Below, one piece after another: positions 1 to 64,000 of a stretch of DNA of 64,000 nt. Below the pieces are notes generated by a model, which was not told the origin of the DNA, did not search any database, and worked only from the letters and a program-made list of their open reading frames with translations. The translations under genes and the position numbers were made by a program. The DNA comes from a virus. Position 1 is the first letter of the stretch. Each line of letters starts with the position of its first letter. The DNA lies in IMG/VR virus record IMGVR_UViG_3300042197_002946, positions 32,001 through 96,000 of that record. One strand, given 5' to 3'.

Positions 1-2
1 GG

Positions 3-86
3 GATACGACAAAACTCATTGATCAAGATGGTTGTGGTGCTGGTTATGGTGTTGCTGCCGATGGAAAGTGTACTTCTTATGAGTGA
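3..86 (+). CDS. 3' end of an upstream gene (partial; ...DQDGCGAGYGVAADGKCTSYE*)
   Basis: Open frame from position 3 to TGA at 84-86, overlapping the ATG at 79 (ATGAGTGA coupling). Confidence 0.55.
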   Translation, partial: DTTKLIDQDGCGAGYGVAADGKCTSYE

Positions 87-831
87 TAAAACTAAAATAG
101 CAGTATTGTTATGGTTATATCATTCAGATTTATGTTTTAGTTTTTTTAATTATTTATATCCATTAAGGCACCATATTAAATTATTTTTGGGACTATGTAA
201 AGATAATAATAATCAAATAGTGATTGATTTATTTACTAAATATTTTAATAGTGATCAGCTTTTTATAACATATCACGAAAATAAAGGCGCAGATATTTTG
301 CCTTTTATACAACAGCTATCATTTCTATCTTATAAAAAATATCCAAATTTTATTAAGCTTCATTCTAAAAAATCAGAATTATCTTTTACCAAAAAATGGA
401 GAACAGAACTCTGCGACTACTATATCTCGTCCGAAAAAAGATTTTTGACTATTAAAAAACTACTCAATAGTAAAAATGTCGGTTCTGTAGGACACCCATC
501 CTTTATTTTGCAAAAATGTGAGTTTGTTCATTCTGATTATATATATCAACTTTGTAATCATATGCATATCTCTATACCAGCAAAAAGACCATTTGTAGCT
601 GGTTGTATGTTTGCTGGTAAAACTCAACTATATCAAAAATATATATTACCACATTCTGGCTATTTTGAGCAGTTGTGCCGCGATGAGACTGGAAAAATTA
701 ATGATTTAAATGGACCAACATACACACATTCATTAGAGAGGGTGCTCGGATATATAGCATGTCAGGACAATTATCAATTATGTTCATTGAAAGAACAGCG
801 GTGTATAGATCATATATCTCTATCTAATTAA
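79..831 (+). CDS. RgpF/rhamnan synthesis protein F-like glycosyltransferase (paralog 1)
   Basis: Motifs IAVLLWLYH, ENKGADILPF, FIKLHSKKS, WR..L, FVAGCMF, HSLERVLG match the RgpF-like pattern. Start moved from 19 to ATG 79, which aligns with the paralog's MKVAVILYLY. Confidence 0.8.
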   Translation: MSDKTKIAVLLWLYHSDLCFSFFNYLYPLRHHIKLFLGLCKDNNNQIVIDLFTKYFNSDQLFITYHENKGADILPFIQQLSFLSYKKYPNFIKLHSKKSELSFTKKWRTELCDYYISSEKRFLTIKKLLNSKNVGSVGHPSFILQKCEFVHSDYIYQLCNHMHISIPAKRPFVAGCMFAGKTQLYQKYILPHSGYFEQLCRDETGKINDLNGPTYTHSLERVLGYIACQDNYQLCSLKEQRCIDHISLSN

Positions 832-844
832 ATAAGGCTAAATT

Positions 845-2278
845 ATGGCAGCCACAGAATATAGTTTCGCTATCGAACAAGGCACAATCTTTGCTATAGA
901 CTTTCGTTATTTGAATAGTCAACAAATACCTATAGATCTCTCTAATCACTGTATTATTATGAGAATACAGCCGTTGGATGGTCCAGATCTAAATTTGATA
1001 ACTTTAACTACCACAGGAAATACAACCGCTCCTTCTTACTCTTTTAGGTTAGTTCCTCCAGAAGGCCGTATTCAGCTTAGATTACCCGCAGAGACCACTA
1101 ACTCCTACTCTTGGGCTAGCGCTAATTATGAACTAGAGATCATATCTCCAGATTTATTTTATAACGGAGGATCTAGAGTAGTAAAGAGACTTTTGCAAGG
1201 AACAATCGCCATTAGACCAAGATTAATTCCAGCAGCTTCTTTACCATCTTGTACAGTATCAGAAGAAGGTACAGATCAAGTGTATGGATCGGAGCTGGAC
1301 TTGTCGTCTTATAGCATTGCTGATAGTTGTATAGGATCTCCTTGTGAATTTATTGGAGGAAATGCTGTTGTCTACAATATGACTAATCCTGCTAATGATT
1401 TGCCTATTATGTATTTGCAAGATCGTGTTTTGGCCAATAATGAAAATATTTTTGGAAAAAGCAATCCATTTCCTTTGACGGTAAGTGTTACAGAGTCTAG
1501 AATTATAGAAAGAATAGATGTATTTTTTGATGGATTTACTCATTCTAATCCCACTGATTTGAGACTAATGTTAGCTCATAATGGCAGCGGAGTACTATTA
1601 TTGGATCAAAATAAATTTCCAGAAAACAATAAGCCTCGCAGTTTGAGTTTTATTTTATCAGACTATGCTGTCCCTAGACAGGACGGATCAGCCCCTACTA
1701 TCACTAATGTAATGAATTATAATAATCCATTGATAGCTAATAAAAATTTAGCTTCGGCACTACCTGGTTGTTCCAATCCGTCGTCTTTATCATATCCTTT
1801 GCCTTCGGGGGCCTTTAGTGCTTCGGATAGCAACAAAAATATTAATATTTATGGTAGCGGATTGAAAACATTCGAAGGTATGAATATTTTTGGAGACTGG
1901 AAACTCTATGCTATAGACTATAATGAAAAAGACTCTGGTCTTATTGGTTCAGTCAAGCTAATTGCATATTTTCAAAATGAGTCTTCTAATAGCACATTAA
2001 ATTTTAATGCTTGCGGTAATATTCATCGAGATATTACTTTGTCTGGAACATCTGTGACTATCAATGGCGATTTAACTTATGGGCTAGATAATAATGATAT
2101 CGTTATTATTGAGTATGACAATGGTTCAGGAACTGTGGCCACTACTAGAACAATATCTACGGCGCCATCATATAATACGCAAACGGCCACCACAACCTTT
2201 ATTATAGACAGCGCTATCAGCGGAACAGTGAACAACCCCAAGATACTCAAATACAATGCATCATCCGGAGAAGTATAA
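845..2278 (+). CDS. Virion structural protein: N-terminal phage baseplate/fibre-attachment-like beta domain plus proprotein-convertase P-domain-like module
   Basis: N-term IEQG..F...PIDLS...G.I.L.L...T...YELEI...RLLQG pattern of phage structural proteins. FTHSNPTDLRLML...FEGMNIFGDWKLYAIDYNEKDSGLI matches the P-domain consensus (H...DL...F.G....G.W.L...D...D.G.I). Confidence 0.6.
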   Translation: MAATEYSFAIEQGTIFAIDFRYLNSQQIPIDLSNHCIIMRIQPLDGPDLNLITLTTTGNTTAPSYSFRLVPPEGRIQLRLPAETTNSYSWASANYELEIISPDLFYNGGSRVVKRLLQGTIAIRPRLIPAASLPSCTVSEEGTDQVYGSELDLSSYSIADSCIGSPCEFIGGNAVVYNMTNPANDLPIMYLQDRVLANNENIFGKSNPFPLTVSVTESRIIERIDVFFDGFTHSNPTDLRLMLAHNGSGVLLLDQNKFPENNKPRSLSFILSDYAVPRQDGSAPTITNVMNYNNPLIANKNLASALPGCSNPSSLSYPLPSGAFSASDSNKNINIYGSGLKTFEGMNIFGDWKLYAIDYNEKDSGLIGSVKLIAYFQNESSNSTLNFNACGNIHRDITLSGTSVTINGDLTYGLDNNDIVIIEYDNGSGTVATTRTISTAPSYNTQTATTTFIIDSAISGTVNNPKILKYNASSGEV

Positions 2279-2820
2279 TGGCAGAATTTATATCTGTTAA
2301 TGATGCTGAAAGATTATCTGTTATAGATAATTTTATTGAATCTAGCATCATAGAGATTACCACAGGATTTCCTGGCCCTCCAGGCAAGGATGGATCACAA
2401 GGACTGCCAGGTCCAAGAGGGCCACGAGGTCGTACTGGTCCAGCATCACAACCCAATGAAATTGTTAAACTTACTGGTACCACCACCAATTCATCATCAT
2501 ATATACTTAACGCTGGAGAAACTAGTCTATATTTAAAAAATGGCTCTATAGTTTCGTTTTATGCGTCTATATCTGCATATAATATTACCGATGACACAGC
2601 AGCAGCATTTAACATAGAGGGAGCTGCTAAGCGAAATTTATCTGGAGCGGTATCTTTGGTTGGATCGTTAAATACTACTAATTTTAGTGATAACGGAATG
2701 GGAGGAGTTACTGTTTCTACAGAGACAGACAGCCCTAATGGATCGTTTGTATTCGTTGTCACAGGATTAGAGTCCAAGAACATTATATGGACAGGAACCG
2801 TTTTTATTAATAAAGCATGA
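2278..2820 (+). CDS. Short collagen-repeat fibre/decoration protein
   Basis: Nine Gly-X-Y triplets (GFP GPP GKD GSQ GLP GPR GPR GRT GPA) at 2365-2445, followed by a beta-rich domain. Confidence 0.7.
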   Translation: MAEFISVNDAERLSVIDNFIESSIIEITTGFPGPPGKDGSQGLPGPRGPRGRTGPASQPNEIVKLTGTTTNSSSYILNAGETSLYLKNGSIVSFYASISAYNITDDTAAAFNIEGAAKRNLSGAVSLVGSLNTTNFSDNGMGGVTVSTETDSPNGSFVFVVTGLESKNIIWTGTVFINKA

Positions 2821-3758
2821 AAGTAGCAGTAATCCTTTATCTATACAATTCTGCATTATTATCTGAATATATTTCTTTATTAGCCCCTATTAAAAAAGAT
2901 ATTCATTTATTTATTGGAGTATGTCTTGATAATGAAGCAGATATATTCTTAATAGAAAAAACTTTGATGTCTAATCATATAGATTATACATTATCTACAC
3001 ATCACAATATTGGTTTGGATATAGGTCCTTTTTTACAACAGATCCAGACGGTAGATTCCTCCAAATATAAAACATTTATCAAACTGCATTCCAAACAATC
3101 CTTGTGGGGTTATTACAAGAATATTCCTTGGAGAATTCCTTTAGTAAATTCTTTAATAGGTAGTGATATAATTTTTAAGACCAATCGTCAACATATACAA
3201 AACAATAAACATGTTGGAATGATAGCCAATACCGGATTTATGCTAGGCAGAGATAAAGAAGGTAGAAACTCCAATATTATTAAAGATATATGTACAAACT
3301 TTTTATCTATTAATATCGAAGAAATTAACAGAACAGACATATCGTTTGTGGCTGGAAGTATTTTTTGGTCGCATACTGAGATTTTTCAAAAATATTTTAC
3401 TCCATCTGTTATTCATAAGCTGTATTCGTTATTGGAGAGTAAAAGATTTAATGACTCTAAACAAGGGACATATGCACACTCTTTAGAAAGAATCTTTGGA
3501 TATATTATAGGACTGTCTGGATATCACATTATTGACGGTTTTGTGGATAAAACTATAGACATCACCAATACAAAATCAAATTATTCTTATAAATTAATAC
3601 AATGCTATAATAAAGTATGTTATGTTGATATTGATGTTCTTACAGCGGGTATACACTATCACATAGGAGACTCTCTACTGATCAATTGGAAGCACAAGAG
3701 CTACAATGGGTTTTGGAAAAAATACCACAAGATCACAGACCTATCATACATAAGTTGA
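2817..3758 (+). CDS. RgpF/rhamnan synthesis protein F-like glycosyltransferase (paralog 2)
   Basis: VAVILYLY, HNIGLDIGPF, FIKLHSKQS, WR..L, FVAGSIFW, HSLERIFG; collinear with 79..831. Confidence 0.8.
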   Translation: MKVAVILYLYNSALLSEYISLLAPIKKDIHLFIGVCLDNEADIFLIEKTLMSNHIDYTLSTHHNIGLDIGPFLQQIQTVDSSKYKTFIKLHSKQSLWGYYKNIPWRIPLVNSLIGSDIIFKTNRQHIQNNKHVGMIANTGFMLGRDKEGRNSNIIKDICTNFLSINIEEINRTDISFVAGSIFWSHTEIFQKYFTPSVIHKLYSLLESKRFNDSKQGTYAHSLERIFGYIIGLSGYHIIDGFVDKTIDITNTKSNYSYKLIQCYNKVCYVDIDVLTAGIHYHIGDSLLINWKHKSYNGFWKKYHKITDLSYIS

Positions 3759-3810
3759 TTACTTTTATCGGTGTATGTTGTATTAACAGTTGTTTTTATA
3801 GGGAGTATTT

Positions 3811-4323
3811 ATGAGTATATTCAGTGGTATAATTTCACCCCAACTCAAAGAAATATACAACCAAGCCATAGACGCTTTGTTGGAAGATAACGCCTTAACA
3901 ATTCCATGCACAATCAAATATGGCTCTACTAAGCCAGTATATTGTACTAATTGCGAGATTGATCCTATATCTAATAGATCATCTAATTTATATAACAATA
4001 CTGGACCAAATCCTTTTGAAGATAATACTATGTGTCCTGTATGTTTAGGTAAAGGGTATATTGACACCAATAAAAATGAAATTATATACATGGCAGTATT
4101 ATTTAATGGGGCGGGGTGGTTGCAGTGGGGTTCCAAAACTGTACAGATACCAGATGGAATGGCCCAGACTCTGTGCAAATCAGAATTAATGCCTAAATTA
4201 AAAAATGCTGACTATATTATGTTTAATAATGATGAATCTAATATATATACCTTGGCAGGAGATCCCGAACTAGTCGGTTTAGGAGATACAAATTATGCCA
4301 TCGCTATGTGGAAAAGACAATGA
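3811..4323 (+). CDS. Putative head-closure/head-tail connector protein with CxxC...CxxC zinc-ribbon insert
   Basis: CTNC...CPVCLGKGY; size and position at the start of the neck-to-tube gene run. Confidence 0.5.
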   Translation: MSIFSGIISPQLKEIYNQAIDALLEDNALTIPCTIKYGSTKPVYCTNCEIDPISNRSSNLYNNTGPNPFEDNTMCPVCLGKGYIDTNKNEIIYMAVLFNGAGWLQWGSKTVQIPDGMAQTLCKSELMPKLKNADYIMFNNDESNIYTLAGDPELVGLGDTNYAIAMWKRQ

Positions 4324-4967
4324 AATATTCTTTAAAATTACTTGAGTCCAATTCATCGATTAGGAAAATGATACTAGAAGCCTTACAAGAGGATGTATCT
4401 CAGACTATTAATAGGGCTATTCCTCTCATTTCTAAACAAATACAAGATTTGGTTAGGTCTGCCATTAGATCCTCCAATGAATATCAGTCATTATTAAGTG
4501 GAAAACTTAGATTTGAATTTGGCATACCAGATACTAGTGTGGTTGATCAAGTTATTGATGCTTGGGTTAATAATATTAATGTTGACATTAAAAAAATATC
4601 TATTACTAATACTGGATTATCTGGAGGTTTTTCTGTTGGGATGATAGCCTCAGATTTTCAAGACGTATTATCTTTAGCGGGCTCTCAGGTGACCGATACA
4701 GAAAAAGGATACTCTCTACCTTGGTTACAATGGTTGTTGTTAGATGGAAATAAGGTATTAGTCAAAGACTATAAGGTAGTACTAGGCCCTAATCCATATT
4801 CTCGTACAGGATATGCTCTTATGAGAGAAAACTCATCGTCAGGCTGGAGAGTTCCTGCTGAATTTGCGGGTACAGTTTCTAATAACTGGGTTACCAGAGC
4901 TATAGACTCTTTATCAGATGATATCAATAATATTTTTATACAAGAAATAGAAAAGGCTATTATATGA
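4320..4967 (+). CDS. Putative neck/tail-completion protein
   Basis: ATGA overlap with the previous stop puts the start at 4320. Function from position and size only. Confidence 0.4.
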   Translation: MKYSLKLLESNSSIRKMILEALQEDVSQTINRAIPLISKQIQDLVRSAIRSSNEYQSLLSGKLRFEFGIPDTSVVDQVIDAWVNNINVDIKKISITNTGLSGGFSVGMIASDFQDVLSLAGSQVTDTEKGYSLPWLQWLLLDGNKVLVKDYKVVLGPNPYSRTGYALMRENSSSGWRVPAEFAGTVSNNWVTRAIDSLSDDINNIFIQEIEKAII

Positions 4968-5914
4968 GCTGTAATTATTCACCTAATTTTCAAGCTGTAA
5001 ACAGTATGGGGGAATATCATCTATATACTCAATTAGAGCACAATCTGAAAACTTTTCTAGATTGGGGTTTTGTTAATATAGGCGGTTTTGTAAATATAAC
5101 CAGACCCACAGCAAATATTAATAATTCAGCTAATTTTCATAAATTATCTTCTAGACAGGATCCTGCTTATCCCAAAAACAGAGTATGGGAAACTTTTAAA
5201 AAGCAATGGGTATATGAGTCAGGAGTGTCCTATAATACTACTAATCCTATTCCTATTAGTGGCGTTTATATTAACAATGCTTTCGTGCCGGGCCCCACAG
5301 GAAATGTTCAGTATCCTTTTACTTTAAATTATGACTTGGGTAGAGTGATTTTTGCTAGTGGATTACCGTCTAATACTTCGGTAGAAATGGATTTTTCTTT
5401 CAGAACTGTACAAACATATAAAGCTAATGATGCTTTGAGTCAGTGGAAGCAGCTACAAGAACTAACATATAAGACTGGCTCAGTAGACGCTATTGTAACA
5501 TCAAATCATAGAGCTCAAATGCCGTGTATTATTATTGAACCTACTTCTAATGCTATATTTAAACCCTATGAACTTGGCACCAAAAAACAAATAGTCAATC
5601 AAAATATTCTATTGCATATTTTTTCAGAAAATTATGTTGAAAAAAATAATATAGTAGACATTATTCGTTTTCAAAAAGATAAAGAGCTTAGGCTATATGA
5701 TGTTAAACAGGTGGTATCGGACAAGGTTTATCCTTTAAATCCTAATGGGTCTAAAAATATATATGGTCAAAATTATAATCAATTATTAGATGATTCTAGC
5801 GCATATTTATGGAGAACATCGTATATTGATGATGTTTCTGTTATGGATATGGAATCATTAAATAACAATATTTACTACTCTACAGTACGTTTGGATGTTC
5901 AGATTTTTATGTAA
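4964..5914 (+). CDS. Putative tail terminator protein
   Basis: Immediately upstream of the tube gene; MPCIIIE...YELG...ILLHIFSEN..EKNNIVDII resembles tail-terminator patterns. Confidence 0.5.
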   Translation: MSCNYSPNFQAVNSMGEYHLYTQLEHNLKTFLDWGFVNIGGFVNITRPTANINNSANFHKLSSRQDPAYPKNRVWETFKKQWVYESGVSYNTTNPIPISGVYINNAFVPGPTGNVQYPFTLNYDLGRVIFASGLPSNTSVEMDFSFRTVQTYKANDALSQWKQLQELTYKTGSVDAIVTSNHRAQMPCIIIEPTSNAIFKPYELGTKKQIVNQNILLHIFSENYVEKNNIVDIIRFQKDKELRLYDVKQVVSDKVYPLNPNGSKNIYGQNYNQLLDDSSAYLWRTSYIDDVSVMDMESLNNNIYYSTVRLDVQIFM

Positions 5915-5927
5915 TTTGAGAAAATAT

Positions 5928-5935
5928 GGTGTACA
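5928..5935 (+). promoter_or_regulatory. Candidate late-promoter motif GGTGTA(T/C)A upstream of tube gene
   Basis: Same or similar motif at 800, 3770, 48535, 52295 (GGGGTATA) and 62416, each upstream of a gene start. Confidence 0.45.
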
Positions 5936-6003
5936 ATAATTTGGTTATCTAACAACACAATCGATTAACAACTCAATTATAAAATCAAACCAAGAGGTGT
6001 AAA

Positions 6004-7257
6004 ATGGCAAGTGCAAATAGAATTTATTACGCCGTACAAGCTGTGCAAATGCAGGGTGTCAATGGTCCAGGTATTGACTCTAGTAACCCAGATGGCGTTG
6101 CAGCAGCATATAGAAGCGTTTTCGGCGTTCAAAGTGTTGGTATTTCTACCAATTTTAATCTAGAAAATGTTTTCCAGCTTGGCGAATTAGATACATACGA
6201 TGTGTTAGATGATAATCCAGAGATTGAGGTTACTCTCAATAAGATTATTGACTACACAGATCCTCTTTATAAGCTTGCTTGTGGTGGATCTAGCTATTCC
6301 ACAACGGATAAAAACGTTCTAGAACTAGCTTCTCGTAGATGCAATGTTAAGTTGTTAGTTGGTAGTGATGTTGATAACCAAAACGTGACCGAAGCGATGC
6401 CGTTTTATGTTAAGATGACCGGCATGTATCTATCTTCTGTCACTTATACCTTTGCTACTGATGGTAATTTTACCGAAGAAGTAACTCTTGTTGGAAATAA
6501 TAAGGTGTGGTATAATACTGCTGATAGTGTTAGCAACAACACTACAACTGGTGAGCAGATTCATCCAACCGCTGGCACTACAACCGCTTTTAATAACTTA
6601 AGAGCAACAGGTATTGCTCGTAGATGGAATCTTGATCTGGCATCATCAGTGCTACCGTCTGGAACCACATCTTGGGACGGCGGTATTGTATTACCTCATG
6701 ATGGTAGCAAGTTCGTTAACCCCCATATCACAAGTCTAACAGTAAGTTGTGATCTTGGTCGTGAGCCCTTGTTTCAGCTTGGTAGTCGCAATCCCTATAC
6801 TCGTTTCGTGAATGTTCCTCTTGAAGTTACTAGCGAGTTCGAAGTTGTTGCTACTGAGCACGATGTGAGTGCAAGCGACTTTGCTTCTGCGGATGCTTGT
6901 CGTGCAGATACCCGCAACCTTAAGCCAAGAGAAATTTATCTCAGACTTTGCGGACCCACAGCGGCCGGCGGCGATGCTGTAAAGGGTATGAATTTCTACC
7001 TTGGTAAGAATAACAGACTTACTAGTGTTAACTATAGTGGTGGAGATACTGGTGGTGGAAACGTTACAGTTACATACAGCTTCACAGGATACAACGTATT
7101 CTACGTTGATCAGGGAGCTGCATTAACAGTTACTGCCAGTCCATATAACGGTGTTGGCTTCAATGCTTGTGGTCGTACCGCTACTGGTCTGGAGACTGAT
7201 TCTCCAAGCTTTGGGAGTAGTAGTCCAACAGCCAACAGCACGGGTAGTACTGCCTGA
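6004..7257 (+). CDS. Major tail tube protein
   Basis: Two internally related tube-fold halves (VQSVGISTNFNLENVFQLG...EIEVT; ITSLTVSCDLGREPLFQLG...EVTSEFE). SD-like GAGG at ~5994, terminator downstream, upstream of chaperones and TMP. Confidence 0.75.
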   Translation: MASANRIYYAVQAVQMQGVNGPGIDSSNPDGVAAAYRSVFGVQSVGISTNFNLENVFQLGELDTYDVLDDNPEIEVTLNKIIDYTDPLYKLACGGSSYSTTDKNVLELASRRCNVKLLVGSDVDNQNVTEAMPFYVKMTGMYLSSVTYTFATDGNFTEEVTLVGNNKVWYNTADSVSNNTTTGEQIHPTAGTTTAFNNLRATGIARRWNLDLASSVLPSGTTSWDGGIVLPHDGSKFVNPHITSLTVSCDLGREPLFQLGSRNPYTRFVNVPLEVTSEFEVVATEHDVSASDFASADACRADTRNLKPREIYLRLCGPTAAGGDAVKGMNFYLGKNNRLTSVNYSGGDTGGGNVTVTYSFTGYNVFYVDQGAALTVTASPYNGVGFNACGRTATGLETDSPSFGSSSPTANSTGSTA

Positions 7258-7288
7258 TAGTTAGTGTAATTCAAAAGATATTAGGAAT

Positions 7289-7322
7289 GCTTACCCCCGG
7301 TAATTGCCGGGGGAAAGCTTTT
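7289..7322 (+). terminator. Rho-independent terminator after tail tube gene
   Basis: GCTTA-CCCCCGG-taattg-CCGGGGG-AAAGC followed by TTTT. Confidence 0.75.
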
Positions 7323-7352
7323 ACAAACGGATAACGGATAAAAGGAGACAAA

Positions 7353-7520
7353 ATGGATGACTTATTTGCTATTATAGGAAGACTATATGTTGATGTTTCT
7401 CAGGCTCAAAAGATCTTAGAAAATTTTCAACAAAAACTCAAAGAAAAAGATCAAGAAATACAGGAATTAAAGAAGAAACTATCAAAGGATAGTTCGTATA
7501 ACGATGATTCGGACCAATAA
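7353..7520 (+). CDS. 55-aa small coiled-coil protein (absent from supplied ORF track)
   Basis: AAGGAG at 7342-7347, ATG 7353, MDDLFAIIGRLYVDVSQAQKILENFQQKLKEKDQEIQELKKKLSKDSSYNDDSDQ*; fills the gap between terminator and next gene. Confidence 0.75.
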   Translation: MDDLFAIIGRLYVDVSQAQKILENFQQKLKEKDQEIQELKKKLSKDSSYNDDSDQ

Positions 7521-8562
7521 TGATAAATTACTCTCTAGGATTATTGCTGGTTTTTTGTATATTGAGCACGAAGAAAAACTGTATATACTCAAGAAACCTT
7601 CTTCAGCATTAAAATACAGAGCAGATTTATTGTATGAAAAAGCATATCAGGACAATTTGTATAGCGATTGGTTTTTGATGCAGGATGTTGAGTACATATT
7701 GGTGGACAATGGTGTTTGGCGATTACAAAATAACGAAGTACTAAAACAAATAGATAAACAATTAGAAAATCTTAAAGTTGAATTATATCAAAACTATATT
7801 CAACCAAATAAAAGAAAAGATATTAAAAAACAAATTAGCAGCATGAATATGCAAAAGGAAAGAATTTTAAACGTTAAGCATTCCTTAGATCAATATACTT
7901 TGGAAGCTTATGCTGGACGAATTAGAAATGAATTTATTATTATGAATACTTTATATTACAAAAACAAAAAAGTATTTAAAAACAAAACTAAAAAAAGTTC
8001 TGTACTTTTAAATAATATAGCTTCTAAAATAGCTCTATCATTACCATCAATATCTGATATCAGAGAGTTGGCTAGATCAGAAATGTGGAAATCCTATTGG
8101 TCAGCCTCGGGCAAAACTCATGTTTTTAGAGGATCGGTATTTGATTGGACAGATGAACAACGAGCATTGGTTAATTTGTCTAAGATGTTTGATTCCGTGT
8201 ATGAGCATCCAGAGTGTCCTCCAGAAAATATTATTGACGATGAGGATGCTTTAGAAGGTTGGATGATTGTTCAAAAGAGAAAAAATGAACAGTCTAAGAG
8301 CAAACAAAAAACAGATAATATGTTGAACAGTGCCAAGATGAAAAAAGCTAATGAAGTTTTTATTATGAGTAATTCTGCAGAAGAAACCGCTGAGATTATT
8401 AATAATAATGATCCTTTAGCTAGACATCGAATGAAAGAAAAATTTAGCGCAATTAAATCTTCAGACTCAGAAGGTATATCCGAAGCACAGCTACCGGATG
8501 TACAGAGAGAACTAATTGATCAGTTAAATCAAAAAAGAAACGCTACTATGAATAGGAAATAA
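7504..8562 (+). CDS. Putative tail assembly chaperone-like protein (paralog of 8872..9801)
   Basis: Between tube and TMP; N-terminal ~150 aa aligns by eye with 8872..9801. Confidence 0.5.
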   Translation: MIRTNNDKLLSRIIAGFLYIEHEEKLYILKKPSSALKYRADLLYEKAYQDNLYSDWFLMQDVEYILVDNGVWRLQNNEVLKQIDKQLENLKVELYQNYIQPNKRKDIKKQISSMNMQKERILNVKHSLDQYTLEAYAGRIRNEFIIMNTLYYKNKKVFKNKTKKSSVLLNNIASKIALSLPSISDIRELARSEMWKSYWSASGKTHVFRGSVFDWTDEQRALVNLSKMFDSVYEHPECPPENIIDDEDALEGWMIVQKRKNEQSKSKQKTDNMLNSAKMKKANEVFIMSNSAEETAEIINNNDPLARHRMKEKFSAIKSSDSEGISEAQLPDVQRELIDQLNQKRNATMNRK

Positions 8563-8564
8563 TT

Positions 8565-8882
8565 ATGAATCACGAAAATGAGATTTACTATAATCTTGAA
8601 AAAAGATTTCAAACTACTATGATCGGTGCTTTAGCTAAGTTCGAAGATGCTTTCGGTAATCTATGGGGACATAATAAGCATGATAATGAACTAACAGATA
8701 AAGAATTAGATTTTAGAGACTTGTGGGAACGTACTAGAATGCTTATATTAAATAACGGCAATCATCAGATGCGTTCGGCTATTTCAGAGTTAACTAAACA
8801 TATTAGATCTAAATACAGGTATAACTATAAATTTTATGTGAAACCAAACTATCCAGAAAGAGGAGAAGACTATGAAGGCTAA
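8565..8882 (+). CDS. Hypothetical protein, tail assembly region
   Basis: Compact 105-aa ORF tightly coupled to neighbours. Confidence 0.6.
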   Translation: MNHENEIYYNLEKRFQTTMIGALAKFEDAFGNLWGHNKHDNELTDKELDFRDLWERTRMLILNNGNHQMRSAISELTKHIRSKYRYNYKFYVKPNYPERGEDYEG

Positions 8883-9801
8883 GACTTTTAAGATTAAGAT
8901 ACAAGATAATGAAGTGGAATTCTTAGTTAAGACACCATCCATCAACGACCAAAGAGAAGCTCAGAAGATTTATAATCAAGCTTTTACAGACGCTATTAAA
9001 TCTAAATGCGTGGTTAGAGCTAAGATGGACGATCTCCTAGAGGAACAAGGACTATGGAATCAGGACAAGCAGATAAAGTTCAATAAGCTGCAACAGGATA
9101 TTTTGGATTCTGAGAGAAAACTCGCCAAAGGCGGTATCTCACTGAAAGAAGCTAGAAATATTGCTATTCAGATGAAAAGAGATAGAGATGAAATTCGTTC
9201 ACTAATCGCCGTACGAACCTCACTAGATAATCATAGCGCAGAAGGACAGGCAGATAATGCTAGGTTTAACTACTTGGTATCTGTCTGCTTGGTGTATAAT
9301 AATGTCGAGAAACAACCATATTTTAATAATATGGAGGACTATCTAAATAGGTCAAATGAAGAGGTAGCTATCGTAGCTGCTCAGCATCTGGCTTCTATGT
9401 TGTATGGTTTGGATAACGACTATGAATTAAACTTGCCAGAAAATAAGTTTTTGAAGAAGTACAAATTTATTGATGATAAACTAAGATATATTAATAAAGA
9501 AGGTAAGCTTACTGATGCCGATGGTCGATTGGTTGATGAGAATGGAAGGTATGTGGATGAACAAGGTAACTTTGTTGATAAGTTTGGTAACAGAGTGGAC
9601 AAGGACGGAGAGTACGTTGTTGAGACTCAACCATTTTTAGATGATGATGGACAACCTGTTATTTTAGATGAAGATAAAAAAGATGAACCAACACCACAAC
9701 CTATATTGCCAGCTTCAGAACCAGTTACCCAATCTACTGAATCTGCCAAGGCTACACCAGAAACCCCAGCAGCTGTTTCCGAAACAGTTGTCGGTACTTG
9801 A
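8872..9801 (+). CDS. Putative tail assembly chaperone with 7-residue D-x-x-G-x-x-V repeats
   Basis: SD AGGAG at ~8860; directly upstream of TMP; DADGRLV DENGRYV DEQGNFV DKFGNRV DKDGEYV. Confidence 0.55.
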   Translation: MKAKTFKIKIQDNEVEFLVKTPSINDQREAQKIYNQAFTDAIKSKCVVRAKMDDLLEEQGLWNQDKQIKFNKLQQDILDSERKLAKGGISLKEARNIAIQMKRDRDEIRSLIAVRTSLDNHSAEGQADNARFNYLVSVCLVYNNVEKQPYFNNMEDYLNRSNEEVAIVAAQHLASMLYGLDNDYELNLPENKFLKKYKFIDDKLRYINKEGKLTDADGRLVDENGRYVDEQGNFVDKFGNRVDKDGEYVVETQPFLDDDGQPVILDEDKKDEPTPQPILPASEPVTQSTESAKATPETPAAVSETVVGT

Positions 9802-9840
9802 TAGTTTGTTGTTAGTTAACTCCTGTATCTGTATACAGCT

Positions 9841-9880
9841 AATAGCACCAGCAGATTTCGGTCTGTTGGTGTTATTTTTT
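9841..9880 (+). terminator. Rho-independent terminator immediately upstream of TMP
   Basis: AATAGCACCAGCAGAT-TTCG-GTCTGTTGGTGTTATT stem (with G-U pairs), then a T-run. Confidence 0.7.
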
Positions 9881-9904
9881 GCATAGATAGGATTTTTATT
9901 ATAT

Positions 9905-12900
9905 ATGGCTAAAGCTTTTAATCTTACAGCAGAATTAAATCTTAGAGGCCCATCTAATCTCAAGCAGATAGCAGCGTCCATTCGTAGAGAGATCGGGACC
10001 GTAGACGCTACTGTTAATGTTAAGATAGACAGAGCGGCCGAAAGATCCATACTTAATAGTGCTAATGCTCTAAATAGATTAAATAGAGAACTTCAGACAA
10101 CAGCAACAGCCTCAGCCTCATCCACCAATAACATCAACAACCTTGTCGCATCATTAAATAGCCTAAGTAATGCTTTGACTGGATCTAATAATTCTATGCA
10201 GCGCATAGTTTCTACATCAGAGCAAACAGCCAGACAAATGTCTCGAATTAGAAAGACGACAGCAGTAGCGCGAGATGAGATGGAAGAGTTTGGTCGTCAA
10301 TCAGCTTTGGCTGTGCGACGTTTTGCTGCCTTTAATTTTGCTACCGGAGTTATTTATGGTTTTTATAATGCAATTTCCAAAGCTTTGGGAGAATTTACAG
10401 AGTTTGATAGACAGTTGGTGCGATTAACGCAAATTACTGGAGAATCTTATAGCGAGCTAAGCAGGATAACAGAAACAATTACTGGATTATCAACCGGCTT
10501 GGGTGTTGCATCAGGAGACCTTATCCGCATATCGGATACATTAGCTCAGGCTGGCTTGAGTGCCAGAGAAACAGACCAAGCATTGAGGGCTTTGGCTTTG
10601 ACGGCTCTAGCTCCGTCCTTCGATGACCTGAATAACACTGTCGAAGGATCTATTGCATTAATGAGACAGTTTAAAATCGGTACTGATGATTTAGCTGGCG
10701 CTCTAGGTTCTATTAACGCAGTAGCTGCTGGTTTTGCTGTTGAGGCCGGTGATATTATTACAGCTATTCAGCGTACTGGTGGTGTGTTTGCCGCAGCTAG
10801 TAAAGGGGTTAGCGAAGGCACCGATGCGTTAAATGAATTTATTGCGGTATTTACTAGTGTAAGAGCCACAACTCGTGAAAGCGCAGAAACAATTGCTACA
10901 GGCTTGAGAACTATTTTTACTCGTATTCAACGAGAAGATACTATTGAGGCATTAAAAGAATATGGAGTTAATCTATTGGATGTAGAAGGTAAATTCGTTG
11001 GAGCTTATCGAGCTGTACAATTACTAAGCGAAGGTCTTGGCAAACTAGATCCTAGAGACGTAAGCTTTTCTAGAATAGTAGAAGAGCTTGGTGGATTTAG
11101 ACAGATTGGTAAGGTGCTTCCGTTGATTCAAGAATTCAGCACAGCACAACAAGCTTTAACAGTAGCTCAAAGAGGGCAAAATTCATTAGCGGCAGATGCA
11201 GCCAAAGCTCAGTCAGCATTAACAGTACAGTTTACCAAGACTAGAGAGTCATTTGTTGCTTTAATTCGAGATATTGGCAGTAGCGATAGCTTTAAAACAC
11301 TTATTAGTTTAGGCTTGACACTAGCTAATACATTCATCAAAGTAGCTGATTTCGCCAAGCCTCTACTTCCCATCCTAACAACCATCGCAGCATTACAAGG
11401 AGCTAAATCGTTAACGAGTTTTGTTGGTGGTTTCGTAGGGGGATTGCGTAAAGTACGTCCGGGAGAAGACGGAGGGGGCGGTGGAGGACCAGCTAATAGG
11501 GCTAGAACTGAAAGATCAGCCGCAGACATTACAGATAACTCTAGATATTTAGACGCCAACACCACAGCTTTGATGGGTCTGGGTACAGCTATGGGGGGTC
11601 TAACAGCAGTTATTAGTCCATTACAAGCTTCTATAGATAATTTGGGTAATGCAGCTATAGCTCAATTAAATAATGAGATTGTTGCTCTGAACAACACTAT
11701 GAGCAGTATTGATCTAGGCGGAGCCGCAACAGCTAAAGATGGTGGCAGAATATTACGTTTTGCTAGAGGAGGAGCTGTTCCTGGTAGCGGACGAGGAGAC
11801 AAAGTTCCGGCCATGCTGGAACCCGGTGAAGTTGTTATGAGCAATCGGGCTGTTAGTAAGTATGGAAGAGGTAATTTGGTAAGGATGAATAAGTATGCAA
11901 AAGGAGGAAAACCAAAAAGAGGAGTTCCTAATCAAGTTAATACTACGGATGTGGTTGATGGAGATACAATTGGTGCAGACATTTTCACCAATCTAACATT
12001 TAGATTTAGCGGAATTGACGCTCCAGAAAAATCTGAACCGCTTGGTGACAAAGCGACATCGGTATTGACTAACAAGAAGTTGAGCTACTTTAATAACAAA
12101 ATCACAAGTGGCGTCGGAGGTAAATCCAGGGGCTTATTTAAAGACGATGCATTAGCTGGCCAAATGATTCGTAGTGGTTTGGCAGTTCCAGATATAAGAT
12201 ATGCTAAGAACAAATTTAGTAGTGATGTTGAAGCAGGTAGAGCAGCAGGACAGGGCTTATGGAATAGTTCGTATGCTAATCATCCTAAAAGATTACAGTT
12301 TAAAGAGCAATACGGATATAGTTTTGGGGGTCAAATTCAAAAATTTATGAGCGGATCAGCCGGAGGAGTTAAGTCTAAACCCGAACCATTCGGTACAGGA
12401 GTCACCAAATTTCCTCGTCGTATAAGTAATGCCTACGCTAAACAGACGGAAAAGGAAAAGACAGATAGACATTTTGATAGACTCATACAAAACAGTCCTA
12501 TTAATGAAAGAATCATGGTTGATGAGGCTATGGAACAGCAGATATCCCAAGGGATGCAGCAGCCATTAGATCGTGAAAAATTTGCAGCGTCTTTTAGACG
12601 AGCTGTTTTAAGAGACGAAATAGCATCCAACATATCTAATTTTGCTAAATTGGTTGGACTTCCACAAGAAGATTTGTCTGTAGTATTACCAAGACAACTA
12701 GATTTTGGCTCTGGTTCTGGTCCTATAGGATCTCGTGGAGGTAGAGATGTTTTAGGTGGGGCTTTTACAACCATTAGTCCTTATGGTAGTCGTGGAGCAG
12801 AAGGCTGGGATCTTAGTGAGTTTGGTTATACTAAGCAGGACGAACAAGACCTATTCGGCTTAGAAAAACTGTTAGAAGAAAAGAAAAAAGAACGTGATAA

Positions 12901-15900
12901 AATACGCAAAACTCCAACACGTACTTTTGATGATGGTAGTTTTAGCTATGATTTGCAAGCCGCTGATAAGGCTAGCGATGAATATAATGCATTAAATAAA
13001 CAGATATATGATATTAGAAAAAAAAGAGATACTGCTATTTCTGCGGCCAACAAAGCTAGAGAAGAAGAAGTTGCATCATCTGGTAGAGCCACATTAGGTT
13101 TTGGTACTAGATTTGGTAAGGCTCAGAACCCTGTATTTTATCACGAATTAACACATCAACTATTCAAAGGATTAAGAGCAAAATCTGCTGATAGTTTTGA
13201 AAAATACAAGCAAAGAGTAACAACATTATTTGAAACCGACAACGATGGTTTGGCAGATGCTTTTGATGCTCTAGGTGCCGGTTATAGTAGTGCTGATGTT
13301 GTTTATGGACGAGCATATAAGCTAGATTTATTAGGAGCTAGACAAAGAGAAGAAATTAGAAAAGATCCAGCAGGAGAAGATGTTAAAAATCTGTCATCTA
13401 TTATTAAGTCTGGAAGTGCAGCTAAAAAAGCAACACAATTTCGCCCAATCAATCCAAGTTTCAATGAGGCTATGCTTAAGTTTTATAGCCAAGAGCATTT
13501 GGATAAGGTTGAAGATAATGGCAAAGAAGAATTCTTAACGACTCTTGTAGAAAAAATGCCGGTGTTGGACCAGCGTTTACAGGGCATATTGGACTCCACG
13601 ATGACAGAATTGTTGGGTGGAGCAGGAATACAGAGACAACAATATTTTGATGGTGGTTGGGTAGAAAGAATGAAAACACAACCAGACGACATATTACGTC
13701 GAGAGCTGCAGATGTTGCATTCTGGCAGTTTTATGCTATCGGTAGGAGAACGAAAAGTTTTAGCAAGTACTTTTGCTGGTCTTGGCAAATATGAAGATAT
13801 TGGAAAAAGAGAATTAGTAGCACGTATGCAGGCTATAAAAGATTATTTAGACGAAAGAGCTATTAACCAAAAAACAAAGTACGCAAAACGCAGAGGTCCT
13901 GGTCTACAAGCTACTGAAAAGTACAATGAACAAGAAATGTTGGATGCTGTTAACTACTATGCTGCTGGTAGTGGTCCTTTCACAAAGGCATTGGTTTCTG
14001 GCGCCAAAACGTTTAAGGAGCCCAGAGGAGAGACCTATAAAACAAAAGATATTAAAGATAGGCTATTAGCAGCTAGTCAATTTACAATCCCAAAGAAAAC
14101 CTATAGTGGTTTAGGACGAAGTCAATTTAGAGAAATATTGAGCGATACAAATACCACTCCCAAAAAACTTGCCACCAAAACAGACGAGACTTTACGAGGT
14201 TTGGTTGGTCAGACTATAGATTTTCCGACATTTTTATCCGTTAGCGCACAAAAAGATCAAGCAGAAGCTTTCGTACAAAATCCTGGAGCATTATTAAGTA
14301 TCGATGGTAGTAGTACAAGTCAAAAAACTATTGATGTTGTCAAAGCAAGAAGAAAAACACAAATTGATGACAGTGCGATTAAATCTAGCAGAAGATTAAA
14401 GGGCATAGAAAACATTAGCGAAAAAAAATTAGATATATACGAAGAAGAACAAGAGTTTATTGTTCCTCCTAATGTTGGTTTTAAAATCACCAAAGCCACA
14501 GGCACAGTTTACCAAGACCTTTCTGCTAAAGACTTAAAATCAAAATCTAAAAAAGCATTATCAGTATTTGATGATATCGATATGTTTTCTGATCCGGATA
14601 TTGATGATTTTGACAAGACTAGGCTCGATATTAAAGTGAATATGTTGAGATCGGGAGGTATTGTTCAAAAGTTCATGGACGGTGGAGTTGCTCAACGTAA
14701 GCTTGGTTATATAGACTATGATGTGATAGCTAATCCGGCTAATGAAGCTGTTGTAGCTAAAGGTATGGAAGCTACTGGAGTTAGCGGTCCTAGATTATAT
14801 ACTGATAAATTAATTGAAATGGCAGTCAAAGCCAGAAAAGAGCAGAGCTTAAATAAGCTTCGAGCTATTTATGGTGTTGCCGGAGCAGGAAAAACCACTA
14901 TGGCTCGTGGACAAGGTACCGACAAAGGAACTCTGCGAGAAACAACAAGATTTCCTATATTAAGTCCAGAGGATATTCATAGAGCCAATGAAATTATTCT
15001 ATTAAGTAGTAGTGTATCGCAAGATAAGTTGGATACACTATTTGCTGATGTAGATAGAGCTTATACTCTTAGTAGTACCACATCTGAAGAAAAAGAAAGA
15101 ATTAAAAGCCAAAGAGCAAGTCGAGACGCGACTGGAGTTGGTTTAGAGGGTCGTACTCCAGGATCAACTACTGGAGTTGCTAGGGATACTGTGGTAGGAG
15201 AAGCATTACTTGCTGATCGTTTAGGCGATAGGTCGGTTGTTCTAGGTCGTACGGAAAGTGGTAGACTAAGACGAAAAAGAGGGGACGAGCTTGTTGAAAT
15301 AGTTAAAAAGCGCATAGGAATGACTTGGGGCGGTTTTGCTCCTATGACAGCAGGACATGAAAGCATATTAGATGCTGCTGCTGCTATGGGCATATCTCCA
15401 GAAGACTTTGTATTTTTAGTAGGTTCTAATGAAAGCATAAAGCTTGGTGATCCATCTTCCTATAGAACAGCAATATTTAATCAAGACGCAAGAGTATTAT
15501 TAGCTAAAGCCGGAGCCGGAGCACGAGGAGCTACCGTAGTACCAAAAGCAGCAGATTTTGAGGTTCCTCTTGGTATAGATATTTCTGAACAAGAAGGCCG
15601 CAGAAAAGTGTTGTTGCCGGGCGAGGGCAGCACAGTTTTTGTTGCAGACAAAACAGAACAACAAACTGCAAAATATCGAGAAGCAGGATATAAGGTTAGT
15701 CATATAGAGCGCACGGGCGGAATTAGCGGCACTATGGTGAGAGATTTGATCATGAGCGGCAACATGGCCGAACTACAAAAGGTCTTAAGTCCAGGAGTTT
15801 ATGACTTAATTTCTAATAATATTGGGCGAATTCAGAATAGAGCTAATGTTTTACCAGATATTATAGAGCAGGTAAAACAAAGTCAGGGAGTTAAATTAGC

Positions 15901-18900
15901 AGAAGTTGAGAGAGCCATTAAGGCTGTGGGTATTAGCAGAATAGACCCAAAGAAGATGGAAGATCCAGAGTATGCTGCTAAAGTGCAAGTTTTAGAAGAG
16001 TTAAGATCACAAAGAGATAAGATTAAAAGATCAGCAGCTTTTGAGCCATACAGATTATTAGATAAATTAGCAGCTTCACAACCAGAACAATACGCTCTTG
16101 ATTTTAGTCAATCTCAGATAGCAACACCAGCGCCAGTACGTACAGTTAAAGACAGAGCCATGGCAGCAGTTGCAGCAGAAACCTCATCGTTGACATCGGT
16201 GTCTTCTGGGGATGCTGGTATCGGTACGGGACAATCCTTATTAGATAATTTGGCCACTAGACTTAAAGCACTAGGAGGAGAATCTGGTCTAAAAGCACTT
16301 CTCAAAGAAGTTGGAGAAGGTATTCCTTTGAATTTACAGAAACAATTACGCACAGACCAGATCAAACGGGGTGTTCTAGATACTGCTCGTGTTACTGGTC
16401 TTATTGAAAAAGCCGAAGAGAGACAGAGACAGAAAAAAGCTGAAAGAGAAGGCACAAGACATGTGGCTATGGCTGGACTACAGCCGTTAGATTATAGCTG
16501 GGACCCTGAATGGGAACTTGCTGATGGACGCAAATATATTGCTACTATTAGAGGATTTAAAAGCTCATATTTACAAGATATACAAAGATTTAGAGATAGA
16601 CAAAAAGCAGCCGCACTAGAATTTGGTAAAGATACAACAGCTACCGAGGCACTAGATCTATTAGGACAAAACACAGTACAAGGACCATCACGACCTCTGG
16701 CTATAGATTTTGATGAGACGTTAGCATTTGGCACAAAAATGTTAGACTCATCAGGTCAAGAAGATATCAGCGCTTATTATGATGAAGCCAGAGTGCGAGA
16801 GGTTTTATCTAAAGCAACACCCACAAGATTAGCACAAAGATTATTAGAGATAGAGAAAGATCAACCTGGTACTGTCAGAGCATATACACGAGTATTAACC
16901 GCACGAGCAGAATCATTAAAGCATTTAGTAACAGAAACACTGAATCGGTTCGGATTACCATATACTGATAGCGATATTACTGGAGTAGGACAAAGGGGAG
17001 ACAACGATAGAGCGATAGCTCGTAAAAAAGCCGATAATCTTAGCACAATAGAAAGATTTATTGACGATAATGAAAAGAACATCTCTGCTGCACAACAAAA
17101 AGGCATACAGTCTTACAGATACTCGGAACCTAAAGCTTTTGAGAATGCCTCCGACTATGAACCTTTTGGCGCTGGTAATATTGAGGGAGCTTTATTAGAA
17201 CAAACTTTGGCTATGAAAATTGGTCGGCCTATAGATTTTGAAGCTCTTGAACAAAATCGTGCTTTAGATTTTCCTAATGGTCTTGGAGCTGCTGCGTCGT
17301 TGTTTGGGCTACCACCCAATATAGAAACAGAAGTTAAGCGCACACTAAATAAGGATAGTTTTACAAAAGCTCGTAGTGAATTCAACAGATACTTTAAAGA
17401 AAATCCCGATAAGTATAATGCTGGTGGGGTTGCAGGATTTGCCGACGGAGGAACTGTACCAGCATTAGTTAGTAACGGAGAAGCTTATGTTCCTCCAAAA
17501 CTTGCTAAAAAAATAGGTTATGGCAAGCTAAACAGAATGAATCAAGCTGACCGTAATGGCATGGGTCGCTTCGCTGATGGGGGCATTAGCGTATTTAAAG
17601 GTCCAGGCAGTGGCACTAGCGATAGTATTCCAACCAGTTTACCAGTAGGAAGTTTCGTTATTAGAGCAAAGGCCACCAAGGCTTTGGGTCTTAATAGAGG
17701 AGGTAGCGTAGGAGTTACATCGCCTCAAAGATTTGAAATGGGCGGAGAAGTACTAACGGCCGCCGAAATGCAAAGACTAGAGTTGGACATGCGTAAAGTT
17801 TTTGAGTCTTTACCTGAACAATTACGAGACTCTATACGCAATTTAGACTTGCCGGATGTTGATACCAGCACATGGAATACCATAGATATTTCTTTAAGAA
17901 AAGTTTTCTTATCAGTAAATAGAAATGTTGATACTCTAGGTAAGGATGTTGTTGAGGCTATGAGAGCCATGACAACTGCTGGTCAAAATGCTTTGCAAAG
18001 TATCGATTTAGATAGAGTGCGCACTAGACAGTCGGAGATAGCTAGTGACAGAGGATATACTCAAGTAGATAAAGATAGGATGAAAGCAGATGTTTCCTTA
18101 GCTAAAGATGCTAGAGGAGCGGTATCAGATCGTAAAAGAAAAAATAGAGAACGACAGGAACAAGGAAAAGCTCCATTTCCGATGTTGGATTTGATGGAGA
18201 TGATGAGATCATCTGTTGGTAGATCTCCAGACCCTATCAGTGTCACTGCCGCTACTCCAGTTCCAGAAGTACAGTCACCATCAAGAGATGCTGAATATTA
18301 TCGTCAGCGCATGAATTATAGTGATGTGTCTGGAAATAAAAATACCCCTATTAGTGATAGAGGCATGGCATATGCTGGAGAATTGACTAAACAAGATGAC
18401 TCTAAAGTTGATGCTCTAGTTAAACAAATGAGAGATATGTTTTCTTCTGCTATGGCTGGGATAGGACAAACTCCGAGCGCTGCTGGACAGAGTGAGAGCT
18501 GGGCAACATGGGATATTGGTAAACAATTATTCATGAATCAGAATCCAGATCAAAGTTCTGACAAGTACCAACTTGGTAATCCTATGCAAGATCCTAAGCT
18601 AGTACTACAAATGGTACAACGCATGGTGGGTTATGAGGTTAGTGGTGGTGGGCAAAGAGAAGGGAAAGCCAACAACATACCATCTTTTGAATTAGTAGAA
18701 ATTGGCGCCAAAGCAATGGCTGAAAGTTTAGGTAAAAACCAAGCAGCTTTGGATGCGTTTTTGAGCTTAGTGAGCGGTATAACCGTAGACGATATTGTCG
18801 GACCAGCATCACCAGGAGCGCCAACGTCACCAACGCCACCAACAGCACCAATTCCACCCACTCCTCCGACTCCTCCATCTGGAGGCTCTCCACCTTCAGG

Positions 18901-21900
18901 TGGCGGAAGTCCTCCAGTTCCTCCGAGTAGTCCTCCTTCTGGCGACACTGAGGCTATGATTCAACGATATATGATGGAGCTTGAAACTGCTGCAAAAGCA
19001 ACTAAGCTACAAACATATCAGACAGAAAGACTAGCCGGAGCTACTGCTTCTGAAGCTAAGGCACGAGCAGACGCAGCCGCTTTCGCAGCCTATCAAGCAT
19101 TAGCTCAACAAAGACTAACAACAGCAACTACTGAAGAAGCTTCAGCAATCAATGAGGCTAGAAGTAGAATGGCTGCTACCAGAGGAGGAGCTACGGTTAC
19201 TGCTCAAGAATTTACCCCAGTAGCGCAATCTTTGAGCAGAGGAGGAGCCCCGGCACCAGACACTACAGACTACAGAAAACTAGCTCAAGACAATATTCAA
19301 GCATTGCAAGAAATGAATACTAGCGCATTAGCTTGGGCTGGAGGATCAGTCCTTGCCATTAAGGGACTAAGTGGGTTGGTAGGATCTTCCACTGCTTTAG
19401 GTAGCGCACTAGATGGAGTTTCCAATAGTGTTGGCAATACCCAAGCATTATTTTTAGGATTTAATAAGGTTCTTCGATTTGCATCAGAGATAGGAGTATC
19501 CGAAGAAGCATCCAAGAAAATAGAGGACTTTTCTGCCAAATTAATAGATGCTGGTCGTATGGTAAATAATTGGGCAGCTAAATTACCGGATGGACTATTT
19601 AAAAATTTAGCATCCAAATTAGGGGGAGGTATAGATTTGGGTGGAGGTCAATTAGGTAAACTAGGAGCTAAATTACCACAAGTTATTAGCAGTGTTACAT
19701 CATCGCTAACGGCTATTATGCCAACAGCTCAATTAGTTGTTGGTGGTCTCAATGCGGCAGCACAAGCGTTTATTGCTTATACTGATGCTATTCGAAATAA
19801 TAAAGTAGAGAATGCTACCAAAGCTTTGGATACTAGTTTAAAAAATGCCAGCAGTGCTTTGGATCTATATAATAAAAATACAGTAGATAATGCTAATCAG
19901 CTATCAGTAATGAATGCTGAGATTGGTAGAGCAGCCGCAGCAGCTAAAACTTTAGCAGACATAGATAAAACCAATCAAAAATGGAGTACTACTAATCTTA
20001 TTGGCGAAACACTAGCGATGGGTGGAGGAGGAGCAGAAAGCCGAGCCCAACGAGCAGAAATTTTGGACAAGAAAGGAACTATGGCATACGTTGGGTCACT
20101 ATTAGATTTTACAGGAGGTACTCAACAAAGATATTCCCAAGAATTAGCTCCACAGCAAGCTATCAAATCTTCTGAACAGTTCGCCAAGGTTGCCACTCTT
20201 ATTCAGCAGCAAAATCAAGCTAGATTTAAGGCTGGTGAAAGTTCATCAGATATTATGAATAGTCCTGAATGGGCACAACAAGCAGAAGTGATCGCAAGAG
20301 CTAATGCTGCTACAGAAGAAAGGCTACGATTAATAGATGCTGATATAAGCTTGTCTAAATCAGCTAGAGAAGCACGAAAGCAAGAATTGATACAATTCGC
20401 AGCAGCGGGAGCGGTAAGAAGTCAAGAAATTCAAGCCATTAGACAGGCAAATAATGACAGAGCCAATCAGGAGAGCGGAGCCCTCCTATACAGCTTAGAG
20501 CGAATGTTGAACAATATGGAACAGAGCATCAGTTCTGTAACATATTCATTAAGTAAGCTTGCCGATCAAACAGATTTACTTAGATCGTCTATGACGGGAG
20601 AGGCCAAAATAGGGTCTTCAAGAGTGGATGCTATTAATGTTTTACAAAATCCCAATGTATCTAGCGATGTAGAAAGAGCACAAGCATCTAAGACAGCTTC
20701 TCAGTTTTTTGGTGCTCAAGGGAAAGATATTGAGGGATTATTAAATTTTGGTCCTAAATTAGAAGAAACTATTTTGTCTTCCATCAATAGAACAGTTAAA
20801 GAAGATCCCAATGCTGGAAGCGGCAAAATCGAGGCTAGAATATCACAGAATTTGGAAAAAGAATTAGGCAAGCTAAATATTGATGCTGGACTTAGACAAG
20901 TTGTATCTAAACAAATGGCAGGATCCATCACTGACTCTAGAACAAAGGGTGATGATAAAACAGACTTTAAGACTCTTTTCAGTGAAACGGCAGCATTTGG
21001 AAAGATTGTTCAGTCAACTAAGAGAGCACAAGAAGCTGCTGTGAAAGCTTTAGAATTCTATCAGCAGTCAGTAAATAACTATGCTCAGTCAATGAATGAG
21101 ATGGTTAGTTTACAAATATCGTCTAACGAAAAATTTAGAAGAGCATCAGATATTCGTGCTCGTGGAGAGTTAGATCTAGCTAAAACTTTAGGAAAGAGCG
21201 TTTCATTCGAAAAATCAAAACAAGTGGCACAAGCTGGAGTTATCAGTCAAGCAGGCACAGCTGACCCAACAGCAATCTTTAATAATATAGGTCGTTTGGA
21301 ACAAGTTAGACAAAGTCAACAAGGAGCCTTAAACTCAGCAGTTCAAGGAGGACCACGTAATCAAAAAGATATAATAGCTTTCAATAGAGAGTTAGCTTCT
21401 ACAACAATGGGACTTAGAGAAAACTATGCCGCACTCAAGGGATTAGCAGAGAGTACGGAAGTAGCGCAAGCTGCTATGACCAAAATTGGAGAATTAAAAG
21501 CTAAAAATGAAGCAGGTCTTAATATTCTAGAAAGATTCGTAACATCTTCTCCAAAAGATCAAGCTAAATTAAGTGGCGCTTTTGAACGTTTAGATCGTAA
21601 TATGAATGGTCAAATTAATAATATGTGGGATTCTGCAAGAGTGCAAGAAGCATACAATGAAGCGCTACAAAGTGGCGCTAGTATGCAAGAAGCCCAAGAT
21701 GCAGCAGATTCGGCAGCTGCACAAGATAGAGGGGATACTCTAGAAGCGTTCAGAATGTTGGCTCCTATGCTTGGAGAAAATCAAAACGAATTAAAAGCCA
21801 ATATGCTTGAATCTATGATGAGAGAGTCTGGTACTGAAACCAGCCCAATGTTTAGTAAGGTTATCGAAGGACTCAGAAATCCCGAGCAAGATCCCCAGAT

Positions 21901-24900
21901 GGCAGAAGCTATCAATCAATACAAACAGGCTATCGAATTGCAGTCTCAAGCTAATCGTTACTTAGCTATGTTAGACGGTAGATTAGCTATAGACATTGGA
22001 CAGCAGTCTCAAGCAGCCTTTACTAACGCACTAAATGGTGTTGGTCAAGCTTTCGCTAATACCAATACAGCAGACATGGCTAAGGGTATTCAGCAATTAA
22101 ACGATCATCTCAGAGGCGGAGTTACCAAAGTTACAAATGTTGGCGGAGGTGGAGCCCTGCCTTTTGCTAGAGGAGGTAAGGTTGAATACCGAGCTGTTGG
22201 TGGGTCTATCTTCCAACCAAAAGGAACTGATACAGTACCAGCTATGTTAACTCCGGGAGAATTCGTAGTCAATAAGAGAGCCGCTTCTGCTAACAAAGGA
22301 ATTTTAACAGCTATTAATAATGGATACTCTAAAGGAGGTAGTGTCAAATATCTTGCTGAAGGCGGCTGGGTATCTGATATGTTAACTCCTGAAACCGATA
22401 GGTTCGGAGACGCTAAACCAGGGGAACTATATACCAAATGGGATGATTTTTCTAAGTTTGCCTCTGGCAATGATGTAAAAGCCAATATAGAAAAAATTAA
22501 AGCTAATAGTAAAGATATTTACTTTTATAAACCACACTCTTACCCAACATTCTCTGCTAGAGAAACTGAGAGTTCAGAATTGTTGTCTCAATTGAAATCT
22601 GGCATGGATGGAGATAATTCCTTTTTTGGTTTTCTTCCAGACTTTAGTATGAGTTTACTGAATACCGCAGGGAATATTATTGGAGCAACAGCACAAGGAG
22701 TTGGCACAGGGGCTGTGGGAGGCGCTGCTATGGCAGCTAATCCGGCTCAATTTGTATCTGCTACTGCTGCTGGTAATTTTTCACAAGGACAAAATACTGC
22801 CGGAGCTTTGTTGGGTAATGGTAAATTAGGAACAGCTGCGAGCTGGATATGGGAAGCTATGAAGTTTGTCCCAGGTTTAGGTGGAGTTGTTTCTGGTATA
22901 GACGCTTTTAAGAAATTAGTTTTTGATTATGATCTGATCGGTGGAGCACTAGAAGCCGTTAATGCTGTGTTCTCTCTAATACCATTTCCTGGAGCTGGCT
23001 TGCTTGGCAAGGGAATAAGTAAAGGATTGGGATGGATGATGAAAATTTTTGGAAAAGGTAGAGTAGCCACAATGGGTAAAACCTGGATACCTAAATTAAT
23101 AGAAGCCACTGGCGCAACAAGACTAATGAATACAGTAAAAGGATGGCTAGGTCAGGGGCCTGCTAATTTAGTGGAAAAATTACTACCAGATGTTGTTAAG
23201 AAAAAGCTTGGTCTAAATTTAGCTGGGGCTGGTAAATCTGGCGCAACGTTGGCTAGAGAAGGCATTGAACAAATGTCTCCTGATGTTTTGGATGCCTATA
23301 AAGCATATAGAAAAGCAGGAATGGCGGCTGATGAAGCTTTGGCTAGAGCTAAAGGCAGACTGAATTATGTGGGATCATCAACTAGCGGTATGCAAGCTTC
23401 GGCAGCACAAGCAGCAGCTAGAAATGCTAGCGATGCTGGGCTTGCTGGTAGAGCTACAATTAATGATATGGCCGCTAGGGCTGTCACAGGATCAGCATAC
23501 GGAGCCGGGGCTATGGGTACCGCCGCCGCTGGTACTGCATATATGCAGGGTCGAACACCCAGCGCAACCATGAGCGGGGCAGATAAACTGAAAAGTATCA
23601 CAGAAGCTCTTGGATTCAAGATCCCAGATCAGTTCAGAAGTCCAGAGACAACATCAAAAATCTTTGATGAAAATTTAGATAATTTAGCTCTGTCGGAGGC
23701 ACAGATGCAGTTATCTGCTGTTGAAATGTGGATCAAGGCTATAGATGAGGCTAATAAATGGTCAGAGACCAATAAGCCACCCAAAGCAAAGGCTTCGTAT
23801 TCCAATGGTTCTTATAATTTTACATCTGAACCAGTAAATAAAAAAGAGTATATGTATGCCACTATTGGAGAAGCACTAAGTACAGATGCTATCATGGGTG
23901 ATTTGAAACCCAATATAATTAAATTCTACAAGAGCGGTAATCCTACTTTATCTAATAGTCCAGACACCAATCAAATCAGCGCAGCTGCCGAGAGTTTCAT
24001 CAAGTCACAAGGTCGAGATTTTGATCAGTTATTAAGTACAGATAACTATAATAGATTTCAAGACATTAACAGTATCAAAGACTATTTACAAGATTACTAT
24101 GATAGTTTAAGAGAAATTAACACTGCAACCACGACACCAGAAAAATATAACTCCGCACACTGGAGTCCTGCTCAACCATCTAAACAAAAAGAAGGCAGAA
24201 TCTCCTCTATCTTAGGGTCTTTGCAGGCCGGTACTAGATATAGCTATGATTTTAAGAAATCTGAATTAGCCAAAGTCAGTGATTTCCAATGGGGGTCATC
24301 CGCACCAGCACCCGCTAAGGATGGAGAAAAACCCGCAGAATCCAAAGATACTGGAGATGTATTAACCGTTTATGGTACCGAAATGAGGGCGATTTGGTCA
24401 AATATTAGAGATGCTGAAGATGAAACTATCAAAGAGGCCATAAAGAATAAAAATATATGGGATGGAAAAGCAGAGAACGCTTTTAGAATTTACAAACAGG
24501 GATCATCTCCTGATCAATATGATCCTCTACCATGGACAACCAATCCGTCTTTAATTACAGCTGGAATGAGACAATTAGCTCAACAGTCTACGGAAGATAA
24601 TATAGCAAGTACTATAGGATTAAAAATGGGAACAGTGTCTCGTTTTGATAAAGTCATCGACCTGCCGAAAGCAAAAAGAGAACTACCAGTAAGCTTTAGC
24701 TACCAACCCTTCCAACAAATCCCACTATTAGATCCAGCGACTACAGATATTGATAGTGCTGTTAATCAATTTTTACCAGGAGCAACTTCAACAGAACCTA
24801 GTCCCACCCCTGTTCCTGGTGTGTTTATTAAATACAGAGCTACCGAAGCGGCAGACCCAACCCTCAGCCCATTCTCATCAATGGCTCCTGGGGCAGATAA

Positions 24901-27718
24901 GCTTATGCCTTATTATAGTAGTGTAGCTAATATGGAGAAAGCTGTCAACGATTGGGCATTAGGTAATTTTGATAGGGTGGCCGACTGGAGCTTGCTCGGA
25001 GTATCTCTTGCATCGGGATATTCGCCCATCAAGGCAGAAGCAGCAATGAAAAGCGCCGAGAGTATCAGAGGAGCCAGAACAAAAAGAAAGAGCAAAGAAG
25101 GATCTGTACCAGATAAAGAATCATCTATTAATAGTGCTACAGAATATTTATTTAAAAAAGATGCATTATTCTATAAGGATGATTTCTTATCGGCGGTGGA
25201 ACCATCATATCCAGAAGCTGGAAATATTGCAGGAGCTAAAATACCTAACCTTGTTGATATTATGCAGAGACGTGCGGCTAGGCAAATAGCTGGCAATAAA
25301 GATGCGAAAAAGGCAGAGATATCAGCTAAGGCCAGTTTAGTTAATTTCAAGAGCGAAGAAGTTCCTTTATTAGGTGATATTGTTTGGCAAAAAATTAAAG
25401 AATCATCACTAGCTGCTGGACCAGCATTATCTAGTGCTGCTGATTGGCAAAATGCAGCAACTGCTGACGGTGTTCCACCACCAGCTAAAATTAGTGGTCA
25501 AGACGATTTAATGGCAGCTGTGGACTATATAGCTTGGATTCAGGCTAAGGTACTAAGACTAAGAGATAAGGCCACAGAACAAAATAATAGAGAGTCTGTT
25601 GAAAATCTAGGCTCTGAAGCTGAATTTGGTAAGTACATGAGTGCTGGAAGATTTTTAAGTCAACTAGCTTCTGATTCTGAAAGGCCAGTAACAGCTAGTA
25701 CCACCATAGGACAAGCCAGTGAGAGACTGTACAGTAAATATATGAACGAGAATAAACTAGATAAATATATCAAAAAGTCTGCATTCAAGGACAAAGACTC
25801 TGGGAAAGATATAGAACAACAGTTCTGGGATGTTCCTAAAATTATCAATGAAGACAAAAGTTTTGTAGATTATATTCTTGGTTTTGCTAATCAGACTCGC
25901 ACAGCTCAAAGATTCAGACAAGCTGTCACAGGCAACGGTAGGGCAGAGCTGGGTGGTGAGCAGAAAGCGCTACTGCAAGGACAATTCAAAGCTTTTGGTC
26001 AATCAAAGAGCGCTACTGCTATGATGGGATCTGGAGCTAAAGATGCTGCTCAAACAACGATGAAAGTAGCTAGTGCTGATGGTATAGAAGAAATTGCTAT
26101 TCCAACAGAAATAGATAATGTTATTGATCAATTTTTAGATACTAGTAAGGTTTATGAACCACTATACAGAGAAACTTTAGGCAAAATACTTGAGACTAAC
26201 GGTAGAACATACGCAGAAAAATGGACAAAAAGCGGAGACCCAGGCACTGCTGGATGGGCTTCTATATGGGGAGAGTATTCAGAGCAACTCACAGCTTTAA
26301 CTGACTTTTTAGTTAATAGAGACAGATTATTAATGAGACCCATAGCAACCGAAGGGTCTTCTTTATATCCTCCAGCCGTCTTGCCATCTATCTCAGAAAG
26401 CTTATTGCCCACTTTACAATCTGTTGCTCAGGTTTCTGGCATTAAGCCCCCAGAAGATGTCACGGCCGAAACGCTATTGGGAGCTATTAATGATAGAGCA
26501 TTGATGATGGAGCAGATCAAGAGATTTATGGCCTCGGTTTCTCCCACTGCCCCAGAGGACTACGAGAAACGCGATCAAATGAAGAAAATAGCCAAACAAG
26601 CGATGGATTTTTATGAAAACAATCTGTCCCCATCTTCGTTACCTAGAGTCTTTACTCAAGAGGGTAATGAGATATGGAATAAATTACGAGAAAATTATAA
26701 AGCTGCAAATGAAGCGTATATGGGTTTTGCTGCTGATGGTAGCGATGTCTCTGTAGGACTAGGATCTTTGGAGGATATTTATAACCCATCACAAATGCCA
26801 TATGCACAAAATACATTATACGGTTTATATTATAGACTTAATAAACAAGCAGGTACTAATAATACAGTAGAGGCTCTTATGAATGAGAAGGCTGCTAAAG
26901 ACAAGGCAGCAGCAGCAGGAGCAACACCAAAACCAGAAACACAAACCCAAGACGTACCAGCACAAGCGGCAGCCGCTGCTCCCAAAGAGCCGGAACCAGG
27001 AATACCTCCAGAACCAACCAGAGAAGAAGCAGAAAGAAAAGTACAGGCCAGAGCTAAGGGTGGTCTAATTTATAGAGCTGATGGAGGAGCAGCTCCTGTG
27101 AATTGGAGCCCAAGAGGCACTGATACTGTACCAGCCATGTTAACTCCTGGCGAATTTGTGATCAATAGAGGAGCTACACAGAAATACTTACCAATTTTAG
27201 AAGCTATTAATAATGGCAGTACAACAGCTGGTCAAATTGTTACATATGCTAATCGTGGTGGAGTAATTAAACCTAAATATTTCCAAGTGGGTGGAAGTGT
27301 TGAAGGAGCCTCAAGTGGTGTATCTACTTCATATAGTATGGGGTTTGATAGTGCCACATTGGCCGCTATTAAGCAATTTGATAGCAGTGTTCAATCTCTT
27401 GGAGATGCTTTATCCGGATTACAACTTGGCAACATCAAAATAGATGAGGCTGCATTAAGTGCATTGGGGGATTTTGCTACACGATTTGATCAGTTTACAC
27501 AAAGCTTATTGAAACTCAATGTACCACCAGTTATTAGCATCACAGGACAACATGAGGTCAATGTGAATATTAATGGCACATCTGTATTTAATAATATGGA
27601 AGAGAAAATGAAGCAGCTTATTAGTCAAGAAGTGGATAAGGCTTTCACTCAGCTATCTAAGGAAACAGAAGGTAACATTACTATGAATTATAAGCCACCA
27701 CAATCACCCATGGGTTAA
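9905..27718 (+). CDS. Giant (5937 aa) tail tape-measure protein carrying multiple enzymatic domains
   Basis: N-terminal TP901-type TMP core (EFDRQLVRLTQITG...LAQAG...TRESAETIATGLRTIFTRI), hydrophobic segments, long Ala/Gln-rich helical regions, position after tube and chaperones; internal enzyme motifs listed separately. Confidence 0.9.
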   Translation: MAKAFNLTAELNLRGPSNLKQIAASIRREIGTVDATVNVKIDRAAERSILNSANALNRLNRELQTTATASASSTNNINNLVASLNSLSNALTGSNNSMQRIVSTSEQTARQMSRIRKTTAVARDEMEEFGRQSALAVRRFAAFNFATGVIYGFYNAISKALGEFTEFDRQLVRLTQITGESYSELSRITETITGLSTGLGVASGDLIRISDTLAQAGLSARETDQALRALALTALAPSFDDLNNTVEGSIALMRQFKIGTDDLAGALGSINAVAAGFAVEAGDIITAIQRTGGVFAAASKGVSEGTDALNEFIAVFTSVRATTRESAETIATGLRTIFTRIQREDTIEALKEYGVNLLDVEGKFVGAYRAVQLLSEGLGKLDPRDVSFSRIVEELGGFRQIGKVLPLIQEFSTAQQALTVAQRGQNSLAADAAKAQSALTVQFTKTRESFVALIRDIGSSDSFKTLISLGLTLANTFIKVADFAKPLLPILTTIAALQGAKSLTSFVGGFVGGLRKVRPGEDGGGGGGPANRARTERSAADITDNSRYLDANTTALMGLGTAMGGLTAVISPLQASIDNLGNAAIAQLNNEIVALNNTMSSIDLGGAATAKDGGRILRFARGGAVPGSGRGDKVPAMLEPGEVVMSNRAVSKYGRGNLVRMNKYAKGGKPKRGVPNQVNTTDVVDGDTIGADIFTNLTFRFSGIDAPEKSEPLGDKATSVLTNKKLSYFNNKITSGVGGKSRGLFKDDALAGQMIRSGLAVPDIRYAKNKFSSDVEAGRAAGQGLWNSSYANHPKRLQFKEQYGYSFGGQIQKFMSGSAGGVKSKPEPFGTGVTKFPRRISNAYAKQTEKEKTDRHFDRLIQNSPINERIMVDEAMEQQISQGMQQPLDREKFAASFRRAVLRDEIASNISNFAKLVGLPQEDLSVVLPRQLDFGSGSGPIGSRGGRDVLGGAFTTISPYGSRGAEGWDLSEFGYTKQDEQDLFGLEKLLEEKKKERDKIRKTPTRTFDDGSFSYDLQAADKASDEYNALNKQIYDIRKKRDTAISAANKAREEEVASSGRATLGFGTRFGKAQNPVFYHELTHQLFKGLRAKSADSFEKYKQRVTTLFETDNDGLADAFDALGAGYSSADVVYGRAYKLDLLGARQREEIRKDPAGEDVKNLSSIIKSGSAAKKATQFRPINPSFNEAMLKFYSQEHLDKVEDNGKEEFLTTLVEKMPVLDQRLQGILDSTMTELLGGAGIQRQQYFDGGWVERMKTQPDDILRRELQMLHSGSFMLSVGERKVLASTFAGLGKYEDIGKRELVARMQAIKDYLDERAINQKTKYAKRRGPGLQATEKYNEQEMLDAVNYYAAGSGPFTKALVSGAKTFKEPRGETYKTKDIKDRLLAASQFTIPKKTYSGLGRSQFREILSDTNTTPKKLATKTDETLRGLVGQTIDFPTFLSVSAQKDQAEAFVQNPGALLSIDGSSTSQKTIDVVKARRKTQIDDSAIKSSRRLKGIENISEKKLDIYEEEQEFIVPPNVGFKITKATGTVYQDLSAKDLKSKSKKALSVFDDIDMFSDPDIDDFDKTRLDIKVNMLRSGGIVQKFMDGGVAQRKLGYIDYDVIANPANEAVVAKGMEATGVSGPRLYTDKLIEMAVKARKEQSLNKLRAIYGVAGAGKTTMARGQGTDKGTLRETTRFPILSPEDIHRANEIILLSSSVSQDKLDTLFADVDRAYTLSSTTSEEKERIKSQRASRDATGVGLEGRTPGSTTGVARDTVVGEALLADRLGDRSVVLGRTESGRLRRKRGDELVEIVKKRIGMTWGGFAPMTAGHESILDAAAAMGISPEDFVFLVGSNESIKLGDPSSYRTAIFNQDARVLLAKAGAGARGATVVPKAADFEVPLGIDISEQEGRRKVLLPGEGSTVFVADKTEQQTAKYREAGYKVSHIERTGGISGTMVRDLIMSGNMAELQKVLSPGVYDLISNNIGRIQNRANVLPDIIEQVKQSQGVKLAEVERAIKAVGISRIDPKKMEDPEYAAKVQVLEELRSQRDKIKRSAAFEPYRLLDKLAASQPEQYALDFSQSQIATPAPVRTVKDRAMAAVAAETSSLTSVSSGDAGIGTGQSLLDNLATRLKALGGESGLKALLKEVGEGIPLNLQKQLRTDQIKRGVLDTARVTGLIEKAEERQRQKKAEREGTRHVAMAGLQPLDYSWDPEWELADGRKYIATIRGFKSSYLQDIQRFRDRQKAAALEFGKDTTATEALDLLGQNTVQGPSRPLAIDFDETLAFGTKMLDSSGQEDISAYYDEARVREVLSKATPTRLAQRLLEIEKDQPGTVRAYTRVLTARAESLKHLVTETLNRFGLPYTDSDITGVGQRGDNDRAIARKKADNLSTIERFIDDNEKNISAAQQKGIQSYRYSEPKAFENASDYEPFGAGNIEGALLEQTLAMKIGRPIDFEALEQNRALDFPNGLGAAASLFGLPPNIETEVKRTLNKDSFTKARSEFNRYFKENPDKYNAGGVAGFADGGTVPALVSNGEAYVPPKLAKKIGYGKLNRMNQADRNGMGRFADGGISVFKGPGSGTSDSIPTSLPVGSFVIRAKATKALGLNRGGSVGVTSPQRFEMGGEVLTAAEMQRLELDMRKVFESLPEQLRDSIRNLDLPDVDTSTWNTIDISLRKVFLSVNRNVDTLGKDVVEAMRAMTTAGQNALQSIDLDRVRTRQSEIASDRGYTQVDKDRMKADVSLAKDARGAVSDRKRKNRERQEQGKAPFPMLDLMEMMRSSVGRSPDPISVTAATPVPEVQSPSRDAEYYRQRMNYSDVSGNKNTPISDRGMAYAGELTKQDDSKVDALVKQMRDMFSSAMAGIGQTPSAAGQSESWATWDIGKQLFMNQNPDQSSDKYQLGNPMQDPKLVLQMVQRMVGYEVSGGGQREGKANNIPSFELVEIGAKAMAESLGKNQAALDAFLSLVSGITVDDIVGPASPGAPTSPTPPTAPIPPTPPTPPSGGSPPSGGGSPPVPPSSPPSGDTEAMIQRYMMELETAAKATKLQTYQTERLAGATASEAKARADAAAFAAYQALAQQRLTTATTEEASAINEARSRMAATRGGATVTAQEFTPVAQSLSRGGAPAPDTTDYRKLAQDNIQALQEMNTSALAWAGGSVLAIKGLSGLVGSSTALGSALDGVSNSVGNTQALFLGFNKVLRFASEIGVSEEASKKIEDFSAKLIDAGRMVNNWAAKLPDGLFKNLASKLGGGIDLGGGQLGKLGAKLPQVISSVTSSLTAIMPTAQLVVGGLNAAAQAFIAYTDAIRNNKVENATKALDTSLKNASSALDLYNKNTVDNANQLSVMNAEIGRAAAAAKTLADIDKTNQKWSTTNLIGETLAMGGGGAESRAQRAEILDKKGTMAYVGSLLDFTGGTQQRYSQELAPQQAIKSSEQFAKVATLIQQQNQARFKAGESSSDIMNSPEWAQQAEVIARANAATEERLRLIDADISLSKSAREARKQELIQFAAAGAVRSQEIQAIRQANNDRANQESGALLYSLERMLNNMEQSISSVTYSLSKLADQTDLLRSSMTGEAKIGSSRVDAINVLQNPNVSSDVERAQASKTASQFFGAQGKDIEGLLNFGPKLEETILSSINRTVKEDPNAGSGKIEARISQNLEKELGKLNIDAGLRQVVSKQMAGSITDSRTKGDDKTDFKTLFSETAAFGKIVQSTKRAQEAAVKALEFYQQSVNNYAQSMNEMVSLQISSNEKFRRASDIRARGELDLAKTLGKSVSFEKSKQVAQAGVISQAGTADPTAIFNNIGRLEQVRQSQQGALNSAVQGGPRNQKDIIAFNRELASTTMGLRENYAALKGLAESTEVAQAAMTKIGELKAKNEAGLNILERFVTSSPKDQAKLSGAFERLDRNMNGQINNMWDSARVQEAYNEALQSGASMQEAQDAADSAAAQDRGDTLEAFRMLAPMLGENQNELKANMLESMMRESGTETSPMFSKVIEGLRNPEQDPQMAEAINQYKQAIELQSQANRYLAMLDGRLAIDIGQQSQAAFTNALNGVGQAFANTNTADMAKGIQQLNDHLRGGVTKVTNVGGGGALPFARGGKVEYRAVGGSIFQPKGTDTVPAMLTPGEFVVNKRAASANKGILTAINNGYSKGGSVKYLAEGGWVSDMLTPETDRFGDAKPGELYTKWDDFSKFASGNDVKANIEKIKANSKDIYFYKPHSYPTFSARETESSELLSQLKSGMDGDNSFFGFLPDFSMSLLNTAGNIIGATAQGVGTGAVGGAAMAANPAQFVSATAAGNFSQGQNTAGALLGNGKLGTAASWIWEAMKFVPGLGGVVSGIDAFKKLVFDYDLIGGALEAVNAVFSLIPFPGAGLLGKGISKGLGWMMKIFGKGRVATMGKTWIPKLIEATGATRLMNTVKGWLGQGPANLVEKLLPDVVKKKLGLNLAGAGKSGATLAREGIEQMSPDVLDAYKAYRKAGMAADEALARAKGRLNYVGSSTSGMQASAAQAAARNASDAGLAGRATINDMAARAVTGSAYGAGAMGTAAAGTAYMQGRTPSATMSGADKLKSITEALGFKIPDQFRSPETTSKIFDENLDNLALSEAQMQLSAVEMWIKAIDEANKWSETNKPPKAKASYSNGSYNFTSEPVNKKEYMYATIGEALSTDAIMGDLKPNIIKFYKSGNPTLSNSPDTNQISAAAESFIKSQGRDFDQLLSTDNYNRFQDINSIKDYLQDYYDSLREINTATTTPEKYNSAHWSPAQPSKQKEGRISSILGSLQAGTRYSYDFKKSELAKVSDFQWGSSAPAPAKDGEKPAESKDTGDVLTVYGTEMRAIWSNIRDAEDETIKEAIKNKNIWDGKAENAFRIYKQGSSPDQYDPLPWTTNPSLITAGMRQLAQQSTEDNIASTIGLKMGTVSRFDKVIDLPKAKRELPVSFSYQPFQQIPLLDPATTDIDSAVNQFLPGATSTEPSPTPVPGVFIKYRATEAADPTLSPFSSMAPGADKLMPYYSSVANMEKAVNDWALGNFDRVADWSLLGVSLASGYSPIKAEAAMKSAESIRGARTKRKSKEGSVPDKESSINSATEYLFKKDALFYKDDFLSAVEPSYPEAGNIAGAKIPNLVDIMQRRAARQIAGNKDAKKAEISAKASLVNFKSEEVPLLGDIVWQKIKESSLAAGPALSSAADWQNAATADGVPPPAKISGQDDLMAAVDYIAWIQAKVLRLRDKATEQNNRESVENLGSEAEFGKYMSAGRFLSQLASDSERPVTASTTIGQASERLYSKYMNENKLDKYIKKSAFKDKDSGKDIEQQFWDVPKIINEDKSFVDYILGFANQTRTAQRFRQAVTGNGRAELGGEQKALLQGQFKAFGQSKSATAMMGSGAKDAAQTTMKVASADGIEEIAIPTEIDNVIDQFLDTSKVYEPLYRETLGKILETNGRTYAEKWTKSGDPGTAGWASIWGEYSEQLTALTDFLVNRDRLLMRPIATEGSSLYPPAVLPSISESLLPTLQSVAQVSGIKPPEDVTAETLLGAINDRALMMEQIKRFMASVSPTAPEDYEKRDQMKKIAKQAMDFYENNLSPSSLPRVFTQEGNEIWNKLRENYKAANEAYMGFAADGSDVSVGLGSLEDIYNPSQMPYAQNTLYGLYYRLNKQAGTNNTVEALMNEKAAKDKAAAAGATPKPETQTQDVPAQAAAAAPKEPEPGIPPEPTREEAERKVQARAKGGLIYRADGGAAPVNWSPRGTDTVPAMLTPGEFVINRGATQKYLPILEAINNGSTTAGQIVTYANRGGVIKPKYFQVGGSVEGASSGVSTSYSMGFDSATLAAIKQFDSSVQSLGDALSGLQLGNIKIDEAALSALGDFATRFDQFTQSLLKLNVPPVISITGQHEVNVNINGTSVFNNMEEKMKQLISQEVDKAFTQLSKETEGNITMNYKPPQSPMG
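11940..12270 (+). other. SNase/thermonuclease-like domain within TMP
   Basis: VVDGDT, FRFSGIDAPE, MIRSGLA, A...GQGLW. Confidence 0.85.
12380..13640 (+). other. Zincin-like metallopeptidase domain within TMP
   Basis: VFYHELTHQL (HExxH at 13142-13156) and downstream KEEFL (~13523). Confidence 0.65.
13930..14644 (+). other. ADP-ribosyltransferase (VIP2/C3/Alt-like, R-S-E clade) domain within TMP
   Basis: TYSGL (YRG position, 14102), FPTFLSVS (FxSTS position, 14231), A..F, LLSI, EQEFIVPPNVGFKIT (ExE at 14447-14455). Confidence 0.75.
14860..15200 (+). other. P-loop (Walker A) kinase-like domain within TMP
   Basis: AIYGVAGAGKTTMAR at ~14864-14908; downstream RIKSQRASR lid-like segment. Confidence 0.7.
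15310..15830 (+). other. (H/T)xGH nucleotidyltransferase (cytidylyltransferase/NMNAT-like) domain within TMP
   Basis: GGFAPMTAGH (15329-15358) and ISGTMVRDLI (15722), then LSPGVYDLI. Confidence 0.8.
16690..17125 (+). other. HAD-superfamily phosphatase domain within TMP
   Basis: Motif I LAIDFDETL (16706), motif II VLTAR, motif III RKK, motif IV FIDDNEKNI (17063). Confidence 0.85.
17160..17400 (+). other. Probable PD-(D/E)xK nuclease-fold domain within TMP
   Basis: GALLEQ...ALDFP...ETEVKR spacing (E 17198, D 17267, ExK 17330-17338). Confidence 0.45.
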
Positions 27719-27734
27719 ATAAAAAGAGAGAACT

Positions 27735-30700
27735 ATGAGTATCAAATTTTATGATTTAGTTGGCGAACTAGGTACGGTGTCACTAGACGGATCAGGCAAT
27801 CCGATAGCTGTATCACTAATTCAAGATGGATTAGGCTTAACAGGCTATAGATTATTTCTAAATAATGTAGTAGACAACGACAGACTCTATCTTAAACTGC
27901 AACAAACAGCACAAAATGCTTTTGCTATTATTATTGGTAAATATGATGTTAATGAGTTTGGTTCAAGATCCATTATTGTTGAAAGAGTATTATCTAAATT
28001 TGGTACTTTAAGTTCTGGAGTTTATGTAGAAACTATTTCATTTAATGATATATCTATTAACCATAATGTTTCTGCCAATCAATTATTAGTTAAAAACAAC
28101 TCTTTTGTTCCCGAGTCCCAGACCTCGGATTATGTTGTAGCATTAAGTGGTAATGTTACGGTTACTTTACCATTAGCAAATATTGATTCTGAAAATATCA
28201 AATATGGATTTTTATTATCCAGCAAATATAGTGGTAGCGATACTCTCATTATTAATGCATCTGGTAGTAATAATATAATAGTCAATAATAATAATGTTTC
28301 TAGTATCTCTATGACAGGCGTGGGTTCGTATATTGAACTCATGGCAACATCGGGAGGAAATTGGTATCGACTTTATTCTACAGAGTTGCTTGGGGGAGAA
28401 TCTGCTAGTTCGGTAGTGGGTGGAGTATCAAAGAGCTTACAGTTTAATAATGCAGGGTCTATTTCTGGTGGCAAAGTTTTTTGGGATGACAATAGTAAAA
28501 CATTATATTTTGGAGATACTAATAATGTTGTTAATGCTGATTTGGTAGTAAGTGCTTCTCAAAATAAAGCGTCTGGTATATATCCATTATATGTAAGATT
28601 AAATAATGGTAACTTCTTTGCTTTGACTAAAGACGGTAAAGTATCTATCAATACTCCTAGTTTGCCATTGTATGAATCATCTCCCAATTTCCATATGGTT
28701 GGTAGATGTGCCGTATTCGAAGGTAATTGTGGATCAGCTGGAGTAGCCTTGACCTTATTTAATAATCCGGATGTTGTGCCATTAGCTGGTAGTGTTGGTG
28801 GTTCATTTAATATGTCCGCCAGAAATAGTAATCGTAATGTAGTAAATTATGCTCAGGTACAGTCTAAGATTCTTAATCCCAATAAAGGAGTATCGAGCGG
28901 TCAATTCTTAGTGAACGTTGATGTGTCTGGCAGTCCATACAATGTGATGATGTTGGATCTTGCTAATTTGGTTATGGGTAATAATGATGTTGCCAAATCC
29001 ATCGACTCTGCTGTAATAGGTAAAAATAATGATTTAACATCAATCTCTGGGGCTAAAGTCTTAGGAAATAACAATACAATAGATCGCGTTAACAACCTTT
29101 ATGTTATTGGATCTGATAATAGTATAGATTTTATCAAAAATAGTGCTAGATATATTTTGTCTGAACCTAATATTAGTACATTGTCTGGTCTAGATTGGAA
29201 CGATTTGGACGATCTACAGGCTGGAGACATCGTACAAGTTACCAACAATAATGTATTAAATGGCTATTATATAGCAAGAGAATTAGCCTGGACACCCATA
29301 GACGATAGTGTTGCTGTTGGCTATTTCGGCAATGCTAATTTCGTAATGGGTAGCGACAGCACCCTGTCTGGCAATAATCTTATAGCTATTGGTAGTAATA
29401 GTATTGCTAGTGGTAATAATTTATCTGTCTTTGGTAATTTCAATAATGTAAAAACTCAGTCTATATCTGATATTATACAAAATAATTTTCAACCCGATTA
29501 CTCTACCGTAATTGGTAATGTGAATACGTTCGATGCTAGTGGCGTAGTTATACTAGGTAACCGCAATGCAGGCAGCGGTATTAGGGCCCTGATGCTCAAT
29601 GGTTCTTTAAATACCATAGGTTCTGGCACTATAGACAGCGTAGTGATCGGAAACAACAATAATATTACAGTAGTTAGCGGATTAGTAATTGGTAATCGTA
29701 ATTTTGGAATACAATCTTTATCTACTATCATTGGACTTAATAATACTGTTAATGGCGCTAATAACATTGTGGTAGGTTCGGACAGTACTGTTAGTGGCAA
29801 TAACAATGTGCTTAGTGGAGATAGTTTAATATCTAGTGGTAGTTCATCTATTCTTTATGGGTTTAACCATGCGTCATCAGGACTGAATAATTTACTAGTA
29901 GGTTCAGATATTGTTGCAACAGGTAATAGGACTATTGGATTGGGGCAAAATCTCAACGTATCTGGTGATGATAATCTAATTGTCGGTATTAATAATAGAA
30001 CAACAGGTTCGGGTAATGTAGTGCTTAGCTATAATACTGTAGCCTCAGGCACCCTGCTCAATACTACTGTTTATGGCGCCAATAATAGATTGGTAGATAA
30101 TAGTAGTCATAGCTATACTAATATATTTGGACAAAATAATACCCTAGCCTCAGGAACATTACATAATTTAATTGTTGGTACCACTAATACAGTGACCAAT
30201 AGATACAATTTTACGCTTACGCCTATAACATTTGCAATATCAGATAATGGTACAAAATTTACAAATATAGAAGCCGCTGCATTTATTAATAATTATAGAG
30301 CCGGAGATAGTATAGTATATTCTAGTGAAAATGTTGTTGTTGGTTCTGGAGTTATTCAATCTGTTTATATTCCTAATAATGGTCCTTCGGTACTAATTAT
30401 AGAACCGGCTACGGCATTTAATACGACTCTAACCAGCGTATCTATATTATCAACTACTAAACAGCAAGAAATTATTGAGACATATGCGCGCCCAGTATCC
30501 GTTATCGGTAATGAAAATGAAGTTGTAGGGTTGTCTGGGGTAGTATTAGGACACAATAATGCTGTTAGTGGGTATAATAATACTATTATTGGTAGCGATA
30601 ATATTTATGGCGGTAATAATGCTATTATTATAGGTCAGGGTTTTGCTGGTAGCGGATTTAATAATATTGTTAATGTAGGATTTAATAATGTGGGAGGATT

Positions 30701-33700
30701 GTCTGGTTCTGTTATAGTCGGACAAAATAATTTAGGTACCGGTTTTGAAAATAATTTCATAGGCCGTAATAATATTGCAGCTGGCGATTCTGATGTTGTA
30801 GGCAACAACAATAGATTGATAAATGGAGACGTATCAGCCTTAGGAAAAGATAACACAGTTACAGGAAAAGGTCAAAGAGCACTAGGTACCATCTCTGATA
30901 TTTTTGATACCAACAACAGATTGGATTTTAGTGGGATAGGGTCACTACCAGTAGCTAGTGGTTATTATAGCGTCACTTATCAGTGTTTATTATTAGATAA
31001 TGAATTCTCATGGCAATTTGGTCAGAGAGACCAGGTTTCTGTACAATTATACAATAACGGCATTTTGTTGCCTACATATGTTGGTATGATTACTAACAAT
31101 CCTATTATTGTTAATGGATTTAGGGCTGTATTTTTAGACAACGTGATTAGAGATGGAGACAATGAAATATTAGCTAATCCCGTATCTATTAATGAATTCG
31201 TAGAAAACTATTTTCCCAACCAGATTCCTCCTTCTATTAGATTTAGTATACAACATAAAATAGATGGGGCTTCTTTAGTCGCTGGTAGTGGTAATTTAGT
31301 AATTGCTTCCCCGTATAGTACTGTGCTTGGCAATAAAAATCAAGTAGGTATCGACTGGAGTAATCCTACTCATGTAGTATCGTCCTCTGGCTTAGTAGTG
31401 GGTAATAATAATCAAATTTATCATCCTTTAAAGTTCACTAAAGATCAGAGAGGTAATATCACTAGCGTAGAGCCAGAATATCCAAATGCTACCGGATTAT
31501 TTCAAGCAGCAATAGGTTTTGATCTACGTAATGCAGATCCCAACTCTATTAAACTAGGGTTTGATCAGAACACCATAAAGATTTTTGATCTGGGCGGTAA
31601 AAAAGATGGAAGTGTTGTTTCTGTAGTTGACCCTAATGTTACTCCTCCTCAGACTAGTACTGTAGATGCTGAAAGAATTGGAGACGGTCTTTTTGAAAGA
31701 GGTATTGTAATTAATGCTGATAATATTAGCAATTCATTCCATGTATTGAATAATAATAAAAACAAACAGTCCGTACTATCGGTACTATCCAAAGATGCTG
31801 GTTTTGTTGGTGTTAATAAAACAGTTCCTCAATTCTCTCTAGATGTTTCAGGAACTATCAACGCTAATAGAGTACAAACCGGCTCAGCATCTATCAATAA
31901 TCTACAACTACAAAGCGGTGCCGCTCCAGGATACTTTTTATCATCATCAGATGGCATAGGCAATGCTGAGTGGGTAGCTGGTGTCAGGGTTGATGTTAGT
32001 GGCTTGCCAGGCACTCTTGTTTATTACAGCGGTACTCCGGCAACAGGAGGCAAGGTCCAGCCGATTAGCACCACAGCAGTAGTACAAAATCAAGAATGGT
32101 ATTTAAACACTTATTTCTATGAGCCATCAGGATGTAATGTTAGTAGAAGTGGCTTAGTGTTTGATCAATATATGAATGTTGATAAATATGCCGTTATGAC
32201 ATTGGACGAACATCGACGCACAGTTATGGGTTATCCAGTAGAAGAGGTAGAGAAACTGATTGCTGCTAATCCTGGTAAAATTGACTATATCCAGAAATTA
32301 GTGGATTTGGCTAAAGCTAAAAAGTTTTCTGATGAAAGCCATTTTATTCCTCGTCAATATAATGCTTTATATTTTATCCCAGAATCAACTGCATACAGCA
32401 CCCCATCGGCAGACATTGCTAATACTAGTAGCTCCATGGGTACTCATTTGGGTAAAGCAGGACAAGCGCAACAAGCAGTATTTGCTATCGGTCGCCGTAA
32501 AACAGACCTATCCCAACCTCTTAATCTAGAAAGAGGAGAGGATGTTGATCAGGACAATAAGCTGTTCCCAGGAGGATTATCTGCTCCACAAACTATTATT
32601 TCTACAATACCTAAAAAAGATCTAGCAGGACAAACTAGCTATCTCAGACCCAAGTATAAGTTTAATTATGATGAAATGACTTCGACTTACATGGCTCCAT
32701 ATAGCAGTGTAGACGACTCTCAACACCCGCAGTCTGCTTTATTTAATATGGTTAGACCCATGACGGGAACCACAGACACTACCGTTGAAGCTGGTGCTAG
32801 ACCAAAAACATATCAAAGTTGGTGGTATTTTGATCCTGCAGATAATACCGGAGGTCAAGGATCTAGACCTCCAGAGTTTAGATATTCCACAATTCAAAGA
32901 GCAGTTCCGACAGCTTTTAATTTAGGAAGAGAAGAAATTGACTTTGTAATCTACGGCACCGGATCCAAGTATCCACAAGAACAAGTATCTAAATTCTTAT
33001 TCGGGGATGTTAATCAATACATTACATGGAAGAAAACTGGTTTGGGTAGAGAGGATACAAACTTCCCATTCCTCACAACCGTACCAGCTTTTTATTTTAA
33101 TGCTTCTCTAGGCGCGTTCATGTTACATACAGACAAGCCTGCCTGGATACCAACAAAAGTAGCAACAGATTGTGAACCGTGCGATCCTGTACAGAGTGGT
33201 ATTAATTTTGCTGATCTTACAGTTAGAGGATGGATAGGAACCAGCGGTATTCGTATTGGCCAAGGATATCGCAGAGCATACACAACTAATAATCAAGGAG
33301 AGCTTGTAGAAGCAGTAGACGGTAAGGGTAAGCCGATTTTTGAACCTACAACTGGCATGGTACTAACATCGGATAGCTATGGGTTTGCTGTATGGACACC
33401 GCTTGGGGGAGCGGTAACAACCAATCAGGTATTAACTGCATCAACGGCAGGTGTTCTTTCAGATCAGAGTATAGTTTTAACTGAAGGATCTTTGGATCCT
33501 GTCAGTTCGGTGCCGAACATCGGACTAGAAAGCTTAGAGTCAGATAGTGCCCGATTGTTTAGGGATACAGTAGATGTGACTAATGAAACAACATTAGCAA
33601 ATCCTGTATTAAGATTGCGTGGCGTTACTCGTAATAGTTTATTATTCGCCAAGAATCCTTTACCAAACAGAAGCGATGAGTTTACCAATAAGTTTAACGA

Positions 33701-35201
33701 GTCATCTCTGCCAACTAATCCTAACGAGATGAATATCGACGGAACAGAGAATTTATTCTACTATGGTTATACTAATGCCCTTGCAGGTCTTTTATCTTAT
33801 AATTCAGAATCTCAAACAACAGAAATCCTAATCGACGGAGATGCTACAAGAAGATTTAATATTAATGATATTGTAAGAGTCTATTATAAATATATGACGG
33901 TAGTTCAAAATCAAAGCGTAGAAGTTTCTACTATTGAACGAGCTAGAGTCGTCGGTATATACACAGTCAGATTAACAGAAACTATCAATGGTAGATCATC
34001 TAGAACTAGCGTTGTATTAGACAAATCATTATCTAATGTTGCAGAGTCCACGTATTTGTTGGATTCAACAGCAGAACTACGTAGAGTAGCTGTTATTTCT
34101 CAAACTATAGGTGGTTATCTTACATTTAATTTCCCAGGCACAAATCCTGATATTGTTATAAGCAATAGAGAGCATATAGACACAGCTTTTAATAGTAATG
34201 GTAAATTTACTAATTTTGGTATATACGGCTCTCGTAGTGGTATGTTGACCCCAACTCTATTATATGGGGAAACGATTACTAATAGTATCCAGATTAAAGA
34301 CAAAACACCATTTGTATATGGCTATGAAACTAGATCGATTGATAATGTATCAACGTCTTTAGAAAAAGACATCAATAGTAATTTATATTATCATTATAAT
34401 TTAAATGGGTTATATATCCAGGGCACATACGATGAAGAATCAAGTACTCTCACAATGACTAGCGTTGATGATATTGTTACTGGAGACATTATTGAAATAG
34501 TTTATGATAATAATCAAGACACTAAAGCTTTAGTTAAAAATATTAATGATAAAACATTGACTATATCCTTTAAAGATATTAATTTGGGTATGCTAGAAAA
34601 CAAAATAGGAAACATTGCTCGCAATAATAATGGCGGCATATTAAATAATAATTTTAAAGTAAGAGTAATAAAGAGACAGCTATCCAAGACTGCTAGTGTT
34701 GTGAATGGGTCAATGGTTATTAAGGCTGAGGATCAAGTTCCACTATATGCTGATTTTGCTGTTAGAGGATTAACATATACAGATGGATTAATGCTGGGGC
34801 ATAACGACAACGGCAATAATCCTATTATTAAAGACCAGTCTATACTATACAGTAATCATGGCTTGGTATCCGGCAGTAATTTACGTTATGTTGATGTTAC
34901 AGCTCTTAATACTCATCAAACATATAAAACCTTAGTTTTTAATGAAGAACAACCAAGAGTATTGTCTCTGGATAAATATAGAGACAAACCATTAGAGCCT
35001 GTTAGTTCTAACAATCCAGAGAAAATTGCTCCGGTATTTGCTCATTTCAGCATGTACGGATCTGTGTATGCCGAACATATGAGTGTTGACACATTGAATA
35101 AATTTAATACTATTGATGGTGGAGTAGTTAAGTTTAGAGGATCTTGTGCTAATTTTAATAATGTTTGTATAGAGTCTGACCTTCCACCACCTCCAGGTTA
35201 A
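27735..35201 (+). CDS. Large tail fibre/adhesin with YadA-like beta-roll repeats
   Basis: Many ~14-aa (I/V)G..N..SG.N repeats (about 28970-30870), SLQFNNAGSISG and VGVNKTVPQFSLDVSG fibre motifs, GYFLSSSDGIGNAEW and GMVLTSDSYGFAVW linker motifs. Confidence 0.75.
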   Translation: MSIKFYDLVGELGTVSLDGSGNPIAVSLIQDGLGLTGYRLFLNNVVDNDRLYLKLQQTAQNAFAIIIGKYDVNEFGSRSIIVERVLSKFGTLSSGVYVETISFNDISINHNVSANQLLVKNNSFVPESQTSDYVVALSGNVTVTLPLANIDSENIKYGFLLSSKYSGSDTLIINASGSNNIIVNNNNVSSISMTGVGSYIELMATSGGNWYRLYSTELLGGESASSVVGGVSKSLQFNNAGSISGGKVFWDDNSKTLYFGDTNNVVNADLVVSASQNKASGIYPLYVRLNNGNFFALTKDGKVSINTPSLPLYESSPNFHMVGRCAVFEGNCGSAGVALTLFNNPDVVPLAGSVGGSFNMSARNSNRNVVNYAQVQSKILNPNKGVSSGQFLVNVDVSGSPYNVMMLDLANLVMGNNDVAKSIDSAVIGKNNDLTSISGAKVLGNNNTIDRVNNLYVIGSDNSIDFIKNSARYILSEPNISTLSGLDWNDLDDLQAGDIVQVTNNNVLNGYYIARELAWTPIDDSVAVGYFGNANFVMGSDSTLSGNNLIAIGSNSIASGNNLSVFGNFNNVKTQSISDIIQNNFQPDYSTVIGNVNTFDASGVVILGNRNAGSGIRALMLNGSLNTIGSGTIDSVVIGNNNNITVVSGLVIGNRNFGIQSLSTIIGLNNTVNGANNIVVGSDSTVSGNNNVLSGDSLISSGSSSILYGFNHASSGLNNLLVGSDIVATGNRTIGLGQNLNVSGDDNLIVGINNRTTGSGNVVLSYNTVASGTLLNTTVYGANNRLVDNSSHSYTNIFGQNNTLASGTLHNLIVGTTNTVTNRYNFTLTPITFAISDNGTKFTNIEAAAFINNYRAGDSIVYSSENVVVGSGVIQSVYIPNNGPSVLIIEPATAFNTTLTSVSILSTTKQQEIIETYARPVSVIGNENEVVGLSGVVLGHNNAVSGYNNTIIGSDNIYGGNNAIIIGQGFAGSGFNNIVNVGFNNVGGLSGSVIVGQNNLGTGFENNFIGRNNIAAGDSDVVGNNNRLINGDVSALGKDNTVTGKGQRALGTISDIFDTNNRLDFSGIGSLPVASGYYSVTYQCLLLDNEFSWQFGQRDQVSVQLYNNGILLPTYVGMITNNPIIVNGFRAVFLDNVIRDGDNEILANPVSINEFVENYFPNQIPPSIRFSIQHKIDGASLVAGSGNLVIASPYSTVLGNKNQVGIDWSNPTHVVSSSGLVVGNNNQIYHPLKFTKDQRGNITSVEPEYPNATGLFQAAIGFDLRNADPNSIKLGFDQNTIKIFDLGGKKDGSVVSVVDPNVTPPQTSTVDAERIGDGLFERGIVINADNISNSFHVLNNNKNKQSVLSVLSKDAGFVGVNKTVPQFSLDVSGTINANRVQTGSASINNLQLQSGAAPGYFLSSSDGIGNAEWVAGVRVDVSGLPGTLVYYSGTPATGGKVQPISTTAVVQNQEWYLNTYFYEPSGCNVSRSGLVFDQYMNVDKYAVMTLDEHRRTVMGYPVEEVEKLIAANPGKIDYIQKLVDLAKAKKFSDESHFIPRQYNALYFIPESTAYSTPSADIANTSSSMGTHLGKAGQAQQAVFAIGRRKTDLSQPLNLERGEDVDQDNKLFPGGLSAPQTIISTIPKKDLAGQTSYLRPKYKFNYDEMTSTYMAPYSSVDDSQHPQSALFNMVRPMTGTTDTTVEAGARPKTYQSWWYFDPADNTGGQGSRPPEFRYSTIQRAVPTAFNLGREEIDFVIYGTGSKYPQEQVSKFLFGDVNQYITWKKTGLGREDTNFPFLTTVPAFYFNASLGAFMLHTDKPAWIPTKVATDCEPCDPVQSGINFADLTVRGWIGTSGIRIGQGYRRAYTTNNQGELVEAVDGKGKPIFEPTTGMVLTSDSYGFAVWTPLGGAVTTNQVLTASTAGVLSDQSIVLTEGSLDPVSSVPNIGLESLESDSARLFRDTVDVTNETTLANPVLRLRGVTRNSLLFAKNPLPNRSDEFTNKFNESSLPTNPNEMNIDGTENLFYYGYTNALAGLLSYNSESQTTEILIDGDATRRFNINDIVRVYYKYMTVVQNQSVEVSTIERARVVGIYTVRLTETINGRSSRTSVVLDKSLSNVAESTYLLDSTAELRRVAVISQTIGGYLTFNFPGTNPDIVISNREHIDTAFNSNGKFTNFGIYGSRSGMLTPTLLYGETITNSIQIKDKTPFVYGYETRSIDNVSTSLEKDINSNLYYHYNLNGLYIQGTYDEESSTLTMTSVDDIVTGDIIEIVYDNNQDTKALVKNINDKTLTISFKDINLGMLENKIGNIARNNNGGILNNNFKVRVIKRQLSKTASVVNGSMVIKAEDQVPLYADFAVRGLTYTDGLMLGHNDNGNNPIIKDQSILYSNHGLVSGSNLRYVDVTALNTHQTYKTLVFNEEQPRVLSLDKYRDKPLEPVSSNNPEKIAPVFAHFSMYGSVYAEHMSVDTLNKFNTIDGGVVKFRGSCANFNNVCIESDLPPPPG

Positions 35202-35216
35202 TCATAGGGTGTAAAT

Positions 35217-35867
35217 ATGCCATTTCCAAAAAACACTATCGTTCCAAAATTTGCTAATAGTAATAGAGATATTGTGGATACTAGTGTAGAAACAGAAATT
35301 CCTGACTATACTGCCAATATTAATGGTTTTGTTCCGTTTTCTAATCGCATTATCTTAAAAAGAGATGAAACTACTACTAATCATCCTTGTCCTGATGATC
35401 TTGCTGTTGGCGAATTAGTATTAAATGCAATTACAGGCAATTTATATACCAAATTAGTGTCTGGTCAGGTCGTTTATTATCCTGGCATACTAGTTTGTGT
35501 GGGCAAAGAGGGCGTGGGATCTAATACGTTTGGAACAGCTATCTCAGTCCCAGAAACATATGTCGAAGATACATTTACTGTATCTTTGTATGGAATAACT
35601 TTATCAACAGCTAAAGGCAATGAGATCAGATTCAATCCAGTGTCCGATATTACGCAGGGGTTCCCGTCCTCATTTTCTCTATTGTATTCAAGTGATAATA
35701 CTTCCTATTTTGAAATAGGTCGAATCACAGTAGTAGGAGATTATATCAATGCTAATTTTGAATTTGTGTATAAAGATAATGAGAACGCTAAACCCTTAAA
35801 AGGACAGTTTAAAATTGGTCTATATGATAATAAATCTTTGGGTTTCCTCAAAATAGAAGCTATTTAA
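35217..35867 (+). CDS. Fibre-associated protein with Mtd-N/fibre-N-terminal-like motif
   Basis: RIILKR......P..LAVGELVLNAITGNLYTK. Confidence 0.55.
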   Translation: MPFPKNTIVPKFANSNRDIVDTSVETEIPDYTANINGFVPFSNRIILKRDETTTNHPCPDDLAVGELVLNAITGNLYTKLVSGQVVYYPGILVCVGKEGVGSNTFGTAISVPETYVEDTFTVSLYGITLSTAKGNEIRFNPVSDITQGFPSSFSLLYSSDNTSYFEIGRITVVGDYINANFEFVYKDNENAKPLKGQFKIGLYDNKSLGFLKIEAI

Positions 35868-35870
35868 AAT

Positions 35871-37409
35871 ATGCTAAATACACACCAAATTACTAAAAAG
35901 AGACTTATAACAACGTACAAGGGGGCTGAGCCCTTCAGATTAACAGCAGATTATGTACGTGAAGATAATGTTGATATAGCCAATCAGGATTTCTCGCTTT
36001 TTGCAGAGAATGACCTTGTTTTATTGGAAGGACAAGATAATCCAAATGAAAATGGCTTATATTTATTCACTGATGGCGCTCTGACCACATACTATCCAGA
36101 GTTCTTTGAGAAAATAGATAAAATTTATGCTATAGATGAAAAAGAAGGAATATCTTCCTATGTTGGCTTTTTTGGAGTAGGAGACCCCCTTAATCAACTG
36201 CACCATATACATCCTGGCCAGGGTTTAATTATTATCACCAAACTAGATGCCATATTACCATTTGATTGGTATACTTATGAAACCAATATTTTACCAGCTA
36301 TTAATATAGATCATAATATTACAAAAAGTAATTTTGCTAATTTATTGTTTTCTGCTAGCGACGGCATGGATGATGAGTATACGGTAGACTTAAGATTTCA
36401 TGACTATAGACCAGTAGTATTAACGTCTAGAATTTCCGGATCTTCAGACCAGCAACAATATTTATTGAGAGTTGATTTAGTAAGTTGTCCTGATCCTGAA
36501 TATATTAATGTTGTTAATAAAGTAGTATTAGATAGACATGAATTATCATTGAGTGGCAGTCCATCCAAGTTTGTAGTTAGTCCAGAAGTACTATCAAATA
36601 AATTCAGGGGATCCTTAAGACCCAATGATGTTGTATGGGTAACGAATAAAGATTTCGGAGTAGAAGGCTTGTATTTATATGATGGATATACTGATTTTCA
36701 TAAACTATCCAATTCAGACTATATTATTAGAACTAAAAAATATATTATAGAAGAATCTCAAAAAATTATTAATAGTATTCCAGAAGACTTTTATGTTAAT
36801 TATATTTTAAATATCGGATATCCAGGACATTATGATGTTTATCTGGTGTTGGAAAATGCGTCATCTGGAACTATAGTATCTGAAGACCATTATTGTTTTC
36901 ATGTAAAGCAAATTACTAATCTACCAACGCCAACTCCAACAGTGACTCCTACACTACCTATTCACTCAGTATCCTTTGATGATGGTAGTTATCTCAAAGT
37001 TGATAATTGCGAAAGTTGCGCCAAGATTTTTGTGGGAGCATCCGCTTTTGGTTTGCTCTCTGACGCCAACTACTATTATCAGTTTGAAGTATTTACTAAA
37101 GGAGAATCTTTGCCTCGTGATCTAGATACCGATACTGGCACATCGTTTGAGCCACGAGAAGGATTCTTATCAACGGGATTATCTTCTGAAAAATTTGGAA
37201 CTTATGTGACTACAGCAGACAAAACTCGCACAATTATTTCTGTAAAGCTAACTAATCTTGATACTGGAGTATCGGCTACGTCATATTTAACATTAGCAGT
37301 ATGTGATGAGAATTACTGTGCTCCAGAAGTTACTCCTACGGTAACTCCCACAACCACTAGAGTTCAATACGCTCCCAGACCCACTCCAACACCAAAAGTC
37401 GGATCATAA
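35871..37409 (+). CDS. Virion appendage protein with Ig-like modules and short Pro/Thr linkers (paralog of 48568..49749)
   Basis: [18 protein letters not shown] fibre motif (with a second divergent copy); KIDKIY...LNQ...G.G.I...K....LPF.WY shared with 48568. Confidence 0.6.
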
Positions 37410-37411
37410 TT

Positions 37412-40400
37412 ATGAGCACAACAGCACAACAAAGACTTGATCTATTATTTAGCCCTGCTAATAATATAGATAGAACATCAGTTGGGACTGTATTGCCTAG
37501 ACATCCTTCTGTTGGTATTAATGTAGGCATTAAAGCACTTAATAGTTCGGTGAATATACAACCATCTAATATATTTTATTCTAATGGTCAAAAACCATAT
37601 TTAGTATATTCGGACAAAGTAGTTGATATAGATAGCAATAGACTACCATTGATCACCAAAGAATGGTATAAAACATTAGTGCTTCTGTACAAAGATATGA
37701 TTACAACCTATGTTAGGAATCTTATAAAAACAAGACAATCGCTCCCTACATCATTTGATATTATACACTCGCAGTTTAGAGCCAAAATTAACAATCTGGA
37801 TCCTTTATTAATTCCATCAATAGCTCTTAATACTCTAAATTTGACAGAAGGTGTTGATGTTATCCTAACTCCAAGACCTAGCTTATCTGCTCGTGAAAGA
37901 ATAGATTCTATCCTTAAATTAGGACAAGTTAGTCCAGAAGGAGGGTCTTTGATTGCAGAAACCTCTGGAGGAGTAGGCTTAAGAGTAGACTCGATTCAAT
38001 TTCATTCTAAGAATGTTACGTTTTTAGACATATTGACTCAAGAATATTTGCCCCTGCAACATCCAACATTGGGTAGGATATCATCAGGTACTTTAACCGA
38101 TGTCCTAACATTATTTATAAATGCCTTACATAACAGTATCAGATCTATGGATGTTATATATGATAATGATGTTTATCAGTGGATGTTAAACTATTCCAGA
38201 AGTCGTGGTATATCAAATATTTCTCCGGAGGCAAATTTAAAATGGATGGAGCCGAAAGAATTAGGTAAACTTCCTGTTAGATTAGGAGAAATAAAGGTAG
38301 ATTTAAATTATGACTTTTTGAAGAGCCGAACTACATCGACGTTGACCTCATCTGTGTCCACAGGACAAAGTTTACAAAACAATACTGTGAGAGGTATAGA
38401 TTCTACTGGTGCTATTTATATTACAAACTTAGCTTACGCGGAAAATCAACCTCAAACTAACGAATTTACAAATATATCTGGTTTAAACGCTATAAATATC
38501 AGGCCAGATAATTTTCGTGGACTAGGAGGTAGTGGACAAAGGGCTTTAATCAAAACTATCATTATTTATAGAGGATCTAGACAGGCAGCTGGCAATATTC
38601 CATTTATTACTGGATTGCAATCTGGGGCTGTGAGAACAGCCGGCCGCAACATTTCTTTCGGCGGGAGTGGTGTCCATTCTAATTGGAAAAATGGTAATGA
38701 TAATGCTTGTTATTTAAATATAGCTAGATTAGAGACAAATCCTACTAAATACATGTTCTACATTGATTTTTTCATTAATGCTAGCCAAGAATATGTATAC
38801 AACGGATGGGGCTTTAAGGGTATCCAGAGAGAGACCGTAGATTTTGTTCCTTTTGAGCCAATCAGATTATCTAACTTTGGCACCCATAAACTTATCGATC
38901 CCTCAACTAATAAGTGGACAGACATTAATCTAGATAGACTAACACTATATTTGCATTATATTACTCCTAGACTATTACGTCAGTCTGGAGCAAATCTCAT
39001 TAGCTACACTCCTGAGACAGCAGAAAATTATATGCACACGATGGTGTTGTCGGACCAGCCATTGGGTTTAGGGTCTATAGCGGGAGTTACCAAAGTTAAT
39101 GATTTGTCTAAGCCGAGAACGGTAGGTTTTGTCGTAGGTGCAGAAACAGCCACTATTTATGGATGCAATCCTTTCAGCGAAAAATCTTTTGCTACACAAC
39201 CGCAATTAAATTCTATAGCCAGATTTTTAGGTGCAGAAACTGGTTCTCAAGTGGAATTAATGATCTATCCTGTTGGTCTCGCCAATAGTGTACCTGCTAA
39301 TTTTGGCTTCAGATTATATCCATCAGACCCTCCGTCTCCAGCAGCAAATGATTTGATGGTCTATGTGCATATGAAAAAATATGTACCAGCTAGAAATGTA
39401 GTTATTTATACTACTTCACAACCGACACCAACTCCTACATCCACAACGCCTAGAAGAATAGTTCCTGTTAATCCTCCATCATCTACTACTGGCAGAGATC
39501 CTACACCTACTCGAACTCCTACACAGACTAATTTACCAGTTTTAACTCCTCTAGTATCTAATCCTTTTGGTAATATGCCAGCCAAATCAAGTAGCAGATT
39601 TTCTACTAGAAGAAATACTGTTAGATTTGATATTTCTGTTGGACCATTACCCCTGGGCACTTCTTATCCGTATACTTCATATTTTTATGATTTACAACCA
39701 GGAGAAAGTGATTATAATGGATATAGTGTTATCAAAAATAATACTGCTATATACCATCCTTTCGCAGATAGATTAACAAGGGTATCGACCGTGTCTACAA
39801 GCGGTAGAGTGATTCTATCTCGAATGACAGAAAATGGACAGACCTACTACAGAGCATCTTTAAATATTTCCTATAGCAATACCGGAATAGAGCCTTCAGC
39901 TACTAATCCAGTCAGTTTTAAACTTCTGCTATACAGGGCTGTAACGCAGCAGCTATCTACGGGCTCACAAATCGTAGTGGATAGCAGAACTCCTATTGCA
40001 ATAGGCGAAGCAACTATTGTTCCTGAAGGTGTCGATCTTAATAGTATTCCTCCCACCCCAACTCGTCCTAATGATCCTATATATGTTAATATAACAGTAA
40101 CTGAACCAGATAGTAAATATAGAAATATTCAAGCTGTTAGATCTGGTTTCTTTACAGAGAATAAATCTCTTAGTTTCTTATCCAGTAATATTCCTTATCT
40201 CAATAGTATCGCTAGATATTTGGGTGCTGAAACCGGAGACTCTGTAAGATTAATGATTCGTAGTAGTTCATTGTCTCCGTATATTATGGAAAGTATATCT
40301 CAGTCCCAAACTATCAATAAAGTAACAGCCCAAGCTACTTCTTTATATGGAGCTGAGCTTTTTTCTGTATCTATTAGTACAGAGGCTCAAGCCATAGCTC

Positions 40401-41437
40401 CTACACCCACCCCGACACCAACTATTACTCCATCTATTACTGCTACTAGCACTCAAACGCCAACCTCTACATATTCCCCCACTCCAACTACGACTATTAC
40501 TCTAACAGGCACTGCAACCAGTACTCCTACTCAGACTCCCACCAGTACTCCTACTCCAACGAATACCCAGACTCCGACATCTACTGTTTCGTTGACTCCT
40601 ACAAATACATCTACCCCCACCCCTACAATTACTCCTACTAATAGTCCATTTTATGAGGCAACGCAAACTCCTACTCCTACTAATACATCTACTATAACTG
40701 TGACTCCTACGACAACGCCTACTCAAACACCTAGCACATCTCCTACCAATACTCCGACACCATCGTTATCTGTTAGTCCTTCTCCGACAGTCACGCAAAC
40801 TCCTACCAATACTCCCACAGCATCCATAACAAGAACACCAACACCAACATCGACAATTACAGTTACTCCCACTAATACCTCAACTGTTACCCCAACAGCT
40901 ACTCCGACATTAACACTCACATCGACCTTAACAAGTACTCCCACATCTTCCCAAACACCAACAGCCACAACCACAGTATCTCTAAGTGTTTCATCAACAG
41001 TCACTCCTACTCCAACGACCACTATTACTGAAACTCCTTTATTGGCTATTTCCCCAACACCCACACAAACACCTACATCTACAATAACAACTACTCCAAC
41101 AACCACGCCTACTCTAACTGAGAGCCCAACACCCACAGCTACTCCTTCTCAAACACAAACGCTAACAAGCACACCAACCAATACCGTCACACCAACGCCG
41201 ACTATTACTGATAGTCCTACCCCCACACCAACCAATACCCTAACTGCTACAGTTACTCCCACAGTCACTAGAACGGCTACAGCAACTCCATCTATAACGC
41301 CAAGTCATTCACCCACACCGTCTACTAGTGCATCAAATATTGATACTGCTGTTCAGTGGGGTGTTGATTCATCAGCAGACATTATTGTTAATATTAATGC
41401 CAACAAGTCGTGTCAGTGCGACAATACAGGAATATAA
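37412..41437 (+). CDS. Large virion appendage protein with ~300-aa mucin-like Pro/Thr tract
   Basis: PT-rich tract 40400-41330; duplicated LNSIAR(F/Y)LGAETG motif. Confidence 0.65.
40400..41330 (+). repeat. Degenerate Pro/Thr coding repeat (longest of about ten in the window)
   Basis: ACN/CCN-rich tract; others at 44590-44825, 51690-52145, 53170-53380, 57380-57810, 58620-59005. Confidence 0.9.
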
Positions 41438-41439
41438 TT

Positions 41440-43329
41440 ATGTCTATACTAAATAATGTAGATTATTATTTAAACTATAATAAAATTGACGAATACCAAA
41501 ACATACTCAAAGATGCTGAAACACCACTATATGAATATACAGCCAATGATGTTTTACCAATTTCTTTATATCCCACATATTTAAATTCATCAAATAAATC
41601 GATTTTAGACAGCTCTTTGATCGATAATATTCGAAATAATTATAGTGAACAGTTTTTGGATATTGTTTTTCCAGAAATTACAGATATTGATGGTTCTATA
41701 GTTATAGGATTTAATTTTCTGATGCATTATACGGACTTTGGTGGGTTAGCTTCTCAAGATACGGGCGATCTTTCGTCATCTTTACAGTCCTTATGTGCAG
41801 ACAATAGTTATGTTTTTGGATGTTTTCCTTTTATGCCCAATATGAAACTACAATATCAATCATCGGATAATGGAGAATTTTTTGATTTACCGGGAGGAGA
41901 ATTGGTTACACCAGCCACTGTGGCCAGAGGAATCAATTCAGTCATAGGACTAAATAGAGAAAATTATTCTCAGTATATTAATGATGTAGTTGGAGAAGAT
42001 ATTTCACTCATGTTATTGAATAATCAAGAACTGCAAATTCCCAGCCTACCAGTATCAAATATGATTTTGGGTAAAAAAAAGAATATTATAGTATACCCGG
42101 ACCCCTTGTCAATTTATACTCAATCCTATAATAATACAACATCCAAAGTAGTAGTATACGATCCTAATACGGCTCTGTCTCTCAAGAGAATATCTAATAC
42201 TAATTTAAAGAGTATCAATAATATCATTATTAATATTTCAGAATATTTACGTGTAAAAACTCTAAGATTAAAAATTTCTGGTTATTATGGTTTTCAATGC
42301 AATATTGGTAGTTTTTATGTTCAAAATATAGCCTATGATCCTATAGTATACCAAACTTCCACTGGATATATTCAAACCAGAATACAAAAATTACAGGATA
42401 TTAATATTTTTACCAAACAAGAAGATTCTACGATGCTAGGCTTGTCGGACAGCAAGGTCGCAGTAGCTGCTGAATTATCATGGGTAGGTCCGGATGTTGC
42501 CAGTGACAATGATCGTTTAGCTTATGTTGTTGAGCCTGTAGTATCTAAGGGAATAGATTATAGCGAAATAGTTATACGAGGTTCTAATAATGAGAATCCT
42601 CTTACCGATACTGTTGACATAGACGGTGTGGCTACATCGCTACTATATATAGCAGATGAAAATGCTATTACCGACGATCCTTCTGTGAGAATACTTTATA
42701 TTCATAATATTATCGTAGATAAGTCTTACTTTATTGCTAATAACCTACCCACTCTGAGTTTTAATATAAAAGTATATAGCTTAAATTCTTTAAGGCCCGA
42801 ATATATAAAAACTATTAATTTTTCTATAGATAATTATGATGAGGCGGTGTCAGTTTATACCGTACCAGATGCTGTACATATTTCTGAGACATATAGCGAT
42901 GCTGAAAAAGAGCAAATTAAAACTTTATTAAATGGTTATATTAATCCTTTAACAAATTCTGAATTTAAAGCTGAGGACTTTGACTCTGAAAATTTATCTA
43001 GATTGCCTATTTGGATAACTAGTCAAATTTATGAATTTCCATCTTTGGATCCTGTGGCGCGAGATATTACCCTAGATTTGCCTAAAAATACCAATGAAGG
43101 ACAAACAATATCTTTAATACCCACGACCAATTTATGTTTGATAGGACTAGATAGTAGTCAATATTTTGACTCTGAAACATTAACTTTTTTACTAGAGAAT
43201 AGTGACGATAGTGTAAATACATTACAGGATAATACTGTTTATTGGTTTGTATTAAGGGCTGCGGAATCATCGGACTATCTGACCACATTATTTCTGCATA
43301 AAATTATAGTACAACAAAATAACGACTAG
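41440..43329 (+). CDS. Hypothetical acidic structural protein
   Basis: Long ORF; ATG 41440 just after the previous stop is the more likely start; no recognised motifs. Confidence 0.6.
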   Translation: MSILNNVDYYLNYNKIDEYQNILKDAETPLYEYTANDVLPISLYPTYLNSSNKSILDSSLIDNIRNNYSEQFLDIVFPEITDIDGSIVIGFNFLMHYTDFGGLASQDTGDLSSSLQSLCADNSYVFGCFPFMPNMKLQYQSSDNGEFFDLPGGELVTPATVARGINSVIGLNRENYSQYINDVVGEDISLMLLNNQELQIPSLPVSNMILGKKKNIIVYPDPLSIYTQSYNNTTSKVVVYDPNTALSLKRISNTNLKSINNIIINISEYLRVKTLRLKISGYYGFQCNIGSFYVQNIAYDPIVYQTSTGYIQTRIQKLQDINIFTKQEDSTMLGLSDSKVAVAAELSWVGPDVASDNDRLAYVVEPVVSKGIDYSEIVIRGSNNENPLTDTVDIDGVATSLLYIADENAITDDPSVRILYIHNIIVDKSYFIANNLPTLSFNIKVYSLNSLRPEYIKTINFSIDNYDEAVSVYTVPDAVHISETYSDAEKEQIKTLLNGYINPLTNSEFKAEDFDSENLSRLPIWITSQIYEFPSLDPVARDITLDLPKNTNEGQTISLIPTTNLCLIGLDSSQYFDSETLTFLLENSDDSVNTLQDNTVYWFVLRAAESSDYLTTLFLHKIIVQQNND

Positions 43330-43337
43330 GTTTATTT

Positions 43338-46300
43338 ATGTCATTAAGATTAATATTATCATTAACAGCTACTGAAATCAATGATCCTAATATTCCATTA
43401 GAAAAAAGGATTAATGGCGTTCTGTTGGACAAGATAACCAGGCCTAAGACTGGGTCCTTGACCTGGCGATTTGCTAGAGATAGAAGTAGTGATATTGCAA
43501 TCAGTCAAGGACAGAAAGATAGAATATGGTATGTTCCACGCCCACAATTCGATAAGGATTATAAAAATTTATTACTTTATGACGAGAGTTACCCAGGATC
43601 ACTGGATACAGACTTTAGAGATTTGATAAAGTTAGATTATTTTTATACTATTCGTTCAAATCCGATAATATATAGAAGTATCGATTTATCGACAGCTTCC
43701 ACGCAATATGGTAAAGATTTTGCTATTATCGTTACTACTTCGAAAGAACTTACGTACAGCCCGTTTTCAGGAGGACTGCTCACTAATTTACTTTATGCGC
43801 AGAGAGACCCTCCTGATTCTTACAATATTCTATCATATAAGCGTTTCAAATCCGAACAATTTACATCAGCTAACTTGTATCGTGGTTTGACAAATAGCTG
43901 GTACAATCCTAGCTTGCAGTCAAGCGGTGACTATTCTATGTTTGGTTTTGATGATCCAAGCCGAGTTACTCCTTTTGATCTAAAGGCTTGTTATAGCGCA
44001 CAGACCACCACCAGAAGAAGATTGTCTTTACACGCTCAGCATGTAGGAGTAGTGGATTCTCCTATTGCTAATGAACTCATATCCTATGATAGTTATCGTG
44101 GTCGGTCATATGTCAGAATAGATATTATACCTAGTATTTTCCCGTTTTTTGCATCTTTGAACTCTCTGGCAAAAGCCTATTTGAGAACGTGGCTCAATAA
44201 AATTATGGCAACTCATACATCCACTGTGGCTCAGAAGATCACCCCCGATACAAAATTAGTATTAGTCATTAAAAGACATTCATATCTCGATAGTTCTTTT
44301 TATGTTCCAAATACCAGCGATTTGCCCCTCCCCACAACACCACTACGCATACAGGAACTGAGTAAACCTAGCGACATTGCCGTGTATGGAAGCCGGCCAA
44401 TAATAAACTATTATGGTTACGAATTATATAACTCTCCATTCAATATTACTGAGAATCAAAAACAAATGTCTTTAATAGATTCTCGGACTAATAATTGTAT
44501 TGACCTTTCTATATTTGCCTTTGAAGATAGTGGTCCGTACACAGTACCTAGTATACCGATCTCTTCGTCTGTTCCTGTTACTAGAGTGGCCAACGCAACC
44601 CCTACCCCAACTCCCACGACCACAACTACCCCAACACGTACTCCTAATCCTACAAATACTAGAACAGCAACTCCTACTCCCACTAGTACCTTGCCTCCTA
44701 GCCCCACGCCTACCCGAACTCCAACTCAAACTCGAACACCAACAGCCACAGCAACGCCCACTGTCACGCCCACCAGAACTAGAATTCCTCCGTCTCCAAC
44801 TCCTTCTCCGTCGCCCAGCGCTATTCCTAGTCAACTTCCTGTTTTTAGTGTGCCTGGGCTAGCATCTAATAGTAGTGAGACACAGACTCTGTTTCAGACC
44901 AGAAGAACCTCGTCTACAAGTTACTATTTTGGTAATAGTTTGTATAACTATTTATATTCTGACAATTGGGCTTTTCCTATTACTGATTCAAAGATATCTA
45001 ATACGTCATTTATTGATCCATCATTGCCCACCACCAAGAAAAGATACAGTATGTCTTTTACTGTAACGGTTATGCCTAATAATGAACGATTTGATAGATC
45101 TTTAACTATGCTAGGAGGGTCCGGGCCGAGTGCAAGATTCTATAAAGAGTCAGTTGTGCGTGCGCGTAATGATAGTGTCAACGATGTTTTTGAAACAACA
45201 GAAACTGGTGGAGTATCAGCAAAATTTCATTTGTATGGAGGATGGATAGGGATTTATAGAACCATAACCGGATATCCTGGCAGGTTTGCATCTTTTCCCA
45301 ATCCCAATATAACCAGCTCTCCTGAGGCAATAGTAAGACAAGGATTTAATAATGTAGACTATAGATCACGAGCAGATTGGTATGCTATAGCAATAGCATT
45401 AGGAGCGAAAATTGGCGAAGTAGTATCTCTAGATATTGAATACGTACCATTCGATGTAGCAGCTTTTTATAGATCAGCAGCAGGAACAGTATTAAAAGAT
45501 CCAGTTTATCCACATGTACAATTTAACAAATATATACTAAAAGTTACCATGTACAAGGGAGGAGTAATTCCGCCATCAGGCTCAACTGCTCGTCCACAGA
45601 ATACTTTGGAATATTACAACAATAATAGAATATATATTCCTACAGTAATCGATGAGTTTGGCAATAATACGTATTTGCCCAATATTAAGCTAGAAGCTCC
45701 TAGCACTGTTGTGCCGGAAGACCCGTTATTTAGTGCAGAAAAAAATCAAGCGGTTATTCACTACAAACCATCTACAGATTACTCGATATCATACAAGAAT
45801 GTTTCTCCATCATCAGCCTTATATGGCGACCGCAATACTATCATTGTATTTAACAAATCTGGTAATATTAGCGTAAGGTATTCTATAGGCTCTAATACTA
45901 CAACAATATATTCTCAAACATTTAATGTTGCTCAGTATAAGCCTTATGTATCCAATAAGGATGCTAGGCTGTATTTTGCTTCATCTCCCACCATAGATAT
46001 GATGGGCTCCGACAGTTTGCAGAACACCAGTCCCGAGTTCGCCAAGTGGGCCAGAATATTGGATGAAGAGTATAGGTTAATCGGAGGTAGGGATCAAATG
46101 CAAATTGTAGCTGGAGGCAGTTTATCCGGTTTGATATTGGAATATGGGCGTTTTATTAACTTAAATCAGAGATTACCAGATACTTATGTTAGCACCATAG
46201 AAGAATTATTAACCAAATGGAGACCCCCAGATAACAGTACTCTGAATATTGCTCTGTACGCTGATAGTCGAAGTAAGGTGTTGATGCCTGGCCAAGGAAT

Positions 46301-48524
46301 GGCCTCTAATACTGGTAAGAATACTGTGATTAGTGGTAAATTGAACAATAAGGATATTAGTACCAATAATACTATTCCCATAACCTTTACAATTAGAAAA
46401 CTTAAGTCTGTCGGCAAAAAAAGAGTTACTCTAGTCTCTACAGCGTTGAAACTATTAAGTAGCGACGGCGTCCAAGACAAATACTCACTATCTTATGTTT
46501 ATACTCCCGACTATCAACTTAAATTTGTTATAGACGCATTAGACATGAATAGCAAGCCCGTACCCGCCCAAATCAAACTATTGCCCAATAATCGATATAA
46601 AGTTCTAGAAACCAAACAAGTATCTTCTTCTTCAGTAGAATATACTATAGCTATAGACCCCCAAAAATATACACTTCCTCCACAATCATCGGTTATTCCA
46701 GTTTCTCAGTCTTCTAAAAATAGCACCTCTATTCCTCTTATTCCATTAGCCAAAGGCTCTTTAATTATAAGCTATGAAATAGACTATGACAACTCTGTGA
46801 GTACTTTAGATACTATTCGTCCACAGATAGTTATAGACTGGACAGCGACTCCTAAACCCACTAAATTAACAATTCAGCCAATATCTAATATTGTTGCTAA
46901 ACGCAGTAATCAAGACAATATTTTTATTCCTGTAATGTTTGATAGTAATATAACTGGAACCGTTATATCTGTAAGTCCTAATAATAGTAATATAAGTATA
47001 CAAAATAATAATACCATTACTATTGATAAAAAATATTTTCAAACCCTAACAAAACCCACAACACTAACTGTTGATGTCTCCGTTCCAGCAACACAATTTG
47101 AACAAGCTGCTAAAGCATCAACAAAATTTACAATATCGCCACCATCTCCCAGAGCATTAACATCATCCAAAACTACTGATAAGTCTAGAATGTTTTATAT
47201 AACATCTGGTAAAGAGCACTTTTTTGGTATTGATGGTAATGGTAAATTATATGGTTGGGGCAAGAAAAATCATCCCAATTTATGGACAACTGACGCAAGA
47301 AATACTTTTGGTCCTATCAGAAGATCCAGTGATCCTGTCGCCAATCTTGTGCCTTACCACAATAAAGTTGAAATTAAACATCCGTTAGGCTCTCAGTGGA
47401 TCAAGGTAGAAACATATGGGTTTAATGTATTTGCTATAGATATTGATAATAGATTATATGCTTGGGGTGCTAATGTAAATGGGGCTTTGGGTATTGGTAG
47501 CGTCAACGCAACCTCTGTACCAACTTTAGTGGCAGGTAATTTATTATGGAAAGATATAGCTTGTGGATATGACCATGCTGTAGGAATTACAACTAGCGGA
47601 GATTTATATGGTTGGGGAGATGGTACTTATGGTGCCAATGGTTTGTTTAATAATAATGTTCCGTATTCTTCCAATGTTCCCGTGTTAATCTCTAGTGCTT
47701 CCGACGGTATTGTTCAGTCTGGCGCTTTTGGTATTCAGCCAGCCAAAGCTAATCAATCAAATATTTTAAACAATCAAACATTTAATGTTATTGCTTCAGA
47801 CTTGACTACCAGAGTAGCATCAGTCACCATCCCATCCCAGGGGCCATGGTCATTTGTTACTTGTAGCGGTCGTGCTACATGGGCTGTTCGATCTATTAAA
47901 GCCAATAATGAGTCATCTAATGTAGAAGATATTGTTTTACAAGCAGACAAAGATGGGGTGGTTTATTCTTTTGGTGACTTATCATACAAGGGCGCAGGGA
48001 ATCAGATTAGAGGTCTAAGTAGATATACTTTCCCTGTTAGGGTAGGAGTATGGAAACCCCATATACTCATTTATCAAGTATTGCCTAGATTATCTACTCC
48101 CAAATTAGACTATCTAACTGCTAATAATATTAGTTCTAGCGGATCTCATGTACTAGCCCTTAAGAGTGACGGTTCCTTATGGTCTTGGGGTCTCAATAGC
48201 TTCAACCAATGCTTGCACAGCACATACTGCGCAAGATGTAATGCCTTGGATAAAATTGATATTCCAGACCCCACTCTGGCATTGGACTTGGCACAAACTA
48301 AATTTAGAAATAATGATGCTCAATTTATCGCTGCTCCTAACAAAACTTTATTAATTGCTAATAATCGTAATCTTATTATAGCAGGAGATAATACTCAAGG
48401 ACAATTGGATATTGTAAGCGATTTACCTCCTGCCATAACTCCATTCCGTAATGTGGGCGGTAAATATGCTGTTGTTACTTTGAACGAAACCTCAGGCTTT
48501 GCAGAAATAGATACCGCGCCCTAA
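43338..48524 (+). CDS. Large appendage protein with Pro/Thr tract and C-terminal RCC1/BLIP-II-like repeats
   Basis: PT tract 44590-44825; LYAWGANVNGALG, IACGYDHAVGITTSGDLYGWG, HVLALKSDGSLWSWG at 47190-48500. Confidence 0.75.
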   Translation: MSLRLILSLTATEINDPNIPLEKRINGVLLDKITRPKTGSLTWRFARDRSSDIAISQGQKDRIWYVPRPQFDKDYKNLLLYDESYPGSLDTDFRDLIKLDYFYTIRSNPIIYRSIDLSTASTQYGKDFAIIVTTSKELTYSPFSGGLLTNLLYAQRDPPDSYNILSYKRFKSEQFTSANLYRGLTNSWYNPSLQSSGDYSMFGFDDPSRVTPFDLKACYSAQTTTRRRLSLHAQHVGVVDSPIANELISYDSYRGRSYVRIDIIPSIFPFFASLNSLAKAYLRTWLNKIMATHTSTVAQKITPDTKLVLVIKRHSYLDSSFYVPNTSDLPLPTTPLRIQELSKPSDIAVYGSRPIINYYGYELYNSPFNITENQKQMSLIDSRTNNCIDLSIFAFEDSGPYTVPSIPISSSVPVTRVANATPTPTPTTTTTPTRTPNPTNTRTATPTPTSTLPPSPTPTRTPTQTRTPTATATPTVTPTRTRIPPSPTPSPSPSAIPSQLPVFSVPGLASNSSETQTLFQTRRTSSTSYYFGNSLYNYLYSDNWAFPITDSKISNTSFIDPSLPTTKKRYSMSFTVTVMPNNERFDRSLTMLGGSGPSARFYKESVVRARNDSVNDVFETTETGGVSAKFHLYGGWIGIYRTITGYPGRFASFPNPNITSSPEAIVRQGFNNVDYRSRADWYAIAIALGAKIGEVVSLDIEYVPFDVAAFYRSAAGTVLKDPVYPHVQFNKYILKVTMYKGGVIPPSGSTARPQNTLEYYNNNRIYIPTVIDEFGNNTYLPNIKLEAPSTVVPEDPLFSAEKNQAVIHYKPSTDYSISYKNVSPSSALYGDRNTIIVFNKSGNISVRYSIGSNTTTIYSQTFNVAQYKPYVSNKDARLYFASSPTIDMMGSDSLQNTSPEFAKWARILDEEYRLIGGRDQMQIVAGGSLSGLILEYGRFINLNQRLPDTYVSTIEELLTKWRPPDNSTLNIALYADSRSKVLMPGQGMASNTGKNTVISGKLNNKDISTNNTIPITFTIRKLKSVGKKRVTLVSTALKLLSSDGVQDKYSLSYVYTPDYQLKFVIDALDMNSKPVPAQIKLLPNNRYKVLETKQVSSSSVEYTIAIDPQKYTLPPQSSVIPVSQSSKNSTSIPLIPLAKGSLIISYEIDYDNSVSTLDTIRPQIVIDWTATPKPTKLTIQPISNIVAKRSNQDNIFIPVMFDSNITGTVISVSPNNSNISIQNNNTITIDKKYFQTLTKPTTLTVDVSVPATQFEQAAKASTKFTISPPSPRALTSSKTTDKSRMFYITSGKEHFFGIDGNGKLYGWGKKNHPNLWTTDARNTFGPIRRSSDPVANLVPYHNKVEIKHPLGSQWIKVETYGFNVFAIDIDNRLYAWGANVNGALGIGSVNATSVPTLVAGNLLWKDIACGYDHAVGITTSGDLYGWGDGTYGANGLFNNNVPYSSNVPVLISSASDGIVQSGAFGIQPAKANQSNILNNQTFNVIASDLTTRVASVTIPSQGPWSFVTCSGRATWAVRSIKANNESSNVEDIVLQADKDGVVYSFGDLSYKGAGNQIRGLSRYTFPVRVGVWKPHILIYQVLPRLSTPKLDYLTANNISSSGSHVLALKSDGSLWSWGLNSFNQCLHSTYCARCNALDKIDIPDPTLALDLAQTKFRNNDAQFIAAPNKTLLIANNRNLIIAGDNTQGQLDIVSDLPPAITPFRNVGGKYAVVTLNETSGFAEIDTAP

Positions 48525-48567
48525 TATTATGTAGGGTGTATATGTATATATTCCTTCACAAATTTAT

Positions 48568-49749
48568 ATGGACCACTTTATGTCATTAGAAGAAATTATC
48601 TCAACAAGTGTACAAATTGTAGAATATAGTGGTGAGGATAGACCACTTAAATTTGCTTATATTCTGGATTCGTCGTCCACACCTTATGGATTAGACCAGT
48701 TTATTATTAAAGGTTTAGGAATATCATTATCTAACAATAATATTAAAATTAAAAGTGGTACGAAAACATATTCTAAAGCCCCCGACGTTGTTATTTCGGG
48801 TGGAGGAGGCATGGGGGCAACAGCAGGTGTCATACTAAATACCGATCAAACTATAAAGGCTATAGAAATTACCAAGGGAGGCGCAGGATACACTTCTGCA
48901 CCATCAATTAGCTTGTCCGGAGGCACTGTAGACAAGGATGGTACAGATACTACTATTGAGGTGTTGGTCGAAAAGCCCGATACTCAATTAGATCCCCCAA
49001 AAGTTTTAGACAGCAATTTATATGTCTGGATTCATGGAAAAGGAGCATATTTAACACAAGAAACTAATTGGATCTTTTTAGAAGATTTAACTAATTTATA
49101 TACTAAAATTGATAAAATTTATACTACTACAGATAATGGGGCTTATTTGACTAATAGTCACGATAAAATTAATGATAAGCTTAATCAAATTAGAAGCCTA
49201 GAGCGAGGAAATGGCTATATTGTGGTGGCTAAAACTGATCAAACATTACCTTTTGTGTGGTATAATAGTACTGTTGGTATACCATCTCAAAAAATAGAAA
49301 GAATAGTGTTTGATATTGAACAGTGTTATGATATTAATAAACAAAGCGTAGATTTTATAGACGCTAATGCCAAAGCTATTCGTCTAGATCAGAGGGTTGG
49401 GGTTTGTCGTAACGATTATTCAGCCACGGTCTCAGTAGTAATAAACCTAACTAATCTACGTAAAAACACTGATTATCATATTCATTTAGACTCATCTAAT
49501 AAGAATATTCTGTTTATTGATCAAGACTTTTATCTTAACAACAATCAATTATCTGATCATTCAGTTTATGCTAAGGTGAAATTTATTAACAATACAGTTA
49601 ATAGCATATTTAGTATAGATGCTTCTTTAAATATTGGAAATACTAATATTGATAGAGATGTACTTAGTATATATGTTGATTGTCCGCCTCCTCCAGCGCC
49701 CACGCCGACACCACGCCCTGCCCAACCCGTTGTTAGGATTGTGGAGTAA
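48568..49749 (+). CDS. Virion appendage protein with G.GY..AP.(V/I)..SGG repeats (paralog of 35871..37409)
   Basis: YSKAPDVVISGGGGMGATA and GGAGYTSAPSISLSGG; shared KIDKIY...LPFVWY block. Confidence 0.6.
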   Translation: MDHFMSLEEIISTSVQIVEYSGEDRPLKFAYILDSSSTPYGLDQFIIKGLGISLSNNNIKIKSGTKTYSKAPDVVISGGGGMGATAGVILNTDQTIKAIEITKGGAGYTSAPSISLSGGTVDKDGTDTTIEVLVEKPDTQLDPPKVLDSNLYVWIHGKGAYLTQETNWIFLEDLTNLYTKIDKIYTTTDNGAYLTNSHDKINDKLNQIRSLERGNGYIVVAKTDQTLPFVWYNSTVGIPSQKIERIVFDIEQCYDINKQSVDFIDANAKAIRLDQRVGVCRNDYSATVSVVINLTNLRKNTDYHIHLDSSNKNILFIDQDFYLNNNQLSDHSVYAKVKFINNTVNSIFSIDASLNIGNTNIDRDVLSIYVDCPPPPAPTPTPRPAQPVVRIVE

Positions 49750-49757
49750 ATTAGATT

Positions 49758-52292
49758 ATGAAATTAAATGCTACTTATACATTAACTACTGGTACGACTG
49801 TTGATCCGGCATACCTTACCCCGTCTTTTGCAACATTGTCTGATGATAGCGATGCTTTTACTAGCAGTACTAAGGTAAAAGCTTCTGCCACATCAGCAAC
49901 ATATAGCAGTCCAACAACAAGCCATGTGGCAACAGCAGACGCTGGTATTGTTATGGATTTGGGAGCGCTAAAGACTGTATCAACTTTACGAATAAAAGGG
50001 TCTGTTGGTATAGAGTATGGTTCGGGATCTTTAGCTACAAGCTCTGCTAATCCTATAGTGACATATATTAGTGGATCAAATACTAACTCTACATCAACAG
50101 TTAATACTAAAAATTTTGGAGCTAGTAATAAGTTTGTTTCTGGTCAGTCAGGTATTTTTACATCTGTGGGCGATTTAGAATATCTGTTTGTGGATGACAA
50201 CTATGATTGCTCATCAACTTTTCCTACTATTGTACCAAATAATGCTCCCAAGTTTTTTGATGCCAATCAAACTGCCAGATACAAAATTCAGTATAGTGTT
50301 ACTGGCAATGCTTATTTAGATTTTCAAGATAACATACTCACAGCACCAAATGGACAAGCACTAGACCTTACTGTCCAATTTCCATCCACTATAGGACAGA
50401 TAAGATATATCAAGCTAAGTTGTGTTGGATCATCGTCAAATCCTGTTAAACGTAAATTTGCTTATAAAAATTCATCAGCTATAAATGACGCATATACTGT
50501 ATTAGGACAAAGACCTAGCTCTAGTATAGATACCAATAGTACTTCTGTTCAGTACAATACCTCGACCAACGACTTCTATCCGTCTATTATCATCGATCTA
50601 GGATCTGCTCAAACTTTTGATGCTGTAGGAGTAAGGCTATACGGTATATCCGGTAATAGTGCTGTATTCATCGGAATCGGTCATTCTAACGATGGAACAA
50701 CTTTTTCAGATGCAACAACTAGTTTTGGTCAAAATATTAGCGGAGGGACTATATATCATATCAATAGCGTTACCGCACGATATATTCGTATTTCGGCAGT
50801 AGACTATTCGTCCTTTGGTGTTGGTCAATACCAATATTTTTACTACTATAGTTTATGGGTTGGTAAAAGAAAAACTTGTCCATTCATGACTTTTGGTTCA
50901 GCATCCAATATTAGTGTTACCGGCGGATCAATTATAGACAGCTTTTTGACTTTGTCGTCTTTTTATGCCGATGACGGGGTGGCCGCACCAACCATTACCT
51001 TGACTCAAGACCTACCATCAACAACCACAGTCTCTGGTGGCACAGCACAACTCAGTGTGTTGGGTACGGGGAGTGGAGGAGCAGCAGTAACTTATCAATG
51101 GCAAAAGAAAGAAGCTAATGGATCAGCATTTGTTAATATTCCTAATGCTACATCCAATACTTTAACTCTAAATAATCTAACGAATGCTGCTGATAATGGA
51201 GATCAGTATAGGGTCATATTATCTGCTACCGGAGCTGCTGATCAGACTACTAATATTACAACACTGAATGTTCCATTGCCATCAACAACATATGCATTAT
51301 CTTCTCTTATCAACGACACCCCATCAGTATTGTATAATGATACTATACAAGAAGGCCAAACGCTAAAAGTAAACATTACTGCTAGCAAGGCTCCAGAAAC
51401 TTTCAATACTAGTTCTGTAACAATATATTGGAGAAGATTAGGTTCTGGTCAAAGTGCTAGCGACGCTGATTTTAACAATGGTGTTCCTGGAGGATTAGTA
51501 ACACTAACAGGAACAGGAACAAATCCACAAACAGTTACAGGACAACTATTATTAGTAGTTAGTGCTGATTTATTAACTGAAGGCTCCGAAAATTTTCTAA
51601 TAGCATTTTATGACGACGCAGCTTATAGCAATGAGGTCTCTAGAACTTCAATATTTACTATATCTGATACTAGCGTAGGTAATACGTCAGTTCCTTCTCC
51701 CACACCAACTCCTCCACCGACAGCAACTCCAACACGACCCATACCGTCGTCTACAAGAGATTCTCAAGGTTGTTTTATTGTACCATTTAAAGGATTAATA
51801 ACCAAAACACCTACTGGAACATGCACCCCAACACCAACTACAACCATTACTACTACTCCTACTCGCACACCAACGAGAACAGCTTTTAGTACTCCAACAC
51901 CTACCAGAACTAGAACACCACTACCAACAGTTACTCCCACCAATCAGCCCACCAATACTCCGCGATTAAGCCAAACCCCTACCAATACTCCAACAAGTAC
52001 AGTAACTCCCACTAATACTCCAACAGGCACTTTTACTAGAACACCCACACCCACTAGTACTATCACAGCTAGTATCACCAAAACACCCACAAGCACTCCA
52101 CAACCATCACAAACTCCCACACGAACTCCTCTACCAACTCCAACAAGAATATGTCCGCAACAAGCTCCTCCTAGCTGTGGTGCTTGTTTCCAGGCGGTAG
52201 TAGTGGGCGAAACTGTGGGGCCTGACGGATGTTTAATATCTATTTATGAATGTTTGTATATTCCAAATTGCGGTCAAAATGTACAAGTATAG
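49758..52292 (+). CDS. Adhesin-like protein: discoidin/F5-8C-like, Ig, Calx-beta-like domains, Pro/Thr tract, Cys-rich tail
   Basis: IVMDLG..., [16 protein letters not shown]...ARYIRI; VTYQWQ...NGDQYRV; [11 protein letters not shown]; PT tract 51690-52145. Confidence 0.7.
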
Positions 52293-52323
52293 TTGGGGTA
52301 TACTTAGATAAAGGATCTCTATA

Positions 52324-55300
52324 ATGCAAGAAATTATCGTCAATACATGTGAATGCCCGTTCGAAGTAGCGGCAATAATAGATTTAGCAGATCTGGTTCC
52401 TGGCACAGTTTATAAATATAAGCTAGGACTGATGAATACCGGAAATGCTATTTTTCACCCTCCAGAGGGAGAATTTCTGGCCGATAGCTCTACGGACACA
52501 CTTAATGTTACCATTTATCTAAAGGATAATCCTAATAACTATTATTTAGTTAATGTAGAATTATTTGATCCATTTTATGGTAATGTTCGTAGACAGGTGG
52601 TTTGTATTAAAAATTCTGGATCTCCTAATTGCTCGGCTATGCAATGTACTCCTACGCCGACCCCAACCCCCACAAGATACCCATATAAAATTGATAGACA
52701 TTTAGATATATCTAATTATAAGATTAGTTCATCAGATAATAAGTTATTCGGAGCATATCGATCTACTATTTCTGTCAGAGACTGGGTAGAATTCTTAAAT
52801 AGCGTAGCTCAGTATGATGATATTAATACTTTGTGGAAGCCACAAATGCAGGCCGATATTCAATGTGGTATCAAGCGCACATACGATGGCTTTTTTTATG
52901 TATACACTATAGATGGTTGTGACGTTGATGAATCTGGTTGCTATTCTAATGATTCAGAACATGCTAATAGAACCATAAGTTATGTGAGTTGGAGTGATCT
53001 TGCTCGTTATGCCAACTGGATACATAATGGTAAGCCTAAAGGACGGCAAGGACCAGAGACCACAGAAGACGGATCGTACCCACTATACGGTAATCGCTAT
53101 GCTGCCCCAGGGATTCCCTCTCATAAAGGTGCTCGCTTTTGGGTTGATACCCAAACTGTAGTACAGCAGTGTCCGGTAACTGCTACTCCTACAAATACTC
53201 CAACTCCGTCTGTCACCATTGGATTAACTCCTACTGCTACTCCTACCATGACGGCAACAAGAACACCAACACCCAGCATAACTCCGCCACCTCCTTCTGC
53301 AACCCCTACTACCACACTTACTGCAACTCCCACAACAACTACCACCTTAACTGCAACGCCTACGCCCACACCAACAAACTTACCAGTTGGTTTGAGTATC
53401 TCTTCACAGCCCGATCCTGATGTGTTTACAGCAATAGGTATTAATCAAACACTGTCTGTAACAGCAGTTGCTGTTCCTAATAATATTACAATATTGTATC
53501 AGTGGCAAAGAAGTACTGACGGCGGCTCATCATGGTCAAATATTGGAGGTGCTGTTAGTAGTTCATACACTATAAACAATCCTCAGTTAAGCAATAACGG
53601 TGATCAGTATAGGGTATTGGTTAGTGGTAGTGCTCCTGTAGGATTTAATAATCCCACGCCGATTACAAGTGAGGTTTCCGTTTTATCTGTTACACAATCT
53701 CAAATATTCATCACAACACAACCAGCTAATGTTACTACCGCTGGTACTACAGCATCTTTTACGGTAGAAGCCCAAATTGATCCTGACTATTGTTCTCTGT
53801 CTTATCAATGGCAAAGAAGTACTGATGCCGGATCGACATTTAATAATATAGCCGGGGCTACATCGTCATCTTTATCTTTAACAGATCTTACCACGGTTAA
53901 TAGTGGTTATGTTTACAGGGTGCTAGTTTCTGGTACTGGTGGAGCTGAGAATGTAACTAGCTCTACAGCAGTTTTAGTAGTCAATGCTCCAGAGATCTCC
54001 ATATTGTCTCATCCCACTCTAACTACTTCTGTTAATGCTTCGGCTTCGTTCAGTGTATCAGCTACCATTAATGATCTAGCGTCACCCTATACTTTAACTT
54101 ATTCTTGGGAAAGAAGCACAAATAATGGATTAACTTTTGAAAGTATTCCAAATTCTAATAGTTCGACTTATAATATCAATAATGTTACCAGAATTCTCAA
54201 TGGCTCTATCTATCGAGTAGTTATTAGCTCCAATGTCGGCTCTGCTCCAGTTACATCCAACGATGCTACTCTGGTTGTAAACGATAATTATGGAGGTTTG
54301 TTAGTATGGGGTTCCAATGGTAGCAATCAATTAAATTTTACAGGATCAACCACTACTCCCAGATTTACTGATAAGATTACTAACATATATCGCTCAGCAG
54401 CGCTGGGTCAAAATCATATGTTGTTGGTCAACGCTTCGGGAGTTTTAGAGGGTTATGGTGTTAATACACTAAGTCAATCTCTAGGAACCAACACCACAAA
54501 TATAGTTAAAGTTGCAACAAAATATAATCATAATTTAGCGATTAAAAAAGAAACAGTAGGATCTTCTACAATAGACAGGTTATATTCTTGGGGGGCCAAC
54601 TTATATGGTCAGTGCGGCCAAGGAACAACATCAGCATCAATAAATTCAGTAACAGCCATAACTAGCGATAGTAATTCTTATATTGATATTGCTACCGGAG
54701 AAAATCATAGTTTAGCTGTTAGATCCAATGGTATGATGGTAGCTTGTGGGAGAAATGACTTTGGTCAATTAGGCTTAGGCAATACTAATAATCAAACGTC
54801 TTTTGTTACTGTGAGTGGCAATATATCTAGTGTTGCTTGTGGGCAATCTCATTCTGCTGCTATTGCTACTGATGGTAAATTGTATACATGGGGCAATAAT
54901 GGGGTTGGCCAATTAGGTCGAGACCCATCAGTCAGTCCCACAGATACTAATCCAATTGCTGTAAGTGGTTCATCATGGGTCAAAGTTGTTTGTGGCCAGA
55001 ATTTCACAGCAGCATTAAACAATAGCAACGAGGTATACACATGGGGAGATAATACTGTAGGACAATTGGGTAGGAGCGCCTTGGGATCATCTGCTTATAC
55101 TCCAACTAAAATTAGTGGAGTATGGAATGATATTAGCGCTGGCAATTTGCATATGATAGGAATACAAACAGATGGCACTTTATGGGCTTGGGGATCTAAT
55201 GTACAATCTCAAGTAGGAGATGGTACCTCTGTTAATAAAACATCTCCGGTACAGATTGGAGCATATCCTGATAATCAGTGGGAAAGAGTGTTTGCTGGAG

Positions 55301-56874
55301 GAAATAGTTCGGCGGCCACTAGATCAGGAGCAGTTATTGTTATAACATCTCAACCAGCCAACATTGTTGAGTCCAATGATGGTTCTGCTTCTTTCACGAT
55401 TACTGCTACTATTACTGGTGGAGGATTATTATCATATCAGTGGCAAAGAAGCGTTGATGCTGGGCTAACGTTCTCTAATATTGCTGGAGCAACAAACTCA
55501 ACACTTAGTCTTACCGGACTTAATAATAGTTTTGATAACTATAGATATCGTTGTTTAATTACGGGTACCGAAGGTGCATATCCAGTAACATCATCTGCTG
55601 CCGTACTCATCGAAAAGAGTGCTTCAGTATACTTTAGGGGCTTCCAAGCTGCTGATGGGGCAATACCATATAGCATTGGTTCACCTTGGGTTGAGTGGAA
55701 CGTTGCTAATGACTCATGGAACTATAATTCCACCTCTGTGCGTAGATCCGGGAGCGCCTCTGATGTATTTGCTAAGAATAGCGGAACAACCTTAAAACAA
55801 GTAGTAAGATGTGGCCCTTCGACAGTCGCATTCTTATCTTCTGACGGGAGGGTTTGGGTCACAACAACTGGCAACCAATATAACATTTTAACCGCAAGCT
55901 ATAGTTTCGTAGCAACTATCAACAATCCAGCCGGGGAGACTATAGTAAAACTAATTGGTAACTATGGCATTTATAGCAGTGCTAGCATATTTGGTAGGGC
56001 TTTTTTATGGGGAATAAGCGCTAGTGGTAAACTATACGGAATTACCTCCCAATGGCCAGGATCGACTTCGGGATGGAACAGAATAGGTAATGATCTGGTA
56101 GTTACTGATGCTGCTGCTTGTCAATATAATGGAACGCATTATCCAACTGTATATGCTATTTCTGCTATTGATGGAACTTTGTGGGCATGGGGAGACAATA
56201 GGCTAATAAACAGCACAACAACGCCTTCTGCTATACAAAATGCTACAACTCAGCCAGTTAGAGTAAGTACTGATACATGGTCAGCTGTAGCGGGTAATAT
56301 TGGAGGCTTCTTTGGTATCAAGAGTGATGGTGCGGTGTATCGTATAGTAGGACAATGGGGTGGAGGAACAGTGAGCGGACGTAATGGTAGCAATACTACC
56401 TCTTTTAATAGCGGAACCCTTGGACTGACTAGCAATACTGTTGTGCCAGTATTAGTAGATAATAGTGTTGCTTATAGCAAGTTAGCTGCTAATAATAGTC
56501 TATTGATTGGCTATGATGTTAATAATAAATTACATATTAATCCTAATTTTAATGTTGCAAGAGATCTGCCAGTTGGTTGGAATAATATTAGCGATATTTT
56601 ATTAGGAACAAATACGGCTACCACTCAAGGAGCAGTTATATTAACAGACAATTATACCAGTAACACAAATATTGCCATGATGCTCACTATTGCAACCTTA
56701 ACATCTTCCGCCACATACTACCAGTATGGTGCCAATAATGCCAACATTTTATGGACCTCAAATACAACAACACCTTGGGGCAACGGAACAACAGCACCAG
56801 TAAATGTTAGAGCAGAATTTAAAAATGTAATTCCAGACTTTCCAGGTTACTGGCTAGCCATAAAGGATGACTAA
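52324..56874 (+). CDS. Adhesin-like protein: partial FGE-sulfatase/C-type-lectin-fold domain, Pro/Thr tract, four Ig domains, RCC1 repeats
   Basis: EFLNSVA...[19 protein letters not shown]...TEDGSY; four Y(Q/S)W(Q/E)RS...YR Ig units (~53390-54280, 55335-55610); RCC1 repeats 54290-55320. Confidence 0.8.
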
Positions 56875-59800
56875 TGAGAATAGCAGTAAATTATAATGAT
56901 CTTATACAATATCCATTAACTATTTATAGAGTTGGTGGAGAATTTACACTAAGAAATGTATCTAATGGTACATTAATTACTCTACCTATAGGATACTCAG
57001 ATAATTTATCTATTTCTAGTCCTATACTGGTTGGTACCGTAGAAGACACATTTAATAATTTTACATATTCCTACGAAGATATTATTGAAAAAGCTCAATT
57101 TGAGCATCCTGGCTATACTCAATTAGTATATGCTAGCTTAGAGTTGGTAATGTTAGATGCTTACTATAAGGTTGTTGCTTATTTAACAACCAATAATACC
57201 GGAGCATATGCTCCCACACTTATAGGTCCAGGATATCGTGCAACCATCGAATTCGGTAACTTACCACAGATAGATAGCTGTTATGGTCCTGATGACTATT
57301 GGGTAATAGGAAAAAAAGATGACAGTAGTGTTTTTAATAATATTACGCCATATTCGGTTATAGAACCTGTTTTATTGGTTACGCCCACGCCCACTCCCAG
57401 TGCTACCCCCACACTAACGCCAACGATTACACAAACCACAACACCTACTTTAACTGCTACTAGTACTCAGACTCCTACGCGAACTCCGGGACCTACCAGA
57501 TCTCCTACAACAACACCGACAGCATCTATTACTCCAACTCGCACTCAAACCACAACGCCCACATCTACTAGTACAGTTACTCCCACCCCAACTACTACAA
57601 CTACATTAACTCAGTCCAGCACCCCGACTCTCACACCAACGCCAACATCCACAACCACACTTACTGCAACACAAACTACCACACCAACACCGACTACCAC
57701 ACCCACATTAACTCCTAGTTTAACTGCTACATCTACTCCTACTCCTAGTATTACCACTACTCACACACCCACACAAACTCGTACACCTACTGTTACTCCC
57801 ACTCCAACAGCATTAGAATCTAACGTACTAGTATGGGGAGATAATTCTTATAGTCAATTAGGTATGGGGTATTTGCTCAACGATAGGTTTATTGATCCTC
57901 CACGCTTAGGAGAACAAACTAATAATAGACTAGCCAACTATCAGAATATTTTGAATTATAGAGAAGACGGCACAGATAGTGTTGTTTATTTTAATGCAGT
58001 ATCCGCGGGTTCTAATTTTAGCGTAGGCATAGATGTCAGCGGTTCTTTGCATAGCGTTGGGGTTAATGCATGGGGGCAATTAGGATTAGGTAACTTTGAA
58101 AGCAAATCAATGTTTACTCGTATCTCCGACCCTTCACTTAATGGTGTAGTATTCAAACAAATTAGTTTAGGTAATATGCACGCCATAGCATTAGATTCTG
58201 ATGGTAATGCATGGTCATGGGGTCGTAATTCCGATGGTCAATTAGGTAATCATTATTTACCAAGACCAATTAACTCTATGACTACTATTGATTCGGATAT
58301 TAATTTGTATGATTTTGTAATCAGCTACGATGTAACAGATGAGTTTTCATTAAATGACGAAGTTCTGATTGATTATTATAGCGGATCCATACATAAAACT
58401 AGTGTTGGTAGAGTATGGACATCTCCTACCTTCAGCAATAATGAAACAACGATTAGAGTACAGTGGGAAAATTATGAATCTATAGATTTCAGTATAGTCC
58501 CTACATTATTATCAAAAACCAAAGTAGATATTGATCCTGGTTTATTGGCCAACCCTACTCCTAGAAAAATATATGCTTATAAAGAATACAGATATTGCAT
58601 AGATAATGATACTGTATTTTTTGCTACTCCAACACCCACACCCACCGTTAGTTACACTACAACAACCACCCCCACCATAACAGCAACGACTACTCCGTCC
58701 ACAACCACGACGCTTACAGCTACTCCTACCAATACTTCCACCAATACTCTAACTCCAACTCCTACAGTTAGTCAATCTCCTTCACCGTCGGCATCTCCTG
58801 GTCAAACACCCACACCAACGGCCACGCCTACTTCTACAACAACTTTGACAGCTACTCCTACAGCTACTTTGACTCTTAGTGCTACTCGTACACAAACCCC
58901 CACCAATAGTCCCACGCCGTCTACAACAGTCAGTGTTACTCCAACAAGCTCAGTAACTCCCACAAATACATCGACTGTTACTCCAACGATGACGGTTACT
59001 CCGACCAAGGAAGCTTTCCCTGTGTTAACAATATATGGAGACATTAGATCTATTTTAACTAATAGCAATAAATCTACTGTCATGTTGAATGTATACGATG
59101 AAAATTCTAGTCCTGCATTGTTATATAAAGCTAAAATTCTGGATGTTGAGTGGTTATCAAATTTTGGAATAACCAAAGTTCGTATCGATCATCCAATGAT
59201 ATCAACTATTGATCCCAAAAAGATGAAATATGTTTCTATTGTTCGCTTTAATAATGGATCCTCTTACGAATACGAATCTTTTGCTAGAGTACATGCCGGA
59301 GAGTCACACTCCATGGCTCTTGATACTAATGGCCGTTTGTTTGTATGCGGTAGTAACAAGTATGGGCAGCTGGGTCTTGGTTTAATTCAAGAGCTAGACG
59401 ACGCTAGAGAACTACGCCTAGTGAATGGCAAACCAGTAGTTCGTATTGGATTAACTACAACAATGAAATTAGTGAATCCTCCTCCTGGACGAGGCTATTG
59501 TTATAATAGAGGATTTAAATGGAAAAAGATATCCTTGGGTCGTTTTCATACGCTAGCTTTAGATGCTTTAGGTCAATTATGGGTCTGGGGAGACAATGAT
59601 TTCGGACAGCTAGGCTTGGGAGACTCTACAACACTATTAGCCAAGGCTATTGTGGTACAGGAAAATTATCCTTCTATTGGAAGCATAGGAGAAAGAGACT
59701 TGCCAGATAGAGCTAATGTTGTTATTCCATATTCTCCATTACCATTTAAAATTTATGTATTGCAAGACAACTATTCTGATGTACAAAACCAAAGCATTGA

Positions 59801-60398
59801 AACAGACTATTGGTTGGATATTGCTGCAGGAGCTTATCATAATCTAGCTATTAAGAAAGAATTTTCTAGTATAACATCTTACGGTTCATTATGGGCGTGG
59901 GGCGATAATACTTTTGGTCAATTAGCTAGAGTAAATACTTCTCCCAAGATTGTAGCTACCAACGCTAACGAAATAGATATATCTCAAGTAGATTTCGGTT
60001 TTGTTAACAACGATAATAGTCGTAACTATTGGAAGAGGGTTTATGCTGGTCGTATAACATCATTTGCTTTGAAATCAACTGATGGTAAACTATATTCTTG
60101 GGGCGAAAGTAATCTAGGTCAAACCGGTAATGTTACATCTAGAGCAGCTTTAGCTAGTTCTATACGTAATATTCCATCGGTTGTGAATCTGCCAAGAATA
60201 CCTTTTGAATTACCCACCAGCGCTAGCGGCCCATGGGGTATTATTAATGTAAGCAATGATGTGGATCAAATAGATAATATTGGTATAGGACATTTGGCTA
60301 ATCATATATTAGTGATACCAAATAGATTATTTCCCACGCCAACACCGACGCCTAGTGTGACGGCATCGATCACGCCCACGCCGTCATCTAGTGGATAG
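56874..60398 (+). CDS. Adhesin-like protein with two Pro/Thr tracts and interrupted RCC1 repeats
   Basis: PT tracts 57380-57810 and 58620-59005; [61 protein letters not shown]. Confidence 0.75.
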
Positions 60399-60433
60399 TA
60401 TATAATTTACAAATTATTATATAGGATATAATT

Positions 60434-62500
60434 ATGGGAGTAAAGATATGGTATGATGGAGTAGATCTGAGTAAGTTCGGACCTACACCATTTATCAACA
60501 TGAGTAAAACAACCAATAGAGATAGTGCTAATGTACATATCTTATCAGAGACTATTAATATTACCATAGAGGGTAAAATCACTGCTTATAAAAAAGGAGT
60601 AAGTGAAGCGAGCCATAAGCCAGGAATAGATCGATTATTAGAAGATGAAAAACAATTACGTCATTTATTTAGTAGAGATGGGGTTTTGGTGGTCTCGTGC
60701 GCTCCTGATAATACAACTCAAACTTTTGCTACCGCTTTTTCTGCTGGAAAATTTGGATTTAATTGGGATGACCAAGTTCGTTCTGCTACTGGTGCTATTG
60801 GCAAAGGTTTAGTATGCAAGGTTACCAACTATCAAATATCTAAAACAGAAGACAATTGGGTACAGAGTATTGATTATTCTATTGAATTACAATGTAGTCA
60901 TTCTAAAAACGCCACTCTACCACATGCTCTCAGCTATACTATTAGTAGTTATAGTGACGAATGGACGATAGAGCCAATAGAAGACACTTCTTACTATCAT
61001 TTACAAGTACTCAACAATAACCCTAATACTGCCACATCCGCACCTAATTGGCCAGCAGGAGTTAATAAATTGGATAATTTAATTCAGTTTAGAATAAGTC
61101 ATAGATTAAGTGCTCAGGGCTTGTCTGCTCCTACTGGACAATATTCGGCCGGAAATGCTCCTGGTTCGACTAGCAACCACAACGAATCTGCCTGGTATAA
61201 TGCAAAAAGATTTATCGAAGAACATTTAAAAATGCCCCATAATAATATTAATCATGTATTTTTGGCATATAACAATGGAGGATTTGGTCAACATAGCTAT
61301 ACTACAGAGGGAAATGTTACAGGTGGCAAATCGCAAGCTGAAGAAATATATTTATATAATCATGTAAGAGCTGTAAATGTAAGCGAATCTAACGGAACTT
61401 ATGACTTAACAGATACGTGGTTAGCGCTAAGTAAGCCAACACACTATTTAGAAGATTATAGTGTTGAGGTTACGCAAGACACTAATTTTAATGTTACTGC
61501 TAGAATTAATGGTAGTGTACAAGGATTGGAAATTAAAAAAGCAGGATATCAACAGGGAGCACCTATGGGACAGACAACTAATCATAATGGCTATAATGGT
61601 AGCACTACATTAGGATTAGATTTTAGTAAAATTGATTTACAAAACATGAATGAGGGTGCTATCTATGCAACTAAATATACTAATGCTTTGGAAGCTTGGA
61701 GAAATTATGTGGAACCATTATTATATGCTAGAACTAATAGTTTAGCTATGTATATGGTTCAGGGGCATACTACGACTGTTCCTGCTGGTAGTAATGATAT
61801 AGGTAATACAAAGACCCCATTGGCAAGGAGCGTATGGAATGGAGCTACTGCTGCGGTGACTGATGGAGGTACCTTTCAGATTAGATATCCTCAGAATAAT
61901 GCTGGTACGTGTGATTATATAGACAAAAAAGAAAATATTATTCTAGATACGCGATTTGTTAATAAAACTATAGGTAGCGATCCTAGTCGAGGCACCATAA
62001 CATATAGTTGTGAATTTAATAATAGACGAGGAGCTAACCAGCTCAAAGGAGCTACTATTTTATCTATGAGTATCCAAGACAGTAAACCGGCTGATGTTGT
62101 GGCAGAAATGTTTGTGTTAGGACGCAAAAGAGGGCCAATATTACAAGATACAGGAAGTAAAACAGCCAAAACACGACAAGTAAGTATTGAAGTACAAACA
62201 CCAATACCAAGAAATATGGCAGAATTTGATATGAGATATAGTGCTTGTCCAATGTGGACAGGAGGTATTGTTTATAAAGATCTTATGAATATTATAGATA
62301 TGTTAAGACCAGTATTACCGGATACATGGACCCCTGTTAAATTAGAGGAACTAGCAGCAAAAGAGGCTGCTGCCGGTAGGTCTATTGCTTTGATTAATGG
62401 CTCGTATGCCGGACAGGTGTATATTAAATCAGACGATGAAACATGGAACCCAATTGAAGGACGTTTTTCCAAGAATATTACTTGGGTTTATGATGCTTAA
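60434..62500 (+). CDS. Putative distal tail/baseplate protein
   Basis: Repeated beta-rich tube/Dit-like segments (TITIEGKI, YSIEL, GTITYSCEF); directly precedes the hub-like gene. Largely positional. Confidence 0.45.
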   Translation: MGVKIWYDGVDLSKFGPTPFINMSKTTNRDSANVHILSETINITIEGKITAYKKGVSEASHKPGIDRLLEDEKQLRHLFSRDGVLVVSCAPDNTTQTFATAFSAGKFGFNWDDQVRSATGAIGKGLVCKVTNYQISKTEDNWVQSIDYSIELQCSHSKNATLPHALSYTISSYSDEWTIEPIEDTSYYHLQVLNNNPNTATSAPNWPAGVNKLDNLIQFRISHRLSAQGLSAPTGQYSAGNAPGSTSNHNESAWYNAKRFIEEHLKMPHNNINHVFLAYNNGGFGQHSYTTEGNVTGGKSQAEEIYLYNHVRAVNVSESNGTYDLTDTWLALSKPTHYLEDYSVEVTQDTNFNVTARINGSVQGLEIKKAGYQQGAPMGQTTNHNGYNGSTTLGLDFSKIDLQNMNEGAIYATKYTNALEAWRNYVEPLLYARTNSLAMYMVQGHTTTVPAGSNDIGNTKTPLARSVWNGATAAVTDGGTFQIRYPQNNAGTCDYIDKKENIILDTRFVNKTIGSDPSRGTITYSCEFNNRRGANQLKGATILSMSIQDSKPADVVAEMFVLGRKRGPILQDTGSKTAKTRQVSIEVQTPIPRNMAEFDMRYSACPMWTGGIVYKDLMNIIDMLRPVLPDTWTPVKLEELAAKEAAAGRSIALINGSYAGQVYIKSDDETWNPIEGRFSKNITWVYDA

Positions 62501-62514
62501 TAAAAGGACAAGAC

Positions 62515-64000
62515 ATGACCTATGTGCCTCCGCCAGATCCTCAGTGTAGCCCTGTTCCTTTAGGGGTACAACAGCCAGGACCTAATAACAATTATAGAAC
62601 ACATATTAGTAATTTTATGGCACCAGAAGGTGTTGATCGGGTAACTCCTACGAAAACACCTGCCGTCCCCGCTCCTACGCCTACGCCAGGATCGCGCACT
62701 GCTCTAAATTTATGGGGTAATAATCCTAAACCACCTATTGTTACTAAAACAGCAACTCAGACAGCTACTGCTTCTAATCCTATTAATCCTGTTGATGATC
62801 CAGCATCTATTGTTCCGCGAGGCAATATTGATACTGGCTTAGCTCTACCTAGTAATATATATGGGCCATATCCTCAAACTTTATTTTTAGGATGCAGCGT
62901 GGCTAGTTTTAATGTGAGTTTAGGTTGGGGTAATCAACCATCCCAACTATCTGTAACACTGGTAGAAGACCCAAGTCCTCATTATACGATGACATACGAT
63001 GGTGGCATATACCGTACAGCAGCAATAGCTCAGCAGTCTTCCGTAAATCACTACTATCAAACACTAAAACCATTAAGAAATGCTCAAGGAGTAGTCATAG
63101 AAGATGCTAAGGCTTATAAAACTAGAATAGCTTCTTTTTTAGACACAAATGGAAATGTAATAATTCCTGGCAAATTATTTTATCATTATAATACTACTTT
63201 AGGAAAAATCGAACAAAAATATTGGTTAGGACCAGACCCAGGATTTATCGGTGGTCGTAATAAATTTCGTCGTGAAAACAGAGTAGTTACTGGTACAGAT
63301 CCTATCACTGGTCAAACAAATGTTGAACTTGGCGAAACTGTGGATATTATAGGATGTCCAGTATACTTTCAATTAGATGACTTCGTTTTTTGTGGCATTA
63401 TTAAATCATGGAAGAGTATTAATTCTGGAACAGGTGGACGATCTTATACCGTAGATATAGAAGGTGCTAATGATATTGTTAATCAAGCTCAATTAATACT
63501 TAGTAATTATGCTGGTGGAGTATTTGTAAAAAGCAATGATTCTCCACCTGCAGATGGAGATAGTAGACCCGCTATATCTGGACCATCTAACGATTTTTGG
63601 AATAGTGACGTAGATTTGGATACAGCTTTTCAGGGAAATGTGGGCTTGGATGGCAATATTCCTAATATTATAAATATATATGGCTTTTTGGAGGCTATGG
63701 CTCCAGGGGGTTTTGGAGGAGCAAATATTAATGATAGTGGAATTAAAACTAATAGTGTGATATATGCTTTAAATTATCTATTGGGTATACCCGTCACTTC
63801 GACCAATAAACCAGGAGAAACTACTCGCAGTGTGTTTAGTCCTTTTGGAGCTTTGGTTGGTCGTAGTCCAATGAGTGCTACGCCACGAGAAACTCCGGTT
63901 GATACTTTGCCCATGGTCATTTATACTACTAGCGGAGATGTGCCCAAGGCGAGAAACTCTATTCATCCCGTTAACCTTGGTCCTACTGGTAGCGCCCTAA
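62515..64000 (+). CDS. Putative baseplate hub/tail-tip protein, N-terminal part (runs off window; not in ORF track)
   Basis: AAGGA SD at ~62504, ATG 62515, open to 64000. QTLFLGCSVASFNVSLGWGNQPSQLSVTLVED...GCPVYFQLDDFVFCGIIKSW...SYTVDIE resembles gp27/Tal-like hub N-termini. Confidence 0.6.
   Translation, partial: MTYVPPPDPQCSPVPLGVQQPGPNNNYRTHISNFMAPEGVDRVTPTKTPAVPAPTPTPGSRTALNLWGNNPKPPIVTKTATQTATASNPINPVDDPASIVPRGNIDTGLALPSNIYGPYPQTLFLGCSVASFNVSLGWGNQPSQLSVTLVEDPSPHYTMTYDGGIYRTAAIAQQSSVNHYYQTLKPLRNAQGVVIEDAKAYKTRIASFLDTNGNVIIPGKLFYHYNTTLGKIEQKYWLGPDPGFIGGRNKFRRENRVVTGTDPITGQTNVELGETVDIIGCPVYFQLDDFVFCGIIKSWKSINSGTGGRSYTVDIEGANDIVNQAQLILSNYAGGVFVKSNDSPPADGDSRPAISGPSNDFWNSDVDLDTAFQGNVGLDGNIPNIINIYGFLEAMAPGGFGGANINDSGIKTNSVIYALNYLLGIPVTSTNKPGETTRSVFSPFGALVGRSPMSATPRETPVDTLPMVIYTTSGDVPKARNSIHPVNLGPTGSAL

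Follow-up and report, generated by a model that had tools for sequence, protein, structure and literature searches.

Phage enzymes that are injected into the host are known from virion heads, examples being T4 Alt, MuF fusions and the N4 RNAP. Polyvalent proteins combine disparate enzyme domains and are predicted to be injected with the DNA and to act at the earliest stage of infection (Iyer, Burroughs, Anand, de Souza & Aravind, 2017; PMC5512222). Their anchors are MuF, portal proteins, the N4 virion RNAP or relaxases, the cargo being either packaged in the head or moved by a T4SS; the word "tape" is absent from the text of that paper (PMC5512222). Enzymatic parts have also been described for tape measure proteins (TMPs). 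In the Thermus phage P23-45 (also in P74-26, G20c, and TSP4), gp96 is a 5,002-aa TMP fused with a virion RNA polymerase (Chaban et al., 2024; PMC10770324). In T5, tail assembly includes a cut of the TMP pb2 between a hydrophobic stretch and an enzymatic domain; the latter is retained in the tail and expelled (10.1101/2022.09.20.507954). The lambda TMP, gpH, is cut within its Gly-rich C-terminal region, the exact site and the protease not being known (PMC12617516). The TMP of mycobacteriophage TM4 carries a peptidoglycan-hydrolase motif as an infection aid (PMC1796659). Here, a giant TMP of a freshwater phage is described, which on balance we consider to be a tape-measure-anchored polyvalent protein carrying host-directed enzymes, a reading that has somewhat the better of the odds.

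Results

Structure and genomic setting of the giant tape measure ORF

In the window, i.e., the whole stretch of 64,000 nucleotides that was analyzed, positions 9905..27718 of the plus strand form a single uninterrupted ORF of 5,937 aa. The 17.8 kb are free of any stop codon, and promoter- or terminator-like sites are not in excess within them. Amino acid positions were converted to window positions by nt = 9905 + 3(aa − 1). Two sets of relatives were surveyed (80 and 119 proteins), the 119 full-length ones being chosen solely on the similarity of the N-terminal core; fractions out of 80 and 119 refer to these sets. The features of the ORF, all on the plus strand, are the following:

9905..27718 (+): tape measure protein ORF, 5,937 aa, zero cysteine
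9905..11749 (+): N-terminal TMP core of the TP901/PhageMin_Tail type, aa 1–615 (PF10145, PHROG)
11738..11950 (+): joint copy 1, FARGG..GDKVPAMLEPGEVV..YAKGG (alignment; 77/80 and 100/119 relatives)
11927..12349 (+): SNase cassette, domain aa 698–787 = nt 11996–12265 (PF00565)
12377..13669 (+): HExxH module, candidate zincin-like metallopeptidase, aa 825–1255 (invariant motifs)
13667..14674 (+): ADP-ribosyltransferase (ART) cassette, ART fold aa 1331–1582 = nt 13895–14650 (fold)
14687..15304 (+): P-loop NTPase domain, aa 1595–1800, Walker A nt 14873–14896 (invariant motif)
15305..15856 (+): HIGH-superfamily nucleotidyltransferase (NTase), NMNAT/PPAT/TmcAL-like, aa 1801–1984 (motifs, fold)
15932..16669 (+): helical low-confidence connector within the 910-aa unit, aa 2010–2255 (pLDDT 34–68)
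16676..17128 (+): HAD phosphatase, polynucleotide-kinase-phosphatase-like, aa 2258–2408 (HAD motifs, fold)
17147..17419 (+): subdomain of ~90 aa, E..D(FP)..(E/D)xK, possible PD-(D/E)xK nuclease (conserved pattern)
17420..17770 (+): joint copies 2 and 3 (alignment of copies)
17762..22174 (+): second scaffold region, aa 2620–4090 (hits in 57/80 and 116/119 relatives)
22148..22384 (+): joint copy 4, TDTVPAMLTPGEFV (tblastn and PDB profile)
22382..27109 (+): second variable block, aa 4160–5735, without internal GG joint
27038..27322 (+): joint copy 5 (alignment of copies)
27272..27715 (+): conserved TMP C-terminal end, aa 5790–5937 (extreme C-termini of complete relatives)

The product of the ORF is identified as a tape measure protein by matches to PF10145, PHROG families, and TMP mini-domains. 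PF10145 (PhageMin_Tail) covers aa 191–384 with an E-value of 3.4e-21 and 76.5 bits (cut-off 33.2), and the core matches the PHROG TMP families 4211, 28, and 1272. It is present in 119/119 giant relatives, a set selected on this region, whose source annotation reads "TP901 family phage tail tape measure protein". Among cultured phages, tblastn of the core retrieved only SPbeta-type TMPs, the identity to SPbeta YomI being 25%. The initial annotation had described the ORF as a TMP core with a train of enzyme domains behind it, after which the TMP body resumes and a second block follows. This anatomy proved right, and all motifs listed there lie where they had been placed, in one real ORF. Of the seven domains named, SNase, ART, HIGH-NTase, and HAD are upheld by profile or structure, while zincin, kinase, and PD-(D/E)xK stay at the level of motifs. 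A Pfam search likewise found none of the lysozyme, NlpC, or M23 families, whose motifs had been reported as absent.

The source phage is uncultured, with a genome of approximately 150 kb, and originates from freshwater. A megablast search for cultured close relatives retrieved none; matches in a collection of genome contigs, sought as a lead to the host, were four MAG contigs of inconsistent taxa. The presumed tube and chaperone genes upstream of the giant TMP gave zero family matches, the gene order being compatible with the position of a TMP. The two ORFs that precede the TMP gene showed no sign of programmed frameshifting between them; the second has a ribosome-binding site of its own. A Pfam search of the genome for a sheath returned a single match of 12 bits, under the cut-off, and the tail is probably non-contractile. 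C39 and S78 proteases were not found in a Pfam search of the genome, which is insensitive on a genome as divergent as this one.

Gly-rich joints between the blocks

Five copies of a Gly-rich mini-domain of about 60 aa (at aa 631, ~2520, ~2575, 4108, and 5739) bracket the TMP blocks. A profile of the five copies matched only TMP chains in the PDB, namely 8zdo_S (E 1.6e-6), lambda gpH 732–786 (E 6.9e-5), and 8rk3_A (E 1.2e-3). The matched part of gpH lies inside the Gly-rich portion that is cleaved off. In cultured phages, tblastn of copy 4 retrieved annotated TMPs only. Ordinary TMPs, including lambda gpH, have one copy of the mini-domain, located near the C-terminus. The profile gave no match to T5 pb2, in which FVPR|AEGG at the presumed boundary of pb2C resembles the joint as judged by eye only. 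About 20 φ-x-x-G-G motifs occur in the giant TMP, and every cassette of the first variable slot terminates in one. The AlphaFold2 (AF2) pLDDT is below 50 at every GG joint, which suggests that the joints are flexible.

Enzyme cassettes of the first variable slot

The first slot holds four joint-bounded cassettes: the SNase, the HExxH module, the ART, and a 910-aa unit comprising the P-loop, NTase, HAD, and nuclease-like domains. Thus, at least two disparate activities (SNase, ART, NTase, HAD) are encoded in a single TMP ORF, as in polyvalent proteins. The SNase domain matches PF00565 with an E-value of 3e-4 and 21.7 bits, just above the curated cut-off of 21. Its weak PDB matches were all thermonucleases (15/15), aligned across DGDT..FR..IDAPE, and the catalytic core elements DGDT, FR, and IDAPE are present. 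The cassette is rare among relatives (1/80 and 0/119).

The HExxH module carries HELTH at aa 1080 (nt 13142–13156), located on a helix after a strand in an AF2 model with a pLDDT of about 90. YHE(L/M)THQLF, DAFDAL, SADVxYGR, and GKEEFLTT are invariant, and the HExxH motif is kept in 20/20 relatives chosen by the N-terminal core. A PDB profile search gave nothing usable, ESM Atlas gave no lead (scores 0.78–0.82), and a fold search on a multi-domain model returned no match for the module among those listed, ART matches filling the list. In 11 homologues of the module, Pfam detected no peptidase family, and weak Lsr2-like matches appeared in 5 of them. The profile of the module retrieved only 43 representatives, all of them giant TMPs or fragments. 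The module is a candidate zincin, called at motif level. It cannot be the general processing protease, since just 24/119 relatives possess it.

The third cassette has the ART fold of the R-S-E, VIP2/C3/iota type, with FLSVS as an S-T-S-like and EQE as an E-x-E motif. Each of the two was found in 6/8 relatives in a regular-expression survey. In the first motif, (Y/F)RG, the Arg is missing: the sequence reads YSG, and YS[GS] in 8/8 relatives. The cassette is a VIP2/C3-fold ART with a non-canonical YSG/S-x-S/ExE site. The chain was also inspected for an RNAP-like DxDxD site of the P23-45 kind; the sole match, DPDID at aa 1563, falls in the tail of this cassette and was rejected.

In the 910-aa unit, the P-loop domain (pLDDT >90 in AF2) has the Walker A motif GVAGAGKT at aa 1657, kept in 49/55 relatives. 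K69 of GxAGxGK[ST] and several Asp and Arg residues are invariant in its alignment. Weak matches at the Walker A level were scattered over STAND, AAA, PhoH, SMC, and ABC proteins, with AAA_33 appearing once (E 0.17). Only Walker A matches were obtained in the PDB profile search, and only scattered ones in Pfam with 17 homologues; the domain is a candidate kinase by its motif. Wherever relatives carry it, it adjoins the NTase; when shorter, free-standing homologues of this pair were sought, only TMP fragments were retrieved. The NTase has GGFAPMTAGH at aa 1809 (nt 15329) and combines the (H/T)xGH and ISxTxxR motifs with a Rossmann-like fold. PxTxGH is kept in 53/57 and ISxTxxR in 51/57 relatives. 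For the connector that follows (aa 2010–2255), no family match was found. The HAD domain, which is of the T4-Pnkp-like type, shows the HAD fold and motifs I–IV, with DFDET at aa 2268 (nt 16706); DxDxT was found in 61/62 and DD in 62/62 relatives, and a PDB profile search gave only matches with E~1.

The D...(E/D)xK pattern of the nuclease-like subdomain (aa 2455–2478, within nt 17160–17400) is kept in 60–61/62 relatives, and D206, K229, and T231 are invariant in its alignment. It falls on a predicted helix and strands whose pLDDT of 40–64 is too low to assess the fold, and none of the structural matches listed fell on the subdomain. In relatives, the subdomain is also found without HAD. Fold searches with two multi-domain AF2 models returned lists filled by NTase/HAD and ART matches, hhalign against T4 PseT aligned only Walker A and HAD motif I, and phmmer with the complete cargo block as query found nothing in the PDB.

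Second scaffold, second variable block, and C-terminus

The second scaffold region contains a Pro/Thr-rich stretch and hydrophobic Gly-rich segments (aa 2947–2965 and 3141–3159), and its C-terminal ~850 aa are conserved in the whole family. Searches of the region against Pfam, PHROG, and PDB, TMP profiles included, gave no match. The second variable block, which has a hydrophobic Gly-rich segment at aa 4344–4367, is common only to the 10 closest of the 119 relatives. In three relatives, an HExxH module occupies its slot. Family and PDB searches with the block gave no match and ESM Atlas no lead (scores 0.78–0.82). The C-terminal end matches the extreme C-termini of 8/80 and 65/119 relatives. 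The conserved scaffold consists of the TP901-type core, a middle part of ~850 aa, and the C-terminal end, with two variable slots between them.

Relatives, conservation, and absence of cysteine

At least 534 relatives of 3,265–10,390 aa were found in metagenomes. They share the core, the middle region, and the C-terminus, and cassettes are gained, lost, and reordered among them (80 + 119 surveyed). The initial annotation had called for a comparison of related phages to see whether the cargo varies around a constant core and constant motifs, and this was borne out: the cargo differs, whereas core, joints, and catalytic motifs alike are kept. The listed motifs therefore exceed what chance would give. 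The catalytic motifs are retained in 90%–100% of the homologues over an identity range of 23%–93%, which suggests that the cassettes are active rather than relics. The closest relative, P0002 (6,696 aa), is 88% identical in the core and 86% in the C-terminal half, but only 44% in the cargo block. A conserved scaffold with diverged and shuffled cargo could be the signature of an arms race. In Pfam searches of 27 cargo regions of relatives, an ART was detected in two and an NTase-associated region in one, and nearly nothing else.

Cysteine is absent from all 5,937 residues and nearly so from 120 giant TMPs (50 in 611,089 aa). The homologues of the cargo modules have none in 51,883 aa, compared with 1.17% in the other ORFs of the phage. 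The TMPs of Nodularia and Brevundimonas phages and of T5 also lack Cys. A sequence free of Cys is common to TMPs generally and marks a shared constraint rather than delivery itself.

Discussion

A tape measure protein as a probable carrier of host-directed enzymes

The preferred reading of the locus, a polyvalent protein anchored on a tape measure, implies that enzymes acting in the cytoplasm would be delivered through the tail ahead of phage gene expression. Such delivery is plausible and has indirect support: the cargo is as free of Cys as the scaffold, NAD and NTPs as substrates belong to the cytoplasm, and P23-45 gp96 and T5 pb2C provide precedents. Packaging of the cargo, cleavage at the joints (the "polyprotein" of the initial annotation), and entry into the host are steps that we infer. 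The chain would be mostly unfolded or extended within the tail lumen, which is assumed because folded domains of 140–430 aa in three to six copies cannot fit abreast into a lumen of ~4 nm. Upon infection, it would exit via the tail tip with the C-terminus leading, as TMPs do. The head-proximal cargo would pass the trans-envelope channel just before the DNA and then refold in the cytoplasm. There, before phage genes are expressed, the enzymes would act on nucleic acids, on NAD, and on the ends of RNA or nucleotides. Likely roles are the degradation of host or competitor DNA, the ADP-ribosylation of host targets, and either the healing or modification of RNA ends or the resynthesis of NAD-type nucleotides against tRNA- or NAD-targeting defenses. 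The joints are probably proteolytic processing sites like those of the gpH to gpH* and pb2 to pb2*/pb2C cuts, releasing the cassettes. In its most far-reaching form, the tail lumen would be a programmable multi-effector injector across widespread freshwater phages. The TMP polyprotein would be cut at gpH-type Gly-rich joints, the freed Cys-free enzymes would refold ahead of the DNA, and the kinase/NTase/Pnkp-phosphatase unit would pre-emptively repair tRNA or restore NAD-type nucleotides against abortive infection; this full scheme is tentative, with a chance of clearly less than one half.

Alternatively, the ORF might encode a late-gene polyprotein, the cassettes of which are cut off in tail assembly and kept in the producing cell or discarded, so that the TMP gene would merely be a vehicle for expression and the scaffold alone would be packaged. 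The cleavage of lambda gpH and T5 pb2 in tail morphogenesis and the relatedness of the joints to the cleaved-off gpH region fit such a course, which would also spare the lumen from having to accommodate globular domains. However, the cleaved pieces of T5 and lambda remain in the tail, an enzyme of the producer cytoplasm has no evident reason to lose cysteine (0 in 51,883 aa), and the low copy number of TMPs makes them a poor expression route for late enzymes. We regard this alternative as unlikely.

An improbable reading is that the cargo is packaged and acts in the periplasm, the envelope, or a biofilm matrix, or is mainly structural, as a spacer, plug, or head-proximal ballast. The usual TMP enzymes are indeed periplasmic (T5 pb2C; TM4), and SNase and phosphatase could work without cofactors found only in the cytoplasm. 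The ART, however, needs NAD, and NTPs, absent from the periplasm, are required by both the HIGH-NTase and the P-loop domain; in addition, the catalytic motifs are nearly always kept, and Pfam found no peptidoglycan hydrolase family.

Little probability is likewise left for a protein that does not set the tail length, i.e., an ejection or internal virion protein with TMP-type domains that is partly stored in the capsid, like polyvalent proteins packaged in heads. As a continuous helix, 5,937 residues would correspond to a tail of ~890 nm, and the upstream "tube" and "chaperone" genes are without family matches. Against this stand TMP elements along the entire chain, from the N-terminal core through mini-domains at aa 631 to 5739, and the conserved C-terminus. 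Moreover, TMPs of cultured siphophages reach 2,441–3,404 aa and that of P23-45 5,002 aa, and no sheath match attained the Pfam cut-off. An assembly chimera or read-through artefact fusing a TMP gene with unrelated genes, which the metagenomic source and the extreme ORF size might suggest and which the initial annotation had named as a possible refutation, is excluded for practical purposes by the at least 534 relatives from independent JGI, ENA, Logan, and NCBI assemblies, by collinear relatives on independent contigs (e.g., P0002, 86% identical over 2,934 aa), and by 17.8 kb without stop codons or an excess of internal promoter- or terminator-like sites.

If the polyvalent, tape-measure-anchored reading is true, hundreds of environmental phages use the TMP as an exchangeable enzyme rack that acts before gene expression. 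Polyvalent effectors would have a second, tail-borne route, and several enzymes threaded through a tube of ~4 nm would be a natural case of this kind. The cassettes represent a reservoir of probable counter-defense activities, including a nuclease, an ART of non-canonical type, and enzymes for RNA ends or NAD-type nucleotides. Through the joint that they share, the family is tied to lambda gpH, and the unsolved question of how gpH is cleaved becomes testable. If the joints are cut, the long unknown kind of site processed in gpH and pb2 would be identified.

Comparison with known systems

Like polyvalent proteins, the giant TMP unites unrelated enzymes, among them HExxH, ART, and nuclease domains, in one polypeptide of a virion gene, and its architecture is highly variable. 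It differs from them in that the anchor is a tape measure, the presumed route is the tail lumen, and the cassettes are bounded by TMP-type Gly-rich joints. For the HExxH module, no link to any named peptidase family was detectable. Alt, the head-packaged ART of T4, is a protein of its own and has the canonical Arg, and T4 PseT is the product of an early gene and not a virion component; in the giant TMP, an NTase and a helical connector lie between the P-loop and HAD domains. The enzymes of TM4-type TMPs target the cell wall, whereas none of that kind was detected here by Pfam. T5 pb2 (pb2* + pb2C) and lambda gpH (gpH* + gpHC) are TMPs cut in tail morphogenesis whose pieces remain in the tail, and the mini-domain profile matches gpH 732–786, not pb2. 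They contain a single joint and no more than one enzyme, which acts in the periplasm, in contrast to five mini-domains, about 20 φ-x-x-G-G motifs, and cytoplasm-type enzymes in the giant TMP. With gp96 it shares the giant size and the head-proximal position of a cytoplasm-type enzyme, which in gp96 is proposed to act as the DNA enters. While gp96 carries one RNAP, fixed in a small phage group, the TMP described here carries no RNAP but several unrelated enzymes, which are shuffled among hundreds of relatives.

A single ORF with a tape measure core

The region 9905..27718 (+) of the window is a single unbroken ORF of 5,937 aa in an IMG/VR virus record of 150,336 bp, which is complete according to CheckV. 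It is the longest ORF within a block of large virion genes, all of which are oriented in one direction. Residues 1-615 form the TP901-type core of a tape measure protein (TMP), as the initial annotation had proposed: Pfam places PhageMin_Tail (PF10145) at aa 191-384 (E 3.4e-21), and the PHROG tape measure families 4211, 28, and 1272 match as well. No close cultured phage was detected by megablast, and the sole tblastn matches of the core were SPbeta-type TMPs (approximately 25% identity).

A strong terminator-like hairpin (9841-9876; 16-bp stem, then a T run) follows a 309-aa ORF and precedes the TMP start codon by 28 nt. It may dampen read-through into the TMP gene, whose product is needed in low copy. 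At 2278-3758, within the virion genes that precede the tail genes, the start of an RgpF-like glycosyltransferase gene (PF05045, E 4.4e-15) overlaps the stop of a gene for a collagen-repeat protein (PF01391, E 5e-4, under the cut-off). A sheath gene was not detected; the sole Phage_sheath_1 match in the genome (49785-50015, inside ORF 49758-52292) reached 12 bits versus a cut-off of 31.4 and is not significant.

Enzyme cassettes

The protein was divided at recurring phi-x-x-G-G motifs and the pieces were tested singly. Alignments for structure prediction were assembled from related IMG/VR loci, and AlphaFold2 models were obtained for aa 825-1590 (mean pLDDT 83.4) and aa 1595-2512 (mean pLDDT 77.8).

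Features of the TMP downstream of the core (all + strand)
aa 698-787: SNase (PF00565, 21.7 bits, cut-off 21)
aa 825-1255: HExxH module, candidate zincin (invariant YHE(L/M)THQLF, DAFDAL, SADVxYGR, and GKEEFLTT)
aa 1331-1582: ADP-ribosyltransferase (ART) fold (relatives match PF03496, E 2.7e-9)
aa 1595-1800: P-loop domain (confident model, pLDDT over 90)
aa 1801-1984: nucleotidyltransferase (NTase; GGFAPxTxGH and ISGTxxR invariant in 17 homologues)
aa 2258-2408: HAD phosphatase (all four HAD motifs invariant in 27 homologues)
aa 2415-2505: PD-(D/E)xK candidate (conserved E..D..(E/D)xK pattern)
aa 2620-4090: second scaffold region (Pro/Thr-rich stretch and hydrophobic Gly-rich segments)
aa 4160-5735: second block (internal GG joint absent, no recognisable family)
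last ~140 residues: C-terminal end (matching the extreme C-termini of complete relatives)

Four enzymes named in the initial annotation, the SNase nuclease, the ADP-ribosyltransferase, the (H/T)xGH nucleotidyltransferase, and the HAD phosphatase, were recovered. All 15 weak PDB matches of the SNase segment were to staphylococcal thermonuclease, aligned across DGDT..FR..IDAPE. The NTase profile matched MJ0951 (E 3.5e-6), NaMNAT (E 3.9e-5), and also NMNAT in the PDB. Its nearest sequence relatives are TmcAL-like proteins, so that the substrate may be NMN, phosphopantetheine, or RNA. The HAD domain matched PHROG 415, "polynucleotide kinase" (E 5.4e-5). The cassette annotated as an ART has the fold but a non-canonical site, in which the first catalytic motif is YSG instead of YRG in the window copy and in every relative; the window copy has S-x-S and E-x-E, and among relatives STS-like and ExE motifs each occur in six of eight. 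The candidate P-loop kinase is a P-loop NTPase in which the Walker A lysine is kept along with several invariant Asp and Arg residues; its family matches stop at the Walker A level, and it did not enter the hit lists of the fold searches.

In the PD-(D/E)xK candidate, the conserved pattern maps onto the expected helix and strands of a model with a pLDDT of just 40-64. The stretch aa 1595-2504 (P-loop, NTase, connector, HAD, and nuclease-like parts) has no internal GG joint. Because it reappears as one unit among relatives, it looks like one multi-domain enzyme.

The HExxH module found no match in fold, Pfam, PDB, or Atlas searches. Its profile retrieved only 43 proteins from 1.84 billion representatives, all giant TMPs or their fragments, and the module forms a family by itself. 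The HExxH falls in a helix after a strand in the AlphaFold2 model, and the module is likely a zincin. Some giant relatives (P0137, P0054, P0153, P0155, and P0156) have two stretches matching the profile, and the C-terminal catalytic half (profile positions ~222-432) was also found alone. Weak Pfam matches to the Lsr2 DNA-binding domain occurred in 5 of 11 homologues of the module in alignment A4 (best E 0.0066) and not in the window copy (12377-13669). They may stem from an RGR/AT-hook-like SGRG stretch directly before the HExxH helix.

Joints, scaffold, and second slot

Five copies of a Gly-rich mini-domain of ~60 aa (GG..G(T/S)D(T/K)VPAMLxPGEFV..helix..GG) bracket the TMP blocks. The invariant GG marks the end of each cassette alignment, and the low-confidence points of both AlphaFold2 models are the joints. 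Against the PDB, the five-copy profile matched three sequences only, all of them TMPs: 8zdo gp16 (two matches, E 1.6e-6), residues 732-786 of lambda gpH (E 6.9e-5), and 8rk3 (E 1.2e-3). With one copy, tblastn retrieved only annotated TMPs of cultured phages (Nodularia, Brevundimonas, Burkholderia, Rhizobium, Shewanella, Clavibacter, and Gordonia). In lambda, gpH loses a piece of ~14 kDa from its Gly-rich C-terminal region, with site and protease not known and residues ~690-817 unresolved (PMC12617516). The matching gpH stretch falls within this piece. In T5, assembly of the tail includes a cut in pb2 that separates a hydrophobic stretch from an enzymatic domain; this domain remains in the tail and is then expelled. 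pb2 did not match the mini-domain profile, and profile comparison gave no statistical support for a relation of its cleavage site to the joints. The 3,404-aa TMP of the cultured cyanophage vB_NpeS-2AV2 (Nodularia phage locus L130, KU230356, 6046-16260) has two mini-domain copies, around aa 986 and 1073, and none of the cargo modules of the window; this phage could serve as a tractable model for the joint.

The second scaffold region matched neither TMP profiles nor solved chains; its final ~850 residues are kept in 116 of 119 relatives. Within it, directly after a hydrophobic segment, lies a Pro/Thr/Ser/Gly-rich low-complexity stretch (~18827-18970, aa ~2975-3022; PTSPTPPTAPIPPTPPTPPSGGSPPSGG...). 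The block at aa 4160-5735 is common only to the ten closest of the 119 relatives listed. In three relatives its place is occupied by an HExxH module, which identifies it as a second variable slot.

A family of giant relatives

Scanning IMG/VR with the core yielded 111 relatives, nearly all with TMP ORFs extending beyond the 10-kb flank (over 3,800 aa). At least 534 relatives of 3,265-10,390 aa, whose source name is "TP901 family phage tail tape measure protein", are present in a collection of 5.8 billion proteins. The module survey covered 119 listed relatives of these (median 5,262 aa, maximum 7,670 aa).

Occurrence of modules among the 119 relatives listed
N-terminal core: 119
Middle region: 116
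HAD unit: 88
C-terminal end: 65
NTase: 57
P-loop: 56, always adjoining the NTase
HExxH module: 24
ART: 10
SNase: 0

Module order and positions vary, and the catalytic motifs are retained in 90-100% of homologues. The comparison of related TMPs suggested in the initial annotation thus gave the anticipated result, a constant core with varying cargo. P0002 (6,696 aa), the closest relative listed, is 88% identical in the core and 86% in the C-terminal 2,934 aa, but just 44% in the cargo block, which has extra inserts. The giant TMPs show a pattern of exchangeable cassettes maintained in working order. The TMP-anchored effector train is widespread in uncultured freshwater phages.

The window TMP contains no cysteine in its 5,937 aa, compared with 1.17% in the other ORFs of the phage. 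Among 120 giant TMPs (including P0002-P0120), 100 are Cys-free and 50 Cys occur in 611,089 residues. The TMPs of T5 and of the Nodularia and Brevundimonas phages retrieved here are Cys-free, too. Since the homologues of five cargo modules likewise have no Cys in 51,883 residues, the enzyme cassettes are subject to the constraint that governs the scaffold.

Proposed mode of action and alternatives

The observation of the initial annotation was confirmed as a whole. Its interpretation, a tail-delivered enzyme train, was supported in part. Anatomy, the named folds, conservation, and modularity are established by the analysis. We lean toward a TMP-anchored train that is stored in the tail lumen, ejected, refolded in the cytoplasm, cut at the joints, and enzymatically active early. 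The chain would be held extended or unfolded in the lumen and exit tip-first at infection; the head-proximal cargo would come just before the DNA and refold in the cytoplasm, where cutting at the joints, as in gpH and pb2, would liberate the cassettes. Their likely activities are DNA/RNA cleavage, NAD-dependent modification, and, to counter defences that target tRNA or NAD, the healing of RNA ends or the synthesis of NAD-type nucleotides.

The main alternative, in which the cargo is cleaved from the chain and does not enter the virion, is unlikely. The absence of cysteine is compatible with a shared unfolded passage through a narrow channel and an oxidising compartment, and fits poorly with domains working solely in the producer's cytoplasm. 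We give little credence to an extracytoplasmic or structural role of the cargo; Pfam found no peptidoglycan hydrolase family in the ORF, in agreement with the lack of a lysozyme, NlpC, or M23 motif noted initially. It is similarly improbable that the TMP-like chain is an ejection protein and not a true ruler. That the ORF is a chimera created by assembly can in practice be ruled out.

Comparison with known systems

Literature searches retrieved no description of multi-enzyme TMPs. Precedents for TMP-embedded enzymes are T5 pb2C and TM4, whose enzymes act on the wall, and the closest is P23-45 gp96, a TMP carrying one fused RNA polymerase. The closest concept to the effector train is that of the polyvalent proteins, in whose description tape measure proteins are never mentioned (PMC5512222). 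By its domain content, the window TMP is a tape-measure-anchored polyvalent effector train, for which we infer delivery and processing.

What the first reader, a model, noticed from the sequence alone, without database searches (positions are those of the whole stretch)
11732..27295. Recurrent phi-x-x-G-G punctuation marks the cargo-block boundaries in the TMP
Seen: paired motifs AKDGG-RILR-FARGG (11732/11759), YSFGG-QIQK-FMSGS (12317), LRSGG-IVQK-FMDGG (14645/14672), YNAGG-VAG-FADGG (17414/17438), LNRGG...FEMGG (17690/17732), FARGG-KVEY-RAVGG (22163), YSKGG-SVKY-LAEGG (22325), RAKGG-LIY-RADGG (27050), ANRGG...FQVGG (27248/27281), plus singles YAKGG (11894), YFDGG (13643), FADGG (17570). They separate SNase | zincin | ART | kinase-NTase-HAD-nuclease | helical rod | block 2 | C-terminus. 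Established: di-glycine sites are cleavage signals for adenain, the ASFV polyprotein protease and ubiquitin-like proteases. Inference: these are protease sites or sorting tags that release individual effectors, and possibly recombination joints for cargo exchange.
Basis: partly seen in the sequence, partly recalled or inferred. Interest (0 to 1): 0.88.

Follow-up and report, generated by a model that had tools for sequence, protein, structure and literature searches.

The report
Glycine-capped joints in giant tape measure
A 5,937-residue phage tail "ruler" protein is divided by a short, conserved, glycine-capped joint that also sits next to the place where phage lambda cuts its own ruler protein. 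Related phages gain, lose and reorder enzyme-like inserts at these joints, but whether the joints are cut here is untested.

Summary
Observation confirmed. Every listed motif is at its stated coordinate in one ORF (9905-27718, 5,937 aa, tape-measure N-terminus). Against shuffles, [FY]xxGG occurs 12 times versus 2.7 expected, and GG pairs 10 times versus 0.4.

Nine of the 12 items are flanks of five copies of an ~80-aa module: GG-strand-GG, a VPAMLTPGEFV core, a helix, then GG-strand-GG. The other three are stand-alone seams between cargo cassettes.

The module matches lambda gpH 731-796 (hhalign E 3e-7). This lies just downstream of the glycine-rich stretch where gpH is cut to gpH* and gpHC.

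A profile search found 22,623 proteins with the module. The best 150 are giants of 2,300-7,900 aa with 4-11 copies.

Relatives gain, lose and reorder cassettes at these seams. In an AlphaFold model, both GG-bearing flanks of one cassette are disordered.

Interpretation partly supported. The recombination-joint idea is partly supported. Cleavage is plausible by the lambda precedent but unshown, and no JAB, C48, C5, C39, C57, S78 or ClpP protease was found in the genome.

This scan had already found the same architecture in at least five other genomes, with the same reading.

The parts
9905..27718 (+). Giant tape measure protein gene, 5,937 aa, no cysteine
   Evidence: ORF list and translation. 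Pfam PhageMin_Tail at aa 191-384, E 2e-21, plus TMP PHROGs. Zero Cys.
11696..11938 (+). Module copy M1 (aa 598-678). N-flank AKDGG-RILR-FARGG, core VPAMLEPGEVV, C-flank YAKGG.
   Evidence: Self-BLAST, alignment A1, hmmsearch envelope.
11942..12316 (+). SNase-like cassette (aa 680-804)
   Evidence: Weak Pfam SNase hit, E 0.0079, below the cut-off; phrog_452 endonuclease, E 2.8e-4. Shared by about 7-10 of 150 relatives.
12317..12367 (+). Stand-alone mini-joint YSFGG-QIQKFMSGS-AGG (aa 805-821)
   Evidence: Homology blocks of the next cassette start at aa 793-808 in 9 relatives. pLDDT below 50 in the model.
12368..13642 (+). Zincin-like cassette (aa 822-1246), with invariant HExxH
   Evidence: Found in 12 or more relatives at different positions in their proteins. 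HELTH and EDNGKEEF are invariant in A3. AF2 pTM 0.61 with a folded core at aa 833-1247. No PDB fold match.
13643..13657 (+). Single seam YFDGG (aa 1247-1251)
   Evidence: Sixteen homology blocks end at aa 1250-1259 and four start at 1240-1249. In relatives the cassette ends ...IQRQKY-x-x-GG and different cassettes follow.
13658..14644 (+). ART-like cassette (aa 1252-1580)
   Evidence: Homology blocks q1245-1597/1606 in three relatives, at different positions. ART identity was not tested here.
14645..14686 (+). Stand-alone mini-joint LRSGG-IVQKFMDGG (aa 1581-1594)
   Evidence: Twenty-four homology blocks start at aa 1570-1589. The same joint precedes the kinase cassette in P0060. It matches the family consensus GG-x-[IV]-Q-[KR]-F-x-x-GG.
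14687..16204 (+). Kinase/nucleotidyltransferase cassette (aa 1595-2100)
   Evidence: Shared by 27 relatives. Weak Pfam HIGH_NTase1_ass hit at aa 1930-1974.
16211..17392 (+). Composite cassette D (aa 2103-2496), PNK/HAD-like. Its N-boundary and three internal breakpoints carry no GG motif.
   Evidence: phrog_415 polynucleotide kinase at aa 2329-2425. In relative G001 the same cassette is preceded by a mini-joint, NLGG-LIQKFSIGG.
17393..17791 (+). Tandem modules M2 (aa 2497-2555) and M3 (aa 2547-2629)
   Evidence: The tandem pair is conserved across the family and in cultured Nodularia phage 2AV2.
22127..22384 (+). Module M4 (aa 4075-4160), with full four-GG architecture
   Evidence: AF2 of this copy with 70 homologues gives mean pLDDT 57; only the helix is confident.
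27029..27289 (+). Module M5 (aa 5709-5795), the terminal copy. It is followed by about 140 aa shared with about 85 relatives.
   Evidence: Its position is like that of the single module in lambda gpH.

Best explanation
The phi-x-x-GG motifs are the glycine caps of a short strand-like unit of about 8-9 residues (x-[IV]-x-x-[FY]-A-x-G-G).

Two such units lie on each side of a hairpin-plus-helix core (G-T-D-T-V-P-A-M-L-T-P-G-E-F-V-V-N ... L-x-x-I-N). Together they form an ~80-aa module that ordinary tape measure proteins carry once near the C-terminus. In lambda this is gpH 731-796.

In this lineage of giant tape measures the module and its bare strand unit have been multiplied. They serve as standard, flexible, unstructured joints. 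Five full modules bracket the two cargo blocks. Bare seams separate cargo cassettes.

Shown:
- The motifs are real and conserved across a large family.
- They lie in disordered linkers at the edges of a folded cassette.
- Cassettes are gained, lost and reordered at them.

Inferred, about 40% likely for the full modules and less for the bare seams: as in lambda, the chain is cut in or just upstream of the N-side GG units during tail maturation or after ejection. The cutting activity would not be encoded as a recognisable protease in this genome. Cutting would separate ruler segments from cargo.

If the chain is not cut, the joints act as hinges and registration or docking points.
For: - Coordinates and enrichment.
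- Five module copies.
- Four-GG consensus over 745 module instances, with GG occupancy of 68-94%.
- Mini-joints outside modules: 185 observed versus 21 +/- 5 expected, consensus GG-x-[IV]-Q-[KR]-F-x-x-GG.
- Homology to lambda gpH 731-796: hhalign probability 93%, E 3e-7; 79%, E 1.7e-5 with the deeper alignment; hmmsearch 27.7 bits.
- Lambda gpH is cut in its glycine-rich region to a ~78-kDa gpH* and a ~14-kDa gpHC, with site and protease unknown (PMC12617516). Fragments of that size place the cut at gpH 706-721, which is 12-27 residues upstream of FATGG.
- T5 pb2 is cut after R1127 (PMC10038345), which reads FVPR|AEGG.
- Cassette mosaicism at the seams.
- Disordered GG flanks around a folded cassette.
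- The module is not an autonomous fold.
- Family-wide, 71% of module edges and 42% of mini-joints carry a pile-up of homology-block ends, against about 20% for random sites.
Against: - No cleavage data exist for this protein or any relative.
- No JAB, C48, C5, C39, C57, S78 or ClpP protease is in the 150-kb genome.
- The embedded zincin-like cassette is in only about 10% of relatives, so it cannot be a general processing enzyme.
- The fixed 7-residue spacing between GG caps and the more than 90% identity of the core look more like a binding or oligomerising element than a protease site.
- The same GG flanks occur in cargo-free single-module tape measures.
- T5 pb2 is not detectably homologous.
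- About two thirds of family-wide breakpoints are not at GG elements.
- Four breakpoints in this protein have no GG motif.
Confidence: 0.5

Rival explanations
1. The joints are never cut. The module core and GG-capped strands fold only in the assembled trimer or hexamer, or on a partner such as the tail tube lumen, the hub or the assembly chaperone. They tie the chains in register on either side of cargo blocks that cannot form a coiled coil. The glycines are hinges.
For: - As a monomer the module is predicted unstructured except for one helix, although it is very conserved.
- The GG-to-GG spacing is fixed, and the residues between alternate hydrophobic and polar, as in a beta strand.
- Full modules sit exactly at the transitions between conserved backbone and cargo blocks.
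- C-terminal parts of tape measures are trimeric and bound to the hub in lambda, T5 and 80alpha.
- The GG flanks are present in cargo-free tape measures.
Against: - Lambda cuts its tape measure right next to the homologous module.
- Enzymes with different targets, tethered in one 650-kDa chain, would be hard to deploy.
- No oligomer model could be computed here.
Confidence: 0.35
2. These are classical di-glycine protease sites, cut after GG by a dedicated cysteine or JAMM protease (adenain, Ulp, C39 or JAB type) that releases every effector. This is what the first reader proposed.
For: GG motifs lie in exposed linkers at cassette edges. From established knowledge, those proteases cut after GG.
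Against: - None of PF14464, PF02902, PF00770, PF03412 or PF03290 is present. The one weak C57 hit lies inside a DNA polymerase III alpha gene.
- The residue four before the cut position is mostly Ala, with the aromatic residue one further back, rather than the hydrophobic P4 of adenain, Ulp or C39 sites.
- The only mapped tape-measure cut, in T5, lies before A-E-G-G, not after GG.
Confidence: 0.08
3. The module is a self-processing element. Once the tail is assembled, its conserved core promotes cleavage of a flanking glycine-rich segment without a separate protease.
For: - No protease has ever been assigned to lambda gpH cleavage, which happens only in assembled tails.
- None was found here.
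- The core is more than 90% conserved, including D, T, E and N residues.
Against: - Between this family and lambda only P-A, G-E-F-V and the flanks are conserved. The D, T and N residues are not, so no conserved catalytic set exists.
- The similarity to an intein is not significant, E 0.088.
- Bare mini-joints lack the core.
Confidence: 0.08
4. The motifs have no role in the protein beyond being tolerated linkers. They persist only because they are the points where cassettes were joined by recombination.
For: Cassette boundaries coincide with the seams.
Against: - There is no DNA-level repeat at the joints that could drive recombination.
- Amino-acid conservation of the joint is strong across proteins that are only 30-50% identical elsewhere.
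- The flanks are conserved in single-module tape measures that have no cassettes.
Confidence: 0.04

Closest known systems
Phage lambda tape measure gpH, C-terminal glycine-rich region, and its maturation to gpH* plus gpHC (Tsui and Hendrix 1983, as reviewed in PMC12617516)
   Same: - The module aligns to gpH 731-796 (FATGG ... [11 protein letters not shown] ... helix ... YATGG) at hhalign E 3e-7.
- It lies in a tape measure protein.
- Copy M5 has the same near-C-terminal position.
- Both proteins lack cysteine.
   Different: - Lambda has one copy and no cargo. This protein has five full copies, three bare seams and two cargo blocks.
- The lambda cut site and protease are still unknown, and no cut has been shown here.
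- No Pfam model covers the module. Tape_meas_lam_C ends upstream, at gpH 701.
Phage T5 tape measure pb2, cut after R1127 between the hydrophobic stretch and the C-terminal peptidase (PMC10038345)
   Same: A tape measure is cut between the ruler and an enzymatic domain, and the fragment stays in the virion. The site reads FVPR|AEGG, which resembles the phi-A-x-GG cap.
   Different: There is no detectable homology to the module: hhalign probability 0.5-2% and no hmmsearch hit. T5 has one enzyme domain, not a train of them.
Polyvalent proteins of phages and conjugative elements (Iyer et al. 2017, PMC5512222)
   Same: A giant virion-associated polypeptide that strings together unrelated enzyme-like domains in mosaic order. 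It sometimes includes a zincin that has been proposed to process it.
   Different: - That paper does not mention tape measures.
- Its proteins are head-packaged or conjugation-delivered, and no shared joint motif is described.
- Here the carrier is the tail ruler, the joints are one conserved motif, and the zincin-like cassette is in only about 10% of relatives.
Tape measures with embedded cell-wall hydrolase motifs (several phages, cited in PMC12617516; mycobacteriophage TM4 from my own knowledge)
   Same: Enzymatic activity carried inside the tape measure and delivered through the tail.
   Different: Those carry one or two small wall-degrading motifs. Here there are multiple cytoplasm-type enzyme-like cassettes (nuclease, kinase, nucleotidyltransferase, phosphatase-like) separated by standard joints.
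Di-glycine processing sites of adenain, ASFV pS273R, Ulp/SENP and C39 bacteriocin-leader peptidases
   Same: A GG dipeptide at an exposed boundary.
   Different: The upstream residues differ (aromatic at P5, Ala at P4). No such protease is in the genome. The GG caps come in pairs with fixed spacing.

Membership tests
Lambda-gpH-type tape-measure terminal module | Lies in a tape measure protein | tested here: met
   Pfam PhageMin_Tail E 2e-21 and TMP PHROGs at the N-terminus of the same ORF. All 23 cultured-phage tblastn hits to the module lie in annotated tape measures.
Lambda-gpH-type tape-measure terminal module | Sequence-profile similarity to gpH 731-796 (phi-A-x-GG, P-A...G-E-F-V hairpin, helix, Y-A-x-GG) | tested here: met
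   hhalign probability 93%, E 3.1e-7; 79%, E 1.7e-5; hmmsearch 27.7 bits at gpH 733-803.
Lambda-gpH-type tape-measure terminal module | Single copy near the C-terminus | tested here: not met
   Five copies are present. Only M5 is near the C-terminus. Cultured single-module tape measures (Rhizobium, Burkholderia, Shewanella, Brevundimonas) fit the rule.
Lambda-gpH-type tape-measure terminal module | Proteolytic cut next to the module during tail maturation | not testable with these tools
   Needs virion protein chemistry. Known only for lambda.
Di-glycine protease substrates (adenain, Ulp, C39, JAB) | Cognate protease encoded by the element | tested here: not met
   PF14464, PF02902, PF03412 and PF00770 give no hit. 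PF03290 gives 15 bits, inside a DNA polymerase III alpha gene. A host enzyme cannot be excluded.
Di-glycine protease substrates (adenain, Ulp, C39, JAB) | Hydrophobic residue four before the cut, followed by x-G-G | tested here: not met
   Of the 22 listed motifs, two have a large hydrophobic residue at that position (FMDGG, YFDGG; FMSGS only if the degenerate GS is counted). Most have Ala, with the aromatic residue one position further back. Family consensus is [YF]-A-x-G-G.
Di-glycine protease substrates (adenain, Ulp, C39, JAB) | Cleavage immediately after GG | not testable with these tools
   No proteomic data are available.
Polyvalent proteins (Iyer et al. 2017) | Several unrelated enzymatic domains in one very large virion-delivered polypeptide with mosaic order among relatives | tested here: inconclusive
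   Mosaic order is shown. Domain identities rest on weak hits: SNase E 0.008, NTase E 0.001-0.003, PNK phrog E 0.0015. The zincin rests on an invariant HExxH only, with no fold match. Delivery was not tested.
Self-cleaving modules (intein/Hint-like) | Significant similarity to a Hint fold, with a conserved nucleophile at the junction | tested here: inconclusive
   The best PDB sequence hit is the Pho RadA intein at E 0.088, which is not significant. The module is not predicted to fold alone. The protein contains no Cys.

The most novel reading that the evidence does not exclude
The module is the long-sought determinant of tape-measure maturation. It would be an assembly-triggered, protease-independent (or host-protease-recruiting) cutting and hinge element. 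In lambda it would produce gpH* and gpHC. Multiplied in these giants, it would turn the tail ruler into a train of separately released, cysteine-free effectors, delivered unfolded through the tail ahead of the DNA. The bare GG seams would be a standard plug-in interface for new cargo.
Probability: 0.15. Interest if true: 0.9.

Novelty: new variant of a known kind. Interest (0 to 1): 0.68.

Why it matters
If the joints are processing or docking points, a large uncultured group of phages uses the tail ruler as a modular delivery vehicle for enzyme cargo with a standard connector. At least 815 cluster representatives carry several modules.

Two questions become testable. First, where and how is lambda gpH cut, which has been open since 1983? 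Second, how can folded-size enzymes travel through a 4-nm tail lumen? The complete absence of cysteine in 645,000 residues of the family suggests passage or storage in an unfolded state.

The connector is also a ready-made design rule for fusing cargo to tape measures in laboratory phages. The module has no Pfam model and could be catalogued.

Tried and rejected
- **T5 pb2 homology.** hhalign probability 0.5% and 2%, and no hmmsearch hit. Kept only as a motif-level resemblance.
- **Intein/Hint similarity of the core.** E 0.088, not significant.
- **PDB sequence search with M5 plus the C-terminus.** Only chance hits.
- **Pfam on single modules.** Nothing, even at E 10.
- **Fold identity of the zincin-like cassette.** Foldseek best E 0.12. 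The VIA-align wide list is dominated by a generic helical hairpin with Z up to 9.5. The zincin fold was neither confirmed nor excluded.
- **Proteases in the genome.** JAB, C48, C39, S78, C5 and ClpP gave no hit. The C57 hit is spurious and lies in DNA polymerase III alpha.
- **Neighbouring genes with precomputed Pfam.** They show no peptidase.
- **DNA-level repeats at the joints as recombination substrates.** Only the M4 and M5 cores share 82% over 65 nt.
- **Membrane-like hydrophobic segments.** None at Kyte-Doolittle 1.5 or more over 19 aa. A crude composition profile did not separate rods from cargo, so 'helical rod' stays unverified.
- **The search for related loci with the 5-sequence alignment.** Repeated with a single module.
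- **Literature searches.** No paper in the held library describes multi-module or cargo-train tape measures.
Full report
**What is there.**
The window is bases 32001-96000 of a 150,336-bp IMG/VR virus record that CheckV rates as complete. The finding lies inside one ORF, 9905-27718 on the + strand, encoding 5,937 aa. Its N-terminus is a tape measure protein: Pfam PhageMin_Tail at aa 191-384 with E 2e-21, plus several TMP PHROGs. Larger tail-fibre-like genes follow downstream.

**Checking the observation.**
I compared the counts with 5,000 composition-preserving shuffles.
- [FY]..GG occurs 12 times against 2.7 +/- 1.6 expected.
- [FYLRA]..GG occurs 28 times against 14.1 +/- 3.7.

No shuffle reached the first or third count. 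The patterns were defined after looking at the data, so these numbers describe rather than test, but the excess is large.

**What the motifs belong to.**
Self-comparison shows five copies of one ~80-aa module, at aa 598-678, 2497-2555, 2547-2629, 4075-4160 and 5709-5795. The other three are stand-alone seams inside the first cargo block:
- YSFGG-QIQKFMSGS at aa 805
- YFDGG at aa 1247
- LRSGG-IVQKFMDGG at aa 1581

A gapped alignment of 745 module instances from relatives gives the full architecture. Percentages are how often each glycine position is occupied.
- GG (73/68%), then x-[IV]-[YF]-A-x-x-G(94%)
- F-Q-P-K-G-T-D-T-V-P-A-M-L-T-P-G-E-F-V-V-N
- a short helix ending L(95%)-x-x-I-N(96%)
- [YF]-S-x-GG (89/93%), then x-V-x-[YF]-x-A-x-GG (81/73%)

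A full module therefore has four GG caps, two on each side of the core. The basic repeat is an 8-9-residue strand-like unit that ends in phi-A-x-G-G.

**Relatives.**
A profile of the five copies was searched against 1.84 billion representative proteins.
- 22,623 proteins match at E 1e-3 or better, and 815 at E 1e-30 or better.
- The best 150 are all giants of 2,300-7,900 aa with 4-11 copies.
- Their layout is shared: tape-measure N-terminus, first module at about aa 510-690, a variable block, a tandem double module, a long segment, and further modules, with the last copy 100-200 aa from the end.

In cultured phages the module occurs only in annotated tape measures, usually once near the C-terminus and always with phi-A-x-GG flanks. 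Examples are Rhizobium RHph_Y3_1, Burkholderia vB_SBP33, Shewanella S0112 and Brevundimonas Domovoi.

One cultured phage has an internal tandem pair. Nodularia phage vB_NpeS-2AV2 has a 3,404-aa tape measure with modules at aa 984-1162. Its tail is reported as 795 nm long (PMC6293099).

**Link to lambda.**
Profile-profile comparison aligns the module to lambda gpH 731-796, which reads [35 protein letters not shown].
- hhalign gives probability 93% and E 3.1e-7.
- The 70-sequence alignment gives 79% and E 1.7e-5.
- hmmsearch gives 27.7 bits.

No Pfam model covers the module. Tape_meas_lam_C ends at gpH 701.

[quoted passage not shown] The exact site and the catalyst are unknown. Computed fragment masses put such a cut at gpH 706-721, which is 12-27 residues upstream of FATGG. 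A cut right after FATGG would give 80.1 and 12.2 kDa, which gel sizing could not distinguish.

The only mapped tape-measure cut is in T5 pb2, after R1127 (PMC10038345). In the sequence this reads FVPR|AEGG. That resembles the cap motif, but pb2 is not detectably homologous to the module. I treat it as a lead only.

**Do the motifs mark boundaries?**
BLAST of this protein against the 150 giants gives a step-like coverage profile. The number of relatives sharing each segment is:

| Segment | Relatives sharing it |
|---|---|
| N-terminus | about 130 |
| SNase-like segment | 7-10 |
| Zincin-like cassette | 15-18 |
| ART-like cassette | about 5 |
| Kinase/nucleotidyltransferase cassette | 27 |
| Next block (cassette D) | 16-70 |
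| Second cargo block (aa 4200-5700) | 1 |

Block ends cluster at the seams.
- The zincin-like cassette aligns as q804/808-1251/1256 in a dozen relatives. It sits at positions from aa 94 to aa 2213 of their proteins.
- The ART-like cassette aligns as q1245-1597/1606.
- The kinase cassette starts at q1571-1593 in 27 relatives.

On this protein, 35% of block ends in cargo block 1 lie within 15 aa of a listed motif, against 6.4% for random positions. On the relatives' side, 58% have a phi..GG within 20 aa (null 16.5%) and 35% have a GG pair (null 4.2%).

Comparison with three relatives shows how the cargo changes at the seams.
- The closest relative overall, P0060 (5,292 aa), lies on the 238-kb contig that an earlier follow-up studied. 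It is colinear except that aa 694-1583 here correspond to 98 residues there. It runs SNase-like, NLGG-IIQKFEKGG, then kinase. This protein has the zincin-like and ART-like cassettes inserted between, each with its own seam.
- Relative G001 is 84% identical in module M4. It lacks SNase, zincin, ART and kinase altogether. It carries an unrelated ~300-aa cassette that ends in NLGG-LIQKFSIGG, directly before its copy of cassette D.
- Across relatives the zincin-like cassette always ends ...IQRQKY-x-x-GG. What follows is a module in one, a GG pair in another and the kinase cassette in a third.

The crossover point is therefore the phi-x-x-GG itself.

**Limits of the boundary claim.**
- Family-wide (all-against-all BLAST, blocks of 120 aa or more), 29% of block ends lie within 12 aa of a module edge (random 5.8%). 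Only 2.0% lie near mini-joints (random 1.0%) and 4.3% near single phi..GG motifs (random 3.1%).
- 71% of module edges and 42% of mini-joints carry a pile-up of block ends, against about 20% for random sites.

GG elements are enriched at breakpoints but explain only about a third of them. Block ends from related sequences are not independent, so I give no p-values.

**Structure.**
AlphaFold2 on module M4 with 70 homologues gives mean pLDDT 57. Only the helix after the core is confident, at about 80. The module is not an autonomous fold as a monomer.

AlphaFold2 on the zincin-like cassette with both flanks (13 sequences) gives pTM 0.61. The folded core spans model residues 45-459, which are aa 833-1247. 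Both GG-bearing flanks have pLDDT below 50. The seams therefore sit in flexible linkers just outside a folded unit. The fold itself matched nothing convincing in the PDB. The zincin call rests on an invariant HExxH and a downstream EDNGKEEF.

**Candidate proteases.**
None of Prok-JAB, Peptidase_C48, C39, C5, S78 or ClpP is found in the genome. A 15-bit C57 hit lies inside a DNA polymerase III alpha gene. The 20 kb around the structural genes shows no peptidase in precomputed Pfam hits. The zincin-like cassette is in only about a tenth of relatives, so it cannot be the general processing enzyme.

**DNA level.**
The only repeat between joints is the M4/M5 core, 82% identical over 65 nt. The mini-joints share no nucleotide repeat. 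Exchange at the seams therefore cannot be explained by long homology within this gene.

**Cysteine.**
The protein has no cysteine in 5,937 residues, against about 1% in the other long ORFs of this genome. The 151 family members hold 38 Cys in 644,851 residues, and 129 have none. Lambda gpH, T5 pb2 and the Nodularia and Brevundimonas tape measures also have none. The cargo cassettes thus obey a constraint typical of tape measures. This fits storage or transit in an unfolded state through the tail and an oxidising periplasm, though that is an inference.

**Reading.**
Shown:
- The motifs are real and conserved.
- They are part of an old tape-measure module.
- They lie in disordered linkers.
- Cargo is exchanged at them.

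Inferred: by analogy with lambda, the full modules are places where the chain is cut during maturation or after ejection. I put this at about 0.4. The bare seams may be cut too or may be hinges only.

The main rival, at 0.35, is that nothing is cut. On that view the modules are registration or docking knots that order the trimer or hexamer on either side of cargo. This fits the fixed spacing, the very high core conservation, the lack of a monomer fold and the presence of the flanks in cargo-free tape measures.

Self-processing is possible but has no conserved catalytic set from lambda to here, also 0.08.

**Comparison with the literature and with this scan.**
The held library has no paper on multi-module or cargo-train tape measures, and the polyvalent-protein paper never mentions tape measures.

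This scan had already followed up the same architecture in at least five other genomes and reached the same lambda link. I reached the lambda link before reading those notes (precedes).

New here:
- the four-GG anatomy of the module
- the two structure predictions
- the negative protease searches
- the T5 site read-out
- the lambda fragment masses
- the family-wide breakpoint statistics and their limits
- the three-way seam comparison with G001 and P0060
- the cultured Nodularia handle

Noticed in passing
window 9905-27718: There is no cysteine in 5,937 residues, and histidine is only 0.25%. The rest of the genome's long ORFs have about 1% Cys. The whole family has 38 Cys in 644,851 aa. Lambda gpH, T5 pb2 and the Nodularia and Brevundimonas tape measures also have none.
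   Followed up: yes
L124:4379-14593 (Nodularia phage vB_NpeS-2AV2, KU230356.1): A cultured cyanophage with a reported 795-nm tail has a 3,404-aa tape measure. It carries an internal tandem pair of modules at aa 984-1162. This is a possible laboratory model for testing cleavage.
   Followed up: partly
window 18830-18960: A proline/serine/glycine-rich low-complexity stretch (about aa 2975-3015, PTPP and SGGSPP repeats) interrupts the long segment between M3 and M4.
   Followed up: no
window 22400-27000 (aa 4160-5709): The second cargo block is nearly unique. Only one of 150 relatives (P0060) aligns to it, and neither Pfam nor PHROGs finds anything there.
   Followed up: partly
window 27735-35201 and 43338-48524: Downstream giant proteins: a 2,488-aa ORF with weak antifreeze-type beta-roll repeats (below the cut-off), and a 1,728-aa ORF with RCC1 repeats.
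   Followed up: no
L108:2833-5017 (genome about 26.5-28.7 kb, upstream of the window): [quoted passage not shown] A 1,157-aa fn3-repeat protein and an RgpF glycosyltransferase follow.
   Followed up: no
L111:394-2268 (genome about 124.1-126.0 kb, minus strand): A 624-aa DNA polymerase III alpha fragment (PHP plus NTPase domains) is encoded by the phage.
   Followed up: no
L116 (IMGVR_UViG_3300044591_001745) and P0060: The closest relatives differ sharply in cargo. One lacks four of this protein's five block-1 cassettes, and another lacks two. The backbone stays 55-84% identical.
   Followed up: yes
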